Counted from the first letter of the stretch, positions 1 through 64,000 are shown. The stretch: 64,000 nucleotides of DNA from Thermoplasmata archaeon (GCA_034667725.1 JAXDQS010000003.1:96001-160000); one strand, 5' to 3'. Numbers and translations: made by a program. Notes: generated by a model not told the origin, from the letters alone.

Positions 1-143
1 TCCCAGGGGAAACCCCGCCGGCCTGGCGGCCGACACGCGGGAGGTATATGAGCCAAAGGGTTGGCGGGCAGGTCGCGCCGGCTGCTGCGCGATCCATGAG
101 CTTCCGGTTCGTCCGCTGCCGTCGCCAGATGGGCAAATGACTT

Positions 144-884
144 CTAGGCGCACTGCCGCAACAACGGGGTTGCCACGGTGACTGGGGCATGATCGATGCG
201 TGGCGTCACATGGACTTCAATGGCACTGTTTTCGGGGCCGACCGAGAACGAGTGCTTGACGCGTGCGTTGCCATGCGCTTCATCAAGCAAGAATCGCTTG
301 TCCTGGAACCGCATTTCGTGCACGCCTGATGGCGGATTGGTGGGCCGCCAATAGATGCGATCATGGACGATGGGCGCCGTCAGGTTTGCCTCAATGGACA
401 CATCGTACACGAACACGGTGGCCGTGAGCGGCTGGGTCATCTCGTAGCCGCGGTCGGTGACGACAGCGACGTTGCTGGCCGATGTTGAAAAATTGTACAC
501 GTCTCGCTGCGACGCTTGCTCCAAGACCAGGTAGCCTCCCCGAATCGGCTGACGTCCCAAATCGAACTCGAATGCGACGGGGCTTGCAGTGGACCCGGAG
601 AGGGCTGGGAGGCGATGGTGCAGGCTCCACTCGAACGCTGGCTCGGCGGTCGAGAAGAAGCATCGCCAACCCATGGGATTGAATGCAGCCGCGTCGAGGC
701 TTTGGGCCACCTCCGGCGGGTATGCGATGCACTCGCCGGGGGCGTCTCCATCGCACGCCGCGTACTCGTCCAACCACGCCAGCGCTTCACCGGGGTTGTC
801 CGGGGTTGTCGTGCATCCGGCGAAAGCCGCGAACATCAACAGAAGCACCAGTGCGGCTCCGCGCCCTGGCTCGGCCGGTCTCAT
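144..884 (-). CDS. Hypothetical lipoprotein
   Basis: 246-aa ORF; hydrophobic N-terminus ending in lipobox FAGC; abuts upstream gene; visibly lower GC than flanks. Confidence 0.7.
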   Translation of the reverse strand: MRPAEPGRGAALVLLLMFAAFAGCTTTPDNPGEALAWLDEYAACDGDAPGECIAYPPEVAQSLDAAAFNPMGWRCFFSTAEPAFEWSLHHRLPALSGSTASPVAFEFDLGRQPIRGGYLVLEQASQRDVYNFSTSASNVAVVTDRGYEMTQPLTATVFVYDVSIEANLTAPIVHDRIYWRPTNPPSGVHEMRFQDKRFLLDEAHGNARVKHSFSVGPENSAIEVHVTPRIDHAPVTVATPLLRQCA

Positions 885-2000
885 CTAGGCAACGCCTCGC
901 CAAGCCAGGAGCGGCTTGACGTAAATGGTCGACGTTCCGCCTGGACCAACGCATCCGTTGGCCAGCGCCGGTCCCGTCGCCGTGGACATGGCCGCCGTCC
1001 CGGCTCTGGTTCCCACCCAGGGAGCCGCGCTGCAACCAGCAGATTGCGAACGGACGGCTTGGCTAGCGAGTTGGACGCTGACGGCGTCCGCCTCGACATC
1101 GTCGGCCAACTTCTCACACGCGGCGGACGCCCTCGCCAGGATGGCGGTTCCGGCATCCCCAATCTTCCAGGCGATGACGGGGGACATGGTGCCTGCCGCA
1201 GGAGCGGCGACGTTCCACGAGGCGTAGAGTTCGCTGGCGTCGGAGCGGAACAACTGCAACGTCGAGCCGTCAAGACCCACGACCTGCGTGCTGATGGCGT
1301 CCGCGGCCGTGCAGCCGCTCGAAATTGGAACGGAGCCCTCGGCCATGCAGGGGGTGCACAAGCCCGTTGGTCCGATGTATTTGAACAGCAGCTCGCTGTC
1401 GTATGTCGTGGAGCTGGTGCAGGCAATCGAGCCACCCAAGGTCATCTCGCCCTTGAAGGTCGGCCCATCCCAGATGCTGTACTCAAGCCCAACCGTGACG
1501 TCCCAGTGGAATTCGACAGTGCAGGAGTCTGCGCCGGCCGAGCCGACGGTCCCCGCGTTGACTTCCACGGTCGCCCCTGCCATCGCGGCGCCCAGATGGT
1601 AGCAGGTCGCGGACTGGTAGCCGATGCCGCGGGCGATGTCCGCAAGAAGGCCATCCATCTCGAAGCCAATGCCGTAGGCGTCCGGGCCAACGATGATGGC
1701 GCCGGGGGCCAGGCTCCAACTCGCGTAGACATCGGACTGCCAACCGCCGAGGACGACCGGCTCGACGGGTTGGACCTGGAAGAGTTGGAACCAGCTTCCG
1801 CCGGGGCCGTAAATCTTGGACGTGATGGGATAGGCCAACTTGCCCGCTCCAGCGTCGCAGGTGTTCGTCGCGCCGATCGGGTCGGCCGACACGGGCATCG
1901 CCACCCCCGCGAGAATCAGCAGAGAGGATAGCCCGAGGGGTAGGACACGCCGGGGCACTGGAGAGAACTTGGATCTCAGGGTTCTGGATGGGGTGGTCAT
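885..2000 (-). CDS. Hypothetical secreted Cys-containing protein
   Basis: 371-aa ORF; signal peptide RRVLPLGLSSLLILAGVAMPVSA; 10 Cys including CTPC; beta-rich composition; lower GC. Confidence 0.7.
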   Translation of the reverse strand: MTTPSRTLRSKFSPVPRRVLPLGLSSLLILAGVAMPVSADPIGATNTCDAGAGKLAYPITSKIYGPGGSWFQLFQVQPVEPVVLGGWQSDVYASWSLAPGAIIVGPDAYGIGFEMDGLLADIARGIGYQSATCYHLGAAMAGATVEVNAGTVGSAGADSCTVEFHWDVTVGLEYSIWDGPTFKGEMTLGGSIACTSSTTYDSELLFKYIGPTGLCTPCMAEGSVPISSGCTAADAISTQVVGLDGSTLQLFRSDASELYASWNVAAPAAGTMSPVIAWKIGDAGTAILARASAACEKLADDVEADAVSVQLASQAVRSQSAGCSAAPWVGTRAGTAAMSTATGPALANGCVGPGGTSTIYVKPLLAWRGVA

Positions 2001-2108
2001 CCCATCGACGGCCTAACAATCTCGGTATTTCCATGTTATGGCTAATAACGGCACATTTGATGGTATTGAAACGACGTCCCGGCGACACCGCCATGGATGC
2101 GGCGGCCG

Positions 2109-2915
2109 CTAATGATGCCCCGCCACCGTGTCCCTTCCCCCAGGCCGTTCCGCCTCGATGGAGCGCAGCCCCCAGCGCTTCTGCCATGCCCGCGGGGGCC
2201 GGTAGGCCATGAGGATCGCCAAGCCGCCGAGCACGGTCAGCATGCGTGAAACATACTGCCACGCCTCGGAGCTGGCGGCGCCCGTGCTGGCTTGCAGGGC
2301 GCTGGCGACCAGCGAGGCGCCGAACCAGACGACGATGCTGCCGGCCACCATGGCGATGCGGTAGCGCTGGGTGTTGTCCTGCGCCTTGCGGTAGAGGCCC
2401 GCGTAGGCCAGGGCGGCCGCGACCTGGGGGCCGATCAGGAGCACGACGAACGCCAGGGCGACGGCGGGGTTGTAGTCCACCTTGGGCAGGCGGGTGATGG
2501 TCCAGCCGTTGTCGGCGAGCTGGGTGGGGGGGCCGATCTGGTAGAGGAGGGCCACGACCCAGCCATACATGACGATGTAGAGCACCACGAGGGAGGCCAG
2601 GTAGCGCTTGTTGCCCGTGTAGAGGTAGATCAGGTAGTACAGCAGGCCGAGCAGGCCGGAGAGCAGCACCAGGAGGGCGACCTGGGTGATGGCTTGGTAG
2701 AGCCAGATCTCCAGCCGGCCCGTCATGTGCAGCACGTTGGTGGCGACGGTGAGGGCGCTGGTGGCGGCCAGGGCGTACCACCACAGCACGAACATGCCGT
2801 GGGCGACCTTGGCGTCCTCGGAGACGCGGCGGGCCTGGAGGCGCCAGCCGACGTAGGCGTAGAGCAGGCCGGTGAGGGCCGAGAACCCCGTGGCCATCAC
2901 GAAGGTGGTCAGCAT
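2109..2915 (-). CDS. Seven-transmembrane membrane protein (HisKA_7TM-like sensor module, stand-alone)
   Basis: C-terminal 268 aa of ORF 2109..4127 starting MLTTFVMATG (ATG at 2915, 2 nt after kinase stop); seven hydrophobic helices. Confidence 0.8.
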   Translation of the reverse strand: MLTTFVMATGFSALTGLLYAYVGWRLQARRVSEDAKVAHGMFVLWWYALAATSALTVATNVLHMTGRLEIWLYQAITQVALLVLLSGLLGLLYYLIYLYTGNKRYLASLVVLYIVMYGWVVALLYQIGPPTQLADNGWTITRLPKVDYNPAVALAFVVLLIGPQVAAALAYAGLYRKAQDNTQRYRIAMVAGSIVVWFGASLVASALQASTGAASSEAWQYVSRMLTVLGGLAILMAYRPPRAWQKRWGLRSIEAERPGGRDTVAGHH

Positions 2916-2917
2916 CG

Positions 2918-4051
2918 TCAGATCAGCTCCCGGAGGCGGCGGGCCAGGGCGGTGGGGGAGCGCGGCTCGGCCTCGTGGACCACCAGGGTGGGGTTGGCGT
3001 GGGCCAAGGGCAGGCTGAAGCGGAAGCGGGCGCCTTTGCCGGGGCCGCCGGAGCGGACGGTGACGCGGCCGCCTTGGGCCTCGATGATGCCTTTGCAGAT
3101 GTAGAGGCCGAGGCCGGTGCCTTGGACCTTGAGCTGGTTGGGGTCGTGCACTTGGCTGAAGGGGCGGAACAGGCGGGAGATCTGCTCGGCGGTGAGGCCG
3201 GCGCCGGTGTCCTCGACGTCGACCTCGGCCATGCCGGCGATGCGGCGGGCGCGGACGGCGACCTGGCCGCCGGCGGGGGTGAACTTGATGGCGTTCGAGA
3301 GGAGGTTGAACAGCACTTGGAGGACCCGTTGGCGGTCGGCGTGGACGTGCAGGCGGGGGTCGATCGCGACCTGGTTGGTGAGCCCGACGCGGCGGGCGGT
3401 CTCGGAGTAGGAGTCGACGGCCTCGGCCACGGCCTCCTCGAGGGCCATGGGCTTGGGATCGATGGGCAGGCGGCCGGCCTCCAGGCGGGCCACGTCGAGG
3501 ATCTCGGTGACGAGGTCGGAGAGGCGCTTGACGTTGCGGCCCAGGACGTCGATGGCGTGCTTCTGCGGGGCCGTCATCTCGCCGAGCGCGCCGGAGAGCA
3601 GCAGGTGGGTCTGGAGCCGCAGCGGCGTCAGCGGGGTGTTGAGCTCGTGGGCCGCGATGTTGAGGAGGCGGGTCTTGAGGCGGTCGGCCTCCTGCAGGCG
3701 CTCCAGCTCGGACTGGCCGTCGTGGGGCCGGAACACCCACAGCTGCACCCGCTTGTCGTCCAGCTCGACCTCGCGGGGCACCAGGTCCACTTCCAGGAGC
3801 CCTTCCGGGCGCTCCAGGGTGATGGCGACCGTCTCCTGGCCGGCGCCGGCCATCCGGTCCAGCATCGCCTGGCGGTCGCGCGCCGGCATCAGGTCGCCGA
3901 TGAGGCGGCCTTCCAGGCTGGCCACCGTCTGGCCCAACAGCCGCGCCAGCGGGGCGTTGGCCGCAAGGATGGCGGACCCGTCGTGGGCCGCGATGGGGTC
4001 GGGGCTTGCCGCGAGGATGGCCCTGACCGGCGCTTCGGTGGAAGCCGGCAC
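2918..4051 (-). CDS. PAS-domain sensor histidine kinase (cytoplasmic)
   Basis: H-box AAHELNTPLT, N-box NLLSNAIKFT, G1 DTGAGL, G2 GTGLGLYIC; N-terminal PAS-like segment; GTG start 23 nt after TATA-like ATTTATG. Confidence 0.93.
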   Translation of the reverse strand: MPASTEAPVRAILAASPDPIAAHDGSAILAANAPLARLLGQTVASLEGRLIGDLMPARDRQAMLDRMAGAGQETVAITLERPEGLLEVDLVPREVELDDKRVQLWVFRPHDGQSELERLQEADRLKTRLLNIAAHELNTPLTPLRLQTHLLLSGALGEMTAPQKHAIDVLGRNVKRLSDLVTEILDVARLEAGRLPIDPKPMALEEAVAEAVDSYSETARRVGLTNQVAIDPRLHVHADRQRVLQVLFNLLSNAIKFTPAGGQVAVRARRIAGMAEVDVEDTGAGLTAEQISRLFRPFSQVHDPNQLKVQGTGLGLYICKGIIEAQGGRVTVRSGGPGKGARFRFSLPLAHANPTLVVHEAEPRSPTALARRLRELI

Positions 4052-4074
4052 GGGGTTCGATCCTGCCCTCGGTG

Positions 4075-4081
4075 CATAAAT
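4075..4081 (-). promoter_or_regulatory. TATA box of histidine kinase gene
   Basis: ATTTATG on minus strand, 23 nt upstream of GTG 4051. Confidence 0.55.
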
Positions 4082-4141
4082 AGCATTGCCCGATTGGCTT
4101 TGTACTGCGGAGTGCGGACATCCGCAATCCCTGAGGCCCCC

Positions 4142-4549
4142 ATGCCGGAACCTATCCTGCAACTGAGCCAGCCAGGCCGCGTCCTGGTGGTGGACGACGA
4201 GCAGGACATCCTGGACTCGCTCAAGACCCTCCTCGAGAGCGCGCTCCCCGGGCTGGAATGCCTGATCGCGCCGTCCGGCGCCGAGGGGCTGCGGCTGCTG
4301 TCGCAAGGCGGCGTGGACATGGTCATCTCGGACTACAAGATGCCCGACATGAACGGCCTGCGCTTCCTGGAGCAGGCCCGCGCCATGGCCCCTGAGGTCC
4401 CCCGTCTCCTGATGACCGCCTTCCCGCACCTGGAAGTGGCCATCGAGGCCATCAACGAGGCCAGGGTCGAGGTCTTCCTGACCAAGCCCCTCGACCCCGA
4501 CAAGCTGCTGAAGGTCGTGGCCGAGAAGCTGAACGCGCGGGCTAAGTGA
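4142..4549 (+). CDS. Stand-alone response regulator receiver protein
   Basis: VLVVDDE...VISDYKMPDMNG...MTA...FLTKP motifs; ATG at 4142; no output domain. Confidence 0.93.
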   Translation: MPEPILQLSQPGRVLVVDDEQDILDSLKTLLESALPGLECLIAPSGAEGLRLLSQGGVDMVISDYKMPDMNGLRFLEQARAMAPEVPRLLMTAFPHLEVAIEAINEARVEVFLTKPLDPDKLLKVVAEKLNARAK

Positions 4550-5495
4550 AGGTCAGCACGACCACCAGGTCCTGGAAGTCGGCCGCCGAGCTTTGCAGGT
4601 CGTCCACGAACTCGAAGAGCAGGATCAGCTGGTTGGCGTCCAGCACCATCGTCTGCGTCTGGGTGTTGACGTAGGGCTGCATGAAGGCCTCCAGCGACTG
4701 CTGGTTGCCGAAGGCGGGCACGTTGGGCGCGGGGTCGCCGGCGGCCAGCACCTCGACGTGCGGCGTGAACACGATGGAGTCGTACTGCTCGAAGAAGTTC
4801 CCGCAGCTTGCCATCTGGGCGGTGCCGCGGATGCCCACGGCGGTGCCCGAGGCCACCAGGAACTGCGCCGTCTCGCCGCCGTCCACGGCAGCACCGCCGG
4901 CCATCGGCGACCAGCTGGCGCCGCCGTTCTGGCTCCAGGCGGCCGTGACCGGGATGGTCGGCCCGTTGGCGCCGCAGGTGATGGCGGCGCCGATGACCTC
5001 CACGTCGATGGTGCGGTCGCCCTGCACCACGAGGCGGGGCGTGCCGGCGCCGACCTTGAAGGCCGGCTCCTGGGAGCGCAGGGCCTCGATGGCGAACACG
5101 AACCGGGTCGGCGTGTAGACCTCGACGGCCACCTCGACGGCGGAGCCGACGTAGCACAGCGGGTCGTGGCCGGCGATGCAGATGCGCGTGCCGGGCCGCC
5201 ACTCGGTGGCGCCTCCCAATTGCGCCTGGAACGTGGACAGCGGCACGTCGACGCGGTTGCCGTCGATGGTCAGGCGCAGGAAGGTGCCTTCCACCGGGAT
5301 GGGCATCGGGCCGGTGGGCTGGACGCGGTAGCCGTCGCTGTTGAAGATGGCCTGCCCGCCGGAGCTCGTGGCGACCTCGTCGTCGGCGCCGAGGCGGCTC
5401 GACATGAGGAAGAACAGCGTGACCAAGGCGACCGTGATGCCGACCAGCAGGATGACGCCCACCGGCGTGACGGCGGCCTCGTCGTTGCGCCGCAT
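4542..5495 (-). CDS. Archaeal type IV pilin-like protein with C-terminal DUF4114-like domain
   Basis: N-terminus MRRNDEAAVTPVGVILLVGITV (class III signal peptide); C-terminus LLFEF...ADFQDLVVVL. Confidence 0.8.
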   Translation of the reverse strand: MRRNDEAAVTPVGVILLVGITVALVTLFFLMSSRLGADDEVATSSGGQAIFNSDGYRVQPTGPMPIPVEGTFLRLTIDGNRVDVPLSTFQAQLGGATEWRPGTRICIAGHDPLCYVGSAVEVAVEVYTPTRFVFAIEALRSQEPAFKVGAGTPRLVVQGDRTIDVEVIGAAITCGANGPTIPVTAAWSQNGGASWSPMAGGAAVDGGETAQFLVASGTAVGIRGTAQMASCGNFFEQYDSIVFTPHVEVLAAGDPAPNVPAFGNQQSLEAFMQPYVNTQTQTMVLDANQLILLFEFVDDLQSSAADFQDLVVVLTFT

Positions 5496-5520
5496 GGGCC
5501 TGCTGCGGCCGCTTCCTCCC

Positions 5521-5526
5521 CTTAAG
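5521..5526 (-). promoter_or_regulatory. TATA box of third pilin-like gene
   Basis: CTTAAG 25 nt upstream of ATG 5495; same hexamer precedes leuC and the 20738 gene. Confidence 0.55.
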
Positions 5527-5541
5527 CTTGGCCGCATGGGT

Positions 5542-6981
5542 CTATCCGCTGGCCTGGAGCGCGATGTCCACGGTCGCCGCCACCAGCTCGAGCTGCACGT
5601 CCTTGGTCGTGTCCGCGGTGGCCGAGCAGGGCCCGAACAGCACCAGCGTCGCCGAGGTCGCGGTCGAGGAGACGGAATACTGGGCGCCGGGGGTCAGGAC
5701 GGTGCAGGGCGGCACGGGGGCCACCGGCGTCGCGCTCAGGCCGGCCAAGGCAAGGCGGTCTTGCCAGAACGCCACCCAGGCCTCGGGGTGGCTGGTGCTG
5801 ATGGTGAAGGTGAGGTCGGCGGCGGCCAGCTCGGTCCATTCGCGGCCGGTGGTGGGCGACGCCACCACGGTGGCGCTGCGGGAGCCGGTGACGGCCGCGG
5901 AGCCGCCGGCAAGCGCGGGGAACGACCAGCGCAACCGGGTCTGCCCCTCGGTGACGCCGAGGGCGAACTGGGGCGGGACCAGCATCGCCTCGCCGTCCGC
6001 CTGCTCCAGGAACACGCCGCCATACTCGAAGACGTAGGTCTGCGACGGCAGCTGCTGGTTGGCGATGCCGACGCTCAGCACGCCCGTGGGGATGAAGTTG
6101 GTGTAGGTCGACAGCGTCTGGCCGGCGCCGCCGGCGCGCACCGTGCCGAACGAGGTGAGCTGGTCGTAGACCACGGCCGCCTGGCCGCCGGTGGTGCCCT
6201 GCGAGAACGCGATGGTCAGCGGCGCGACGCCGACCGGGATGCCGGCCAGCGCCGTCGGGAACATCGTGCCCGGATCCATCAGGTCGACGTAGTAGTTCGC
6301 GGGGGCCGCGGCGCCGATGTAGGTGTCGCGGATGTGGATGGCCGACGAGGCGCACGCGGCCGCGGCGGGGACGGCGGCGGCGAACACCTGCAGCTCGACG
6401 CTCTTGGACACCAGCGTCGTGCCGGTGGCCACCAGCCGGGCCTGCGCCTGGCAGTGGCCGTTGGCGTCGGTGACGGTGAACGACAGCGTCTGCGTGCCGG
6501 TGGGCAGGCCGCCGGGCGACGGGATGCGCAGCCGCAGGTGCACGATGCCCTGGACGTTGGCGATGGCGGCGCCGGTCCAGCTCCAGTCCTCGTCGAGGGC
6601 GTAGAGCGGGTTGCCGCCGGAGCGCTGCAAGGCCACGGGCCGGGCCGTGCTGATGGTGAGCCCTGCATTGGTGGCCGTGGGCGTGAAGGTGACGGTGCCT
6701 GGGATGGGCTGGCGCCCGAACAGGCTGAACCCTTGCTCATGCACCAGCGAGACGGGCTGCGACACCGGCGACAGGGTCTGGTTGCCCACGACGCGGTCCA
6801 GGTCGGAGCGGATCTCGCTCACTTGGCGGGCGGCCAGGATGCTGGCGTCCTTCTCGCGCTGGCGGTCCCACACCGGGACGTAGTCCACCTCGATGGTGAC
6901 CAGCGTGATGACCAGCAGGCCGAACATCAGGATGGCGCCCACCACGGAGGAGACGCCCTCGTCGCCTTGGTCCGGCGTCAT
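5542..6981 (-). CDS. Large archaeal pilin-like protein (minor pilin/adhesin)
   Basis: MTPDQGDEGVSSVVGAILMFGLLVITLVTIEVDYVPVW class III signal; ATG overlaps upstream stop (ATGA). Confidence 0.82.
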   Translation of the reverse strand: MTPDQGDEGVSSVVGAILMFGLLVITLVTIEVDYVPVWDRQREKDASILAARQVSEIRSDLDRVVGNQTLSPVSQPVSLVHEQGFSLFGRQPIPGTVTFTPTATNAGLTISTARPVALQRSGGNPLYALDEDWSWTGAAIANVQGIVHLRLRIPSPGGLPTGTQTLSFTVTDANGHCQAQARLVATGTTLVSKSVELQVFAAAVPAAAACASSAIHIRDTYIGAAAPANYYVDLMDPGTMFPTALAGIPVGVAPLTIAFSQGTTGGQAAVVYDQLTSFGTVRAGGAGQTLSTYTNFIPTGVLSVGIANQQLPSQTYVFEYGGVFLEQADGEAMLVPPQFALGVTEGQTRLRWSFPALAGGSAAVTGSRSATVVASPTTGREWTELAAADLTFTISTSHPEAWVAFWQDRLALAGLSATPVAPVPPCTVLTPGAQYSVSSTATSATLVLFGPCSATADTTKDVQLELVAATVDIALQASG

Positions 6982-8774
6982 GGGGCGCTCACCACCCGCA
7001 CGAAGTCGAGCCCCAGGCTTGTCTGGAGGGTGTCGGCGCCGGCGTCGACGAGGCGGATGCGCACGTCGCGGGTGCCGACGGCGACCTCCGTGGCCGCCAG
7101 GAACACCGAGACGGTGCCCGCGCCCGACAGCGTGGCGCGGCCGGTGTTGTAGGAGTTGCCGGTCCAGTCCCAGACGCGCACGTCGAACGCCTCGTTGGCG
7201 CCCGAATACTCGAGCTGCAGGTAATAGGTGCCGCCGACCGAGAGCGGGACGACGCCGGCCCAGTCGAACTGCTGGGTGGCGGTGAAGGCGCTGGAGCCGA
7301 CCTCGACCCAGACGCGGTCGACGCGCCAGCTGCTGGTGCCGCCGTTGTTGTCCTTGCTGCCCACCTGGGCAGGCAGCACCATGACCTCCAGGTTGGAGAG
7401 CGTGGTGGCGTCCCAGGCGCTGACGCCCGGCGGGAACTGGGCGGTGATGTCGAAGGTGAGCTGCACGTCGTTGGGGTTCGACTGGGCGGCGACGACGCCC
7501 GAGGCCGTCGGGGTGGCGGGGAACGCGGTGCCGCAGGTGCCTGGGTTGATGTTGCACACCTGGAGCTGCCAGCCGTCGTTGCTGTAGCGCACGATGGACT
7601 GCTCCAGCTGGACCTGGACCTGGGTGACGGGGCCGATGGAGACGACGTTGCTGAACTGCACGCGCAGCCCGCCCAGGTTGGTGGTGGTCGAGTCACGGGT
7701 GTTGTCCGAGGCCTGGATGGCGGCCAGCACGGTGCCGGACGAGGCGGTCCAGCCGGTGGTGAGCGGCACGCCGTCAGGGTTGAGCGTCACCAGGGCCGCC
7801 GCCGAGGCGCCCTCGACCACGTTGGCCAGCGCGCCGTCGTCGGCGTTGACGTTGGCCGGGCTGGTGATGGTGGTGGGCGCCACCGCGGTCTGGCCGTTGG
7901 GCGGCGTCACGGCGCCGAGGATGTCGATGAAGTCGGTGCGCACCGGCGTGCTGCCGACGTTGCCGCCCCGGTCCGTCACGCCCGCGGCGTAGTATTGCAG
8001 CGTCTGGCCGCCCTTGGCCGCCCAGCCGCCCCCGCCCGGCGCCGGGATGCTGCCGGTCCACCGGGTGGTGAGGCCGGCCGCGGGCGCCATCGCGCCCAGG
8101 TCAGCCAAGGCCGCCGGGGTCACGGAGGCCCACAGGTGAGGCGCCGGGACCGCCGAGAACGGGGCCTGCATCGCGTCGACGCCGGCGCAGTCGTCGGTGA
8201 GGTCCATCGTGACCGTCACCGCGCCGCTGGCGCCGCTGCCGATGGTGAGGTCGACCGGCGCCTGGGTCCAGGCCGCCGTCGGGGGCGAGGTGTCGAACGG
8301 GCAGGCGGCGCCCGCCGTGACGGCGCCCGGCACGACGGCGGCCGTGGCCAGGAGCGTGGAGGCGCCCTCGGTGTTGACGACGTTGATGGCGACGCGGTCG
8401 GTCGACTGGAGCGGGACGGTGCGGGTCCAGCGTTCGCCGACGCTGAGCCGGCCGCCGGAGAAGCCGAGCGCCGCGCCCGTGATGCCGACCGGGGCGCCGC
8501 CGTTGAGGCTGTAGGAGACGATGGTGGTGTCCTGGGCCAGCGGGTCGCCGCCGAGGTGGGTCACGACCAACTGCTCGTCGCCGGTGCCCCACGCCTGGTT
8601 GCCAGGGCTCACCGACACGGCGAGGTTGCTCTGCGGGGTGGCCTGCGGCGGGGGGAGCGCGAACAGCAGCCCGGCCATCGCCACCGCCAGCAGGACCGTG
8701 ATGCCGACCAGCAAGGCAGACCCGACCACGTCGGAGACTGCCTCGTCGTCGTTCAGGTGCGGCAGCCTTTCCAT
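6978..8774 (-). CDS. Type IV pilin N-terminal (DUF1628-like) domain protein with long beta-rich extension
   Basis: MERLPHLNDDEAVSDVVGSALLVGITVLLAVA; conserved VTHLGGDPL and LSVGERW pilin motifs; 598 aa. Confidence 0.85.
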   Translation of the reverse strand: MERLPHLNDDEAVSDVVGSALLVGITVLLAVAMAGLLFALPPPQATPQSNLAVSVSPGNQAWGTGDEQLVVTHLGGDPLAQDTTIVSYSLNGGAPVGITGAALGFSGGRLSVGERWTRTVPLQSTDRVAINVVNTEGASTLLATAAVVPGAVTAGAACPFDTSPPTAAWTQAPVDLTIGSGASGAVTVTMDLTDDCAGVDAMQAPFSAVPAPHLWASVTPAALADLGAMAPAAGLTTRWTGSIPAPGGGGWAAKGGQTLQYYAAGVTDRGGNVGSTPVRTDFIDILGAVTPPNGQTAVAPTTITSPANVNADDGALANVVEGASAAALVTLNPDGVPLTTGWTASSGTVLAAIQASDNTRDSTTTNLGGLRVQFSNVVSIGPVTQVQVQLEQSIVRYSNDGWQLQVCNINPGTCGTAFPATPTASGVVAAQSNPNDVQLTFDITAQFPPGVSAWDATTLSNLEVMVLPAQVGSKDNNGGTSSWRVDRVWVEVGSSAFTATQQFDWAGVVPLSVGGTYYLQLEYSGANEAFDVRVWDWTGNSYNTGRATLSGAGTVSVFLAATEVAVGTRDVRIRLVDAGADTLQTSLGLDFVRVVSAP

Positions 8775-8886
8775 CCGGGGGTTTGTAGGAAAACGGGGTT
8801 GATACCGCTTTGGGAAAGAGCCTGGGAGAGCGTCCCGGCCGATGAGCCAACCTTTTGAGGGTCGCGCGGGCTTGGGGAGCGCAAGG

Positions 8887-10722
8887 ATGACCGTCCCGCC
8901 TGCCTCCCAGGACGACCGCCTCCGCAAGGCGCTGCGGACCCCGACGGGCCACGGCGAGGACGACGAGGCCAAGCCCAAGCCCGAACGCAAGGCCAAGCCC
9001 GGGGCCCACCCGGTGGCCGCCCAAGGAAACGGCGCCAGCCGGGCCGTGGCCACCCCGCACGTCATCAAGGACCGCCAGCCGCTGCCCGAGGCGCGGCCGC
9101 CCCCCGTGCCCGTCGTCGCGCCCAGCAAGGCCGGGCCCCGCAAGGCCGCCCCGGCCGGCGCGGGGGCGCGCGTCGTCGCGGCCGGCGACGCGCGGCCGGA
9201 GGGCGCGGTCGTGCCGCCCGACCTGTCGTCCGGGATGCGCGAGGTCGAGCGCACCCCCATCATCCCCGACAAGGCCTGGGTCCGCATCGTGTTCAACGAG
9301 AGCGAGCGCACCTACTCCTACGAGGTCACAGAGCCGACGCTGTCGGAGGACGAGCGCACCATCCTCAAGTTCCTGCGCGACACGCTGCTGCGCACCCTGG
9401 ACGGCCGCTACGCCAACCGGCCGGAGGCCGAATGGTCGGACATCCTGCTGGAGGCGACGCGCGACGCCATCCACAAGCACCAGGTCCGCCTCGACGACGC
9501 CGGCCGCGAGCGGGTCGAGTACCACCTCATCCGCGACTTCCTCGGCTACGGCCCCATCGACGTGCTGATGCGCGACGCCATGATCGAGGACATCTCCTGC
9601 GACGGCCCGGGCATCCCGATCTACCTGTTCCACCGCAAGTACGAGTCGCTGCGGACCAACGTGCAGTTCGACGACGAGCTGCAGCTCGACGCCTTCGTCA
9701 TCCGCCTGGCCCAGCGCTCCGGCAAGCACATCAGCGTCGCCGACCCCTTGCTGGACGCCACCCTGCCCGACGGCTCCCGCCTCCAGGCCACCCTGAGCCG
9801 CGAGGTCACCACCCGCGGCAGCTCGTTCACCGTCCGCAAGTTCCGCGCCGACCCGCTGACCCCGCCCGACCTCATCCGCCTGGGCACCTTCGACGCCCGC
9901 ATGGCGGCCTGGTTCTGGTTCGTCATGGAACTGGGCGCGAGCTTCGTCCTGGCCGGCGGCACCGCCTCCGGCAAGACCACCAGCCTGAACGCCATCTCGC
10001 AGTTCATCCCGCCCGAGAAGAAGATCGTCAGCATCGAGGACACCCGCGAGATCAACCTCAGCCACGAGAACTGGATCGCGGGCATCACCCGCACCGGCTT
10101 CGGCGGCGAGATCGTCGGCGGCAAGGTCGCCGGCACCATCGACATGTACAAGCTGTTGGAGGCCGCCCTCCGCCAGCGCCCGGAATACCTGCTGGTGGGC
10201 GAAGTGCGCGGCCCCGAGGCGCTGACCCTGTTCCAGGCCATGGCCACCGGCCACGCCGTCTACTCGACGATGCACGCCGACTCGGTCCAGTCCGCCGTCT
10301 ACCGCCTCGAGAACCCGCCCATCAACGTCCCGCGCATGATGCTCCAGACCCTGGACATCGTCGCCATCCAGGCCCAGGTCCGCATCGGCGAGCGCATGAC
10401 CCGCCGCATCAAGGAGGTCACCGAGATCGCCGGCTTCGACCCCGACTCGCGCGAACTCCTGACCAACACGGTCTTCGTGTGGGACTTCGCCACCGACCAG
10501 CACCGCTACCTCGGCAAGTCCACCCTGCTGGAGCAGGTCATGGAGGCCCGCAACATCCCGGAGGACCAGATCATGAAGGAGTGGTCCGACCGCACCGAAG
10601 TGCTCCAGTGGATGGTGCAGCAAGGGATGCGGCACTACGCCGACGTCGCCCGCGTCGTCAGCGCCTACTACCGCGACCCGAAGGGGATCATGGCCAAGAT
10701 TCGGGCAGGTGCTTCGTCCTGA
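8887..10722 (+). CDS. Type II/IV secretion system ATPase (FlaI/TadA/PilB family), pilus assembly
   Basis: Walker A GGTASGKT, SIEDTRE, LRQRPEYLLVGEVRGPEA, ATGH..STMHA; Pro/Ala/Lys-rich N-terminus; alternative start 8842. Confidence 0.95.
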   Translation: MTVPPASQDDRLRKALRTPTGHGEDDEAKPKPERKAKPGAHPVAAQGNGASRAVATPHVIKDRQPLPEARPPPVPVVAPSKAGPRKAAPAGAGARVVAAGDARPEGAVVPPDLSSGMREVERTPIIPDKAWVRIVFNESERTYSYEVTEPTLSEDERTILKFLRDTLLRTLDGRYANRPEAEWSDILLEATRDAIHKHQVRLDDAGRERVEYHLIRDFLGYGPIDVLMRDAMIEDISCDGPGIPIYLFHRKYESLRTNVQFDDELQLDAFVIRLAQRSGKHISVADPLLDATLPDGSRLQATLSREVTTRGSSFTVRKFRADPLTPPDLIRLGTFDARMAAWFWFVMELGASFVLAGGTASGKTTSLNAISQFIPPEKKIVSIEDTREINLSHENWIAGITRTGFGGEIVGGKVAGTIDMYKLLEAALRQRPEYLLVGEVRGPEALTLFQAMATGHAVYSTMHADSVQSAVYRLENPPINVPRMMLQTLDIVAIQAQVRIGERMTRRIKEVTEIAGFDPDSRELLTNTVFVWDFATDQHRYLGKSTLLEQVMEARNIPEDQIMKEWSDRTEVLQWMVQQGMRHYADVARVVSAYYRDPKGIMAKIRAGASS

Positions 10723-11594
10723 GCGTCCAGTCGTTCGCCAACCGGCTCTACGGCCCGCTGGCCCGCCAGCGCGTCCAGCGCAACATCCGCCTTTCCGAGG
10801 TGCTGCAGCGCGCGCACATCCCCGTGCGCCCGGAGACCTTCCTCGCCTCCGCCTACCTCATCGCCACCGTCGCCGGCATCGTCGCCTTCCTCCCCGTCCT
10901 CCTCCTGATCCTGGCGGCCTTCGCCGGCGCCATCCCCATCGAGCCGGCCTACACCGTGTTCCTGGTGCCGGCGCCGGTCATCGTCGCCGCCCTCGCCTAC
11001 ATGCTGGCCGTGCTGCTGCCCGAGCTGCGCGCCCTCAACCGCCGCCGCGACATCGAGGCCAAGCTCCCGTACGCCCTGAACTACATCGCCACCATGGCCT
11101 CCGCCGGCGCCACCCCCGACGCGCTGTTCGCCGGCCTGTCCCGCCAGCCCCTCTACGGCGAGGTCGCCGAGGAGTGCGCCTGGATCACCCGCGACCTGCG
11201 CCTGCTGGGCATGGACGTCATCGGCGCCCTCCAACGCGGCATCGAGCGCAGCCCCAGCCCCAAGTTCCAAGACTTCCTGCAAGGCGCCATCACCGCCCTC
11301 AGCTCCGGCGGCGACCTCAAGGTCTACTTCACCGGCAAGGCCGAGCAGTACCTCCTCGAGAACCGCCAGGAGCAGCGCAAGTTCCTCGAAGGCCTCGGCG
11401 TCCTTGCCGAGTCGTTCGTCACCGTCGTCGTGGCCGCCCCCCTGTTCATCATCGTCATCCTGTCCGTCATGACCAGCTTCGGCGGCAGCGCCTCCGAGAC
11501 CCTCCTCATCGGCTACATCCTCGTGTTCTTCCTCATCCCGCTCGCCCAGGCCGGCTTCGCCTGGACGGTCCAGGTCATGACCCCGGAGGCATGA
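10719..11594 (+). CDS. Type II secretion system F (TadC/FlaJ-like) pilus platform protein 1
   Basis: RRRDIEAKLPYALNYIATMASAG...YGEVAEE...SPSPKFQDFLQG; multiple TM helices; start uncertain (CTG 10719 or GTG 10800). Confidence 0.9.
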   Translation: MSVQSFANRLYGPLARQRVQRNIRLSEVLQRAHIPVRPETFLASAYLIATVAGIVAFLPVLLLILAAFAGAIPIEPAYTVFLVPAPVIVAALAYMLAVLLPELRALNRRRDIEAKLPYALNYIATMASAGATPDALFAGLSRQPLYGEVAEECAWITRDLRLLGMDVIGALQRGIERSPSPKFQDFLQGAITALSSGGDLKVYFTGKAEQYLLENRQEQRKFLEGLGVLAESFVTVVVAAPLFIIVILSVMTSFGGSASETLLIGYILVFFLIPLAQAGFAWTVQVMTPEA

Positions 11595-11595
11595 G

Positions 11596-12837
11596 ATGGA
11601 GCAGGAGCAGCCCAATCCGCCCCCCCGCAAGGAGTTCATCGGCGACAACCCCAGCGAGCGCACCGCCTCCTCGCTGCCGACCATCCACGGCATGTCCTCC
11701 GTCGAGTCGCCCAGCCCGCCGCAGCGCCCCGGCTCGCTCCGCCTCCGCCTCATCCTGCTCGGCGGCCTCGCCAGCATCGGCGCCGCCCTCGCCCTCGGCA
11801 CCGTGTTCGCCAACGCCGGCGCCGCCCTCCAAAGCCCCCTCGTCCTCGGCCTCCTGCTGCTGCTGTTCGCCACCGCCGTCGCCGGCATGGTGGTCGCCAC
11901 CCGCCTGTCCCAGACCCCCAAGGGCCAGAAGATCCTCTACAAGGTCCCCATCAACGCCAAGCGCCGGTTCGAGCGCGGCCTGGTCCTGGTCTCGGTCATC
12001 CTCGCCGCCGTCCTCGCCCTCCCCGTCGTCGCGTTCTTCCTCGGCGTCCCCACCGGCCTCCCCGGCACCGCCTGGATCCACTTCGCCTGCGCCTCCCTCC
12101 TCGCCGCCATGGCGCCCTACGGCTTCTACCGCGCCCGCGAAGAACGCCGCATCCACCGCATGGAAGCCCGGTTCCCCGACTTCCTGCGCGACATCGCCAG
12201 CTCCCACAAAGGCGGCCTCACCCTGGCCGAATCCGTCCGCGTCGCCGCCCGCGGCGAATACGGCCCCCTCACCCCCGAAGTCCGCCGCATGGCCGACCAG
12301 ATCACCTGGAACCTCGCCTTCACCGAAGCGCTCCAGATGTTCGCCGACCGCGTCGACACCCCCCTCGTCCGCCGCGCCGTCGCCCTCATCCTGCAAGCCG
12401 ACAAGTCCGGCGGCGCCACCACCGACGTCCTGCTGGCCGCCGCCCGCGACGCCCGCGAGATCAAGACCCTCCAGAACGAGCGCCGCCTCAGCATGAGCCT
12501 GTACGCCGCCGTCATCTACGTGACGTTCTTCGTGTTCCTCGGCGTCGCGGCGGTGCTCTACTCCCAGTTCATCCCGCAGCTTGTCGCCAGCCAGAACGCC
12601 GCCGCCGCGCAGGCCGCCGCCACCGGCGTTGGCGGGCCTGGCGGTGTCAGCGGGGTTGGCGGCGCGACGCTCAGGATCGAGGACTTCCAGCTGTTCTACT
12701 TCATGGCCGCCATCATGCAAGGCATCGGCGACGGCATCGTGGCCGGCATGATGGGCCAAGGGCGGGCTGTGTTGGGGCTGCGGCACTCGTGCATCATGGT
12801 GTTCATCGCGTACGTGACGTTCGTGTTCCTGCTGTGA
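11596..12837 (+). CDS. Type II secretion system F (TadC/FlaJ-like) pilus platform protein 2
   Basis: MEARFPDFLRDIASSHKGGLTL...GEYGPLTPEV...KSGG..TDVL; TM helices. Confidence 0.92.
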   Translation: MEQEQPNPPPRKEFIGDNPSERTASSLPTIHGMSSVESPSPPQRPGSLRLRLILLGGLASIGAALALGTVFANAGAALQSPLVLGLLLLLFATAVAGMVVATRLSQTPKGQKILYKVPINAKRRFERGLVLVSVILAAVLALPVVAFFLGVPTGLPGTAWIHFACASLLAAMAPYGFYRAREERRIHRMEARFPDFLRDIASSHKGGLTLAESVRVAARGEYGPLTPEVRRMADQITWNLAFTEALQMFADRVDTPLVRRAVALILQADKSGGATTDVLLAAARDAREIKTLQNERRLSMSLYAAVIYVTFFVFLGVAAVLYSQFIPQLVASQNAAAAQAAATGVGGPGGVSGVGGATLRIEDFQLFYFMAAIMQGIGDGIVAGMMGQGRAVLGLRHSCIMVFIAYVTFVFLL

Positions 12838-12843
12838 GCCGCG

Positions 12844-13097
12844 CGACGAGCACCGATTCACTCAGATTCAGAAGATTCACACAGAAGTCTGTGGAATCTG
12901 GGTCCAGTCGGCGGCGCCCGACGGGCACTGATTCTCCCAGATTCGGAAAATTCCCGCAGGCCATCTGTGGAATTTTGGCTAGGCCCCGCCAGAACCAAAG
13001 CAAGGTCTGTGGAATCTGTGTGCGTCGGGAACCGAACGGGCACTGATTCACCCAGATTCGGAAGATTCACACAGAATTCTGAATCTGTGTCCAGGCG
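12844..13097. repeat. Modular palindromic intergenic repeat cluster A (short, long, truncated-short units)
   Basis: Three copies of CGACGGGCACTGATTnnCCCAGATTCGGAAGATTCnCACAGA..TCTGTGGAATCTGTGTCCAG; between convergent genes; matches 47967, 51865 and 28712 loci. Confidence 0.92.
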
Positions 13098-13109
13098 ACC
13101 GGGTGGTGG

Positions 13110-14456
13110 TCAGCCCACGACCTTCTCCCACTTCTTCAGGTGTAGCACCGAGCTCAGGGTCTTGCCGCGCCGAATCTCCTCCCGCAGCCGGCCCTCCTTC
13201 TCGTGGACCTCCAGGCTCCGGTTCGCGACCTGCTGCGCCTCCTCCTGCGGGACCACGACGACGCCCATGTCGTCCGCGACGATCCAGTCGCCGCTGCGGA
13301 CCGCCTGGCCGCCGCACTTGACCTCGGCGCCGATCTCGCCGTACCCTTTGGGCTCGCCGGCGTTGGGCACCACCCAGCGGCTCCAGGCGGGGAAGCCCAT
13401 GGCGCGGATGTCGTCGATGTCGCGGATGGCGCCGTCGATGACGACCCCTGCCACGCCTTTGACCTTGCAGGACCAGCTTGCAAGCTCGCCCCACATGGCG
13501 GTGGTGGTGCCGCGCGAGTCGATCACGAGCACGTCGCCAGGCTGCGCGACGTCGATGGCCTCGACGGGTTTGGCCCAGTCGCCGTCGGCGGTGAACACCG
13601 TGACGGCGCGGCCGGCGATGCGCTTGCCTTGCTGGCGGGCCTCGATGCCGAGCATGGCGCCTTTGCGGTGCATGGCGTCGCTGACGTTCGAGGTGCTGCA
13701 TTGGGCGAAGGCGGCGGCCAGCTCGTGCTGGGAGTAGCGCTTGCCGTGGTCGGTGGGCAGGACGGAGCGGTCGCGCATGGCGCGCGCGAGCTTGCTGGCC
13801 TCGGAGGTGATGTCGGCCGCCTTGGTGAGGGCGCCGCCGACGATGACGATGCTGGCGCCAGCCTTGACGCACGGCCCGACGGTCTCGGAGTTGAGGCCGC
13901 CGGCCACCATGACGGGGATGCGGACGGCCGCCACGATGGCCGCCAGGACCTTGAGCGGGTCCTCGCCACGCATCTGCTCGTCGATGCCGAGGTGGAGGCT
14001 GACGTAGTCGCAGCCGAGCGCCTCGGCCTGCCGGGCGCGGGCGAGCTTGTCGGGCACGGACAGGAGGTCCATGTACACCTTGGCGCCGTGCTTGCGGGCG
14101 GCCTTGACGGCTTCGCGGAAGGTGTCGTCGGAGGCGGCGCCGAGGATGCCGACGACGTGGGCGCCGGCCTTGATGGCGATCTCGGTCTCGAACGCGCCGG
14201 TGTCCATGGTCTTCATGTCGGCGACGATGGTGCAGCCGGGGAACTCCTTCCGCAGGGCGCGCACCGCGTCCAGGCCGCACGCCTTGATGAGCGGCGTGCC
14301 CGCCTCGACCCAGGTGGCGCCGCCGGCGACGGCCTCGCGCGCATACTGGAGGGCGCGGTCGAGGTTGACCTCGTCGAGGGCGACTTGCAGCACGGGCCAG
14401 GCCGGCGTGGGCGGGGCTTGCGCGGGCGCCGGGCTGGCCTTGAGCGCCACGGTCAT
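13110..14456 (-). CDS. hxlA: Bifunctional 3-hexulose-6-phosphate synthase / RraA-family protein
   Basis: LQVALD...EAGTPLIK...ADMKTMDTG HPS barrel fused to STSNVSDAM...AMWGELA...DGAIRDID RraA domain. Confidence 0.9.
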   Translation of the reverse strand: MTVALKASPAPAQAPPTPAWPVLQVALDEVNLDRALQYAREAVAGGATWVEAGTPLIKACGLDAVRALRKEFPGCTIVADMKTMDTGAFETEIAIKAGAHVVGILGAASDDTFREAVKAARKHGAKVYMDLLSVPDKLARARQAEALGCDYVSLHLGIDEQMRGEDPLKVLAAIVAAVRIPVMVAGGLNSETVGPCVKAGASIVIVGGALTKAADITSEASKLARAMRDRSVLPTDHGKRYSQHELAAAFAQCSTSNVSDAMHRKGAMLGIEARQQGKRIAGRAVTVFTADGDWAKPVEAIDVAQPGDVLVIDSRGTTTAMWGELASWSCKVKGVAGVVIDGAIRDIDDIRAMGFPAWSRWVVPNAGEPKGYGEIGAEVKCGGQAVRSGDWIVADDMGVVVVPQEEAQQVANRSLEVHEKEGRLREEIRRGKTLSSVLHLKKWEKVVG

Positions 14457-14560
14457 GCGGCTTTCCAGGGCCGAGGCTGGCTTCAAGGTTGGGACGGGTG
14501 CAGGAGGGTGCAGGCCCCGCGCACAAGCCTTTTCCATCCCGGGCCGCCCTGGGCGACCCC

Positions 14561-15964
14561 ATGCAGGTCCGCCTCCTAGCCTTGGCCGCAGCGTTCGTGG
14601 CCGCCACCTTCGCCGGCTGCGTCCAGCCCGACGACAACCTCCCCGTCGGGACCCCGGACGCCACCGTTTCGCTCCTTGCCGGCCCCGCCCTCTGGAACGA
14701 CCCCCAGAACGCGCCGCACGCCAAGTGGGGCTGGGCGACCCTGAGCAACCCGCCCGCCGGCGAGATGCCGCGCTGGTGGCAGCCGTTCAACGGCACCGCG
14801 CTGCCCGAGCACGTCACCGGCTTGGCGCACGTCGTCCAGGCCCCGGGCGTCGAGCAGGGCGCCGGCATCGCGCTGTTCGGCAGCGTCGCGGTGGTCCCCG
14901 ACGACGCCGCCAAGGCCTACTTCGTGGACATCTCGCAGCCGGCCGACCCGAAGGTCCTCGGCACCCTGGAGTCCAGCGGCCGCGGCGCCGCCATCATCGC
15001 CTACCCCGACGGCCGCCTCGTGGCCGTGAGCGCCACCACCGCCGGCTTCGACGTCATGGAGTTCACCGACCCGACCGCCCCCGAGATGCTGTCCCAGGTC
15101 GAGGTCCCCACCCAGGGCGGCCACAAGCTCGGCGTCGTCCCCGGCACGCCCATCGTCTACAACGCCGGCAGCCAAGGCGGCGACCCCATCGCGCCGCTCT
15201 ACAGCCCCGGCCCGTGCAACATCGACATCAGCCAGTGCGTCGGCTACACCGAAATCTACAACCTCACCGACCCGAGCAACCCGGTCCTGGTGCAGAACTT
15301 CCAGAACGGCCTCAGCTGCCACCACGTCTTCTTCTGGAACGCCCCCGACGGCTCCAAGTCGCGCGCCGTGTGCGCCGGCCTCCAGTACACCCAGCTCTGG
15401 GACACCGCCGACCCCGAGCACCCCACGGTCCTGGTCAGCCTGCCCGTCCACCACGGCACCCCCGGCACCCCGAGCGCCATGGTCAGCATCGCCGACTTCA
15501 GCCACTCCGCCGGCCTCAACGCCGCCGGCGACGTGCTCTACGTCGGCGACGAGTCGGGCGGCGGCGCCATCCCGCCCGGCTGCGTGGCCGGCGCCGACAC
15601 CCCCGTCGGCGCCACGGGCACCCCCATCGGCGCGACGTGGTTCTACGACGTCTCCGACGAGGCCAACCCGCAGCTTCTGGGCTACTACACGCCCCTCAAC
15701 GACCCCCGCATCAAGGACCCGCAGACGAGCTGCACCACCCACCACGGCCGTCTCGTCCCCGAGGAGGGCCGCGACCTCTTGGCCATGAGCTACTACGGCT
15801 CCGGCGTCATCCTGGTCGACTTCACCGGCATCGGCGCCGGCACCCTCCCCACCTCCGTCGCCCAGTTCGCCGACGGCTCCAACACCTGGGAGACCTGGTA
15901 CGCCGGCGGCTACCTGTTCACGGGCGACCTGAGCCGCGGCATGGACGTCCTGCGGCTGACCTAA
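14561..15964 (+). CDS. LVIVD-repeat (beta-propeller) lipoprotein
   Basis: Lipobox FAGC; repeats such as YFVDISQPADPKVLG, WFYDVSDEANPQLLG; terminal GDLSRGMDVL; His motifs CHH, SHS, THH. Confidence 0.82.
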   Translation: MQVRLLALAAAFVAATFAGCVQPDDNLPVGTPDATVSLLAGPALWNDPQNAPHAKWGWATLSNPPAGEMPRWWQPFNGTALPEHVTGLAHVVQAPGVEQGAGIALFGSVAVVPDDAAKAYFVDISQPADPKVLGTLESSGRGAAIIAYPDGRLVAVSATTAGFDVMEFTDPTAPEMLSQVEVPTQGGHKLGVVPGTPIVYNAGSQGGDPIAPLYSPGPCNIDISQCVGYTEIYNLTDPSNPVLVQNFQNGLSCHHVFFWNAPDGSKSRAVCAGLQYTQLWDTADPEHPTVLVSLPVHHGTPGTPSAMVSIADFSHSAGLNAAGDVLYVGDESGGGAIPPGCVAGADTPVGATGTPIGATWFYDVSDEANPQLLGYYTPLNDPRIKDPQTSCTTHHGRLVPEEGRDLLAMSYYGSGVILVDFTGIGAGTLPTSVAQFADGSNTWETWYAGGYLFTGDLSRGMDVLRLT

Positions 15965-15982
15965 GGGACCGACCCCAACCCC

Positions 15983-15988
15983 CTTAAG
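15983..15988 (+). promoter_or_regulatory. TATA box of leuC
   Basis: CTTAAG 22 nt upstream of ATG 16011. Confidence 0.55.
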
Positions 15989-16010
15989 TGTCCCCCTCCT
16001 GGGCGCAGCA

Positions 16011-17330
16011 ATGGCTGGGATGACCCTCCCGCAAAAGATCCTGGCGCTCAAGGCGGGCGCCAAGTCCGTGACGGTCGGCGAGGTCGTCGACTGCAAGGTG
16101 GACGTCGCCATGGCGCACGAGGCGCTGGCGCAACTGGTCAAGCCGTTCGCGGAGATGGGCGCCACCAAGGTCTGGGACCCGAACCGCATCGTCGTCCCCA
16201 TCGACCACTGGATCCCCGCGTCGAGCGAGTCGTCGGCCAAGATGCACGCCAGCATCCGCGCCTTCTGCGAGAAGTACGGCCTGCCGCACCTCTACGACAT
16301 CGGCCGCCAGGGCATCTGCCACCAGATCCTCGCCGAGGAGGGCTTCTGCTTGCCGGGCGACCTGGTCGTGGGCACCGACAGCCACACCAACATGGCCGGC
16401 GCCCTGGGCTGCTTCGCCTCCGGCATCGGCCCCACCGAGATGGCCGCCGTGTTCGCCACTGGCGAGCTGTGGCTGAAGGTCCCGCCCACCATCAAGGTCG
16501 ACCTCCAAGGCGAACTGGTCGAGCCCGTCGCCTCCAAGGACGTCGTGCTGTCGCTGATCGGCCAGATGGGCGACGACGGCGCCCGCTACCAGGCCGTCGA
16601 GTTCGGGGGCCCCGCCGTCGACCGGATGCCGATGTACCAGCGCCTCACCCTCACCAACATGACCACCGAGATGGGCGCCAAGGCCGGCCTCATCGCGTGC
16701 GACCAGGAGACCCTCGACTACCTCGACGCCACCCCGATGGCCAGCGGCCGCCGCGCGGAGATCCGCACCCATGCCGGCCTCCGCAGCGACAAGGACGCCA
16801 AGTACGCCAAGACCTACACCCTCGACTGCTCCAAGCTGGAGCCCGTGGTGGCCTGCCCGCAGAGCCCGGAGAACGTCAAGAAGGTCCGCGACGTGTCCGT
16901 GCCCAAGGTCGACCAGGTGTTCATCGGCTCCTGCACCAACGCCCGCTACGAGGACCTGGAGACGGTCGCGGCCATCCTCAAGGGCAACCACGTCAAGAAG
17001 GGCACCCGCCTCGTCGTGTTCCCGGCGAGCACCAGCATCTACCTGCGCGCCCTGGAGTCCGGCATCATCAAGACCATCACCGAGGCCGGCGGCATCTTCA
17101 ACCCCAGTTCGTGCGGCGCCTGCTTCGGCGGCATGGGCGGCGTCCTGGCGGAGAAGGAAGTGTGCGTGAGCACGTCGAACCGCAACTACAAGGGCCGCAT
17201 GGGACACCCCGACTCGATGAGCTACCTCGTTTCGCCCGCGACGGCGGCCGTCACCGCGCTGGAAGGCAAGCTGACCGACCCGCGGCAGTACTTCAGCGAG
17301 GGCGAGCTGCGGAAGAAGGTCGTGGCGTAG
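16011..17330 (+). CDS. leuC: 3-isopropylmalate dehydratase/homoaconitase family, large subunit
   Basis: DH, GICHQ, GTDSHT, IGSCTN, CGACFG, STSNRNYKGRMG motifs. Confidence 0.93.
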   Translation: MAGMTLPQKILALKAGAKSVTVGEVVDCKVDVAMAHEALAQLVKPFAEMGATKVWDPNRIVVPIDHWIPASSESSAKMHASIRAFCEKYGLPHLYDIGRQGICHQILAEEGFCLPGDLVVGTDSHTNMAGALGCFASGIGPTEMAAVFATGELWLKVPPTIKVDLQGELVEPVASKDVVLSLIGQMGDDGARYQAVEFGGPAVDRMPMYQRLTLTNMTTEMGAKAGLIACDQETLDYLDATPMASGRRAEIRTHAGLRSDKDAKYAKTYTLDCSKLEPVVACPQSPENVKKVRDVSVPKVDQVFIGSCTNARYEDLETVAAILKGNHVKKGTRLVVFPASTSIYLRALESGIIKTITEAGGIFNPSSCGACFGGMGGVLAEKEVCVSTSNRNYKGRMGHPDSMSYLVSPATAAVTALEGKLTDPRQYFSEGELRKKVVA

Positions 17331-17341
17331 CCGCACGACCT

Positions 17342-17394
17342 GAACCACGGAACCCACGGGACCACGGGTCCGTGAAATCCGTGCTCCGTGGTCC
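17342..17394. repeat. Short REP-like palindrome (CCACGG x3 / CCGTG x3)
   Basis: GAACCACGGAACCCACGGGACCACGGG-TCCGTGAAATCCGTGCTCCGTGGTCC between convergent leuC and SRPBCC genes. Confidence 0.65.
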
Positions 17395-17403
17395 GCCTCG
17401 CCG

Positions 17404-17847
17404 TCAGGCGTTGGCGGCTTCCCGCTCCAGGTTCGCAAGCTCCTGCGCGTACGCCTTGCGCGCAAACCGCGGCGCGCCCTTCGACTCCAGCCAGCCCTTG
17501 AGCCCGGGCTTGCGCGGCCACACTGTCGCGATCGTCACCTTGCAGCCGCCGTCGTCGTCCGGCTCCAGCAGGAACCGCGTGACTGTGCCGTCGTCGAGCC
17601 GCTCCTCCAGCACCCGGCCCGGCACAGGTTCGATCACGTGCATCCGCAGCACCAGGCGCCGCCCGCCCGCCTTCACGGTCACCCGGAGCACGGTGCCAGC
17701 GCCGCGGCCGCCCTCCTCGACGACGAGGTCCTCGAAGGCGTCGGGCAGGATGCGGGCGTGGCCGCCGCGGTAGTCCACCAGGATGGCCCACAGCCGCTCG
17801 GCGGTGGCGGGGATGCGGCGCGACACGGCGGCGGCGAACGTGGCCAT
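17404..17847 (-). CDS. SRPBCC (polyketide cyclase/START-like) family protein
   Basis: SRRIPATAERLWAILVDY..HARILP..VEEGGRGAGT; 147 aa. Confidence 0.85.
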   Translation of the reverse strand: MATFAAAVSRRIPATAERLWAILVDYRGGHARILPDAFEDLVVEEGGRGAGTVLRVTVKAGGRRLVLRMHVIEPVPGRVLEERLDDGTVTRFLLEPDDDGGCKVTIATVWPRKPGLKGWLESKGAPRFARKAYAQELANLEREAANA

Positions 17848-17898
17848 GCCCGCGCAAAAGGCATGGGGCCTTTCAAGCCCGGCGCCCTGCGCAAGCCC

Positions 17899-18576
17899 AT
17901 GCGCGTCCTTTTGACCGGCGCCACCGGGACCGCCGGCTCGGCCGTGCTGCGCGCCTGCATCGCGGACCCGCGCGTCACGGAGGTGCTGGTGGTGGGCCGG
18001 CGCGCGCCGGAGGCCGTCCACCGCAAGGTCGAGCCGCGCATCCTGCCCGACCTCGGCGACTGGGCCCCGTTGCGCGGCCAGCTCGGCGGCCTCGACGCGG
18101 TGCTGTGGTGCCTCGGCGTGTCCCAGTCGGCGGTCGCGCGCGATGAGCTGCGCCGCGTCACCGTGGACTTCACGGTCGCGGGGGCGCGCGCCGTGCGGGC
18201 CGAGTCGCCGCAGGCGGCGTTCCTGTTCTTGTCGGGCGGCGGCGCCGACCCGCGCGGCCGCAGCCGGCTGCCGTTCGCCATCGAGAAGGGCCGCGCCGAG
18301 ACCGCGCTCGACGCCATGGGCTTCGCGCGGCTGCACCACTTCCGGCCGGGCTACATCCACCCGGAGCGGCCGGGCGCGCGCAAGCCGTGGACCGAGCGCG
18401 TGATGGCGCGGCTGGCGCCCGTGGTGCGGGCCGTGGCGCCCGGCGCGATGGTGGACGCGGGCGACCTGGCGCGCGCCATGGTGCGTGTTGCCGTCGATGG
18501 CCATCCGCTGCGGGTGCTGGAGAACCGCGACGTCCGGGCCGCGGCGGGCCTGGTGCGCGGGGCGCGGCCCGTCTAG
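17899..18576 (+). CDS. NAD(P)H-binding oxidoreductase (CC3/TIP30-YraR-like atypical SDR)
   Basis: MRVLLTGATGTAGS Rossmann motif; WCLG, KGRAE, FRPGYI. Confidence 0.88.
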   Translation: MRVLLTGATGTAGSAVLRACIADPRVTEVLVVGRRAPEAVHRKVEPRILPDLGDWAPLRGQLGGLDAVLWCLGVSQSAVARDELRRVTVDFTVAGARAVRAESPQAAFLFLSGGGADPRGRSRLPFAIEKGRAETALDAMGFARLHHFRPGYIHPERPGARKPWTERVMARLAPVVRAVAPGAMVDAGDLARAMVRVAVDGHPLRVLENRDVRAAAGLVRGARPV

Positions 18577-19363
18577 CCCAGCCGGCGGTATTGCGTCACG
18601 GCCAAGGCAGCGAACACGGCGACCAGGCCGGCGCACCACGCCACCGTGACGAGCGGGTCGGTGCCGGGGTCGGTGCCGAGGCTCCAGGAGCGCACCGCGT
18701 CGGAGGCGATCGAGACGGGGTTGTTGCTCGCGAACGCCTGGAGCCAGCCGGGCATGCTCTCGACGGGGACGAAGATGCTGCTTGCGAACACGACGGGGAA
18801 CGACCAGGTGAAGCCCGCCATCTCGGCCGCCTGGGTGGACTTGACCAAGAGGCCGATGGTGGCCGCGATCCAGCTGAAGGCGTAGCCGACGAGGACGACG
18901 AGGCCAAGGGCGAGGACGGCCTCGACCAAAGTGCCGTGGAAGCGGTAGCCGACGAGGTAGCCGACGCCGACCATGATGAGGGCGCTCGCGATGTTGCGGA
19001 CCGAGTCGCTCAAGGTGCGCGCCGACAGCACGGTGCCGCGGGCCATGGGCAGGCTGCGGAAGCGGTCCATGACGCCCTTCTGCATGTCCTCCGCGAGGTT
19101 GATGCCTGATCCCAGGCTGCTGAAGATGACGGTCTGCACGATGATGCCGGGCAGCAGGTAGTCGGTGTAGTCGCCGTTCGGGGTCTGGATGGCGCCGCCG
19201 AAGACGAACACGAACAGCAACGTGAACATCACCGGCTGCACGACGGCCATCGAGATCCAGTACGGGTTGCGCGAGTAGTATAGCAGGTTGCGCTTGGTCA
19301 TCAGCCAAGTGTCGGAGAAGCCCCAGCCGAAGCGGCGGGCGCGGGTCGAGGAGGCGGTCGCGG

Positions 19364-19367
<4 letters not shown>
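18573..19367 (-). CDS. ABC-2 type transporter permease (DrrB-like)
   Basis: QPVMFTLLFVFVFGG, YLLPGI, MDRFRSLPM, NPVS; six TM helices. Confidence 0.92.
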
Positions 19368-20374
<1,007 letters not shown>

Positions 20375-20408
20375 GGCGGCGGCGACTGGATCGGGGTTGA
20401 AAACCGTC

Positions 20409-20663
20409 TCAGTGGCTCCGAGGGCGCCTGCGCCTCGGCTTGCCTCTGGGCCCGAGCAGCTCCTCCGCCCGCCGCACCGCCTCGTCGCGCGACAGCCCCG
20501 CCTGCATCCCGAAATGGATTTGCAGGGCCCGTTGCAGCGCCGGGTTCGAGCTTGCGCCGGGGAACCGGTCGAGCGGGACCTTCACCGGCGGCGCCGGCCG
20601 CGCCGAACGCGTCCTCGGCGCGGGGGCCGCCACGACGGCCCGACCCTTCTGGGGCATGGCCAT
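20409..20663 (-). CDS. Small basic hypothetical protein
   Basis: 84-aa frame MAMPQKG...NPALQRALQIHFGMQAGLSRDEAVRRAEELLG filling the gap between genes. Confidence 0.5.
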   Translation of the reverse strand: MAMPQKGRAVVAAPAPRTRSARPAPPVKVPLDRFPGASSNPALQRALQIHFGMQAGLSRDEAVRRAEELLGPRGKPRRRRPRSH

Positions 20664-20708
20664 CCAAGTTCTGCGGCCGGGGAGATAACCTTGGCTTTGC
20701 CGGTCATG

Positions 20709-20714
20709 CTTAAG
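20709..20714 (+). promoter_or_regulatory. TATA box of 20738-leuD operon
   Basis: CTTAAG 23 nt upstream of ATG 20738. Confidence 0.55.
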
Positions 20715-20737
20715 CGGGCCGCCTCCGTGGGCGCCGC

Positions 20738-21085
20738 ATGGGAGACGACTGCTGCGGACCCGACGGCCACGCCCACGGGGACGCGGCCGCCGAGGGCGAC
20801 GCGGACCACATGCACCCGACCGAGGCGGCGGCACTGCGCGGCTTCCTCTCTGGCATCTACGCCACCCGCCTCGACCCCGACGAGCTGCAGGCCTACCTCG
20901 ACGCCATGGGCGACGACCACTCCGCCTTCGGCAAGCCCGCCCGCTTCCTGGCCGAGCAGATGCGCGCCCTGGTCGCCACCGTGGACCTGCCCGAGGACGA
21001 GCCGCCGGCGTGGCAGCTCTTGCAGGCCGTCTCGCAAGAGGCCGAGGAAGAGAACGTGGAGGACGGGGAGGGCGAGGAGGAATGA
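20738..21085 (+). CDS. Acidic hypothetical protein with Cys/His-rich N-terminus
   Basis: MGDDCCGPDGHAHG...DHMH; Glu-rich tail; stop overlaps leuD start (ATGA). Confidence 0.75.
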   Translation: MGDDCCGPDGHAHGDAAAEGDADHMHPTEAAALRGFLSGIYATRLDPDELQAYLDAMGDDHSAFGKPARFLAEQMRALVATVDLPEDEPPAWQLLQAVSQEAEEENVEDGEGEEE

Positions 21086-21663
21086 GCCAGATGCAGTTCC
21101 GCACCCAGTTCACGGGCCGCGCCTGGGCCCTGCCGGACTCCGTGGACACCGACATGATCACGCCCGGCAAGTACCTCACCATCATCGACCCGAAGGGCCT
21201 GGCCGAGCATATCCTGGAGGGCTGGCGCGCCGACTTCCCCAAGAAAATCCAGCCTGGCGACATCCTCGTGGCCGGCGACAACCTCGGCTGCGGCTCCTCC
21301 CGTGAGCACGCCCCCCTCTCGATGCTCGGCGCCGGCGTCCCCGTCGTGGTCGCCCGCAGCTTCGCCCGCATCTTCTACCGCAACGCCATCAACGTGGGCC
21401 TCCCCGCCCTGGAGTGCCCCGACATGCCGTCCGACTTCGTGCGCGACGGCGAGACCGTGCAGGTCGACCTGGAGCGCGGCATCGTGCGCAACGAGACCCG
21501 CGGCCTGGAGACCAAGGGCATTCCGCTGTCCGCCAAGGCCATCGAGATCCTCGACGCCGGCGGCCTGGTCAACATCGTGCGCCACAAGCTCGCCAAGCGT
21601 GGTGCTGCCCCCGAGCACACCGCGGCCACCACGACCAAGGTCACGGACTTCAAGGCCGACTGA
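21082..21663 (+). CDS. leuD: 3-isopropylmalate dehydratase/homoaconitase family, small subunit
   Basis: VDTDMITPGKYL, NLGCGSSREHA, SFARIFYRNAINVG. Confidence 0.93.
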   Translation: MSQMQFRTQFTGRAWALPDSVDTDMITPGKYLTIIDPKGLAEHILEGWRADFPKKIQPGDILVAGDNLGCGSSREHAPLSMLGAGVPVVVARSFARIFYRNAINVGLPALECPDMPSDFVRDGETVQVDLERGIVRNETRGLETKGIPLSAKAIEILDAGGLVNIVRHKLAKRGAAPEHTAATTTKVTDFKAD

Positions 21664-21734
21664 GCCTGCCGCCCGCGGAACCCACGGCGCCCGGAACCGC
21701 CGGTTCAAGCCGTCCCGCGGACCAACCTGAAGGC

Positions 21735-22211
21735 ATGTTGGACCCAGACCGCGCCACCATCCTCGTGGGCGTCGACTTCACGCAGGCGTCGGAGGCCGCC
21801 GTCGACCGCGCCATCGAGATGGCTCGCAAACGGCACGCCCAGCTCCGCCTGGTGCATGCCCTCAAGCCGCTGGGCGCCCCGGGCCTGGAGCCGTCGAACC
21901 CGTCGCCGCTCAAGTACAACAACGAGACCGCCGAGGTGGACGAGACCGGCCACGCGCCGACCGACACCTGGCTGCGCCGCATCCGCGCCAAGGGCGTCCA
22001 CGCCGATGCCATCGTGCGCGCCGGCAGTCCCGCCGCCGTCATCCTGGAGGAGGCCGACCGCATCTCCGCGGCCGCCGTCGTGGTGGGCTCGCACCGCCGC
22101 ACGCCGTTCGGCAAGGCGCTCTTGGGCAGCGTGTCGGAGGAAGTGGCGCGCCGCTGCCCCGTTGAGGTCGAAGTGGTGCCAGGGCCGTCCGGGCACGCCG
22201 GCGCCGCGTAG
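21735..22211 (+). CDS. Universal stress protein (UspA family)
   Basis: ILVGVDF...LVH...GSPAAVI...VVVGSH...LLGSVSEEV. Confidence 0.9.
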   Translation: MLDPDRATILVGVDFTQASEAAVDRAIEMARKRHAQLRLVHALKPLGAPGLEPSNPSPLKYNNETAEVDETGHAPTDTWLRRIRAKGVHADAIVRAGSPAAVILEEADRISAAAVVVGSHRRTPFGKALLGSVSEEVARRCPVEVEVVPGPSGHAGAA

Positions 22212-22245
22212 CAAAGATGATGGGCACAGCCCTAGGTCGGCCCGC

Positions 22246-22644
22246 GTGGCCCACGTCCAGCGCATCCCAGTGCGGTTCGCCGACATCGACGCCCTCGACC
22301 ACGTCAACCATGCCGTCCTTCTGACCTACTGCGAGACGGTGCGGTGCGACTGGTTCCAGGAGACCGGCTACCCCTCGATGGCCCGGCTGCCGTTCATCAT
22401 CGCGTCGGCCCGCATCGAGTACAAGGCCCAGGTCGCCAAGGCGGACCCCGTCGAGGTGGCGATGTGGACCAGCCGGGTCGGCGGCAAGTCGTGGGACTTC
22501 AGCTACGCCGTCCGCAACGTCCAGACCAAGGCGGCCTACGCCGAGGCGACGACGGTGCAGGTGGCGTACGACTACGGGGCCAGGAAGACGGTGGAGATCC
22601 CGGCGGAGCTGCGGGCCCGGCTGGAAGCGCTGCGACCCGATTGA
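22246..22644 (+). CDS. Acyl-CoA thioesterase (4HBT/YbgC hotdog fold)
   Basis: VRFADIDALDHVNHAVLLTYCE; GTG start. Confidence 0.9.
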   Translation: MAHVQRIPVRFADIDALDHVNHAVLLTYCETVRCDWFQETGYPSMARLPFIIASARIEYKAQVAKADPVEVAMWTSRVGGKSWDFSYAVRNVQTKAAYAEATTVQVAYDYGARKTVEIPAELRARLEALRPD

Positions 22645-22704
22645 GCCCCGTGGGGCGCGAAACCAACCAGACCGTCGATTTTTTCCCTAGGCCCCGCAAA
22701 TGCC

Positions 22705-23274
22705 ATGCCTGGAATGGACGCCCTAGGCTGGTTCCTCATCATCGGCGGCATCCTGCTCGCCGTCATCCTGATCGCGTGGATTGTCTCCACCATCAACCGG
22801 TTCATCCGGTACGAGAACGAGATCGACAACGCCTGGGGCCAGATCGACGTCCAGCTCCAACGCCGCGGCGAACTCATCCCCAACCTCATCGAGACGGTCA
22901 AGGGCTACGCCAAGCACGAGAAGACCACGCTCGACGAGGTCATCCGGGCCCGCGGCGCCATGCTCGCCGCCACCACGCCCCAGTCCAAGATGGCCGCGGA
23001 AGGCATCCTCGAGCAGGCGCTCGGCAAGCTGTTCGCCATCGCCGAAGCCTACCCGGACCTGAAGGCCAACACCAACTTCCTGCAGCTCCAGGACGAGCTG
23101 TCGCACACCGAGAACAAGATCTCGTTCGCGCGCCAATACTACAACGACGCGGTGCTGCGCTACAACAACGCCATCGAGACCTTCCCCGGCCGCCTGTTCG
23201 CCGGCGCCCGCAAGGAGCGCGGCATGCTCGCCATCCCCGAGGCGACGCGCGCCGTCCCCAAGGTCCAGTTCTAG
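22705..23274 (+). CDS. lemA: LemA family protein
   Basis: N-terminal TM; NAWGQIDVQLQRR..LIPNL, EAYPDLKAN, ENKISFARQYYN. Confidence 0.95.
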   Translation: MPGMDALGWFLIIGGILLAVILIAWIVSTINRFIRYENEIDNAWGQIDVQLQRRGELIPNLIETVKGYAKHEKTTLDEVIRARGAMLAATTPQSKMAAEGILEQALGKLFAIAEAYPDLKANTNFLQLQDELSHTENKISFARQYYNDAVLRYNNAIETFPGRLFAGARKERGMLAIPEATRAVPKVQF

Positions 23275-23286
23275 GACGGCCGACCC

Positions 23287-24183
23287 GTGGACTTCCAGGA
23301 CCACATCCGGCGCAACAAGCGCGCGACCATCCGGCTGTTCGTCGTCGTCTTTCTGATCGTGGCCGCCCTGGTCACGGTGCTGGGGTACGTGTTCCTGGGG
23401 AACATCTTGATCTCCGCCGTGCTGGCCATCGTGATCGGCCTGGTCTACCTCGCCATTTCCAGCGCCTTCAGCGTCGCCGCCGTCCTCAAGTCCGCCCGCG
23501 CCCGCCCCGCCAACCCCGCCGTCCGCGAGGAGAAGCTCCTCGTCTACAAGGTCGAAGAACTGGCCTTGGCCGCCGGCCTGCCGGTCCCGAAGGTCTACGT
23601 CCAGGAAGACGACGACATCAACGCCTTCGCCACCGGCCGCAACCCCAAGGAGGCCATCGTCTGCGTCACCACGACGGCGCTGCGCGAACTGAACCAGGAG
23701 GAGCTGGAGGGCGTCCTGGCGCACGAGTTGTCGCACATCAAGAACTACGACATCCGCGTCAGCCTCTACGCCATCGCCCTCATCGGCCTCATCGCCATCC
23801 TCGGCGAGATCACCTTCCGCGCCATGTTCTTCAGCGGCGGCCGGCGCGACTCCAAGGTCCCGCCCGTGTTCATCATCGTCGCCCTGGTGTTCGCCATCCT
23901 CGCGCCCATCCTGAGCCGCCTGGTGTACCTCGCCATCAGCCGCCGGCGCGAGTTCCTCGCCGACGCCACCGGCGCCAGCCTCAGCCGCAACCCCGAAGGC
24001 CTCGCCCGTGCCCTCGAGAAGATCGCCGGCCGCCAACCGACGGCGCACCACGGCGACCGCACGGTGGCAAGCCTCTACCTCGACAACCCGTTCCGCAAGC
24101 GCGGCCACCGGGGCTCGGCGTTCAGCACGCACCCGCCGCTGGAGGAGCGCATCGCGCGGCTTAGGAACCGGCGGCAGGGCTGA
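23287..24183 (+). CDS. htpX: M48 zinc metalloprotease HtpX
   Basis: INAFATG, HELSH, SRRREFLADA, FSTHPPLEERI; follows lemA. Confidence 0.92.
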   Translation: MDFQDHIRRNKRATIRLFVVVFLIVAALVTVLGYVFLGNILISAVLAIVIGLVYLAISSAFSVAAVLKSARARPANPAVREEKLLVYKVEELALAAGLPVPKVYVQEDDDINAFATGRNPKEAIVCVTTTALRELNQEELEGVLAHELSHIKNYDIRVSLYAIALIGLIAILGEITFRAMFFSGGRRDSKVPPVFIIVALVFAILAPILSRLVYLAISRRREFLADATGASLSRNPEGLARALEKIAGRQPTAHHGDRTVASLYLDNPFRKRGHRGSAFSTHPPLEERIARLRNRRQG

Positions 24184-24236
24184 GGCCTCTCCGGCCACCA
24201 CAAACCCTATTCCGCGCCCCCCGCGTCGCGCGTCCC

Positions 24237-25800
24237 ATGCGCATCCTGGTCGCCGCCTTCCTGGTGGCCGCCCTCCTGGCCGGCTGCCTCGGCGACAGCC
24301 AAGACACGACCACGCCGCCCACGCAGCCGCCGGCCGTCGAACTGAGCCCCAAGCTCTACGACGTCCTGCCCGCCGAGGAGGCCTGGATCGGTTCGCCGCA
24401 GGACGGGGTGCGCCTCCACAACGCGGTCTATCGTCCGGACACGGACGCGCCGGTCCCGGTCTTCATCAACTTCAGCCCGTACTGGGGCGACTCGGCGATG
24501 CTGGGCGGCGACAACTTCGCCCGCTACATGGTGGAGGAGTACGTGCCGCGCGGCTACGCGGTGGTGCTGTCGGCGGTGCGCGGCACGGGCCATTCCGAGG
24601 GCTGCTTCCAGATCGGCGGCGACGTGGAGCTGCAGGACGCGCACGACGTGGTCGACTTCTTCGCCAAGCAGCCCTGGTCCTCCGGCGCCGTCGCGGCCGG
24701 CGGCAAGTCCTACGATTCCACCACGCAGAACGGCATGGTCGCCAAGTTCCCGCACCCCGCCCTCAAGGGCATCTTCCACGTGTCGGGCATCACCGACATG
24801 TACGCTTACAACTACAAGGCCGGCGTCCCGTACTCGAACGGCCTGGAGTTCACGCCGCGCTACTTCGCCACCCAGGCGTTCGACGAGTACTTGGCCGGCG
24901 AGCCGGCAGACGAAGGCCCCGAGTCGTTGGCGCGCGTGCTGGACGACGCGGCCTGCGCCGAGCTGCCGGAGCACGTCGCCTCCGGGGAGGGCTCGGCGGC
25001 GCACGGCATCAAGGACGCCTACTGGGTCGAGCGCGACTGGGCGCCGTTCATGGAGGACTCCACCTGGAACGGCACCGTGTTCTTCGTCCACGGCCTGTCG
25101 GACTGGAACGTCAAGCCCGACCACATCCTGCCCTGGGTGCAGGTCCTCCAGCAGAAGGGCGTCCCCGTCCTCGGCTGGCTGCACCAGTGGAGCCAGGACG
25201 GCACCGGCCACGTGTACCCGATGCGCGCGGACTGGAACCAGACGATGCTGGCCTGGCTCGACTTCACCCTCAAGGGCAAGGACGTCCCGGTGCCGTGGGG
25301 CTACGAGGCGCAAGGCAGCGACGAGCTGTGGCGCCGCAGCGACGCCTGGCCGCCCGCCAGCCGCGTGGTGCTCGTGAACGGCACCGGCGACGCCGGCAAG
25401 GTGCCGCCGGGCACCCGCCTCGTCGGCGTCCAGAAGGCCGAGGTCCGGTTCATGGCGGCCACCGCCGACCCCGTCCTGCGCGTCGTCGTGTACGACGGCG
25501 ACCGCTGGGTGACGGAAGGCGTGGCCCGCCCCGCGCTGTCGGAGGACCTCTCGGGCCCCGCCGGCTACGTCCCGGGGACCGAAGAGGCGTGGATGGTGAC
25601 GCTGTTCCCCGTCGACCACGTCGTGGAGGGGGCGTTGAGCCTCGCCTTCGGGTTCCCGACCAACGGGCAGGCGGAGACGCCGTCCGGGTTCGTCGCGACG
25701 CCCCGTCACCTACCTGGGCGGGGCGCTGTTTGCCGCCGCCGCGGCCGACGCCACCCCGACCGCCGTCCAGCCCGCGCCGATGGCCTGCTTCGCCTGCTGA
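24237..25800 (+). pseudogene. CocE/NonD - Xaa-Pro dipeptidyl peptidase (S15) family lipoprotein 1, with apparent frameshift near 25701
   Basis: Lipobox LAGC; VRGTGHSEG, GKSYD nucleophile, HGLSDWNV; natural C-terminus (PVTYLGG...MACFAC*) lies in the +1 frame and ends at 25800; could be an assembly error in an intact gene. Confidence 0.7.
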
Positions 25801-25808
25801 GGATTCCC

Positions 25809-27512
25809 ATGAAGACCGTCTTCGCCGCCGCCCTGCTGCTCGCCGCCCTGCTCGCGGGCTGCGCCAACCCCGAGCCTGCCCCCGAGGCGCCGCCGTCGAG
25901 CCCGGTGCGGGCGCCGCTCACCGAGCCCCTGCACAAGATCGGGGCGCACCTCGACCACACCTTCGTCGCCACGACCGGGACGCAGCTCTACGTCGACTAC
26001 GTCCTGCCGGAGCCGCTGCCCCAAGGCGGCGCCCCCGTGATCCTGGTGTTCACGCCCTACCAGGACCCCGACGCGCCGCAGCCTCCCGCCGGCGAAGGCC
26101 CGGCCGGCCAGGACGCGCCGTACAACACGCGGCTGGTGGAGGACTTCGTGCCGCGCGGCTACGCGGTCGCGTTCGCGGACGTGCGCGGCAACCACAACGC
26201 CGGCGGCTGCGTCGACCAGACCGGCCCTGAGCAGTGGCAGGACGGCTACGACTACGTCGAGTGGCTGGGGACGCAGGCATGGTCGAACGGCAACGTCGGC
26301 ATGTACGGCGCCTCCTACGACGGCGAGACCCAGTTCACGACCGCCATGATGGCGCCGCCGCACCTGAAGGCCATCGTGCCCGTCGCAAGCGTCAGCAACC
26401 AGTACGAGTGGAGCTTCTACCAAGGCGTCCCCTACGAGACGCAGCCCACTCTCGGGATGGCGGTCTACCTGCAAGGCTCCCTGGTCCCCTCGACGGACCC
26501 GGACAACGCCGCGCTCTACCCCGAGAAGCTCTCCTGCCAAGACCAGATGCTCGCGGCCGGCGTGGACTTCAGCGGCGACATGAACGCCTTCTGGAAACGG
26601 CTCGACTACCGCCCGATGGCCGGCAACATCACGGCCGCCGTGCTGCACGTGCACGGGCTCGTCGACTGGAACGTCCGCCCCGTCCACATCGACCCGCTGT
26701 TCAACGACATCCAGTCCACCAAGCGCGCCATCTACGGCCAATGGGCCCACGCCTACCCCGACCGCAAGGACTGGCAGGACCTCCTGCACGCCTGGTACGA
26801 CCACTTCCTGTTCGGGCGGGAGAACGGCATCCTCGACATCTTGCCCCCGGTGCTCATCGAGGACGACCAAGGCGCGTGGCACGGCATCGAGAGCTTCCCG
26901 CCGCCCGTGGAGTGGCTGGAGCTGGAGCTGACGGGCGACGGCCGCCTGGTCCCGTCCGGCCAGGCCGAGCCTGTCGAGGCCGAGATCGCGGACTACCCCG
27001 AGGAGGCCATGGTGGGCGCCGGCGCCGTCGACGTGTCGGACCCCAGCGGCCAGCTTGCCCCCGACCGGCTCGCCTTCGCCTACACGCCCGACCGCGAGCT
27101 GCGCCTCGTCGGCCGCCCCGAGCTGCGCTTCACGGCAACTACCGACGAGAAGTCCACCCACTGGGGCGTCCACCTCGGCGCCGCCGACTGCGCGGGCGCC
27201 AGCGACTGCCTGAACACGGGCTACCAGGACACGCGGCACCGCGACGGCCTCGACAACCCCAAGGACCTGGAGTCCGGCGTGCCCTACAACCTCACCGTCC
27301 GGATGTATCCCCAGTACGACGTGCTGGGCGCCGGCCAGGAGGTCACGTTGACGCTCCTGCAAAACGATGGCGAGGTCAGCCAAGACCCCACGTTCGCGCG
27401 CAGCATGGTGGCGCTGGGCGGCGGCCGGGCCCTGCTCAGACTGCCCGTTCATTCCGGCGGCGTTCCATTGCCGGCGGACGAGCTGCCCGAGACGTATCCG
27501 GGCTACCTGTAG
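25809..27512 (+). CDS. CocE/NonD - Xaa-Pro dipeptidyl peptidase (S15) family lipoprotein 2
   Basis: Own signal and lipobox MKTVFAAALLLAALLAGC; GASYDG nucleophile; HGLVDWNV; GQWAH; paralog of upstream gene. Confidence 0.88.
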   Translation: MKTVFAAALLLAALLAGCANPEPAPEAPPSSPVRAPLTEPLHKIGAHLDHTFVATTGTQLYVDYVLPEPLPQGGAPVILVFTPYQDPDAPQPPAGEGPAGQDAPYNTRLVEDFVPRGYAVAFADVRGNHNAGGCVDQTGPEQWQDGYDYVEWLGTQAWSNGNVGMYGASYDGETQFTTAMMAPPHLKAIVPVASVSNQYEWSFYQGVPYETQPTLGMAVYLQGSLVPSTDPDNAALYPEKLSCQDQMLAAGVDFSGDMNAFWKRLDYRPMAGNITAAVLHVHGLVDWNVRPVHIDPLFNDIQSTKRAIYGQWAHAYPDRKDWQDLLHAWYDHFLFGRENGILDILPPVLIEDDQGAWHGIESFPPPVEWLELELTGDGRLVPSGQAEPVEAEIADYPEEAMVGAGAVDVSDPSGQLAPDRLAFAYTPDRELRLVGRPELRFTATTDEKSTHWGVHLGAADCAGASDCLNTGYQDTRHRDGLDNPKDLESGVPYNLTVRMYPQYDVLGAGQEVTLTLLQNDGEVSQDPTFARSMVALGGGRALLRLPVHSGGVPLPADELPETYPGYL

Positions 27513-27552
27513 AGCGGCGGCTTCAAAGACCACCGTCGGGTCGGCGCTCGCG

Positions 27553-28680
27553 ATGGCGGACGCGAAGGTTGTCTCGACCCCTGGCGACGGCGTGGGCAAG
27601 GAGGTCGTCCCGGCGGCCTTGACGGTCCTGGAGGCCTTGCAAGAGAAGCACGGCTTCCACCTGGACGTCCAGCACGTCGACTGCGGCGCGCAGCACTACC
27701 AGAAAACCGGCCACGAGTGGGAGGAGGGCGGGCTGGCGCGCTGCGGCGAGGCCGACGCCGTCCTCCTGGGCGCCGTGGGCTGGCCGGGTGTCTCGCTGCC
27801 CGACGGCAACATCGCGGGCTGGAACGTCATCTTCGGCCTCCGCCTCGGCCTCGACCTGTACGCCAACGTCCGCCCGTGCCGCCTCTACCCCGGCGTCCCG
27901 CACAAGATCTCTGAGGCGTTCACCCAGGTGTGGAAGCCCGAGAACGTGGACATGCTCATCTTCCGCGAGAACACCGAGGGCTCCTACACTCCGACGCGCG
28001 GGATGCTGACGCGGGCTGGCGTCGACGAGGTCGCCATCGACTCGCGCGTCATCACCCGCAAGGGCGCCACCCGCATCAACGAGCGGGCGTTCGAGGCCGC
28101 CGAGGCGCGCGCCAAGGCCCGCGGGCCCGGCTCCAAGCGCGAGACCAAGGTGACCTGCGTGGACAAGTCGAACGTCCGCGCCGGCTGCCGCTTGTTCCGC
28201 GCCTGCTACGACGAGGTCGGCAAGGCCCACCCGGCCGTCAAGCGGGACTACTCCTACGTCGACGCCTTCACCCAGAGCCTGGTGCGCAACCCGGAGTGGT
28301 ACGACGTCGTGGTGGCGCCCAACATGCTCGGCGACATCATCACCGACCTCGCCGCCGTCCTCCAAGGCGGCATGGGCATGGCCGGCAGCGGCAACATCGG
28401 CGACCGGCACGCCATGTTCGAGCCCGTCCACGGCTCCGCGCCCAAGCACGCGGGGCAGGACGTCATCAACCCCTATGCCACCATCCTCACCACCGGCATG
28501 ATGCTGGAGCACCTCGGCCGCAAGAAGAACAACGCCCGCATGACGGCCGCCGCCGCCACCTTGGAGCGGGCGGTCCAGGAGTGCCTCGCGCGCCGCGTCT
28601 TCACCTACGACCTCGGCGGCAAGCACAAGTGCAGCCAGGTCGGGCACGAGGTCGCACAGGCCGTGAAGGCCCTCCCCTGA
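27553..28680 (+). CDS. Isocitrate/isopropylmalate (beta-decarboxylating) dehydrogenase family protein
   Basis: PGDGVGKEV, DLYANVRP, RENTEG, DKSN, NMLGDIITD, FEPVHGSAP. Confidence 0.92.
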   Translation: MADAKVVSTPGDGVGKEVVPAALTVLEALQEKHGFHLDVQHVDCGAQHYQKTGHEWEEGGLARCGEADAVLLGAVGWPGVSLPDGNIAGWNVIFGLRLGLDLYANVRPCRLYPGVPHKISEAFTQVWKPENVDMLIFRENTEGSYTPTRGMLTRAGVDEVAIDSRVITRKGATRINERAFEAAEARAKARGPGSKRETKVTCVDKSNVRAGCRLFRACYDEVGKAHPAVKRDYSYVDAFTQSLVRNPEWYDVVVAPNMLGDIITDLAAVLQGGMGMAGSGNIGDRHAMFEPVHGSAPKHAGQDVINPYATILTTGMMLEHLGRKKNNARMTAAAATLERAVQECLARRVFTYDLGGKHKCSQVGHEVAQAVKALP

Positions 28681-28711
28681 CCCGCCCACTACCCACCACC
28701 CGCCCCCTACC

Positions 28712-28790
28712 ACTGGACACAGATTCCACAGACCGCCTTTTTGGACAGGTTCTGTGGAATCTGTGTCTAGTTGGGGCGGCTGTGTCTAGT
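28712..28790. repeat. Single palindromic repeat unit (cluster D) of the same family
   Basis: ACTGGACACAGATTCCACAGA...TCTGTGGAATCTGTGTCTAGT near-perfect inverted arms, then partial duplication TGTGTCTAGT; between convergent genes. Confidence 0.85.
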
Positions 28791-28795
28791 CGGGG

Positions 28796-29749
28796 CTAGT
28801 TGGGGGCGTGCGCGGTCTTGGCCGCCGGCACGATCGCTTGCGTGCTGGGGCCTTGCGGCTCGACGTACACGAACTTGAGCTGCGGCAGCGCCTGCACCAA
28901 GGCGGTCTCGATGCGCGCGGTGGCCGCCAGCATCTGGCCCGGGCCCGATTCGCGCAGCTCGACCTCGGCGCCCAGGAGCACCACGTCGGGGCCAAGGTAC
29001 ATGCTCTGCAGGCCCGCGATGCGCACGGTAGCGGGGTCGGCCGCGATGATGGCGGTGACGCGCTCCAAGTCGCGGCGGGACAGGCCGGCGCCGATCAACA
29101 GGCGCTGCACCACGCTGCCCAAGAACAGCGCGATGCCCATCAGCAGCAGGCCGATGGTCAGGCTGCCGGCGGCGTCCCAGCGCGGGTCGCCGGTCGCCTG
29201 CGCCAGCACCAGCGCGAGCGCGGCGATGGGCAGGCCGACGAGGGCGAGGCCGTCCTCCACCAGCACCGTGATGAGGGTGGCGTCGCGGTTCTCGTCGAGG
29301 AACTGGCGGAGGTTGGCGATGCCGCGGCGGCGGGCGCCCTTCTTGGCTTCCCGGAACGCGATGAACAAGGAGACGGCTTCGATGGCGAAGGCGGCGGCGA
29401 GGACGGCGAGGCTAAGGCGGATGTCGCCGATCGCGTGCGGGTGCTGGAACTTCTCGATGCCCTCGAACGCGGAGTATGCGCCGGCGACGCCGAACAGCAG
29501 GATGGCGACCATGAACGGCCAGAAGTAGGCGGCCTTGCCGGTGCCGAACGGGTGCTCCGGCGACGGCGGGCGGTGGGCGCGCGCGATGCCAAGCAGCAGC
29601 AGGATCTGGTTGCCGACGTCGCTGAAGCTGTGCGCGGCCTCGGCGAACATGGCGGCGGACTGGGAGGCAAGGCCCGCGACCAGCTTGAGGATGGCGATCA
29701 GCAGGTTGCCCAACAGGGCGGCGACGACGGCCAGGCGGGACTCGGCCAC
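28796..29749 (-). CDS. Cation diffusion facilitator (CDF) family transporter
   Basis: ALLGNLLIAILK, AEAAHSFSD, HPFGTGK, EDGLAL, WDAAGS; GTG start. Confidence 0.9.
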   Translation of the reverse strand: MAESRLAVVAALLGNLLIAILKLVAGLASQSAAMFAEAAHSFSDVGNQILLLLGIARAHRPPSPEHPFGTGKAAYFWPFMVAILLFGVAGAYSAFEGIEKFQHPHAIGDIRLSLAVLAAAFAIEAVSLFIAFREAKKGARRRGIANLRQFLDENRDATLITVLVEDGLALVGLPIAALALVLAQATGDPRWDAAGSLTIGLLLMGIALFLGSVVQRLLIGAGLSRRDLERVTAIIAADPATVRIAGLQSMYLGPDVVLLGAEVELRESGPGQMLAATARIETALVQALPQLKFVYVEPQGPSTQAIVPAAKTAHAPN

Positions 29750-29787
29750 GGGCGGCGGAGGGGGCGCGACGGAAAAACTCCCTGCCG

Positions 29788-31449
29788 CTACCCGGGTTGG
29801 GGCGCCAGCTTCGCCAGCCGCGCCACCAGCTGCCCCAAGAACGCCTCGTCCGGCGCGTCCCGGCCCTCGACGACGCCTTGGATGTCCGCCCACTTCGACT
29901 CCAGCACGCCCATGACCTCGCGCTCGATGGTGTTGGCGGCGACGATGTACCAGGCGTTGACGTGGTCGCGTTGCCCGATGCGGTGCAGGCGGCCTTCGCA
30001 CTGCTCGTGCTTGGTGGGGGTCCAGTCCAGCTCGACGAAGGCGACGTGGCTGGCGTGCATCTGGATGCCGTCGACGCCGTAGCCGGTGGAGTCCATGGTG
30101 GCCACCACGAAGTCGTAGAGGTCCAAGGTGTCGAGGATGCTGCGCCGCGTCTGCACCGGCGTGTCCCCCGTCAGGATGGCGACGTCGCCCGGCAGCGCCT
30201 CCGCCAGGCGCGCGACCACCTCCTTGTGGTAGGCGAAGAACACGACCCGCTCGCCCGACTCGACCAAGGGCTCCACCCAGTCGCGCACGAAGCCGATCTT
30301 GCCGAGCGCCGCCTGCTTCCGGAGCTTGGTGAGGTGGCCGCGCAGCTCCAGGAAGCCGCCGCCGGGCCCCATCATCTTGCGGGCCTCGTCGCCGTGCAGC
30401 GCCTGCCACTTGCGCACCCAGTCGAGCACCGCCTTCTCCTCCTTCTGGTAGGCGGGGGTCGCGACCATCTCGACATCGACGCGGGTGCGCACCAGCGGCG
30501 GCAGGTCGGCGGCCACCTCGTCCTTGGTGCGCCGGACCATGCAGGTCGCCTTCAGTCGCTCATGCAGGGTGCGGCGGTCGAGGCGGGCAAGCGCGTTCAG
30601 GGCGTGCGTCTCGGGAAGCGGCCCTTGCTCGGGGCGCCACCAGTGCGGCAGGATCCCCCGGTAGATCGACAGCACGTTCTCCAGCTGCCCGAGCAGCCGC
30701 AACTGATGGAGCAGGTCCTCGCGGCGGTTCTTGATGGGCGTGCCCGTGAGCGCCAGCCGCATCGCGACGCCCTCGACGAGCGCCATCGCGTTCTTGCTGC
30801 GCTGCGCGCCCGGGTTCTTGAAGAAATGCGCCTCGTCCAACACCACGGCCTTCGGCTTGAGCGCCTGCAAGTCGTCGAGGCGGCGGCCCAAGAGCTCCGG
30901 GTTCAGGACCGTGATCTCGGCGCCTTGCAGCTTGTCGCGGCCGGCGTGCAGCACCTGGACGTTGCGCCACGGAGTCCACTTCAGCACCTCCTGCCGCCAC
31001 CCCAGCTTGACCGCCGCGGGGCACACCACGACGGCCGGGTACGCCTCCGCCTTCTCGATGGCCACCAACGCCTGCAACGACTTGCCGAGGCCCATCGAGT
31101 CCGCCAGCAGCACCCGCTTGCGCTCCAGGATTGCGGCAACACCCTCGCGCTGGTAGGGCCGCAGCCGGGTCTCCAGGTCGCGCACCCGCTCCGGCCGCCC
31201 CCCCTCGCCGACCTCGCCCTCCAATTCGTCGAGCCGGGCCCGGGTCGCCAGCTGCGCGTCGATGGCGCCGGTGTCCAGCAGCCAGCGCATCGCGGCCACG
31301 TCGCGGGTGGCGGCGCCGAACGTCCAGGCGTGCGCGGCGCGGTCCCAGCGCGGCAGGCCGAGGCCCCGGTCCTTCAGTTCGCGGCTGGCCTCCGGCGGCA
31401 GCGCCCGGTCGAGGCGGAACTGCCCGTCGGCGAAGCGCAGTTGGAGCAT
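29788..31449 (-). CDS. SNF2-family ATPase/helicase (SMARCAL1/HARP-like)
   Basis: LRPYQ, LLADSMGLGKS, DEAH, LTGTP, QCEGRLHRIGQ; short N-terminal domain with RWD..AW.F. Confidence 0.92.
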   Translation of the reverse strand: MLQLRFADGQFRLDRALPPEASRELKDRGLGLPRWDRAAHAWTFGAATRDVAAMRWLLDTGAIDAQLATRARLDELEGEVGEGGRPERVRDLETRLRPYQREGVAAILERKRVLLADSMGLGKSLQALVAIEKAEAYPAVVVCPAAVKLGWRQEVLKWTPWRNVQVLHAGRDKLQGAEITVLNPELLGRRLDDLQALKPKAVVLDEAHFFKNPGAQRSKNAMALVEGVAMRLALTGTPIKNRREDLLHQLRLLGQLENVLSIYRGILPHWWRPEQGPLPETHALNALARLDRRTLHERLKATCMVRRTKDEVAADLPPLVRTRVDVEMVATPAYQKEEKAVLDWVRKWQALHGDEARKMMGPGGGFLELRGHLTKLRKQAALGKIGFVRDWVEPLVESGERVVFFAYHKEVVARLAEALPGDVAILTGDTPVQTRRSILDTLDLYDFVVATMDSTGYGVDGIQMHASHVAFVELDWTPTKHEQCEGRLHRIGQRDHVNAWYIVAANTIEREVMGVLESKWADIQGVVEGRDAPDEAFLGQLVARLAKLAPQPG

Positions 31450-32235
31450 CTATTGGGCCGCCAGGGCGACCGTCGGCGACGGCACGGCAAACAGTACGAC
31501 CGGCCCGTCGCTGCGCATCGCGACGACCTCGTGGCCGGCGCCCGCCAGGACGACGGCGTCCGTCGGGTGGAGCGCGCCGGCGTCGGCGAGGACGGCGGCC
31601 GACCGGCACAGCACCCGGCCGCCGTCGACGCGGCCCACCGCCTGGCCGCCGTCCGCCGGCACGAACGCCCAGCGCGGGCCCGGCGCGGGCCGCGGCGGCG
31701 CGTCGGCCGCCAGGCGCGGGAAGCGCGGCTCGGTCGCATCGACGGCGGCGGACTGGCCGTCGCCCTCGACGTGGAGGGTGTGGTTCCAGGCCAGCAGGGT
31801 GGCCGGACGCGGGACCGGCACCTCGATGCTGGCGAGCTGCTGGAGGTGCTCGTCGTAAGCGGCTAGCCGGCCGTCGGTGGCCACCCACAGCACGTCCTGG
31901 TCGAGCGCGAAGGCGCGCGCCGGCGGGCTCGCGGCGCTGGCCAGCTCGAAGCCGGCGTCGTCCACGCGCGCGATCCGGCCCGGCTCCGCGACCACCCACC
32001 CGAACCACGCCGGCGCCACCATGGCGACGCCGGGCCGCGCGCCCAACTGGACGTGCGCGTCCTCCATGCGCTGGTGGATGCGCAGCACGCCGTCCGCGCC
32101 GAGCGCCGCGATGCGGTCGGGCACGTCGCCGTCGGGAAGCGGGCACGCCGGCGGGCCGCCCAGGCTGGCCCACATCAGGCCGCTCAGGATGGCGACCGCG
32201 GCGGCGGCCTTGGCGACAGCAAGCATTTCTCCCAT
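31450..32235 (-). CDS. Hypothetical exported/membrane-anchored protein
   Basis: Fills the gap between E1 alpha and helicase with no intergenic space on the helicase side; N-terminal hydrophobic segment. Confidence 0.55.
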   Translation of the reverse strand: MGEMLAVAKAAAAVAILSGLMWASLGGPPACPLPDGDVPDRIAALGADGVLRIHQRMEDAHVQLGARPGVAMVAPAWFGWVVAEPGRIARVDDAGFELASAASPPARAFALDQDVLWVATDGRLAAYDEHLQQLASIEVPVPRPATLLAWNHTLHVEGDGQSAAVDATEPRFPRLAADAPPRPAPGPRWAFVPADGGQAVGRVDGGRVLCRSAAVLADAGALHPTDAVVLAGAGHEVVAMRSDGPVVLFAVPSPTVALAAQ

Positions 32236-32245
32236 GGCGATCCGC

Positions 32246-33388
32246 TCAGTGGGCCTTCGGCGGCCACTCGTACAGGCCGCGCTCGACCTCGGAGCGCAGC
32301 TGGCGGGCCTGGTCCTTCAGGAGGTCGGGGACAGCCTCGTAGACGTCGTAGAACATCGACTCTGGCTCGGGCAGGCTGGCCGCCTCGGCCTCCTTGATGG
32401 CGACGTCCACCTCGCGGTCGATCTCGAGCTGGAGCTGCTCCTCCCACTTGGCGCTCCACACCTTGCGGGCCTTGAGGTGGCGCCGGAAAATCTCGACCGG
32501 GTCGCGCTTGAGCCACTTCTGGAACGTCGCCTCGTCGCGGTAGCGGGTCGGGTCGTCGCTGCTGGAATGCGGGACGATGCGGTAGGTGAGCGCCTCGATG
32601 AGGGTGGGGCCCTCGCCCTTGCGCGCCCGCTCGACGGCCTCGGACACTGCCTGATGGACCGCGAGGATGTCGTTGCCGTCCACCAGGACGCCGGGCATCC
32701 CGTAGGCGACAGCCTTCTCGGCGTACGTGCGCGTGGCCGTCTGCTTGTCGTGCTGCACCGAAATGGCGAACTGGTTGTTCTGGCAGACGAAGACCACCGG
32801 CGACTTGGTGACCGCCGCGAAGTTGAGCGCGCTGTGGAAGTCGTTCTCGCTGGTGGCGCCGTCGCCCAGGAACCCGATGGCCACCTGGTCCGTGCCCTTC
32901 AGCTTCATGCCATAGGCGGCGCCCGCGGCGTGCGGCAACTGGGTCGCGATGACCGAGGACCACGACACATGGTTGATTGAGCGGTCCATGTAATGGCACG
33001 GCATCTGCCGGCCCTTCTGCAGGTCGTGGTCGTTGCCGATGCACTGCGCCGCGTAGTGACTGAGCCTGAGGCCACGGTAGAGCGCCGCCGACCCTTCCCG
33101 CAACGCCGGGAACAGCCAATCGTCCGGACGCAACGCCATCGCGGTCCCGATCGGCGTCGCCTCCTGCCCCGTGCAAGCCCCGTAGAACCCGATCCGGCCT
33201 TGGCGCTGCATGTTGCTCAACTTGACGTCGAGCGCGCGCACCAACAACATCGTGCGGAACGCCTTCTTCAACGACTCCGCCGGCAGCCGCGGCGCCTCGA
33301 CGCCCTCCACGCCCTCGCCGTCGCCGAGGATGCGCAGCATGGGAAGCTCAGGGGCCTTGGGGTTCACGACGCCCAGGGGAACGGCCAC
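32246..33388 (-). CDS. pdhA: 2-oxoacid (pyruvate/branched-chain) dehydrogenase E1 alpha subunit
   Basis: RQGRIGFY, GRQMPCH, TPP motif GDGATSE...NNQFAIS, HSSSDDP; substrate (pyruvate vs branched-chain) not determined. Confidence 0.9.
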   Translation of the reverse strand: MAVPLGVVNPKAPELPMLRILGDGEGVEGVEAPRLPAESLKKAFRTMLLVRALDVKLSNMQRQGRIGFYGACTGQEATPIGTAMALRPDDWLFPALREGSAALYRGLRLSHYAAQCIGNDHDLQKGRQMPCHYMDRSINHVSWSSVIATQLPHAAGAAYGMKLKGTDQVAIGFLGDGATSENDFHSALNFAAVTKSPVVFVCQNNQFAISVQHDKQTATRTYAEKAVAYGMPGVLVDGNDILAVHQAVSEAVERARKGEGPTLIEALTYRIVPHSSSDDPTRYRDEATFQKWLKRDPVEIFRRHLKARKVWSAKWEEQLQLEIDREVDVAIKEAEAASLPEPESMFYDVYEAVPDLLKDQARQLRSEVERGLYEWPPKAH

Positions 33389-33410
33389 GCCGCGGGGAGC
33401 CCGGAGGGCC

Positions 33411-33418
33411 GATAAAAG
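33411..33418 (-). promoter_or_regulatory. TATA box of E1 alpha gene
   Basis: CTTTTATC on minus strand 22 nt upstream of GTG 33388. Confidence 0.55.
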
Positions 33419-33436
33419 GCAAGTCCCAAGGGCCAG

Positions 33437-34765
33437 TCAGATGGGGGACTGGCCAAGCGAGAGGCCCACGCGGTAACGACTGTCCGCAGAATAGACCACG
33501 ATGGAGGACTCCCGGTCGCAGGGCGGGAGGTTCTCTTCGGCCATCACCAGGAAGCCGCCGTCGGTGCGCGCGCCCGCCTCGGCCGTCGCGTGGACCAGGC
33601 TGCCGCGCAGGTAGCGCAGGGTGGCGATGTAGCGCACCTCCTCGGGCGCGGTGCCGCAGGTCCGCGGCAGCAGGCCGGCCAACAGGTCTGCCGGCACCAC
33701 GGCGGCGACCGTGGCCGGCTGCGGATTTGCGAACGTGCCGGTCTTGACGCTGAGTACGGGCGGCCCGGCAAGCGGTTCCGGCAGCGGGCCGGACGTCGTG
33801 ACGAACTCGATCCAGTCATGCCCGTCGGCGTCCACGATGCGCAGGTCCCATTGCGACTCCCAGAAGGGGGCCCGGACGAACTGGATGAGGTCGAAAGCCC
33901 ATTTGGGGTGCGCCTGGAGGAACGCGGCCACGTCGGGGTGGGTCCGCCCGCGCTCCATCGCCTCCAGAAGGGTGCTCTCCTCGCGCCCCGGATCCAGGGG
34001 TGGCACCTCGCCAAAGCCGGCCGTCACCGCCGCGACCGGCTCCAGCAGGCCCGGCGACAGCGGCGGCATTTGCCATGGGCCGTCGCCTTGGCTGGCCTCG
34101 GTGCGATTCCAGACGCCGACAAAGAGGGGCCAGACAATGCCTGTCCGGCACGAGGGCGCGGGGCACGCGAAGGAGACCTCCAGCCGGACGGGGAAGGGAC
34201 TGGCGTCCAAGGTGTAGGCCAGCGTGGTCGTGGAGCCCGTGTCGTCCGTCTGATGGAACGCGAGGCGGACCGTGTCGCCGACCTTGGCTTCCAGGACTTG
34301 GCTGCGCCACGCGGCGACCGGCGTGCCTGCGGGGAGCCGGGTCTCCATGGGAACGTCCAGCAGCAGCATCGGCAGCAGCACCAGCTCCGTCGTCATGAGA
34401 CGGACACGCCCAGGGTTCTGCATGACGACCAGCTCAGCGGCGGTGCCGGCCAGGACCGGGACATGATACGCCACCGGGGCGCCCCCTTGCCACCAGACCG
34501 CCGAATCGCTAAGGTTGCCGGACGGTCGGACCGTCGAGCGGGCAAACTCGGCCCCAAGCGGCGCGTAGGCATCCGGGCCGTCTTCCTGGAACGTCATGGC
34601 TGTTCCCGATGGGGCTTGGTAGGTGGCAGTCCAGCCCTCCTGCAACGACCCTCGGGCCTCGGCCCACGACGCCGGCGACGGACTGTCGGGCGGCGTGCTG
34701 CATCCCGCCAGCACGAGCGCCACGGCAAGGAGCGCGAGGACGGCAGCGTCAGAACGGCACGCCAT
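33437..34765 (-). CDS. Hypothetical lipoprotein
   Basis: MACRSDAAVLALLAVALVLAGC lipobox; 442 aa; overlaps upstream gene end. Confidence 0.7.
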   Translation of the reverse strand: MACRSDAAVLALLAVALVLAGCSTPPDSPSPASWAEARGSLQEGWTATYQAPSGTAMTFQEDGPDAYAPLGAEFARSTVRPSGNLSDSAVWWQGGAPVAYHVPVLAGTAAELVVMQNPGRVRLMTTELVLLPMLLLDVPMETRLPAGTPVAAWRSQVLEAKVGDTVRLAFHQTDDTGSTTTLAYTLDASPFPVRLEVSFACPAPSCRTGIVWPLFVGVWNRTEASQGDGPWQMPPLSPGLLEPVAAVTAGFGEVPPLDPGREESTLLEAMERGRTHPDVAAFLQAHPKWAFDLIQFVRAPFWESQWDLRIVDADGHDWIEFVTTSGPLPEPLAGPPVLSVKTGTFANPQPATVAAVVPADLLAGLLPRTCGTAPEEVRYIATLRYLRGSLVHATAEAGARTDGGFLVMAEENLPPCDRESSIVVYSADSRYRVGLSLGQSPI

Positions 34766-35396
34766 ACATCTCCGCGTGGACCGGGACGAGGCCGGGTCCG
34801 AGGCCGTCGAACTCTCCCTTCCAGATGATCGGGGCATTGGAGGGAATGGCTTCCCAATGGGCATGGCCTGAGGCTTGGAGCTTGCCGAAGGTGAGGCTGG
34901 CGGTCAAAGTGTCATACGACGGCGCGGTGTCGGCCCAGAGTTGGCTCGGCACATACCCAACATCCGCTTCTTCCAAGGACTGGTACAGCAGGACCGTGCA
35001 GAAGCAGTGGCTGTCCTGGTAGCTCCAGGCCGTGCTGGTGCCCACGTAGCCCCACTTGTAGCCGTAGTAGGCCACCTCGTTCGCGGCGTCGCGGTCCGTG
35101 CACTTCCAGATTTCCACGTGGTAGGAAAATTCGCCCGGTTCAAGGCGGGACGTCGGCGCGTCGCCGTGGCCGGGCAAACCTGGGGCCATTGCCACGACGC
35201 CAGTCATCTCGTGGGTCGCAGTGTAGACTTGCTTCCATTCGTCGTCGCCGTCATCGCACAGGTCCGGTGTTGGAACGGCGTCGATGCAGAGCAGGTCTCC
35301 CACGCAAATCGCTGTGGCAGGGCTGGCAAGCCCAGCACCGGCCATCGTGAGGAGCACCAGGGCCGCAGCAATGAAGCGGAAACCCCGATGTTGCAT
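34749..35396 (-). CDS. Hypothetical secreted Cys-containing protein
   Basis: Signal peptide MQHRGFRFIAAALVLLTMAGAGLASPATA; 6 Cys including CFC; lower GC. Confidence 0.7.
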   Translation of the reverse strand: MQHRGFRFIAAALVLLTMAGAGLASPATAICVGDLLCIDAVPTPDLCDDGDDEWKQVYTATHEMTGVVAMAPGLPGHGDAPTSRLEPGEFSYHVEIWKCTDRDAANEVAYYGYKWGYVGTSTAWSYQDSHCFCTVLLYQSLEEADVGYVPSQLWADTAPSYDTLTASLTFGKLQASGHAHWEAIPSNAPIIWKGEFDGLGPGLVPVHAEMYGVPF

Positions 35397-35459
35397 AAGT
35401 CCGGCACCCGGCCTTTGCGCGATAAGCCTATTCTTGCCGATGGCGTGGGCGCTTCCTTC

Positions 35460-36248
35460 ATGCCAAGCGACCGCCGCCTCGTGCGTTGGGCCCTCTTGGG
35501 CTGCCTCCTCTACTTGGCCACCACCCTGCTCGTCGTCTTCGGCCTCGCGGACGGCCTCGACCTTGCCATCGACCGCGTGGTGTACCGCGTCTTTGGCGAC
35601 GATTTCGAGAGTGCCTGGAACCTGCTGTCGTTGCCGGGCGGGGTCCAGATGTCGGTCGCGGCGGCTGCCTTCGGGGCCTTCGTCGCGTGGGTGGCCGGCT
35701 CCCCGCGCCGCGCCGTCGTCATCCTGGTGGCGGCCCTTGCCGGCGGCCTGCTGGTGGACGGCCTCAAGACCCTCCACGAACGCCCCTACCCGCACCATGA
35801 CCTGCCGACCTTCACGCTCGCGGACGGCGAGGTGGCGTTCCTGGGCTACCGGGGCGTCCAGGTGCTGCCCGCCAACGTGACGGACCCTTACGACCGCGAC
35901 CAGTGGCAGGAGCCCAACATCACCATCCGGCCCGCCGACCTGTCGCGGTTTCCGACGAGCCCCGCCAATGCCTACCCGAGCGGCCACACCATCGGCGCCG
36001 CCGTGTCCTGGGGCGTCGCCCTCCTGTTGGCGACCATGGCGGTGCAGCGGGCCTGGACGCCCGACCGGCGCGCCGTCGCCGCCGTCCTGCTGCTTGCCGT
36101 CGTCGTCGGCGTCGACCGCGTCGTCGTCCGCAGCCACTGGGTGACCGACGTGGTGGCGGCGTGGGGCCTCGGCGTCGCCCTCGTCGTGGCGGCACTGCTT
36201 GCCGACCGGGCGCTCAAGGACCGTTGGCCCGACCGCATCGCCGCCTGA
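35460..36248 (+). CDS. PAP2-family membrane phosphatase
   Basis: K...ERP, YPSGH, R....HWVTDV motifs; TM helices. Confidence 0.87.
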   Translation: MPSDRRLVRWALLGCLLYLATTLLVVFGLADGLDLAIDRVVYRVFGDDFESAWNLLSLPGGVQMSVAAAAFGAFVAWVAGSPRRAVVILVAALAGGLLVDGLKTLHERPYPHHDLPTFTLADGEVAFLGYRGVQVLPANVTDPYDRDQWQEPNITIRPADLSRFPTSPANAYPSGHTIGAAVSWGVALLLATMAVQRAWTPDRRAVAAVLLLAVVVGVDRVVVRSHWVTDVVAAWGLGVALVVAALLADRALKDRWPDRIAA

Positions 36249-36294
36249 CCGGCCGGCGGCGGCAAGCCTTCAAGCCCCGCTCCGATGCTCCTCC

Positions 36295-36528
36295 ATGCCC
36301 GGCCATCCGATCCCCCCGGACCTCGCCTCGGCCCTCAAACGCAACGCCGCCGCCCGCAAGCACTTCGACGCCCTCCCCGGCAAGCGGCGCGAGCGCTTCG
36401 TCACCTACCTCGACGAGGCCAAGCGCCCCGCCACCCGTGCCCGCCGATTGCGCGGCGAGATCCTCCAGCTCAAGGCCGGCAAGTCCCATCCGCGCTGCAA
36501 CTGGAGCAAGGCCGAGTCGCTCGGGTAG
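36295..36528 (+). CDS. YdeI/OmpD-associated family protein
   Basis: IPPDLASAL..N..A..HF..L....R..F..Y..EAKRPATRARR. Confidence 0.8.
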   Translation: MPGHPIPPDLASALKRNAAARKHFDALPGKRRERFVTYLDEAKRPATRARRLRGEILQLKAGKSHPRCNWSKAESLG

Positions 36529-36556
36529 AATCCCAAGGGCCTTGACCAAGCACCCG

Positions 36557-37444
36557 ATGGTCCCCAGCGTGCCCCGGCCCGCCCCCGCCACCACCGCCAT
36601 CCTGGTGGATGGCGACAACGTCCCGCCCTCGGTGCTGGCCGACCTGCTGGACCACGTCTCCGGCCCCAGCGAGCGCCGCGTGTTCCGCAACTGGCGCAGC
36701 ACCCGCGACGCCAAGGCGTGGGACGACGCCTCCAAGCGGCTTGCCTTCGAGCGCGTCGACCGCTACCGCACCACCTCCGGCAAGAACGGCAGCGACATCG
36801 CCGTCGCGGTCGCCGCCATGGACTTCCTGCACGACGGGGTCGCGCGCTTCGTCATCGTCTCCGGCGACACTGACTTCACGCCCCTGGTCGAGCGCCTGCG
36901 CCGCGGCGGCGCCCACGTGACGGTGGCCGGCCACAAGGCCGTCGGCGGCCTGCTTGCCGACGTCGCCGACGTCTACATCCCCTGGTCCGCGCTCGGCACG
37001 GCCAAGAAGGCCGCGCCGGCGCCGCGCAAGCGGGCCGCAGCACCCGCGCCCAGGCCGGCCAAGGCGGCCGCGCCGCGCAAGCGCGCGGCGCCGCCCGCCC
37101 GCTCGGCTGCGCCGCCGGCGGCGCGCCCGGCCCCGCCGGCGGCGCGGCCGCTGCCGCCGGCCCGGCAGGCGGCGCCGCCGCCCGCCAACCGCCTCGTGGA
37201 GGTCCTCAAGGACGCCTACAACGTGGCGATGACCGACGGCGAGGTCGACGCCGAGGGCTGGGTCGCGGTGGACCGGCTCGGCATGGTGGCGCGCACCGTC
37301 GAGGCCGACTTCTCGCCGGGCAAGTACGGGCTGCCGAAGCGGGCGAGCCTGAGCAAGGTCCTGCAAGGGCTGCCCGGGTTCGAGGTGGACTCGCGCGGCC
37401 GGCGCGGCAACTCGGTGCAGTACCGGGTCCGGCTGCGGCGGTGA
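36557..37444 (+). CDS. NYN (LabA/DUF88) nuclease domain protein with C-terminal OST-HTH/LOTUS-like domain
   Basis: ILVDGDN, GKNGSD, SGDTDFTPL; Pro/Ala/Lys linker; DFSPGKYG..SLSKVL. Confidence 0.88.
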   Translation: MVPSVPRPAPATTAILVDGDNVPPSVLADLLDHVSGPSERRVFRNWRSTRDAKAWDDASKRLAFERVDRYRTTSGKNGSDIAVAVAAMDFLHDGVARFVIVSGDTDFTPLVERLRRGGAHVTVAGHKAVGGLLADVADVYIPWSALGTAKKAAPAPRKRAAAPAPRPAKAAAPRKRAAPPARSAAPPAARPAPPAARPLPPARQAAPPPANRLVEVLKDAYNVAMTDGEVDAEGWVAVDRLGMVARTVEADFSPGKYGLPKRASLSKVLQGLPGFEVDSRGRRGNSVQYRVRLRR

Positions 37445-38298
37445 CGGCGGTGCGCACCGTCCCCTTCGGCGGCAGCCGCGACCAGGTGAGCGTCATCGGC
37501 CAAGGCACCTGGCAGGTCCGCGACGCCAAGAACGCCAAGCAGGCCATCGAGGAAGGGCTGCGGCTCGGCCTGACCCACATCGACACGGCGGAGCTGTACG
37601 AGCGCAACTCCAGGTCCGAGACGATGCTGGGCGAGCTCCTGTCCCGCCCCGACCGCGACGGCAAGGGCACGATGCGCGACCACGTCTTCCTCGCGAGCAA
37701 GGTGATGCCCCAGCACGCCGACCGCCGCGGCACCGTGTCCGCCTGCAAGGACTCGCTCGTCCATCTCCAGACCGACCGCCTCGACCTCTACTACCTGCAT
37801 TGGCCGGGCCGCCACCCCGTCGCCGACACCATGGCCGCGATGGGGGACCTGGTGGACCTCGGCTGGATCCGCCACGTCGGCGTGTCCAACTTCGACGTGG
37901 CCCAACTGGAGGAGGCCCGCGCCGCGCTGGGCCCGCGCCGCCTCGCCGCCAACCAGGTGCTCTACCATCTGGCCGACCGCGGCGCCGAGTCCGAGGTCGT
38001 CCCCTGGTGCAAGGCGCACGGCGTCACGGTCGTGGCCTACTCCCCGTTCGGGCAAGGCAGCTTCGTGCACGGCCCCGGCCTGCGCGCACTGGAGGCGGTC
38101 GCCAAGCGCGAAGGATTGACGGCGCGGCAGGCGGCCCTGGCGTTCCTGACCCGCGACCCGGCGGTGGTCGCCATCCCGAAGGCGGAGACCGTGCCGCACG
38201 TGCGCGACAACGCCAAGGGCGACGCCCGCCTCTCCGAGGAGTCCGTCGCCGCCATCGACGCCGCCTTCCCAACCGAGCCGGGGCTGCGCACGGTCTAG
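37441..38298 (+). CDS. Aldo/keto reductase
   Basis: IGQGTW, HIDTAELY, LDLYYLHWP, GVSNF, AYSP, AIPKA. Confidence 0.93.
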   Translation: MTAVRTVPFGGSRDQVSVIGQGTWQVRDAKNAKQAIEEGLRLGLTHIDTAELYERNSRSETMLGELLSRPDRDGKGTMRDHVFLASKVMPQHADRRGTVSACKDSLVHLQTDRLDLYYLHWPGRHPVADTMAAMGDLVDLGWIRHVGVSNFDVAQLEEARAALGPRRLAANQVLYHLADRGAESEVVPWCKAHGVTVVAYSPFGQGSFVHGPGLRALEAVAKREGLTARQAALAFLTRDPAVVAIPKAETVPHVRDNAKGDARLSEESVAAIDAAFPTEPGLRTV

Positions 38299-38332
38299 CC
38301 TTTTCCGCTGCCCCTCCTTCGCGGCCCTGCCC

Positions 38333-39001
38333 ATGCTCAAGGTGGCGCCCTCCATCCTGTCCGCCGACTTCGGCCGCCTGCGCGACGAGGTCCAGGCCAT
38401 CGAGAAGGCCGGCGCCGACTGGCTGCATTTCGACGTGATGGACGGCCGCTTCGTGCCCAACCTGACCATCGGCGCCCCCGTCCTGAAGAGCCTCCGCCCG
38501 CACACTCGCCTGCTGGTGGACTGCCACCTCATGGTCGTCGAGCCCGAGAAGCTGGTGCCCGACTTCGCCGCCGCCGGCGCCGACTCCATCACGGTCCACG
38601 CCGAGGCCTGCCCCCACCTGCACCGCAACCTCCAGCAGATCAAGGGGCTCGGCAAGCGCGCCGGCGTCAGCCTCAACCCCAGCACCCACGAGTCCATCCT
38701 GGAGTACGTCATCAAGGACGTCGACCTGGTGCTGGTCATGTCGGTGAACCCGGGCTTCGGCGGCCAGGCGTTCATCGAGGCCGTCGTGCCGAAGATCCGC
38801 CGCATCGCCGAGATGGCCAAGGCGGCCGGCCGCGAGGCGCCGCTGGAGATCCAGGTGGACGGCGGCATCAACGGCGACACCGCGCGCACGGTGGAGCGGG
38901 CCGGCGCGACCTGCGCGGTGGCGGGGTCGTTCGTGTTCGGCGCCAAGGACTACGCCGCGGCCATCCAGGCGGTGCGCGGCACGCAACGCAGGCTGGGCTG
39001 A
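38333..39001 (+). CDS. rpe: Ribulose-phosphate 3-epimerase
   Basis: APSILSADF, HFDVMDG, DCHLM, MSVNPGFGGQ, VDGGIN. Confidence 0.96.
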   Translation: MLKVAPSILSADFGRLRDEVQAIEKAGADWLHFDVMDGRFVPNLTIGAPVLKSLRPHTRLLVDCHLMVVEPEKLVPDFAAAGADSITVHAEACPHLHRNLQQIKGLGKRAGVSLNPSTHESILEYVIKDVDLVLVMSVNPGFGGQAFIEAVVPKIRRIAEMAKAAGREAPLEIQVDGGINGDTARTVERAGATCAVAGSFVFGAKDYAAAIQAVRGTQRRLG

Positions 39002-39102
39002 CGCCGGGTCGAGGCTTCGACGGACGTCCCAACGTTTCTTCCTGTTGGCTACGACGACGCCACCACGAACCTTTTCAACCCTGGACCGCGGTGCTTCTCC
39101 CG

Positions 39103-40752
39103 ATGAGGCTCGGCGCGGTGCTTGGATTGGCGGCCCTCCTGCTGCTTGCGGCCCCCGCGTCCGCCGCGCCCGCCGACATGGCCGGCTCCGCGGCCCTTCC
39201 CTTCCAGTTCACGGGCGACCACCGCGCCCAAGGCAGCGGCGAATACCTGGTCACGGGCAACGCCGGCCTCCTGGAGATGGAGCTCCTGGGCGACGGCGGC
39301 ACCGCGATGCGGGTGCAGCACCGCGCCTTCGGCCTCGACTCGTCGGACCCCGAGGCCCAGGTGCTCTGGCACCAGCGCGTCGACCGCCTGCCGCTCCCGC
39401 TGGCCGGCGCCAAGGTCGCCCTCGCCGGGCGCGACCCGGCCTTCCAGCTCCTCGCCACCGGCACCGGCGACCTGGCCGCCACCACCGGCGACCTGCTCTT
39501 GGGCACCCTGGCCCAGGACCGCGTCGTCGACGCCGAGGCCGTCCCGCCAGTCTCCCTCACCCTCTCCGACGGCACCCCCGCCTTCTCGCAGGCCATCCCC
39601 GCCGGCCGGTTCGCCGCCCGCAGCGCCGCCGGCACGCTGACCCTCGACGGCGCCCTCCAGCTGTTCGTCTCCGGCGCCACCCTGCGCTACACCGCCCCCG
39701 ACGGCAGCGTCCTCGACATCCCCGCCGGCTTCCGCACCGAGCGCCGCCAAGGCAGCGTCTACAACCCGCTCGACGGCACCTGGATGGGCCCCGGCAGCCA
39801 CGACGAATACATCCAGGAGTACCTCGTGGTCGAGGGCGCCGGCCGCCTCGTGGCCCGCCACGCCCACCAGGCCGCCACCTTCCACCTCGCCGCCCCCCAG
39901 ATGCAGGTCACCGGCACCGCCACCCTGCCCGCCATGCAGGGCACCGTCACCGTCCACGACGCCGAGGGCGACGTCGTCCACACGCTTGCCGGCCAACGGC
40001 TCGAGCTCGAAGGCCGCGTCACGCTGCGCGCCACCGAGGCCGCCGGCGACCGCGCCGACGTGCGCGGCTCCGGCGACGTCGTCCGGGTCGCCTACGGCGC
40101 CGTCGCGGCCGCCTACGACTGGACGACCGCCATCACGGCCGTCGGCATCGGCGCCGTCGTGCTCGCGGCCCTCGGCTGGGTCGCCGTGCAAGGCAAGGCC
40201 CTCCTCGGCCTCGGCGGCGCCGGCGGCCTCGTGGCCGGCTACGCCCGGGTCGCGGGCGACGACGTGCTGGAGCACGCCGGCCGCAGCGAGGTGTACGAGC
40301 GCGTCAAGGCCTACCCGGGCGTCAGCTTCGTGCAGCTCCAGGAGGCGCTCGGCATGGGCGCCTCGACCCTGAACTACCACCTGCGCGTGCTGGAGAAGAA
40401 CACCTACATCACGCCGGTGCGCGACGGCCGCTACCTCCGCTTCTTCGACCGCCGCAGCGGCCACTACTCCCAGAACCGCAAGTTCGCCGTGAGCGCCCTT
40501 CGGAACCCGACGACGGCCGCCATGGCCCGCCACATCCGCGAGCACCCGGGCGTCAGCCAAAGCGACCTCGCGCAGGCCTTCGAGGTCACCCCGAGCACCG
40601 TCTGCTGGCACATGGCCCGTCTCGCCGGCGCCGGCCTGGTGCAGAAGCAGCGCGACGCCCAACGCACCCGCTACTTCGTCGGCGAGGGCTGGGCCCAGCT
40701 TCCGGCCGACGAGCAGGCCCGCCAGGCCGTGCAGGTCCCCGTCCTCGCGTAG
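39103..40752 (+). CDS. Membrane-anchored transcription regulator: signal peptide, large extracellular domain, TM, tandem winged HTH
   Basis: MRLGAVLGLAALLLLAAPASA; TM near aa 340-375; VLEHAGRSEVY...PGV...TLNYHLRVLE and PGVSQSDLA...TVCWHMARL. Confidence 0.85.
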   Translation: MRLGAVLGLAALLLLAAPASAAPADMAGSAALPFQFTGDHRAQGSGEYLVTGNAGLLEMELLGDGGTAMRVQHRAFGLDSSDPEAQVLWHQRVDRLPLPLAGAKVALAGRDPAFQLLATGTGDLAATTGDLLLGTLAQDRVVDAEAVPPVSLTLSDGTPAFSQAIPAGRFAARSAAGTLTLDGALQLFVSGATLRYTAPDGSVLDIPAGFRTERRQGSVYNPLDGTWMGPGSHDEYIQEYLVVEGAGRLVARHAHQAATFHLAAPQMQVTGTATLPAMQGTVTVHDAEGDVVHTLAGQRLELEGRVTLRATEAAGDRADVRGSGDVVRVAYGAVAAAYDWTTAITAVGIGAVVLAALGWVAVQGKALLGLGGAGGLVAGYARVAGDDVLEHAGRSEVYERVKAYPGVSFVQLQEALGMGASTLNYHLRVLEKNTYITPVRDGRYLRFFDRRSGHYSQNRKFAVSALRNPTTAAMARHIREHPGVSQSDLAQAFEVTPSTVCWHMARLAGAGLVQKQRDAQRTRYFVGEGWAQLPADEQARQAVQVPVLA

Positions 40753-40753
40753 G

Positions 40754-41254
40754 TCACAGGATCCTCCGCGCCAGCCACCCCACGCCGAGCGCCGCCAGCG
40801 ACGCGAGGGCGCCCACGGCCAGCATCTCGACCCCCAAGGCCACGGGGCGCCGGCCCGGCATGAAGTGGCTCCGCGCCGCCCCCACGCCGAACAGCGCCGC
40901 TCCCGTGAGGCCGACCGCCCACGGCCATGGGTCGCCCGGCAGGAAGAACGCCGACAGCGGCACCGCGCCCACGATGGCGAAGGCGGCGAAGGTGGCGGCG
41001 GCGTGCCGCATCGGACTCCCGACGCCCGGCTCCTTGCCGGCCTGCTCCTTCTCGCTGCGGATCGCCATGTAGCTGCTGGCCGCCATCGAGATGCCGTCCG
41101 CCACCAGGTTGGCGAGGCCCAGGATCAGGATGATGTGCGTGCCCAGGTCGGCGCCGGCCGCGCCCGCCGCGATGGCGAACGTGGTCACCGCGCCGTCGAG
41201 GGCGCCATAGACCAGGTCGCTCAGGTAGTGTCCGATGCCCGTGGCCGGCCGCAT
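40754..41254 (-). CDS. VIT1/CCC1 family iron/manganese transporter
   Basis: LSDLVYGALDGAVTTFA, LANLVADGISMAASSY. Confidence 0.9.
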   Translation of the reverse strand: MRPATGIGHYLSDLVYGALDGAVTTFAIAAGAAGADLGTHIILILGLANLVADGISMAASSYMAIRSEKEQAGKEPGVGSPMRHAAATFAAFAIVGAVPLSAFFLPGDPWPWAVGLTGAALFGVGAARSHFMPGRRPVALGVEMLAVGALASLAALGVGWLARRIL

Positions 41255-41308
41255 GGGTCCATCGGCAGGCAGAGGCGGGCGTGGAATGAAGGTTCTGGAG
41301 GCGGCGGG

Positions 41309-41956
41309 CTACGAGAACGTCTCGGACGAGAGCGCCAGGTGGGCCGTGTCGTTGAGGCGCTCGACCCGCACCGACTCCTCGTCCACGGCGAGCACCGAGA
41401 TGCTGGCGTTGCTCTGGGGGAACTCCTCCAAACGGGTGAGGCCGGCGCCGGTGAGGGTGGCGATGAGGACGCGGTTGATGCGGCCGTGGGCCACGACGGC
41501 GACGTCGGCGGTGGCGGCCTGCCTGCGCACCCGCTCGGCGAACGGCCGGATGCGGTGCTGGGCGACCCGGGCGGACTCGCCGCCGGGGAACGGCTCGTCC
41601 AAGAAGCCGAGCTTCCAGGCGTCGAGGACCTGCGCCATCTCGGGCGCCACGTCGTCGTAGCTCCGCCCGGCCAGCAGGCCGTAGTCCATCTCGTACAGCT
41701 CGGGGACCACCTGGACCGCGAGGCTGCCGGCGATGCTGCTGGCGTGGCCGCGCATCACGGCCTCAGCGGTCTGCCGGGCCCGGGCCAGCGGGCTGGAGTA
41801 GAGCGCCTGGATGGGGTGGCGCGCCATCGCCTCCGCGACGCTGGCCGCCTGCAGCAACCCCCGCTCCGACAGCTGCGTGTCGATGCGCGGCCCCTGGAGG
41901 ATGCGGTCGTGGTTGGCAGGGGTCTCCCCGTGGCGGACGATGAACAGGAGGCCCAT
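41309..41956 (-). CDS. Histidine phosphatase (phosphoglycerate mutase family)
   Basis: RHGET, YSSPLARARQTA, GES, VAHG, NDTAHL. Confidence 0.92.
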   Translation of the reverse strand: MGLLFIVRHGETPANHDRILQGPRIDTQLSERGLLQAASVAEAMARHPIQALYSSPLARARQTAEAVMRGHASSIAGSLAVQVVPELYEMDYGLLAGRSYDDVAPEMAQVLDAWKLGFLDEPFPGGESARVAQHRIRPFAERVRRQAATADVAVVAHGRINRVLIATLTGAGLTRLEEFPQSNASISVLAVDEESVRVERLNDTAHLALSSETFS

Positions 41957-41990
41957 GATGGTTCCAATGGGACGGCCCAAGGCATAAGCC

Positions 41991-42638
41991 CTACGCGTCG
42001 GCCCCTTGGGCCGCCAGCCGCCGCTCCGCGAACGGCGCGGCGTCCCGCAGCGCCCGGGCCTCGAAGGCCGCGGTGGCGCCCGGCCCGAGGTCGCGGGGGT
42101 CGGTGGCGGCGCTGGCCACGTCGCCCACCGTGCCGTCCTCCAGGAGGAAGGTGGCGCACACCTTGACGCCGACCGCGGCGCCGGGGCCCGGGTTCGTCAC
42201 GGTGCCCGCGACCCGCTCGTGGCCGAGGCTGTCGAGGCGGGCCGTGCCCGTCACGGGAAGCTCCAGGACGGCCCCGCTTGCCCCGGGCACGGGGCTCAGG
42301 ACCCAGTCCGCGACGGCCGCGTCCTTGTCCTGGACGTCGACGCGGAAGCCGGAGCGGCCGCCCGCCGGCACCAGCGGCAGGCAAGCGTAGGTAAAGGTGG
42401 TGCCGGCGTCGGCGCCGGCGGCGTCCAGCAGCCGGGCCTCGACCTGGACGGCCAGGGCGTCGGCGCCGCGGTTCTCGACCTCGCCCACGAGGTGCAGGTA
42501 GCCGATGGTGTCGCGGTAGTGGCCGACGCCGCGCAGCACCAGGGCGCCCGCGCCATCATCCTCCATGGGCTCGATGGGGGCCGGGCCGCCGCAGCCGGCC
42601 AGCAAGACCATCACGAGGACCGGCAGGACGGGGCGCAT
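41991..42638 (-). CDS. FxLYD-like domain lipoprotein (two tandem Ig-like domains)
   Basis: Lipobox LAGC; VGEVEN...V.V.A.LLD..G and VAGTVTN...VCATFLLEDG. Confidence 0.75.
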   Translation of the reverse strand: MRPVLPVLVMVLLAGCGGPAPIEPMEDDGAGALVLRGVGHYRDTIGYLHLVGEVENRGADALAVQVEARLLDAAGADAGTTFTYACLPLVPAGGRSGFRVDVQDKDAAVADWVLSPVPGASGAVLELPVTGTARLDSLGHERVAGTVTNPGPGAAVGVKVCATFLLEDGTVGDVASAATDPRDLGPGATAAFEARALRDAAPFAERRLAAQGADA

Positions 42639-42697
42639 CGCGCGTCCGACCGTGCGGGGCGCGAAAAGGTTTGTAGGATGCGCCTGTGGCGCGCCCG

Positions 42698-43327
42698 ATG
42701 CGGCGGCGCGACCTCGAGGCGGCCTTGGCGGGCGTGCCCAGCCACGCCGACCCGAAGCCCGAGTTGGAGCAGTACCGCACGCCCGACAAGGTGGCGGCGG
42801 ACCTGCTGTGGGCGGCCGGCGAGGACGGCGCGGTGCGCGGCCGTCACGTGCTCGACCTCGGCTGCGGCACCGGCGTCCTCGGCATCGCGGCGGCGCTTTT
42901 GGGGGCCGCGCGCGTGACCGGCGTCGACGTGGACGCGCGGGCGCTGGCGATGGCGGCCGGGGCCGCCGGCTCGCTGCGGGTCGCCGACCGGTGCGCCTGG
43001 GTCGAGGCCGACGTCGCGGCGTGGGCGCCCGTGGCCGCCGACACGGTCGTGATGAACCCGCCGTTCGGCGCCCAGGCCGGCAACCGGCACGCCGACAAGC
43101 TGTTCCTCCGGAAGGCCGCCGACTGCGTGCGGCTCGGAGGCGACGGCACGGTGTGGACGCTGGCGCAGGTGCGCACCGAGCCGTTCTTGGGCACGTTCGC
43201 CAAGGAGCTGAAGTTCAGCGTGGAGCGCGTGGCCATGTGGGACTATCCGCTGGTGGCGACGATGGCGCACCACGAGCACGAGGTCCGCATGGTGCAGGTG
43301 GGCGGCTACCGCCTGGCGCCGCTCTGA
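42698..43327 (+). CDS. METTL5-family N6-adenine methyltransferase
   Basis: LEQYRTP, DLGCGTG, MNPPFGAQ, terminal HH..V. Confidence 0.92.
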   Translation: MRRRDLEAALAGVPSHADPKPELEQYRTPDKVAADLLWAAGEDGAVRGRHVLDLGCGTGVLGIAAALLGAARVTGVDVDARALAMAAGAAGSLRVADRCAWVEADVAAWAPVAADTVVMNPPFGAQAGNRHADKLFLRKAADCVRLGGDGTVWTLAQVRTEPFLGTFAKELKFSVERVAMWDYPLVATMAHHEHEVRMVQVGGYRLAPL

Positions 43328-43337
43328 ACATCCAAGG

Positions 43338-44975
43338 TCAGGCCAGGGGCAGCTTCGCGATGGCCGCCTCGGCGTCCGCCCGCGCGTCGGCCTCCCAGCC
43401 GTCCGCGAACCACGGCCGCTCCATCGTTGCAGTGTAGACCTTGACCGCCGCGCCGTCGCGGGTGTCGGGCCAGACCGGGTGGGCGGCGCGCCACGACGAG
43501 TCGATGTCGTTGTAGTCGCCGAGGAAGATCATGCCGTTCTGGTGGTGGCTCAGGGCCGGGTCCCAGCCGCCGTCGTCGGCCGCGCGCACGTCCACGGGGA
43601 CGCTCCAGGTGGCGCCGCCGTCGAGCGAGTAGCTGTACATCTGGGCGATGCGGGCGTGCTCCGGCAGGTCGCCGTTGGCCGGCACCATGTCGTGGGTGGC
43701 CTCCATCCAGGACACGTCGAGGACGCCGCCGGGGCTCACCGAGATTGCGGGCATGAGGCGCCAGTGCGGGTCGGGTTCGGAGACCAGCACCGGGTCCGAC
43801 CAGGTGGTGCCCTTGTCGAAGCTGGCGGCCACGAAGACGCCGGAGCCGTCGCCCGACGCGCAGCCGTCGCCCCAGTCGTCGAGGCAGGCGTCGTGCCACA
43901 CCACGTAGATGGCGTCGGCGAACGGCGACGCAGGGTTGCGGTCGGTGGCCATGGCCGGGAAGCCGGTGACGCGGTCGCGGGGGCTCAGGCCGGGGTGCTG
44001 GGCGGCGTGGACCTGCAGGATAGCGCGGTCCTCGTCCCAGGTGGCGCCCGTGTCGGTGCTGCGCCGCATGTGCACGTCGCTGCCGCTGGTCCACATGGCG
44101 TAGACCTCGGCGCCGGTGCCGACGTCCAAAAACGAGCCTTGGCCGGCGGTGCCGACGAGGGTGGCGAGCACCTCGGGGTCGGCGTAGGTCTTGCCGCCGT
44201 CGGTGCTGCGGAAGTAGACGTTGCCGGGCGCGAGGCTGGCGAGCCACATCACGTGGATGGTGCCGTCGGCGGACGCCGCGATCCAGCCCTTGTCATGGAA
44301 CGAGACGGGGTAGGAGCCCTCCAGCACGGGCGTGAAGGTGTGGAAGGTGTCGCCGCCGTCGTCACTCACGGCCACGATCTGGGTGGCGCGGTTGAAGGCC
44401 CAGTCGTTGAGGGCGCCGTCGGGCAGCTCGTCCTCGCCGGTCTTGCTGCCAGTGACGGGGTCGGTCTGGTACGCCATCAGCAGGTAGTACAGGTTCCCGT
44501 TGACGTCGAAGTAGGCCACCGGGTCCGTCGTGCACCAGAAGGTGGAGGCGTAGTTGGGCGTGAAGCCCGTCGGGTCCGACAGGGCGCGCCAGGGGGAGCC
44601 GTCGAAGCTGCGGTCGGCGTACGTCCTGCCGCCGTCGTGGGTCACGTAGACGCCGTCCCACACGCAGTCGCCCGCGTCCGGCGGGTAGTAGTCCTTGGCG
44701 CCGCCCACGACGTTGCGCGGGTCCTTCGGGTTCACGGCGATGGTGACCTCGTTGCCCTGCCGGCCCTCGTCGGGCGTCATGTTGAAGTCGCAGGCGGCGA
44801 GGCAGAGCGGGAACGGCACGGGCAGGCCGTTGGCGTCGTAGGCGGTGTAGTTGAAGCCGGAGCCGTGGCGCAGGTCGCGCTCGAACGCGGGCGGCGGCGA
44901 AGTGGTCTCGGGGCCGGTGCCGACGCAGCCGGCGACGAGGGCGGCCAACAGGAGGAACGCCACGAAGCGCGTCAT
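43338..44975 (-). CDS. Sialidase-like BNR/Asp-box repeat lipoprotein
   Basis: Lipobox VAGC; Asp boxes SDDGGDTF, STDGGKTY, STDTGATW, SFDKGTTW, SLDGGATW; FLGDY. Confidence 0.85.
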   Translation of the reverse strand: MTRFVAFLLLAALVAGCVGTGPETTSPPPAFERDLRHGSGFNYTAYDANGLPVPFPLCLAACDFNMTPDEGRQGNEVTIAVNPKDPRNVVGGAKDYYPPDAGDCVWDGVYVTHDGGRTYADRSFDGSPWRALSDPTGFTPNYASTFWCTTDPVAYFDVNGNLYYLLMAYQTDPVTGSKTGEDELPDGALNDWAFNRATQIVAVSDDGGDTFHTFTPVLEGSYPVSFHDKGWIAASADGTIHVMWLASLAPGNVYFRSTDGGKTYADPEVLATLVGTAGQGSFLDVGTGAEVYAMWTSGSDVHMRRSTDTGATWDEDRAILQVHAAQHPGLSPRDRVTGFPAMATDRNPASPFADAIYVVWHDACLDDWGDGCASGDGSGVFVAASFDKGTTWSDPVLVSEPDPHWRLMPAISVSPGGVLDVSWMEATHDMVPANGDLPEHARIAQMYSYSLDGGATWSVPVDVRAADDGGWDPALSHHQNGMIFLGDYNDIDSSWRAAHPVWPDTRDGAAVKVYTATMERPWFADGWEADARADAEAAIAKLPLA

Positions 44976-44999
44976 CGCCGCGCGACTTGGCGGGGGCGG

Positions 45000-45737
45000 T
45001 TAAAGGGTTGCCTCGGGCGGCGCCGTGAACACGTCCAGCCCGAGCTGCTTCGGCGCCACCAGGTCCCTCGCCGTCGCCCATGTCGTGCGGGTCCCCTCGG
45101 GCAGCTCGCGGAACTCGGCCCAGTACGCCTTGAGGAACGCCTGCGTCAGCGGGTCGGAGGCGTAGCCGGACCCAAGCGGCAGGTTGAGCTTGCGCTCCAG
45201 CCGGCGGGCCAGCTCCGCGATGGCCTTGTCGCGCGCGACCTTGGCGACGATGCTGGCGGCGCCCACGATGGGGAACTTGAGGTCGGCGCCATGCTGCGAC
45301 ACCACCTCGGTCCCCGGCGGCAGCGCGGTGGCCAACTCGCGGCCGAAGCGCGCCTCGTTCACGTCCGCCGCGTCGATCCACGCCTTGTGCGGCGCGAGCG
45401 TCCGCGCGATGTCCTGGAAGCGGCGCATCTCGATGACGTTGAGGCTGGTGCCCTCGCGCCGCTCGGCGTCCAGCACGTCGGCGTCCACGACCCGGACCTC
45501 GATGCGCACCGACGATTCGGCCCGGAGGGCGCGGTCGAGGGCGTTGCGGCGGTCGGGCGACAGGAGCTTCGAGTCGGTGCAGCCCAGCCGCTTGAACAGC
45601 TTGGGCTCGGCGCTTGCGACCCCGGCCATCACGATGGGGCCCATGACCGGGCCGCGGCCGGCCTCGTCCATGCCGGCGCACACGGGCATCGTCGCCAGCA
45701 CGGCAGGGTCGATGGGGGCCTTGCGCCGCGGCGCCAC
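45000..45737 (-). CDS. rnhB: Ribonuclease HII
   Basis: GMDEAGRGPVMGP, DSKLL, IDAAD, AASIVAKV.RD, GSGY.SDP. Confidence 0.95.
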   Translation of the reverse strand: MAPRRKAPIDPAVLATMPVCAGMDEAGRGPVMGPIVMAGVASAEPKLFKRLGCTDSKLLSPDRRNALDRALRAESSVRIEVRVVDADVLDAERREGTSLNVIEMRRFQDIARTLAPHKAWIDAADVNEARFGRELATALPPGTEVVSQHGADLKFPIVGAASIVAKVARDKAIAELARRLERKLNLPLGSGYASDPLTQAFLKAYWAEFRELPEGTRTTWATARDLVAPKQLGLDVFTAPPEATL

Positions 45738-45781
45738 GATGGGTTCGACTCGGCCGCCCTCCTTGAAGCCTGGGGTCGGGC

Positions 45782-45787
45782 CTTAAA
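45782..45787 (+). promoter_or_regulatory. TATA box of NfeD gene
   Basis: CTTAAA 23 nt upstream of GTG 45811. Confidence 0.5.
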
Positions 45788-45810
45788 CGCCGACGGACCC
45801 ATGGCGGCCT

Positions 45811-46266
45811 GTGCTGGACAGTCCTGGCGTGTGGACCGCGACGACGTTCCTCATCCTGGGCATCCTGTTCCTCCTGGTCGAGGTGTTCAACCCCGGCTTC
45901 TTCATCGCGGTGCCGGGCGGGACGCTGTTCATCATGGGCGGCATCGGCCTGCTTGCGCCCGACCTGATGTTCGGCTCGCCGTGGGCCTGGCTGCTCTGGC
46001 CGCTGGCCGCCGTGCTGTCCACCGGCGCCAACCTGTTCCTCTACAAGCGCTGGGCCCCCGCCGGCGACCGGCCCTTGACGCTGGGCAGCGACTCCTTGCC
46101 CGGCCAGGTCGCCACCGTGGTGACCCCCATCGCCCCCGGCGGCCGCGGCGAAATCCGCATCGCCGGCCAGACCTGGTCCGCCCGCTCGGCCGTCGCCATC
46201 CCGGCCGGCGCCGAGGCGCGCATCGTGCGCGTCGAGGGCGTGTACGCCGTCGTCGAGCCCGCGTAG
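45811..46266 (+). CDS. NfeD family protein (short form)
   Basis: LLVEVFNPGFF TM region; C-terminal OB fold GEIRIAGQTWSAR...VRVEG. Confidence 0.88.
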   Translation: MLDSPGVWTATTFLILGILFLLVEVFNPGFFIAVPGGTLFIMGGIGLLAPDLMFGSPWAWLLWPLAAVLSTGANLFLYKRWAPAGDRPLTLGSDSLPGQVATVVTPIAPGGRGEIRIAGQTWSARSAVAIPAGAEARIVRVEGVYAVVEPA

Positions 46267-46328
46267 GCTGCACACTCTAGCAGGCCCTCCAGCAGGCTTA
46301 TCCTGCCCGCGGCGGGCTGCGTGGACCC

Positions 46329-46889
46329 ATGCGCCCTGCATCCCTGGCCCTCCCCGCCTTGGCCCTCCTTCTGCTGCTGCCCGCCGCCCAAGCCCAGGTG
46401 CCCTCCGAGATTCCCTTCATGATCACCAACGCCCAGGTCGCGGACGCCATCGGCCCCGGCGAGACCACCAAGGTGTCGTTCCAGGCGGTCCGCGCCTGCT
46501 CCACCACCTCCCCCATCCTGCCCGCCGGCACCCTGCAACTGGAGCGCGCCGCGAGCCCCTTCGTCACCCTCACCGGCGCCATGGACGTCCCCGTGCCGGA
46601 GCACAACTGCCTCACCAGCGGCCACCAGGCCATCGCCTTCGAGCTGCAGGCCACGGCCGGCCCCGAGATCCCTGAAGGCATCGCCTCCGAGGCCGTCCTG
46701 CTGCGCGCCCACGTCGACCAGGCGTCGCCGACGCACACCACCACCTCCGAGTCGGCCATCAGCTTCATCGTGCCCTTCAAGGCCAAGCCCGTCCCCGACT
46801 CCTACATCGGCCCCGTCGAGGAGAGCCCCGTGCTGGCGCCCGGCGTCATCCTGGCGGCCCTCGGCGCCCTGGCCTCCCGCAAGCGTTAG
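46329..46889 (+). CDS. Secreted protein with C-terminal sorting/anchor segment
   Basis: Signal peptide ...LLLLPAAQA; C-terminus EESPVLAPGVILAALGALASRKR. Confidence 0.75.
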   Translation: MRPASLALPALALLLLLPAAQAQVPSEIPFMITNAQVADAIGPGETTKVSFQAVRACSTTSPILPAGTLQLERAASPFVTLTGAMDVPVPEHNCLTSGHQAIAFELQATAGPEIPEGIASEAVLLRAHVDQASPTHTTTSESAISFIVPFKAKPVPDSYIGPVEESPVLAPGVILAALGALASRKR

Positions 46890-47911
46890 TTGGAGTCGGC
46901 CAGGAACTCGTCGAACACGTAGTGCTCCATCGGCCGGATGCCGAGAACGATCTCCAGCTCCTGCGGCGTCAGGAACGGCTGCTTGTAGCGGCCCTGGTCG
47001 TCGATCGGCACCCGCGGGCACGCGACCCCCACGAAGGCGTCGAGGTGGCGGAAATAGAGCAGCGTCTCCGGCGAGATCTGCTTGTTCTGGATGATGTAGC
47101 CGGTCTTGCCGTGCGCCTGGAGCTGGGCGAGCACCTTCTTGGCGAGGTTGAACCGCATCTGGCCCGCCTTGGTGGAGACCACGATGCCGAACGACTTGGC
47201 CTGCTTGGCGTTCCCGATGGCGGCCCAGCGCTGCTTGAGGATGCGGCCCTTGGCCTCCGTCAGCGTCCGCACCGTGTTGGTGTAGGGGTCCGCCGCCGTG
47301 ATGCGCTTCTCCGTCTCCAGCGCGAGGGCGAGCGGGTGGAAGTCGCCGCTGCCGATGAAGATGAACTCGTCCACGTCGCACTTGACCGCCGCGATGACGT
47401 TGCAGCCCAGAAGCTGGCCGCGCAGGGCGGTGCGCTTGTCGCCCAGCATCGTGACCGGCTCGAAGCCGTGCTCCCGAAGGATGCGTTCCGCGACGTCGAG
47501 CTTGTGGACGTGCTGCGCCGTGGTGGTGACGCCGATGCGGGGGCCCTTCATCTGGGCGCAGGCGGCCTTCACGACCTCCTCGATCGGGTGGACCGAGTGG
47601 GCGGGGACGTAGTAGACCTGGACGCCGAAATCCGTTTTGACGGACGGCATGGGACTGTGCCCGAAGTGGATCATCACCTCGATGCCGAGCTTCGCCATCT
47701 CGTCGTCGCACAGGTCGCAGGCGCCATAGCACGGGTCGGCCGAGACGACGGGCAGGGCGCCGGTCTCGCGCTGGACGATCTCCGCGATGTGGGTGCCGTA
47801 GTCCCGCAGGCCGTCGGGGAACTGGAGGCCGATGCTCTGGAGGCCCGGGTGCGCCTGCTTGATGCGAGGCAGCAGCTCCTCGAAGTCGAGGTGGTAGCCG
47901 AACAGCTCCAT
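46886..47911 (-). CDS. dph2: Diphthamide biosynthesis radical enzyme Dph2
   Basis: LQFPDGL, PCYGACD, HFGH, GQLLGC, GDFH, ACPRVPIDD. Confidence 0.95.
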   Translation of the reverse strand: MELFGYHLDFEELLPRIKQAHPGLQSIGLQFPDGLRDYGTHIAEIVQRETGALPVVSADPCYGACDLCDDEMAKLGIEVMIHFGHSPMPSVKTDFGVQVYYVPAHSVHPIEEVVKAACAQMKGPRIGVTTTAQHVHKLDVAERILREHGFEPVTMLGDKRTALRGQLLGCNVIAAVKCDVDEFIFIGSGDFHPLALALETEKRITAADPYTNTVRTLTEAKGRILKQRWAAIGNAKQAKSFGIVVSTKAGQMRFNLAKKVLAQLQAHGKTGYIIQNKQISPETLLYFRHLDAFVGVACPRVPIDDQGRYKQPFLTPQELEIVLGIRPMEHYVFDEFLADSN

Positions 47912-47966
47912 GGGCAAGCGTCCGACGAGGGGGGCGGTTTAGGGCTTTGCCTCCGGGGGCGGGACG

Positions 47967-48221
47967 CGACGGGCACTGATGTTCCCAGATTCGGAAGATT
48001 CCCACAGACGGTCTGTGGAATTTTTGCAGGCCCCGCCAGAACCAAAGCCAGGTCTGTGGAATCTGTGTGCGTCGGGAACCGAACGGGCACTGATTTTCTC
48101 AGATTCGGATGATTCCCACAGAGGCCTGTGGAATATGTGTCCAGTCGGCGGGACGCGACGAGCACTGATTTTCCCAGATTCGGAAGATCTCCACAGAACT
48201 CTGTGGAATCTGCGTCCAGTC
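47967..48221. repeat. Modular palindromic intergenic repeat cluster B (long, short, short units)
   Basis: Same units and linkers as 12844-13097 in different order; just downstream of ABC permease stop. Confidence 0.92.
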
Positions 48222-48228
48222 AGCAGCC

Positions 48229-49479
48229 CTACTCGTACGCAAGGGCCTGGATCGGCTGGATCCGCGTCGCCCGCCGTGCCGGCAGGAACCCCGCCGCGGC
48301 GCCGACGAACAGGCCGATGGCCAGGCAGATCCCGACCCATTCGTAGGGAATCACAGGCGGGATGCCGAACAGGCCCCGCACGATGCCCATCCCAAGCCCG
48401 AGGCCCAGCCCGATGGCCAGCACCGAGCCCAGGATGCCGATCAGCATCGACTCGACCAAGAACAGGCGCAGCACCTGGCCGTTCTTGGCGCCGATGGCCT
48501 TGAGGACGCCGATCTCGCGGGTGCGCTCGGTGACGCTCACCAGCATGATGTTGGCGATGCCGATGGCGCCGACCACGAGCGAGACGCCGCCGATGGCGCC
48601 CACGAACAGGGTCACCTGGCCGAAGGTGCGGGAGATGCTGGCCTGGATGTCGTCGGCGGTCGCGACCAGCATCGACTGGCCGTCCTGGCGCAGCCGGTTG
48701 GCGTCGGAGCCGTGCTCGACGAAGGCGGTGACGCGGTCGCGCACCTCGTCCACCTTGCGGACGTCGGCGGCCACGACGTTGAGCGCGGAGAACACGCGGA
48801 CGGTGGCGCCGGTGGACGGGCTTGCGCGGGTGGTGGCGTAGAACGGGTCGACGGGGACGAAGACGCGGCCGTTGCGGTCGCCGAACAGCGACTCGTCGCG
48901 GGTGAGGACGCCGGCGACGGTGGCGGCCTGGGTGCGGCCGTCCTGGAAGCGGACGGTGATGGCGTCGCCTGCCTGGACGGAGCCGTTGCCGAGCAGTTGG
49001 GCGACCCCGGCGCCGAGGACGAGCTGGGGCTTGCCGGACTCGAAGGCCTTGCCGGCGGCGTAGCCGGAGGGCTCGCGAAGCTCGTCGGCGTCCGGGGTGG
49101 TGGCGGTGAGGCGCTCGAAGGTCAGCTCCTTGCCGTTCCATGCCAGGCTGCTGGCGGGCAGCTCGGCGGACACCAGGACGCGCTCGACGCCGTCCAAGGC
49201 GGCGATGCGGTCGATGTCGACCTGGGTGAAGATGTTGCACGCCGTCATGCAGTCCGGCGGCCCTTGGTCGACGGGGGTGAGGGTGCTGGTGACGAAGATG
49301 GATTTCTGGTCGACCGAGTCGAACTGGCTGACGATGGTCTCCTCGAAGCTGGCGCCGATGACGACGACGCCGAGGACGGAGCCGATGCCGATGATGACGC
49401 CGAGGATGGTGAGGATGCTGCGCACCTTGTGGCCCCAGAGGTTGCTGGCGGCCATCCGGAGGGTCTCGCCGAACCGCAT
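48229..49479 (-). CDS. ABC transporter permease (MacB/FtsX family)
   Basis: [52 protein letters not shown]. Confidence 0.94.
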
Positions 49480-50258
49480 CAGGGCCGCCTCCGGACGGGA
49501 TGGGGCCCGCTGATTGGCAAGCGGCGGCCAGGCAAGGGCACCGAGGGCGCCGGCGCGGGGGGCGCCTTGGGGTGGACCTGTTCGTCGCGCTCCAGCACGC
49601 CGTCCTGGATGCGCAGGATGCGCTGGGCGTGGCGGGCCATCGACTCGTCGTGCGTGACCTGGATGATGGTGCGGCCCTGCGCGTGCAGCCGGCCGAACAG
49701 CGCCATGAGCTCGCGGCTGGTGGCGGAGTCGAGGTTGCCCGTCGGCTCGTCGGCAAGCAGGATGGGCGGGTCGAGCGCGAGGGCGCGGGCGATGGCGACG
49801 CGCTGCTTCTGGCCGCCCGAGAGCTGGGCGGGCCGGTGGTGCAGGCGGTCGCCGAGCCCGACGGCGTCGAGGAGCTCGGCGGCGCGGGCCTTGCGGCGCG
49901 CGGCCGGCCAGCCGGCGACGGCCATGGGGAGGGCCACGTTCTGCTGGGCGGTGAGGCGCGGCATGAGGTTGAAGCCCTGGAACACGAAGCCCAGCAGGTC
50001 GCGGCGGGCCTCGGCGGCGGCGTCGGGGGTGAGCTTGCCGACGTCGCGGCCCATGAGGCGGAGGGTGCCGGCGGTGGGGCGGTCGAGGATGCCGACCAGG
50101 TGCAGCAGGGTGGACTTGCCGGAGCCGCTGGGGCCCATGATGGAGACGAAGGCGCCGCGCGGGATGGTGAAGCCAAGGCCCTTGAGGACCTCGACGTCGC
50201 TTTCGCCGGCGCGGTACGATTTCCGCAGGCCGGCTGCGACGATGGCGGGTTCGCCCAC
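49479..50258 (-). CDS. ABC transporter ATP-binding protein (LolD/MacB family)
   Basis: [37 protein letters not shown]. Confidence 0.95.
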
Positions 50259-50265
50259 GCTCAGG

Positions 50266-50835
50266 TCAAGGCGTGCCGGACTTCAGGGCTTCCTTCCAGC
50301 CGGTGATGCGCAGGTGGGCGATGACCGGGAGGAACAGGTCGCCAAGGCGCTTGCCCTTGGGCGTGAGGGTGTACTCGACCCGGACGGGGACCTCGGGGTA
50401 CACAGTGCGGGCGACGATGCCGAGGCTCTCCAGCTCCTTGAGGCGGATGCTGAGGGTGCGGCTGCCGATGCCGGGGAGGTTCTCCTTGAGCTCGTTGAAG
50501 CGGCGGGGCTCCTTCATCCGCAGCAGGAAGCACACCTCGATGCTCCACTTTTGCAGCAGGGGGTTGAGGGCCTCGACGGACTTGCGGACCTCGCGCTCCA
50601 GGTCGCCGAAGCCGGTGAGCCAGGTGACCACTTGGTCCATGGCCTTGCGGTGGCCTTCGGCGAGGTCGTCGAGGAAGGCGTCGAGCTGGCCGATCATGAC
50701 CTCGTTGAGCTCCTGCTGTTCCTTGCTGGGCCGCGGCTTGGAGGGGTCGGGGAGGTCCTTCGGGCTGGGCGGGCGGGGGGCCCGCTGCTGGCGCGCGCCC
50801 TTGGTGTCGTCCGGGATACCTGGAGTAGCGCCCAT
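50266..50835 (-). CDS. HxlR-family winged-helix transcriptional regulator
   Basis: KWS....L....RRFNEL...GI..RTLS.RLKELE..GIV.R..YPEVP.RVEY.LT.KG; N-terminal extension. Confidence 0.9.
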
Positions 50836-50934
50836 CACTGCCCCCCTTATACCGCCCTTTCACATCTAGGTTCTGTTCAGAAAGCAGTGTCGCTTATGGC
50901 GGCTGCTTCCAAAATGAAACCGCAGGCCCTTCCC

Positions 50935-51861
50935 ATGGACGAACTCGACACCCCAAGCAGCGACCCCTTCCCGTTCCACCATGACAACGGATGGAGCAAG
51001 GCCCTCGTCCTGGTCTTCGTCATCCTCCCCCTGCTGGCGTTCGGCTTCGGCGTCTGGTCCTTCTGGGGCGTCGGCGTCGGCGTGTTCGAGCTGACCCTGC
51101 TGGCGGTCATGTGGACCGTCACCGGCCTCGGCATCAGCGTCGGCTTCCACCGCATGCTCACCCACCGCGCCGTCACCCTGCGCGCCCCCGCCCGCTTCAC
51201 CATGCTGGTCCTCGGCACCATGTCGATGCAGGGCCCCGCCTCCGACTGGGCGGCCACCCACATCCGGCACCACGCCAAGGCCGACCGCGAAGGCGACCCC
51301 CACAGCCCCCTCGAAGGCTTCTGGCACGCCCACTTCGGCTGGCTCCTCCGGGACCGCTTCGTCCGCGACGGCCTGGCCCACGAGAAGCTCATGGCCGACC
51401 CCGTCACCCGCTTCGTCAGCAACACCTGGGTCGTCTGGGCCACCCTCGGCATGGTCATCCCCGGCATCGTCGGCTGGCTCGTCGTCGGCGGCGTCTGGGG
51501 CTTCGTGGACGGCCTGCTGTGGGGCGGCTTCGTCCGCGTCTTTTTGGGCCACCACATCACCTGGAGCGTCAACTCCCTCGGCCACATGTTCGGCACCCGG
51601 CCGTTCGCCATCCAGGACCGCGCCACCAACAACTTCCTCGTCGCCCTCCTGGGCTGGGGCGAAGGCTGGCACAACAACCACCACGCCTTCCCCCGCGCCG
51701 CCTTCATCGGCATGCGCTGGTACCAGGTCGACGCCGGCAAGATGCTGATTCGCGTCCTGCAGGTCCTCGGGCAAGTGCGCAGCATCCACATGCCGACGCG
51801 CGAGGAGCGGCAGGCGAAGCGCGCCCGGCGGGCCAAGAGCAAGAAGCCGGCGGCGGCCTGA
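50935..51861 (+). CDS. Acyl-CoA (delta-9-type) fatty acid desaturase
   Basis: His boxes HRMLTH, HIRHH, HNNHH; DPHSP, GEGW; TM helices; alternative starts 50896/50914. Confidence 0.92.
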
Positions 51862-51864
51862 GCG

Positions 51865-52160
51865 AACTGGACACAGAGTTCACAGACTTCTGTGGGAATC
51901 TTCCGAATCTAAGGGAATCCGTGCCCGTCGCGTCTCCCGCCGACTGGACACAGATTCCACAGACTTCTGCGGAGATCCTCCGAATCTGGGTGAGTCAGTG
52001 CCGTTCGGCTCCCGGCGCACACAGATTCCACAGACCTGGCTTTGGTTCTGGCGGGGCCTGCAAAAATTCCACAGACCGTCTGTGGGAATCTTCCGAATCT
52101 GAGAAAATCAGTGCTGGTCGCGCCCCAGGATGGGCACAGATTCCACAGACCCTTCTGGGA
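51865..52160. repeat. Modular palindromic intergenic repeat cluster C (inverted orientation)
   Basis: Reverse complement reads partial arm, long, short, short units; between convergent desaturase and hpt. Confidence 0.92.
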
Positions 52161-52190
52161 GAAACCGAACGCGCGTGCCGCTCCTGGTCT

Positions 52191-52757
52191 TTACTCGGTG
52201 GCGAGCCGGACCTTCCCCGCGACCACCTTCAAGGTCTTCATCGCCCGCACCGGCACGCCATGCCGCTCCTCCAGCGTCGCGCGGCTCTTGCCTTTGTCCG
52301 CGAACACCAGCACGCCGTTGACCTTGGCCTTCATGCCGGCCAGCGCTCCCAGCAGGGCGTCGAGGGTGCGGCCGGTGCTCACGACGTCGTCCACCAGGAC
52401 CACCTTCTCGCCGGGGCGGACGTCGTTGACGTGCAGGCAGGATTCGCCGTAGCCAGTCTCGCAGTAGGCGACCTCCTCGCCGGGCAGGCCGTACTGGCGC
52501 TTCCGGATGACGGCGTAGGGGATGCCGGTGCGCAGGCTTAGGGCGGCCACCAAGGGGAGCCCCATCGCTTCCGGGGCCAGGAGCAGGTCGGCGTTCTCCA
52601 AGATGTCACCCTGCTTGGCGGCCCAGCCGGTCCAGCCCTTCAGGAGCTTGGGGTCGCAGCGGGGCACGCCGTCCATGAGCGGGTGCACGACGTAGGAGTA
52701 GCCCTTCCGGTCCAGCACCAGGGCCTCGGCCAAGCTGCGGTCGATGGCGTCGCTCAC
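52191..52757 (-). CDS. hpt: Archaeal hypoxanthine/guanine (purine) phosphoribosyltransferase
   Basis: Y.YVVHPLMDGVP, EAMGLP, IRKRQYGLPGE, VLVDDVVSTGRT; GTG overlaps mfnA stop. Confidence 0.88.
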   Translation of the reverse strand: MSDAIDRSLAEALVLDRKGYSYVVHPLMDGVPRCDPKLLKGWTGWAAKQGDILENADLLLAPEAMGLPLVAALSLRTGIPYAVIRKRQYGLPGEEVAYCETGYGESCLHVNDVRPGEKVVLVDDVVSTGRTLDALLGALAGMKAKVNGVLVFADKGKSRATLEERHGVPVRAMKTLKVVAGKVRLATE

Positions 52758-53890
52758 AGCACGGCCTCCAAGGCCTTCAGGAACGACTCGAGCCGGTCGC
52801 GGGTGATGTGCGGGTTCACGACCACCCGCAGCGCGCTGAAGCGGGGCATGACGTTGCACCGGAAGCCCTTGGCCGCGAGCTTGGCGGCCAGCACGCCCGG
52901 GTTGTCGGCGCGCAGCGCGACGACGGCCAGCTCGGGGCTGGCCACCAGCTCGACGCCCAGCTCCGGCAGGCGGGCACCGAGCCAGGCGGCGTTGTCGAGG
53001 CAGGTCTCGGCAACACTGGCGAGGCCCTTGCGGCCGAGGTGGCGGTGGACCGCCCAGGTGGCCGCGATGGGGCCGCCGGGGCGCGTGCCTAGCAGGGTGC
53101 TCTGCGACTCGGTGGAGACGTACGGGGTGCGGACGGCGGTGTGGCTCCAGTCGCGGCCGTCGCGCAGCAGCAGCACGCCGGCGGGGATGGTGGCCATGGC
53201 GGACTTGTGCGGGTCCACGGCCAGGCTCCAGACGCCGGGCAGCGCGAAGTCGAACGGGATGGGCTTGCGGCCGGCCTCGCCCATGAACGGGAGGAAGTAG
53301 CCGCCGTAGGAGGCGTCGACGTGCAGCAGGACGCCGTGGATGTGGCACATGCGCGCCAGGTCCTCGATGGGGTCCACCAGGCCCAGCTCCGTGGTCCCCG
53401 CGATGCCGACGACGAGGGCGGTGCCTTCGCCCACGGCCGCCTGCATGGCCTTGACGTCGGCGCGGCCGGCCATGTCGGTGGGGACGTAGCGCAGCTTCAT
53501 GCCCAAGAGGCGCGCGGCCTTCTCGAAGCTGAAGTGGGCCGAGTCGGGGAGGACGACCTCGCGGCGGCCGGTCTTCTCGCGCGCCAGGTAGAGCGCCAGG
53601 ATGTTGGCCTCGGTGCCGCCCGAGGTGAAGCGGCCGGCGGCGCCGCGCGGCGCGTGGAACAGGTCCAAGAGGTCGGCCAGCGCCTCGACCTCCAGCCGGG
53701 CCGCGCCGGGGAAGTGGGCCGGGTCGCCCAGGTTGACCTCGAGGAACACGGCATGGGCGTGGGCGGCCTCGTCGTGCGGCGCCGTGCACATCGAGCCCAG
53801 GATCTGCCCCTTCGCGAAGGAGGCGTCCTCGCGCCGGGCCCGCGCCAGCGCCGAGCGCACGCGCGACCTGCTCCAGCCCTCCTCCTGCAC
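52754..53890 (-). CDS. mfnA: PLP-dependent L-tyrosine/L-aspartate decarboxylase MfnA
   Basis: ILGSMCT.PH, NLGDP, SGGTEANI, AHFSFEKA, HVDASYGG, VDPHK, GTRPG. Confidence 0.92.
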   Translation of the reverse strand: MQEEGWSRSRVRSALARARREDASFAKGQILGSMCTAPHDEAAHAHAVFLEVNLGDPAHFPGAARLEVEALADLLDLFHAPRGAAGRFTSGGTEANILALYLAREKTGRREVVLPDSAHFSFEKAARLLGMKLRYVPTDMAGRADVKAMQAAVGEGTALVVGIAGTTELGLVDPIEDLARMCHIHGVLLHVDASYGGYFLPFMGEAGRKPIPFDFALPGVWSLAVDPHKSAMATIPAGVLLLRDGRDWSHTAVRTPYVSTESQSTLLGTRPGGPIAATWAVHRHLGRKGLASVAETCLDNAAWLGARLPELGVELVASPELAVVALRADNPGVLAAKLAAKGFRCNVMPRFSALRVVVNPHITRDRLESFLKALEAVL

Positions 53891-53912
53891 GGGGCGCGGG
53901 ACCGTCTTGGCT

Positions 53913-53920
53913 GATAAAAG
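53913..53920 (-). promoter_or_regulatory. TATA box of mfnA-hpt
   Basis: CTTTTATC on minus strand 22 nt upstream of GTG 53890. Confidence 0.55.
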
Positions 53921-53952
53921 GGGGGCGGCCCGGCGGCCGCGGACGGGGCGCG

Positions 53953-54555
53953 TCAAGCGCCGTGGGCGGCTTCGGCGCGGGCGGCGTGGCGCATCCCGAT
54001 CCCCAGCGCGACCGTGCCGGCGAGGAGGATGACGACCCCAAGGCTGGCCCCGAAGCCCACGACGGCGTAGCCCAGCCCGCCGGGCGGCCCGGACAGGTCC
54101 ATGGCGCGATGGAGCGTGTCGTCCGCCTCCGCCATGCCCGCGCCGGCGAAGGCGAAGCCGACCCAGGCCAGGCCCGCTGCGCCCCAGCCGGCCCACCGCC
54201 GGAGGCGCCGCGCCCGGGCTGCCTCCGCGTCGGGGGGCCCGGAGCCCATGGTGACGGCGACGGCTGCCAGGGCGACGGCGGCCGTGGCGCCCGCCATCAT
54301 CCAGGCGCCCACCATGATCTTGCCCGTGCCCGCCAATCGGGCGGAGGCGTCGCCGGCCCAGCCGTGCCCTTTCCCCCAGGCCCGCCATTCCCAGGGCTCA
54401 TAGTGGATGCTCCGGCCGTCGCTGCACCGGTGGTCGTCCCAGGAGCACCGCTCGACCAGCCTCGCCTCGAACAAGGGCAGGGCGTGGAGGGCAGTGAACG
54501 CGGCCAAGGCGAGGCCCATCCAGCAGCGGGCCAGCGTCGAAGGGTCCCTCGCCAC
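53953..54555 (-). CDS. Hypothetical 4-TM membrane protein
   Basis: Four hydrophobic segments, Cys pair in first loop; TATA-like CTTTTTATC 21 nt upstream of GTG. Confidence 0.6.
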   Translation of the reverse strand: MARDPSTLARCWMGLALAAFTALHALPLFEARLVERCSWDDHRCSDGRSIHYEPWEWRAWGKGHGWAGDASARLAGTGKIMVGAWMMAGATAAVALAAVAVTMGSGPPDAEAARARRLRRWAGWGAAGLAWVGFAFAGAGMAEADDTLHRAMDLSGPPGGLGYAVVGFGASLGVVILLAGTVALGIGMRHAARAEAAHGA

Positions 54556-54675
54556 GGACGCGGACTCGCTCGGGCCGATAAAAAGCGGCTCGCAGCCCTG
54601 CCGCTCCCTGCACGGCCATGCTTTCACCAGCCTCTGGACGCCTGTTCCTAAAGCCCGGCATGGCTCCCCTTCCCC

Positions 54676-54960
54676 ATGACCTCGCACCTTGCCCGCCTCG
54701 CCCAGGCCGGCATCCTCAGCCGCAACGGCGCCGTCCTCCGGGCCACCCCCCGCTTCCTCGCCCACGCCGAAGCCACCGCCGCCCGCCTGCACGGGCTGGG
54801 GACCGTGGGCGTGCTGCACGCCGCGCTCTCGAGCTGGGACGACGTCGCCGACGTCCGGGGCGCCGCCGCCTTCCTGGCCGACTTCCTGGGCGAGCGCGAC
54901 CAGCTCGGCGCCCTGCGGCCGGTGTTCCCGGTGCTGGAAGGGTTTGGGGTCGCGGCGTAG
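54676..54960 (+). CDS. Small hypothetical protein
   Basis: 94-aa ORF with genome-typical C/G third positions. Confidence 0.6.
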   Translation: MTSHLARLAQAGILSRNGAVLRATPRFLAHAEATAARLHGLGTVGVLHAALSSWDDVADVRGAAAFLADFLGERDQLGALRPVFPVLEGFGVAA

Positions 54961-55048
54961 AGCTCCAGTCGCCCCCATCGCAACTAGAGGTCCCATTCGG
55001 CCGTATCTACCGCCGGAAGGTCGGGCTCCTCCCAATCAGCGAGGCGAA

Positions 55049-55130
55049 TGCGGGAGGACGGATTTGAACCGTCGAAACACGAAGTCCCCGATCTTAAGTC
55101 GGGTGCCGTTGGCCGCTTGGCTACTCCCGC
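55049..55130 (-). tRNA. tRNA-Leu (anticodon TAA)
   Basis: GCGGGAG/CTCCCGC acceptor, CCCGA-CTTAAGA-TCGGG anticodon arm, long variable arm, GGTTCAAATCC T-loop; no encoded CCA. Confidence 0.93.
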
Positions 55131-55325
55131 GCGAGGTCGCAGAACGTCAGCCTAAGCGGGGGGCGGCCACGCCGACGCGAGGGGTGCGATGCAAAAAACC
55201 GTGCGCCTAAGGGAATATACCTCCGGGGAATCGCCAAGCCCATGTCCGGCGGCGGATCGACGTCTAAAGGTTGTGCAAGCGGTAAGCTGTCGCCGAATGA
55301 AATAGGAGCGCACGGTCGTCCTGCC

Positions 55326-58300
55326 GTGGTCTCCGTGGTCGGTGCACGCAAGCGAACCTTTGGTCCCGCCATCCTGGCAATCGTCCTGGTGGTCCCGCTC
55401 CTCTCCGGCGCCATCGCGCCGCACCCCGAGCCCGCCGCCCCTGTGGACGAGCGCCGCGCCGCCCTCGGCGAGCTGCTGGACTTCGTCGAATCCGCCGACG
55501 CCCGCGCCTTGGCCCAGGTGCGCGACCGCATCGCCCCCGGCCCCTTGGCCGCCCCGTCCTTGCTGTTGCACGCGCATGGCGAGGCCCTGCGCTCCGCCAT
55601 GCTTGCGGCGCTTCTTGAGGCGCCGAGCGACGCGTGGAGCCTGGACGAGGCCGCCTTCGCCTACCAGGTCGCCCTGCGCACGGCGGCCGCGCACGCCCAG
55701 ACCGAGCTCAGCTCCAGCCTCATGGCCGACATGCACGACTGGTTCGAGGACGGCACGCCGCCCGCGTCCATCCACGTCACGTCGCCCGCCACTCCCAGCG
55801 GCTCCGCCGGCCTCCCGGTCCAGCCCCTGGAGGCGCCCGCCAAGCGCACCGCCTCGAAGCAGGCCAACCTCAACGGCGGCTCGCCCGACGCGCCGCCCGC
55901 CCACCCCGTGACCCCGTCCACCGACCCGCCGGCCACCAGCGCCCCCGCGGCGGGCGGCGGTGGCCTCGGTGGCGGCGGTGGCGTCGGCATCATGTCCGCC
56001 GACACCTGGAGCTGGGTGTCGTGGCAGGCCACGTCCACCCCCTTCTGCACCAACTGCGACACCAGCATCACCTCCGGCACGACGGTCTCGGCCAACATGG
56101 ACGGCTGGGAGTTCAACGTCCGCACCGTCAACGTCAAGGTCCGCGCCTACGACGTGGACGTGGCCGAGGGCGAAGTGGACAAGGTGTTCTACAACGGCGT
56201 CCAGATCGGCACCCTCACGGGCAGCAGCAACACCTGGAGCATCACCACTATCTCGGTCCCAGTCTCCTACTTCCAGGACTACGGCAGCAACTCCATCACG
56301 GTCACGGTGAGCCCGCCCGGCTACTACGCCGAGATCGACTACATCGCCCTGGAGGCCGAGACCAACAGCATCATCACCATCACGACGCCCGTGGTCACCG
56401 ACCGCACCTGGTACGACTGGGGCGAGTCGATGACGGTCACCTACACCGCCAGCATCGGCAGCAGCTTCAGCCAGAACCTGCCCGTCGAGATCTACCTGCT
56501 CGACCCCTCCGGCACGGTCCAGTCCAGCTACTCGCACCGCATCACGCTGTCCAACGCTGCCTCCAGCGTCCAGACCGTGACGCTCTACGTCCCCTGGTCG
56601 GGCACCCGCAGCGAGCTTTGGAAGGTGGACGTCAACCCGCAGTGGTCCTACTTCACCAACGTCAAGGTGGGCCTGCCGCCCGCCGACATCACGTCGCTGA
56701 CCGCGAACGCCCGCATGACCTGGGGCACGACGTTCAGCTGGAACGCGAACATCGCCAACACCTACGGCGCGGCCCACCGCGTCGACCTGCGCGTCACGCT
56801 CTACGACCCCTACGGCTCCCAGTATGGCAGCACGCAGCTCCAGAGCTTCACCCTGGGCACCGGCGGCGCCGCGCGCACCGGCAGCTTCACGCTCCCCGCG
56901 AGCGGCTCCGGCTACTGGCAGGTGTACGCCACCGTCAGCGGCGACTCCGCCAGCACCTTCCCGCTCGTCGGCCCCGACCTGACGGCGGCCACGGCCGACG
57001 TCGCCGTGTCGCTGGCAAGCTACAGCGGCTCCGGCCTGTCGCAGCTCACCGCCTCAGGCCTCATGCGCTACAACACCGTCTCCTCGGCCACCACCGCGCA
57101 GACGTCGCTACAGATCTACGACTACGTCGGCCACTCCACCTCCTTCCCCGAGACGGAGAGCGTCGGCACCGGCACCGGCAGCGCCGCCGGCAGCGCCTAC
57201 ACCGCCTACGTGGACCTCGACAACAGCCCCACCGTCACCTACACGGTCGACACCGGCTCCAACGTCAACGAGGCCATCGAGTCGAACAACCAGGCCACCA
57301 AGGCGTTCACGCTCTCCGGCGGCACCTCCGTCACGAGCCTGACCACGACCGCGTCGGCCTACGCCTTCGGCGACACCGTCTCGCTCACGTTCCGCGTCCA
57401 GGAGACCTCCGGCACGGCCCAGACCACCGGCATCGCGTGGGAGCTCGTCAACCCCTACGGCACCACCGTCAACTCCGGCTCGGTCATCACCACCGTCTCG
57501 TCGTCGACGCCCTACGTCTCGACCCGGACGCTGGCCATCCCGTCCTCCGGCGTCGCCGGCACGGGCTGGCAGGTCAAGGTGTACGCCAATTACGCCTACC
57601 GCGCCGTCTCCATCCAGGTCGGCCCCGACTACTCGGTCGGCGCCGCCGACATCGAGGCCACCCTGTCGTCGTACAGCGGCTCCGGCCTCTCGGCCATCCA
57701 GGTCCGCGGCACCGAGCACCACGCCTACGTCGGCCCCGGCTCCGCCAGCCTCTCGACCTACATCTACGGCTACGACTACGCCGGCCACACCGACTCGCAG
57801 GCCAACACCCTGTCCATCCCGGCCGGCAGCGGCGCGGTCACGACCCCTTACGCCTTCATCGACCTCGACCTGGACAACTCCCCCACCCTGGAGTTCTACG
57901 CCGACTACACGGGCGCCATCCAGGAGGTCTCCGAGAGCAACAACTACGCCGCCAAGGCGTTCACGCTGTCCTCGACCTCCTCGGTGTATGCCTACTCGAC
58001 GCCGGACTCGTGGTACGCCTTCGGCGCCACCATCCCCGTCGACATCCAGGTCCGCGAGACCTCCGGCACCGGCAAGACGACCGGCATCTCCTGGGAGCTG
58101 GCCAACCCGTCCGGCACCATCGTCGCCAGCGGCTCCACCATCGCCACGGTGTCCAGCTCGACGCCCTGGTCGGCCCGCCAGTACCTCACGGCCCCGTCGT
58201 CGGGCGCCGTCGGCTCCGGCTGGACGGTGCGCGTCTCCGCCAACTACGACCACCGCAGCATCCCCGTGACCCTCGGCCCCGACCTCAGCGTCGATGGCGA

Positions 58301-61300
58301 CGCCATCACGGCGACCCTGACGCAGTTCAGCGGCTCCGGCAAGTCCACCGTGCGCGCCTCCGGCTCCGTGGACCACGACCGCATCGGCCCCGGCGCCGCC
58401 ACCGTGCAGGTCCGCCTCGTCGGCGACGACTCGCTTGGCAACACGGCCACGAACACGCAGTCGCGCACCTTCCCCGCCGGGAGCGGCAGCGTGGCCACGT
58501 CGGCCTTCGACTACGAGCTCGACCTCGACGCCGCGCCCACCCTCCATCTCACGGCAGACTCAGGCACCACCCTGGCGGAAGTGTCGGAAGGCAACAACTT
58601 CGTGGAGACCCCCTTCACGCTCTCCACCTTCGCCGACGTCTACGCCGCCGCCACGGACGCCACGTCCTACGCCTTCGGCGCGCCGGTCAGCGTGACCTTC
58701 ACCATCAAGGACATCGCCCCCTTCGGCACCACCGTCGGCGTCGCGTGGGAGCTGGTGGACCCGGCCGGCACCACCATCGTGGAGGGCTCGACCATCCGGT
58801 CCATCGGCCTCTTCTCGCCCTACACCGCAACCAAGGTCCTGACGGCGCCCGTCTCCGGCCTGGTCGGCGACGGCTGGAAGGTCCGCGTCACGGCCAACTA
58901 CGACCGCGTCGAGATTCCCGTCAGCCTGGGGCCCGACTTCCGCGTCGACGCCTACGACCTGCGCGCCCACGTCATCACGCCCGGCGCCCCCGGCGTCCCC
59001 GCGGTGTTCGCGCCCGACGCCACCATCTACTACCAGACCGTGGGCCCCGGCCCCGCCTCGCTGGCCGTCACCGCCAGCGTCGTGCAGGGCGGCGTCGTCA
59101 CGGACAGCACCTCCGCGACCGTCTCGGTCCCGGCCGGCACCGGCACCATGGTCCTGCCGCCGCTGTCGCTCAGCGTCGACCTGACCGACATCGCGTACCT
59201 GCGCGTCGAGCTCGACCCGGCCAACGCCATCGCCGAGCGCAGCGAAGCCAACAACGTCGCGGAGCGCGAGCTGGACCCCGTCCCCACCGTGGAGTCGGTG
59301 GCCACCAAGTACGGCGACGTCTTCGTCGCGAACCAGGAAATCCCCAACACCTTCTCGCTGCCCCCGTACAAGCCGTCGGTGGACGATTTCTTCACCTCGG
59401 CCACGCACGAGCCGGGTATCGGCGAGATCACCTACGTGACCTACGAGGTCGTGGACCTGGACACCGCCGTCGCCGTGGTGACCCTGGACAGCACCGCCGG
59501 CAGCGACGCCTCCTGGGAGAAGCTCTACGACCCCAGCACGCTCGACGCCGGCCACTACAAGGCGCAGGCCACGGCGCACACCGACCTCGGCGGCGTCTCG
59601 CCGACCGTGGACGGCCCGTCCTTCTGGGTCGCCGAGCCGCCGGTCATGATCAACTACATCGGCCTGCTGGGCATCCCCCTGTTCCAGCCGAACTCACCCC
59701 GCGAGACGGACACGGCGCGCGAGCTGGTCTATTGGGGCGACTTTGGGCTTGAGTTCGAATGGGACCCTATCGAGGAGACCGCCGCCACCATTGCCATGAA
59801 GAAGTACGGCCTGTGCGGGGAGGCGTCCACTGCCAAGCCGGTCCATTTCAACTTCGAGATGAACCTCGAGCATGAGATGTCGTCCCTGGACACCACCTGG
59901 GAAGGCGGGTTCGCCATGGGCGGCCAGCTCAAGGCGTTCTTCCTGCCCAAGCCCGTTGGCGGCAAGGCGCCCATTTCGCTCTCCGGCGAGGTGGACATCG
60001 AGTGGGAGTTCGAGAACGGCGAGTTCAGCTATGACTCCGCGACCATCGGCGTCGCCGCCGAAATCTCGTTCAGCTGCGAGATCAGCAAATTCATCTACAG
60101 CATGATTCCAGGCATCGGTCAGGTCCTCGCCTACCTCAACATCGTGGGCCTTGGCGTTGACGCCGGCGGCGGCCTCGACCTCAGCATGACGCTGGACGAG
60201 GACATGGACCCCCTGTTCGACTTCCTGCCGCTGCGCAGCGCGCAGGCCGGCATCACGCTGGAAGGCGGCCTGCACGTCTCGCTCGGCGCCACCGATTGGG
60301 CGCGCGCAACGCTGTCCGCCTACGGGCAACTGCTCCGACTCGAAGGCCAGTACGACCGCGTTGAGGACGACTTCTGCATCTCCGAGTTCAGCGTCATAGG
60401 GGAAGGCATGGACCTCGCCCTAAAAGGGGAAATCGACTTCTGGTGGTTCACCGCCGAGAAGACCTTCTGGACGCACACCATCGGCGGCGACGGTCTCTTC
60501 AACTACCAGAACTGCGAGGAGGAAGGCGGCATGGCCCCGATGGCGATGCGCTCGATGGCCCCTGCAGCAGCCCCCTCGCTGCCCGGCGACCTGTTCGAGC
60601 TCATCCCCGGCGCCCAGCCCGCCTCCATGGCGCTGGTGGCCTCGGGCGACGTCCTGGTCGATGGCGCCCCCGGCAACCGCACGGTCGTGAGCCTGGGCAT
60701 CGACGCCCTCGGCAACGTGGTCGTCGTCCATGACGGCGACAACCCCGCGCACGCCACCACCGGCATGCCCGACGTGGCCCAGATCGTCCGCAAGGACGGC
60801 ACCTGGACCTCGGGCTTCGCCACCGGCGGCGCCCGCCTCGACGCGCAGCCGAGCGTGGCCGTCGCCCCCACCGGGCAGGCCGTGGCCGCTTGGATCCAGA
60901 TCGAGCACGACCTGGCCACGACGGACAACCCGTTCGACTACCTCAACCAGACCCGCATCCACGTGGCCTCCCGCGGCCCCTTGGGCGAGTGGACCGTGGA
61001 CGTGCCCGTGTACGCCAACCCCGGCAACACCAGCTTCCAGAGCCGCCCCCGCGTGGTCATGGACAGCAGTGGCACCAAGGCCGCGGTGGCCTGGCTGGAG
61101 CACCCGGACGGCACCTACACCGGCCCGGCCGTGCCGATGCTGGCCATCCTGAACGTCACGGCCCTGGCCACCAAGGTCCCCATCGGGCCGGTCACGACCC
61201 CACCCGTCACTGGCGTGCCCATCTATGACCCGAACCCACTGGTCGGCCAGGTCAACCCCCTGCCTGCCATCAACGTCGGGCCGGTGCACATCCCGTCGGT

Positions 61301-62030
61301 CTGGCTGCCCATCCCGCCGCTGCCCATCGTGGGCGTGCCGGAGATCCCATCCATGGACATCGGCACCGAGGTCCCGGTCGGCTCCCCGCCCACCGGCGGC
61401 CCGGCCGTGGCCCTGGACGCCCCCGGCGCCTACATCGACTCGCCCGACCCCGCCTTCCTGGCCACGGGCGGCCTCGCGGTCGCCTGGTCGAAGATGCACG
61501 CGGACGGCACCAACGCCTCCGTCGAGATGGCGCAGCTCAGCCCGGCCGGCAACTGGACGCACGCCACCGTCGCGGTGTCGGACAACATGCCGATGTCGGC
61601 CCGCCTGACGGTGACCCCGACGGACGCAAGCCTCATCTGGCTCGAGCGGGACTACCGCACGATGTACCCGGTGCAGCGCTCGGTCGGCCTCAGCGTCTCG
61701 CTACCGGCGGACCTGGCCGCCGCCCCGTCGGTGCCCCTCACGGACTACGACAACGAGCAGCCGCGCTTCTACGGCGCCATCCGCGCCGCGACGGCCAGCA
61801 ACGGCACCCGCGCCCTGACCTGGATCGACCCGGCCACCGGAAGCCTCTGGGGCATGCGCTTCACGCCCACCACGGGCGCCGCAGCCATGCAGGAGCCGGC
61901 GGAGATGCTCACGGGCCTCTTCCTGTCGCAGGACGTCGCCTACGACCCCGACAGCGAAGGCTTCCTTGTGGTGGGCGCCGAGTCCGGCAACATGGACGAC
62001 GGCGCGCCCATCCGCCAGGTGACGATGTGA
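55326..62030 (+). CDS. Giant secreted multi-repeat protein (CARDB-like and Ig/MG-like repeats, C-terminal beta-rich region)
   Basis: Open frame of 2262 codons from 55242; signal-like RKRTFGPAILAIVLVVPLLSGAIA after GTG 55326; four E..E.NN motifs; GPD repeat starts at 56970, 57621, 58275, 58929. Confidence 0.88.
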   Translation: MVSVVGARKRTFGPAILAIVLVVPLLSGAIAPHPEPAAPVDERRAALGELLDFVESADARALAQVRDRIAPGPLAAPSLLLHAHGEALRSAMLAALLEAPSDAWSLDEAAFAYQVALRTAAAHAQTELSSSLMADMHDWFEDGTPPASIHVTSPATPSGSAGLPVQPLEAPAKRTASKQANLNGGSPDAPPAHPVTPSTDPPATSAPAAGGGGLGGGGGVGIMSADTWSWVSWQATSTPFCTNCDTSITSGTTVSANMDGWEFNVRTVNVKVRAYDVDVAEGEVDKVFYNGVQIGTLTGSSNTWSITTISVPVSYFQDYGSNSITVTVSPPGYYAEIDYIALEAETNSIITITTPVVTDRTWYDWGESMTVTYTASIGSSFSQNLPVEIYLLDPSGTVQSSYSHRITLSNAASSVQTVTLYVPWSGTRSELWKVDVNPQWSYFTNVKVGLPPADITSLTANARMTWGTTFSWNANIANTYGAAHRVDLRVTLYDPYGSQYGSTQLQSFTLGTGGAARTGSFTLPASGSGYWQVYATVSGDSASTFPLVGPDLTAATADVAVSLASYSGSGLSQLTASGLMRYNTVSSATTAQTSLQIYDYVGHSTSFPETESVGTGTGSAAGSAYTAYVDLDNSPTVTYTVDTGSNVNEAIESNNQATKAFTLSGGTSVTSLTTTASAYAFGDTVSLTFRVQETSGTAQTTGIAWELVNPYGTTVNSGSVITTVSSSTPYVSTRTLAIPSSGVAGTGWQVKVYANYAYRAVSIQVGPDYSVGAADIEATLSSYSGSGLSAIQVRGTEHHAYVGPGSASLSTYIYGYDYAGHTDSQANTLSIPAGSGAVTTPYAFIDLDLDNSPTLEFYADYTGAIQEVSESNNYAAKAFTLSSTSSVYAYSTPDSWYAFGATIPVDIQVRETSGTGKTTGISWELANPSGTIVASGSTIATVSSSTPWSARQYLTAPSSGAVGSGWTVRVSANYDHRSIPVTLGPDLSVDGDAITATLTQFSGSGKSTVRASGSVDHDRIGPGAATVQVRLVGDDSLGNTATNTQSRTFPAGSGSVATSAFDYELDLDAAPTLHLTADSGTTLAEVSEGNNFVETPFTLSTFADVYAAATDATSYAFGAPVSVTFTIKDIAPFGTTVGVAWELVDPAGTTIVEGSTIRSIGLFSPYTATKVLTAPVSGLVGDGWKVRVTANYDRVEIPVSLGPDFRVDAYDLRAHVITPGAPGVPAVFAPDATIYYQTVGPGPASLAVTASVVQGGVVTDSTSATVSVPAGTGTMVLPPLSLSVDLTDIAYLRVELDPANAIAERSEANNVAERELDPVPTVESVATKYGDVFVANQEIPNTFSLPPYKPSVDDFFTSATHEPGIGEITYVTYEVVDLDTAVAVVTLDSTAGSDASWEKLYDPSTLDAGHYKAQATAHTDLGGVSPTVDGPSFWVAEPPVMINYIGLLGIPLFQPNSPRETDTARELVYWGDFGLEFEWDPIEETAATIAMKKYGLCGEASTAKPVHFNFEMNLEHEMSSLDTTWEGGFAMGGQLKAFFLPKPVGGKAPISLSGEVDIEWEFENGEFSYDSATIGVAAEISFSCEISKFIYSMIPGIGQVLAYLNIVGLGVDAGGGLDLSMTLDEDMDPLFDFLPLRSAQAGITLEGGLHVSLGATDWARATLSAYGQLLRLEGQYDRVEDDFCISEFSVIGEGMDLALKGEIDFWWFTAEKTFWTHTIGGDGLFNYQNCEEEGGMAPMAMRSMAPAAAPSLPGDLFELIPGAQPASMALVASGDVLVDGAPGNRTVVSLGIDALGNVVVVHDGDNPAHATTGMPDVAQIVRKDGTWTSGFATGGARLDAQPSVAVAPTGQAVAAWIQIEHDLATTDNPFDYLNQTRIHVASRGPLGEWTVDVPVYANPGNTSFQSRPRVVMDSSGTKAAVAWLEHPDGTYTGPAVPMLAILNVTALATKVPIGPVTTPPVTGVPIYDPNPLVGQVNPLPAINVGPVHIPSVWLPIPPLPIVGVPEIPSMDIGTEVPVGSPPTGGPAVALDAPGAYIDSPDPAFLATGGLAVAWSKMHADGTNASVEMAQLSPAGNWTHATVAVSDNMPMSARLTVTPTDASLIWLERDYRTMYPVQRSVGLSVSLPADLAAAPSVPLTDYDNEQPRFYGAIRAATASNGTRALTWIDPATGSLWGMRFTPTTGAAAMQEPAEMLTGLFLSQDVAYDPDSEGFLVVGAESGNMDDGAPIRQVTM
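56970..59280 (+). repeat. Intragenic tandem repeats of 651-654 nt (217-218 aa)
   Basis: Units begin GPDL/GPDY/GPDL/GPDF; shared AYAFG..V, WELVNP.GT, GW.V.V.ANY. Confidence 0.88.
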
Positions 62031-62040
62031 TGGAGCAGCG

Positions 62041-62727
62041 ATGATTCGGGGGCGCTCCCTTGCAGAAGGCCTCCTGGTGCCGGCGGCCATCGCCTTCGCG
62101 TTCTACCTTTGGAGCCGCCCATCCTGGACGGAGCCTATCCCTGGGTGGGCGCTGGTGGTGGCCGCCATCGTGGCCATCCTTGGCGCGGCCCTGTGGGCAT
62201 CGTGGTTCGGCCCGGCCTTGCGCTGGGCCACCCTCGGCCGGGCCCTCGGCTTCCGCATGGTCGCGGCCTTCCCTGGCGCCCTCGCCCACCCGCTGGTGTG
62301 GCCGAGCTTCGAAGGCATCGTGCAGGGGCGGCGCGTCCGGCTGGACATCCAGGGGATGTCCTCGACGCACGGGGCGTACGGCAAGAGTCCCATCCAGCAG
62401 TCCATCGTCCTGCCCATCGCCACGCGCGTCGAGATGCACGGGGCCATGCGCATGGCACGCCGCCGGAAACCCCCCAAGGGCCTCACCCAAATCTACGCCG
62501 CAGGCCGCACCAAATGGCACGCCTCGGACCCAAGCCTCGCCCCCCGCCTCAAGGGCCTCCTCGACCAGTTGGCCCGCGTGCCCCTGGCCGCCGGCGTGTG
62601 GACCGTCACCGAGGACGGCCGCCGCTTCCTCGTGTACCGAAACTCCTGGGAGCAGCTCGACGAAGCCCGCGCCAAGGCCCTCCTCCCCCTGCTCGCCGCC
62701 ATCGCGGCAGAACTCGAAAAAACCTAG
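62041..62727 (+). CDS. Hypothetical membrane protein (2 N-terminal TM, basic soluble domain)
   Basis: 228-aa ORF 10 nt after giant gene. Confidence 0.65.
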   Translation: MIRGRSLAEGLLVPAAIAFAFYLWSRPSWTEPIPGWALVVAAIVAILGAALWASWFGPALRWATLGRALGFRMVAAFPGALAHPLVWPSFEGIVQGRRVRLDIQGMSSTHGAYGKSPIQQSIVLPIATRVEMHGAMRMARRRKPPKGLTQIYAAGRTKWHASDPSLAPRLKGLLDQLARVPLAAGVWTVTEDGRRFLVYRNSWEQLDEARAKALLPLLAAIAAELEKT

Positions 62728-62739
62728 GAGACCCACCCC

Positions 62740-63564
62740 ATGCACCTGAAGACGGCCGTCCTCGTCCTGCTAGCCCTCGCCATCGTGGCCCCCGTGGCCG
62801 CCCTCCCGCCCCCGCCCGTCGTGGACCCCGCGGCACCCTGCCAAGTGGTCCAGCCGGCCTTCATCGAGACCATCGCCGTCATCCCGGGCGTCCCTATCGA
62901 CATCGTGATGGAAGAGACCGGCGCCTGCGTCTCCCCCGCCGGCGCCTGCGTCTACACCGACAGCGAACTCCTCGACGTCACGCCCTACCTGGGCGCCTGG
63001 CTCGACTCGCACGGCAACGCCACCTGCGGCGCCGCCACCGGCTCCACCTGCGACACCGTGGACCTCCGCGGCAACGGCGGGGCCGTCGAGCCCGGCATCG
63101 CGCACGCCACCACGGCGGACGCACGCCGCTCCTGCGACCGCCTTGTGGCCAGGGCATGCCCCCAGACGGCCGCCCCCCCGGTCTACAGCAGCACCTGCCT
63201 GGGGATCAACGCCATCGGCCTCGGCCCCTACCTGTGCGCCTTCGTGGAGTCGTTCACGGCCTTCGGCGACATCTTCACCCTGTACGCCGAGGCGTGCGAG
63301 ACCCACTACCTCGACGACACCTGCGTGCTTGCATCGACGACGCTGGCAGGCATGGGCATCAGCGCAAAGACCTGCACGCCGGCCGGCTCGACTTGCGCCC
63401 CCACCTCCGTGGACCTCAGCGGCAGCCTGCCGCCGACCAGCTTCGTCGGCTGCATCCCGCTGCCCCACCCCTGCGTCCAGGAGGCCTTGGACTTCATCAC
63501 GGCAAGCGGGCCGGCGCCGCTGTGCGACGCCAACGGCGACGGCATCCCCGACTACGTGGCATAG
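62740..63564 (+). CDS. Secreted Cys-rich protein with terminal DxxGDGIPD calcium-binding-like motif
   Basis: Signal peptide MHLKTAVLVLLALAIVAPVAA; 16 Cys; ends CDANGDGIPDYVA; AGGAG upstream. Confidence 0.78.
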   Translation: MHLKTAVLVLLALAIVAPVAALPPPPVVDPAAPCQVVQPAFIETIAVIPGVPIDIVMEETGACVSPAGACVYTDSELLDVTPYLGAWLDSHGNATCGAATGSTCDTVDLRGNGGAVEPGIAHATTADARRSCDRLVARACPQTAAPPVYSSTCLGINAIGLGPYLCAFVESFTAFGDIFTLYAEACETHYLDDTCVLASTTLAGMGISAKTCTPAGSTCAPTSVDLSGSLPPTSFVGCIPLPHPCVQEALDFITASGPAPLCDANGDGIPDYVA

Positions 63565-63746
63565 CCAAACGCACCCATGCCCAGCCGCCGCGCCTCCCGT
63601 CGTGCGCCTTTCATGCCGATGGCTTGCGCAGCCTCTTTTAAGGGGACCCGAGTCCGAGCGTCGGCCCCGGGCGCTGCTCACGCGGCGGCCGAGGCCGCCG
63701 CTGGCCTGTTTCAGCACGCTGAACCTTATGCCGGTGGGCGCATCTT

Positions 63747-63819
63747 GCCGCCTTAGCTTAGCTGGTGGAGCATCAGACTGTTAATCTGAGGGTCGTTGGT
63801 TCGAATCCGACAGGCGGCG
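63747..63819 (+). tRNA. tRNA-Asn (anticodon GTT)
   Basis: GCCGCCT/AGGCGGC acceptor, TCAGA-CTGTTAA-TCTGA anticodon arm, GGTTCGAATCC T-loop. Confidence 0.95.
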
Positions 63820-63940
63820 CTACCGAAGCCCTGCGGCCGCGCTGCGCGCGCCGCAAGGGCTGGTGCGACGGCCTATGGGATTCGTGGGTTGCGGCCCGCG
63901 CCGGGGGAAGCCCCTTCGCTGCGCTCGGGGCGTCCCTCGC

Positions 63941-63959
63941 CGAATCCGACAAGCGGCGC
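63941..63959 (+). repeat. Direct repeat of tRNA-Asn 3' end (att-like)
   Basis: CGAATCCGACAAGCGGCGC vs CGAATCCGACAGGCGGCGC at 63802-63820 (18/19 identical). Confidence 0.75.
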
Positions 63960-64000
63960 AAACGTGGGAAGGCCTATCCTTGCGCGTCCGGTCGCGGCGG

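Follow-up and report, generated by a model that had tools for sequence, protein, structure and literature searches.

Four intergenic loci in a 64-kb stretch of DNA (the window) from an uncultured archaeon carry a shared palindromic repeat, and they raise the question of what kind of element this is and which factor could have dispersed it. The host, represented by a bin of 2.3 Mb that is 90% complete and 90% coding, is assigned to the archaea because it possesses a Dph2 gene and its relatives are Thermoplasmatota. The original prediction had proposed a dispersed, non-autonomous intergenic repeat family, which copy counts, placement and comparison with relatives now support, and had seen no candidate mobiliser in the window, where none was found either. 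On balance, the evidence gathered from the rest of the genome favors the view that the arrays lack a gene and belong, as non-autonomous members, to a repeat system that couples a nuclease with hairpins.

The four loci were all recovered where they had been placed and as they had been described (Table 1). The unit consensus, the inner hairpin and the insert of the long variant were found, together with an imperfect terminal inverted repeat (13 of 17 positions matching) and GATT(C) motifs phased at steps of 9-10 nt. The unit measures about 65 nt in its short form and 110 nt in its long form; heptamers and stems are its most conserved parts, spacers and loops being variable. The idea of a shuffled unit order is correct in that the order differs between loci but is overstated, as the full units of an array all share one orientation, head-to-tail, and long-short-short blocks are colinear at seven loci. 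The long variant does appear once per large cluster in the window, whereas arrays contain from zero to three across the genome, and the GGGAACCGAA linker is not a general feature, with just six copies genome-wide. Arrays 3 and 4 are 94% identical across 126 nt. Locus 2 is composed of CACTGGACACAGATTCCACAGA, an 18-nt loop, TCTGTGGAATCTGTGTCTAGTTGG and two partial right-arm ends, and as single-stranded DNA it gives a predicted fold of -23.8 kcal/mol (z = -8.2).

Table 1. Coordinates of the repeat loci, their units and the inner hairpins, numbered from the first nucleotide of the window.
Feature	Position	Strand	Description
Array 1	12844-13097	+	Order short, long, short
Array 1 short unit	12846-12911	+	First unit
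Array 1 long unit with insert	12919-13027	+	Second unit
Array 1 short unit	13035-13097	+	Third unit, preceded by GGGAACCGAA linker
Locus 2, symmetric hairpin form	28712-28790	.	Two inverted right-arm copies
Array 3	47967-48221	+	Order long, short, short
Array 3 long unit	47967-48076	+	First unit
Inner hairpin of array 3 long unit	48002-48028	+	CCACAGA-CGG-TCTGTGG then AATTTTTG
Array 3 short unit	48083-48146	+	Second unit, preceded by GGGAACCGAA linker
Array 3 short unit	48157-48221	+	Third unit
Array 4	51865-52160	-	Inverted partial arm, then long, short, short (read on - strand)
Array 4 inverted partial arm	52133-52160	-	Before long unit
Array 4 long unit	52126-52017	-	After inverted partial arm
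Inner hairpin twin in array 4	52085-52059	-	Same feature as in array 3
Array 4 short unit	52006-51943	-	After long unit
Array 4 short unit	51932-51866	-	Last unit

Codon-usage gene calls combined with Pfam identified the neighboring genes and placed three of the loci (1, 2 and 4) between convergent genes, as anticipated. The stop of a T2SSF-like gene precedes array 1 by 7 nt, and that of a HUMPS/RraA gene (- strand) follows its end by 13 nt. Locus 2 separates an isocitrate/isopropylmalate dehydrogenase-family gene from a cation-efflux gene, and array 4 has a fatty-acid desaturase gene (+) on one side and a phosphoribosyltransferase gene (-) on the other. The neighbors of array 3 are co-directional: a MacB/FtsX permease gene (-), whose 3' end faces the array, and the Dph2 gene (-), whose 5' end does. 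The loci are indeed AT-richer than the genome, with a G+C content of 52-57% versus 66% for all intergenic DNA and 71% for the genome.

In the host genome the family reaches about 120 copies, located in the gaps between genes. A genome-wide nhmmer search (E<1e-5) detected 98 units in 34 clusters, and a module scan resolved 36 arrays and 12 loci with the symmetric hairpin form, locus 2 among them, far beyond the four initial loci. Chance is excluded because the 17-nt right arm is found 119 times (up to 1 mismatch) and its reversed control not once. None of 52 clusters overlaps a predicted gene in this 90% coding genome. Convergent gaps hold 20 of the 36 arrays (p = 1.7e-7; background 17%) and 8 of the 12 hairpins (p = 1.8e-4), and the median distance is 27 nt to gene 3' ends versus 84 nt to 5' ends, which confirms the expected REP/BIME-like preference for 3' ends. 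For 64 of 68 units the closest relative belongs to a different array, which argues for spread of the family and not for local duplication. Mean identity is the same within arrays (0.848) as between them (0.841), and whole 255-nt blocks recur at 6 other loci with 83-88% identity.

The 255-nt array had no match in any of 40 relatives, and the unit had none there or in metagenome or viral collections. The right arm can be detected in 11 of 12 congeners and in 1 of 28 genomes outside the genus, and its copy number within this one genus extends from 0-14 up to 119. Loci 3 and 4 are filled in the host and the same sites lack the unit in congeners, which are too diverged for the exact insertion junctions to be placed: the orthologous site of locus 3 is empty in three of them (L002, L004 and L009), and that of locus 4 is empty in G007, and in G009 it contains only about 60 nt that form no clear hairpin. 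The edges of hairpins and arrays show no target-site duplication, and no transfer was seen between near-identical strains.

A candidate partner is encoded on another contig than the window. The host genome contains a single GxxExxY gene of the PD-(D/E)xK type (PF13366, E = 1.8e-34; TIGR04256, 127.9 bits), and the proposed check for copies beside such a gene revealed four to five adjoining hairpin units whose arms are the same, all of them on its 3' side. One heptamer includes the stop codon of the gene, and the 5' side shows a weak arm-like match, ATTCCCAGAT. The adjoining units, 97 nt long, form a subtype distinct from the 65-nt unit seen in the window, and 4 of the 119 right-arm matches fall within 450 nt 3' of the gene, the other 115 being elsewhere. 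The chance expectation for one gene to adjoin one of about 50 clusters is roughly 5% by itself. The protein has 147 aa, and residues G24, E27, Y30, D67, E77 and K79 are invariant in 20 homologues. A sequence search found no relative in the PDB; the best PDB match of an AF2 model (pLDDT 86) is the Cas4 protein SSO0001 (PDB 4ic1; Foldseek E = 1.3e-4, TM 0.52), a match limited to a core of about 100 residues. As modelled, the nuclease adopts a minimal fold of the Cas4/RecB-like PD-(D/E)xK type, and its D-ExK triad is intact. The D-ExK catalytic motif and this structural match relate it to SSO0001, from which it differs by having neither an Fe-S cysteine cluster in its sequence nor a CRISPR context.

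The association of this gene with repeated arms can be extended to relatives and to bacteria. All 12 congeners possess PF13366, as does 1 of 28 genomes outside the genus, a genus-level co-occurrence that counts as one evolutionary event, relatives not being independent. At least 14 of the 19 PF13366 loci fetched from relatives (18 from congeners and one from outside the genus) are enclosed by inverted tandem 9-mers, and the enclosing 9-mer mostly differs from gene copy to gene copy. GxxExxY genes located between inverted arrays of phased 9-mers occur in every one of the 12 congeners as well as in distant bacteria, the design being also clear in most of 20 bacterial PF13366 loci. The closest nuclease, that of G007 (53% identity), has the arms ACACAGATTCAGCAGATTC / GAATCTGCTGAATCTGTGTCCAG. 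Arm 9-mers are multi-copy in genomes that hold the matching nuclease gene: the AATTCGTG family has 68 copies in G001, 37 in G009, 35 in G012 and 17 in G010, and the ATCCGCG family 57, 50 and 33, both being absent from G000. The CACAGATT...AATCTGTG palindromes that the original prediction mentioned around bacterial GxxExxY genes proved real: the same arms were found at 39 loci across bacterial phyla and, in Flavobacterium soli and an Anaerolineae bin, they enclose the PF13366 gene. PF13366 is present in all five tested bacteria with CCACAGATT hairpins; the gene is enclosed by CACAGATT arms in two of them, and no fetched PF13366 gene of the other three has those exact arms. On the tree, nucleases whose arms are of the CAGATT type group together (3 changes vs 7.5 when shuffled; 0 of 500 shuffles as low), and arm similarity increases with protein identity (r = 0.21, p = 0.009). 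No description of a pairing between the repeat and the GxxExxY nuclease was found in the literature searched.

The single-copy GxxExxY nuclease is the likely trans-acting partner of the arrays. It would bind or cut the repeats by recognizing the phased (C/A)AGATTC heptamers and the ACAGA/TCTGT stem of the unit. The ancestral form would be a symmetric hairpin with arms of tandem 9-mers, (CCACAGATT)n, and in full elements such 9-mer arms would enclose the nuclease gene. The host species has an asymmetric derivative, in which three direct heptamers make up the left part and a single inverted one the right. This derivative would have expanded to about 100 units, in many cases as long-short-short blocks assembled beforehand, and inserted into gaps beside gene 3' ends. 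To our knowledge, a PD-(D/E)xK nuclease cannot join strands and cannot alone transpose DNA, so that the chemistry we infer for mobilization would depend on breaks that the nuclease makes at hairpins or cruciforms and on copying by host recombination or repair (homing-like or gene conversion), with breaks and copying occurring preferentially at existing hairpins.

Somewhat unlikely, in comparison, is that the repeats are 3'-end hairpins or protein platforms involved in transcription stop, mRNA stability or the binding of chromatin proteins; the same doubt applies to the companion proposals that selection retains the sites while concerted evolution homogenizes them in each species, and that the nuclease is incidental or merely a homogenizing agent. 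The strong preference for gene 3' ends and convergent gaps is consistent with such functions, and the same orthologous 3' ends bear hairpins of different 9-mer families in congeners (G001, G008, G011 and G012 for locus 4, G003 and G008 for locus 2). In addition, an array begins 4-6 nt past the stop of both desaturase paralogues, and heptamers phased at about 10 nt suit a DNA-binding protein. The inner hairpin of the long unit, followed by T5, also points in this direction; nothing else in the family resembles a terminator. Most units, however, have no T-tract, and a general terminator is not supported by the orientation of the arrays relative to neighboring genes, which is unbiased (4 same : 7 opposite). 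The structured 3'-UTR RNA initially envisaged gains no support from this orientation, from the short unit, which folds weakly (z -0.5 to -1.6), or from the covariation check, in which a single compensatory change was counted along with 35 one-sided changes that keep pairing and 47 that break it. Rfam 15 recognized, at gathering score, only two tRNAs in the window and gave no match at E<=1 across array 3. Furthermore, sites empty in several congeners indicate that the elements are dispensable, copy number fluctuates widely within the genus as described above, and 749 kb of host contigs are devoid of arrays.

It is improbable that the units are instead MITEs, that is, deletion derivatives of an insertion sequence moved by a DDE or other transposase now unassembled or lost, with a coincidental adjacency to the nuclease. 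The resemblance is nevertheless substantial: like MITEs, the repeats are small and non-coding, have imperfect terminal inverted repeats (13/17), form many dispersed copies (84% identical on average) and are filled in the host and missing at the same sites in other species. One DDE_Tnp_1 gene is present on a 3-kb contig, and because the genome is 90% complete a mobilizer may reside in its unassembled part. This contig, however, is without any unit, and neither a gene bounded by the unit ends CGACGAGCAC...GTCCAGTCG nor a parent insertion sequence was found in the genome; TnpB is likewise absent from it. No target-site duplication is apparent at the edges, the same-orientation, head-to-tail arrays dispersing as multi-unit blocks are atypical of MITEs, and PF13366 genes of archaea and bacteria are surrounded by the same arm design. 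Finally, a true REP/BIME-RAYT (REPIN) system whose Y1 transposase escaped the 90% complete assembly is highly improbable, since the extragenic, palindromic, many-copy, clustered and 3'-end-biased character of the repeats, which upholds the analogy first drawn with REP/BIME, is not accompanied by the marks of membership: PF01797 has 0 matches here and, when searched for as a control, is detected in 6 of 14 known genomes, the 65-nt units bear no GTAG tag and are uniform, not alternating, in orientation, and their arms match those round PF13366 genes.

The favored nuclease-plus-hairpin system can be compared with two known ones. Host repeats differ from REP/RAYT by their units of 65-110 nt, their head-to-tail arrays, the absence of a Y1 transposase, of GTAG or of an adjacent CGTC, and a candidate partner that cannot join strands. 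In the unit, CGTC is confined to the far terminal repeat, which reads GCGACG on the given strand and is separated from the inner stem by about 30 nt. A REP is defined as a palindrome of 20-40 bp with an unpaired GTAG or CGTC tag by the stem (PMC3733652). Extragenic palindromes, mosaic clusters and 3'-end bias are common to both systems (PMC2817692, PMC3116915, PMC3733652), as are a single-copy partner gene itself flanked by repeats and expansion in particular lineages. NTS/SRM repeats are found with Ssn nucleases (GIY-YIG, cd10448) in Neisseria and many bacteria (PMC11893778). There too, a small single-domain nuclease gene is flanked by a hairpin repeat that also has tens to hundreds of gene-less copies between genes, variants of the repeat go with variants of the nuclease, and repeat-rich genomes carry the gene. 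The present host is an archaeon, its enzyme is a GxxExxY protein of the PD-(D/E)xK type and not GIY-YIG, with a putative cleavage activity, and its arms are phased tandem 9-mers instead of a short dRS3-type stem-loop. No small GIY-YIG gene was found in the host genome, where the only match lies in a 945-aa ORF with no repeat nearby. The repeats would work like REP/RAYT or NTS/Ssn and belong to neither, and, by analogy with Ssn/NTS, a role serving the host may stand on an equal footing with their role in spreading.

The four repeat loci of the window read as first described: loci 1, 3 and 4 are arrays and locus 2 is a symmetric hairpin. On a genome-wide scale, the consensus of the ~65-nt short unit is GCGACGAGCACTGATTCCCTCAGATTCGGAAGATTCCCACAGA-AC-TCTGTGGAATCTGTGTCCAGTCGGCGGC, in which the left part carries three direct heptamers, (C/A/T)(A/T)GATTC, with a spacing of ~10 nt, and the right part a single inverted heptamer copy. 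Between the two parts lies an inner hairpin of 7-11 bp, GATTCC-C-ACAGA / TCTGTGGAATC, with a variable loop of 2-4 nt, and the unit has an imperfect inverted repeat at its outer ends (13/17). The ~110-nt long unit has ~44 additional bases, TTTT(T)G..GGCCCCGCCAGAACCAAAGC.AGG, and a second right arm. Locus 2 consists of two inverted 17-nt right arms around an 18-nt loop and is very stable when folded as single-stranded DNA (z = -8.2), as compared with the moderate long unit (z = -2.3) and the weak short units (z from -0.5 to -1.6). The original prediction counted one long variant in each large cluster, a rule that is not general, arrays elsewhere in the genome containing 0-3 long units; short and long units are combined in many orders.

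A profile built from six window units retrieved 98 copies from the whole genome (E<1e-5), distributed in 34 clusters that each keep one orientation. When partial copies are included and modules are scanned, the family amounts to 36 arrays and 12 symmetric-hairpin loci, totalling 9.8 kb or 0.42% of the genome. A codon-usage model, trained on the genome itself, yielded 2145 genes (90% coding), and neighbors were named by Pfam; no repeat locus overlaps a predicted gene. By these calls, three of the four window loci (1, 2 and 4) do lie between convergent genes as had been proposed, and locus 3 is flanked by two minus-strand genes. The positional bias holds for the whole family, since 20 of the 36 arrays (binomial p = 1.7e-7 against a background of 17%) and 8 of the 12 hairpins (p = 1.8e-4) occupy convergent gaps. 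Adjoining 3' ends lie at a median distance of 27 nt and 5' ends at 84 nt. At co-directional sites the arrays run with the genes in 4 cases and against them in 7, so no strand preference is apparent. The window loci are indeed AT-rich, with 52-57% G+C versus a genome value of 71% and 66% over the whole intergenic DNA.

The distribution of arrays among contigs is uneven: C1, C2, C4, C11 and C12 contain none over 749 kb, where ~11 are expected (chi-square p = 0.002), and C3, C6 and C10 are rich. Such unevenness would stem from a regional bias or from two populations being mixed in the bin. The bin, of which contig 3 holds the window, comprises 2.32 Mb in 26 contigs with 71% G+C, is 90% complete and is possibly heterogeneous; no 16S rRNA was found in it with an archaeal SSU model. 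Its diphthamide synthase (Dph2) gene and an HVO_0163-type HTH are indicative of an archaeon, and the nearest Dph2 loci (90-93% protein identity) come mostly from records named Thermoplasmatota or Thermoplasmata, two being labelled Halobacteriales and one 'bacterium'.

Positions of the repeats, genes and hairpins discussed (window positions unless a contig is named)
Feature	Position	Strand	Remark
Locus 1	12844-13097		array
Locus 2	28712-28790		symmetric hairpin
Locus 3	47967-48221		array
Locus 4	51865-52160		array
Fused gene	13110-14456	-	beside array 1
Fatty-acid desaturase	50914-51861
Fatty-acid desaturase paralogue	G000:C3:395142-396032
tRNA-Leu gene	55049-55130	-	just upstream of the 2234-aa ORF
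2234-aa ORF	55326-62030
Tandem repeats of 654 nt	about 56960-58960		at least 3, within the 2234-aa ORF
PF13366 match in the nuclease gene (gene at 135449-135892)	contig 5, 135539-135874	-	E = 1.8e-34
Second hairpin family	C3:347752/347799, C3:609531/609587, C3:631105/631150, C10:224560/224589, C12:23792 and 24807
Second-family arm fused to window-family units	C3:387997, C3:403303, C3:494180

Several features of the surroundings can be added. The two desaturase paralogues share 75% nucleotide identity and are also present in two copies in congeners; each is followed by an array in the same orientation, 4-6 nt past the stop codon, which suggests that this type of gene end is a preferred landing site. 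The fused gene combines an orotidine-5'-phosphate decarboxylase/HUMPS-family domain with a subsequent RraA-like aldolase domain, and the 2234-aa ORF probably encodes a surface protein with repeated domains. A second hairpin family, with arms (CTCGGTGNN)x3, i.e. TTCGGTGGTCTCGGTGCCCTCGGTGGAT, gives 17 hits in the genome. On contig 12, two of its arms are inverted 1 kb apart around the gene of a 202-aa winged-helix regulator, and at three places a second-family arm immediately precedes CACAGATTC-family units in mosaic clusters. No PF13366 gene accompanies this family in the assembly.

The units have spread across the genome. Among 68 full units the mean identity is 84%, with 0.848 within one array versus 0.841 between arrays, and the closest relative lies in another array for 64 of them and on another contig for 40. 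Six other loci carry the entire long-short-short block of array 3 (255 nt) in colinear form with 83-88% identity, and arrays 3 and 4 are 94% identical over 126 nt. These observations therefore indicate dispersal, often in the form of pre-built blocks. Local tandem amplification was rejected as the origin of the arrays on the basis of the same nearest relatives, and a composite transposon formed by arrays 3 and 4 around a 3.7-kb segment was rejected because congeners devoid of the arrays keep the flanking gene order.

The 255-nt array has no match in 40 related genomes, including 12 congeners. No match was obtained either for the exact unit patterns in a species-representative genome collection (exact 23-mer) and in the JGI metagenomes (two unit patterns), or for the hairpin pattern in IMG/VR viral contigs; thus no closer strains were found. 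The congeners offer sites without the window repeat at loci 3 and 4. At locus 3, the permease-Dph2 neighborhood is conserved and the gap measures 60-72 nt in three congeners versus 317 nt here. At locus 4, the spacer is missing in G007 and limited to ~60 nt, with no clear hairpin, in G009, and four further congeners carry a hairpin from a different 9-mer family: ATCCGCG in G001, CGCAGATT and CACAGATTT side by side in G012, CGCGAATT in G008 and CGGGAATT in G011. The site orthologous to locus 2, at a dehydrogenase 3' end, likewise holds a hairpin in two congeners, (CGCAGAGNN)3 in G003 and (CACTGAANN)3 in G008. The gene ends at loci 2 and 4 would thus act either as hot spots of insertion or as sites at which an older hairpin gave way to whichever family was active.

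This recurrence of hairpins at orthologous sites gives real support to the main rival explanation, in which hairpins at gene ends would have a role for the host; this explanation is compatible with a nuclease-based system. Empty sites in congeners, a copy range of 0-119 among members of a single genus and the absence of any orientation bias all argue against it, and we consider it rather unlikely. The structured 3'-UTR that had also been envisaged was dropped together with any structured-RNA reading: RNAalifold returned no consensus structure for the unit, and the inner-stem pair counts (1 compensatory, 35 one-sided but pairing-keeping, 47 pairing-breaking) are about at the level expected from transitions alone, with no covariation. 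Rfam finds two tRNAs and nothing else in the window, and no match at E<=1 across array 3. Heptamers and stem are >90% conserved across copies, versus only ~50% for the inter-heptamer spacers and the loop, a pattern that would reflect a constraint on sequence words, as for a binding protein, or several founder subfamilies, and is not evidence for a structured RNA. A terminator role is dismissed since the T5 tract is present in the long unit only and the orientation of the arrays does not fit.

A partner gene was sought in the whole genome. No Y1/RAYT, TnpB, small (Ssn-like) GIY-YIG or 23S-IVS four-helix gene was found there. The one DDE_Tnp_1 gene is unlinked, lying on a 3-kb contig free of repeats. 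The Lrp/AsnC-type and other ordinary genes located between right-arm pairs were rejected as mobilizers. PF13366 gives exactly one match, a gene also recognized as TIGR04256 'GxxExxY protein'. The original prediction had proposed to look for a copy flanking such a gene; directly 3' of it are four to five tandem ~97-nt units composed of CACACAGATTCCACAGA, a 30-nt loop, AATTCCYCAGATTC and TCTGTGGAATCTGTGT, which contribute 4 of the 119 right-arm matches of the genome (<=1 mismatch). The nuclease stop codon lies inside a GAATCTG heptamer, and the ATTCCYCAGATTC piece of these units matches the left arm of the window units; the 5' side has a weak arm-like match only. Taken alone, this adjacency has a chance expectation of ~5%.

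The association between nuclease and arms extends to other genomes. Each of the 12 congeners has 1-8 copies of PF13366, which also occurs in 1 of 28 genomes of more distant relatives and was not found in the 12 genomes searched for sister genera of the same family; the right-arm 17-mer (<=1 mismatch) has 1-14 copies in 11 of the 12 congeners and is found in 1 of the 28 others, with zero matches to the reversed-arm control in every genome. This genus-wide distribution is to be counted as one evolutionary event, not 12. Among 19 PF13366 loci fetched (18 from congeners, one from G033, outside the genus), at least 14 are bounded on both sides by arrays of tandem 9-mers (two to three per array) that are inverted with respect to each other, the word being mostly different for each gene copy (CCACGAATT, CACCGATGT, CGCCGATTA, CGCGGATTA, CACTGAAGA and ACCACGGGGA among others). 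The closest nuclease, that of G007 (53% identity), has arms ACACAGATTCAGCAGATTC ... GAATCTGCTGAATCTGTGTCCAG, which corresponds to the end of the right arm studied here. The word AATTCGTG reaches 68 copies in G001, 37 in G009, 35 in G012 and 17 in G010, and ATCCGCG 50, 33, 57 and 1, respectively; both are at 0 in the genome of the window.

In bacteria, the exact hairpin ACAGATTCCACAGA-N(2-30)-TCTGTGGAATCTGT was detected at 39 loci (chance expectation about 5e-4) with (CCACAGATT)n arms, in Acidobacteriota, Bacteroidota, Chloroflexota, Verrucomicrobiota and one betaproteobacterium. These loci are gene-less copies; phmmer finds no nuclease homologue within 8 kb of them. PF13366 genes are present in 5/5 hairpin-bearing bacterial genomes tested. 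The arm palindromes mentioned in the original prediction around bacterial GxxExxY genes do exist, CACAGATT arms enclosing PF13366 in an Anaerolineae bin and in Flavobacterium soli; in the other three bacteria, none of the fetched PF13366 copies has these exact arms. Nucleases with CAGATT-type arms group together in a 39-member nuclease tree (3 changes versus 7.5 in shuffles, 0/500 as low), and protein identity correlates weakly with arm k-mer sharing (Spearman 0.21, permutation p = 0.009). The nucleases of three bacteria (Anaerolineae, Promineofilum, Flavobacterium soli) fall inside the clade of the archaeal genus, apart from the other PF13366 genes of their own genomes. This nesting suggests that the nuclease was transferred between domains along with the arm type.

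The 147-aa enzyme has six invariant residues in twenty homologues (G24, E27, Y30, D67, E77 and K79), corresponding to GxxExxY and D...ExK. Its AlphaFold model (pLDDT 86) shows a compact alpha-beta nuclease core and a disordered tail, the latter encoded by arm-like repeats. No solved relative was found by sequence search; among solved structures, the Cas4 protein SSO0001 matches the model best, with lambda exonuclease, RecE, AddAB nuclease domains and Hjc ranking next. The predicted nuclease would fit an enzyme whose DNA substrates are ends, flaps or hairpins; alone, it cannot transpose.

Partnerships of a repeat with an enzyme shape bacterial genomes, as shown by REP with RAYT and NTS with Ssn, and the Ssn family was the source of the first site-specific ssDNA nucleases. 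The Neisseria dRS3 repeat is presumably the NTS repeat later tied to Ssn. The window arrays behave like REP/RAYT, and NTS/Ssn (PMC11893778) is the closest to them in behavior, but membership of either system fails on enzyme and repeat anatomy. CGTC-type REPs, dRS3 among them, are reported without dedicated transposase (PMC3733652), the one study found on archaeal REP-like palindromes is a computational survey (PMC12306157), and the sole functional entry found for PF13366 reads 'Unknown', 'multiple transfers' (PMC3424549). Elsewhere in the literature searched, GxxExxY is mentioned in passing only in the accessible texts, and the arm sequence was not found, most subscription journals being outside the reach of this search. 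On balance, the window arrays are probably gene-less members of a nuclease-plus-hairpin repeat system.

More tentatively, PF13366 nucleases and phased-9-mer hairpins may constitute a widespread and undescribed enzyme-plus-repeat partnership in archaea and bacteria, in which each variant would read its own 9-mer, the pair would spread horizontally and successive families would occupy the same gene-end hot spots, and the present genome would be undergoing a burst driven by a new unit that is asymmetric and forms arrays. The same repeat-plus-enzyme logic would then operate with a different enzyme fold, in an archaeon. The different repeat families found at orthologous gene ends in sister species provide a direct handle on repeat turnover, and the arms would account for a large number of orphan hairpins in the intergenic DNA of various phyla. 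The family would represent a ready-made set of programmable-looking sequence-specific nucleases, provided that every variant recognizes a 9-mer of its own.
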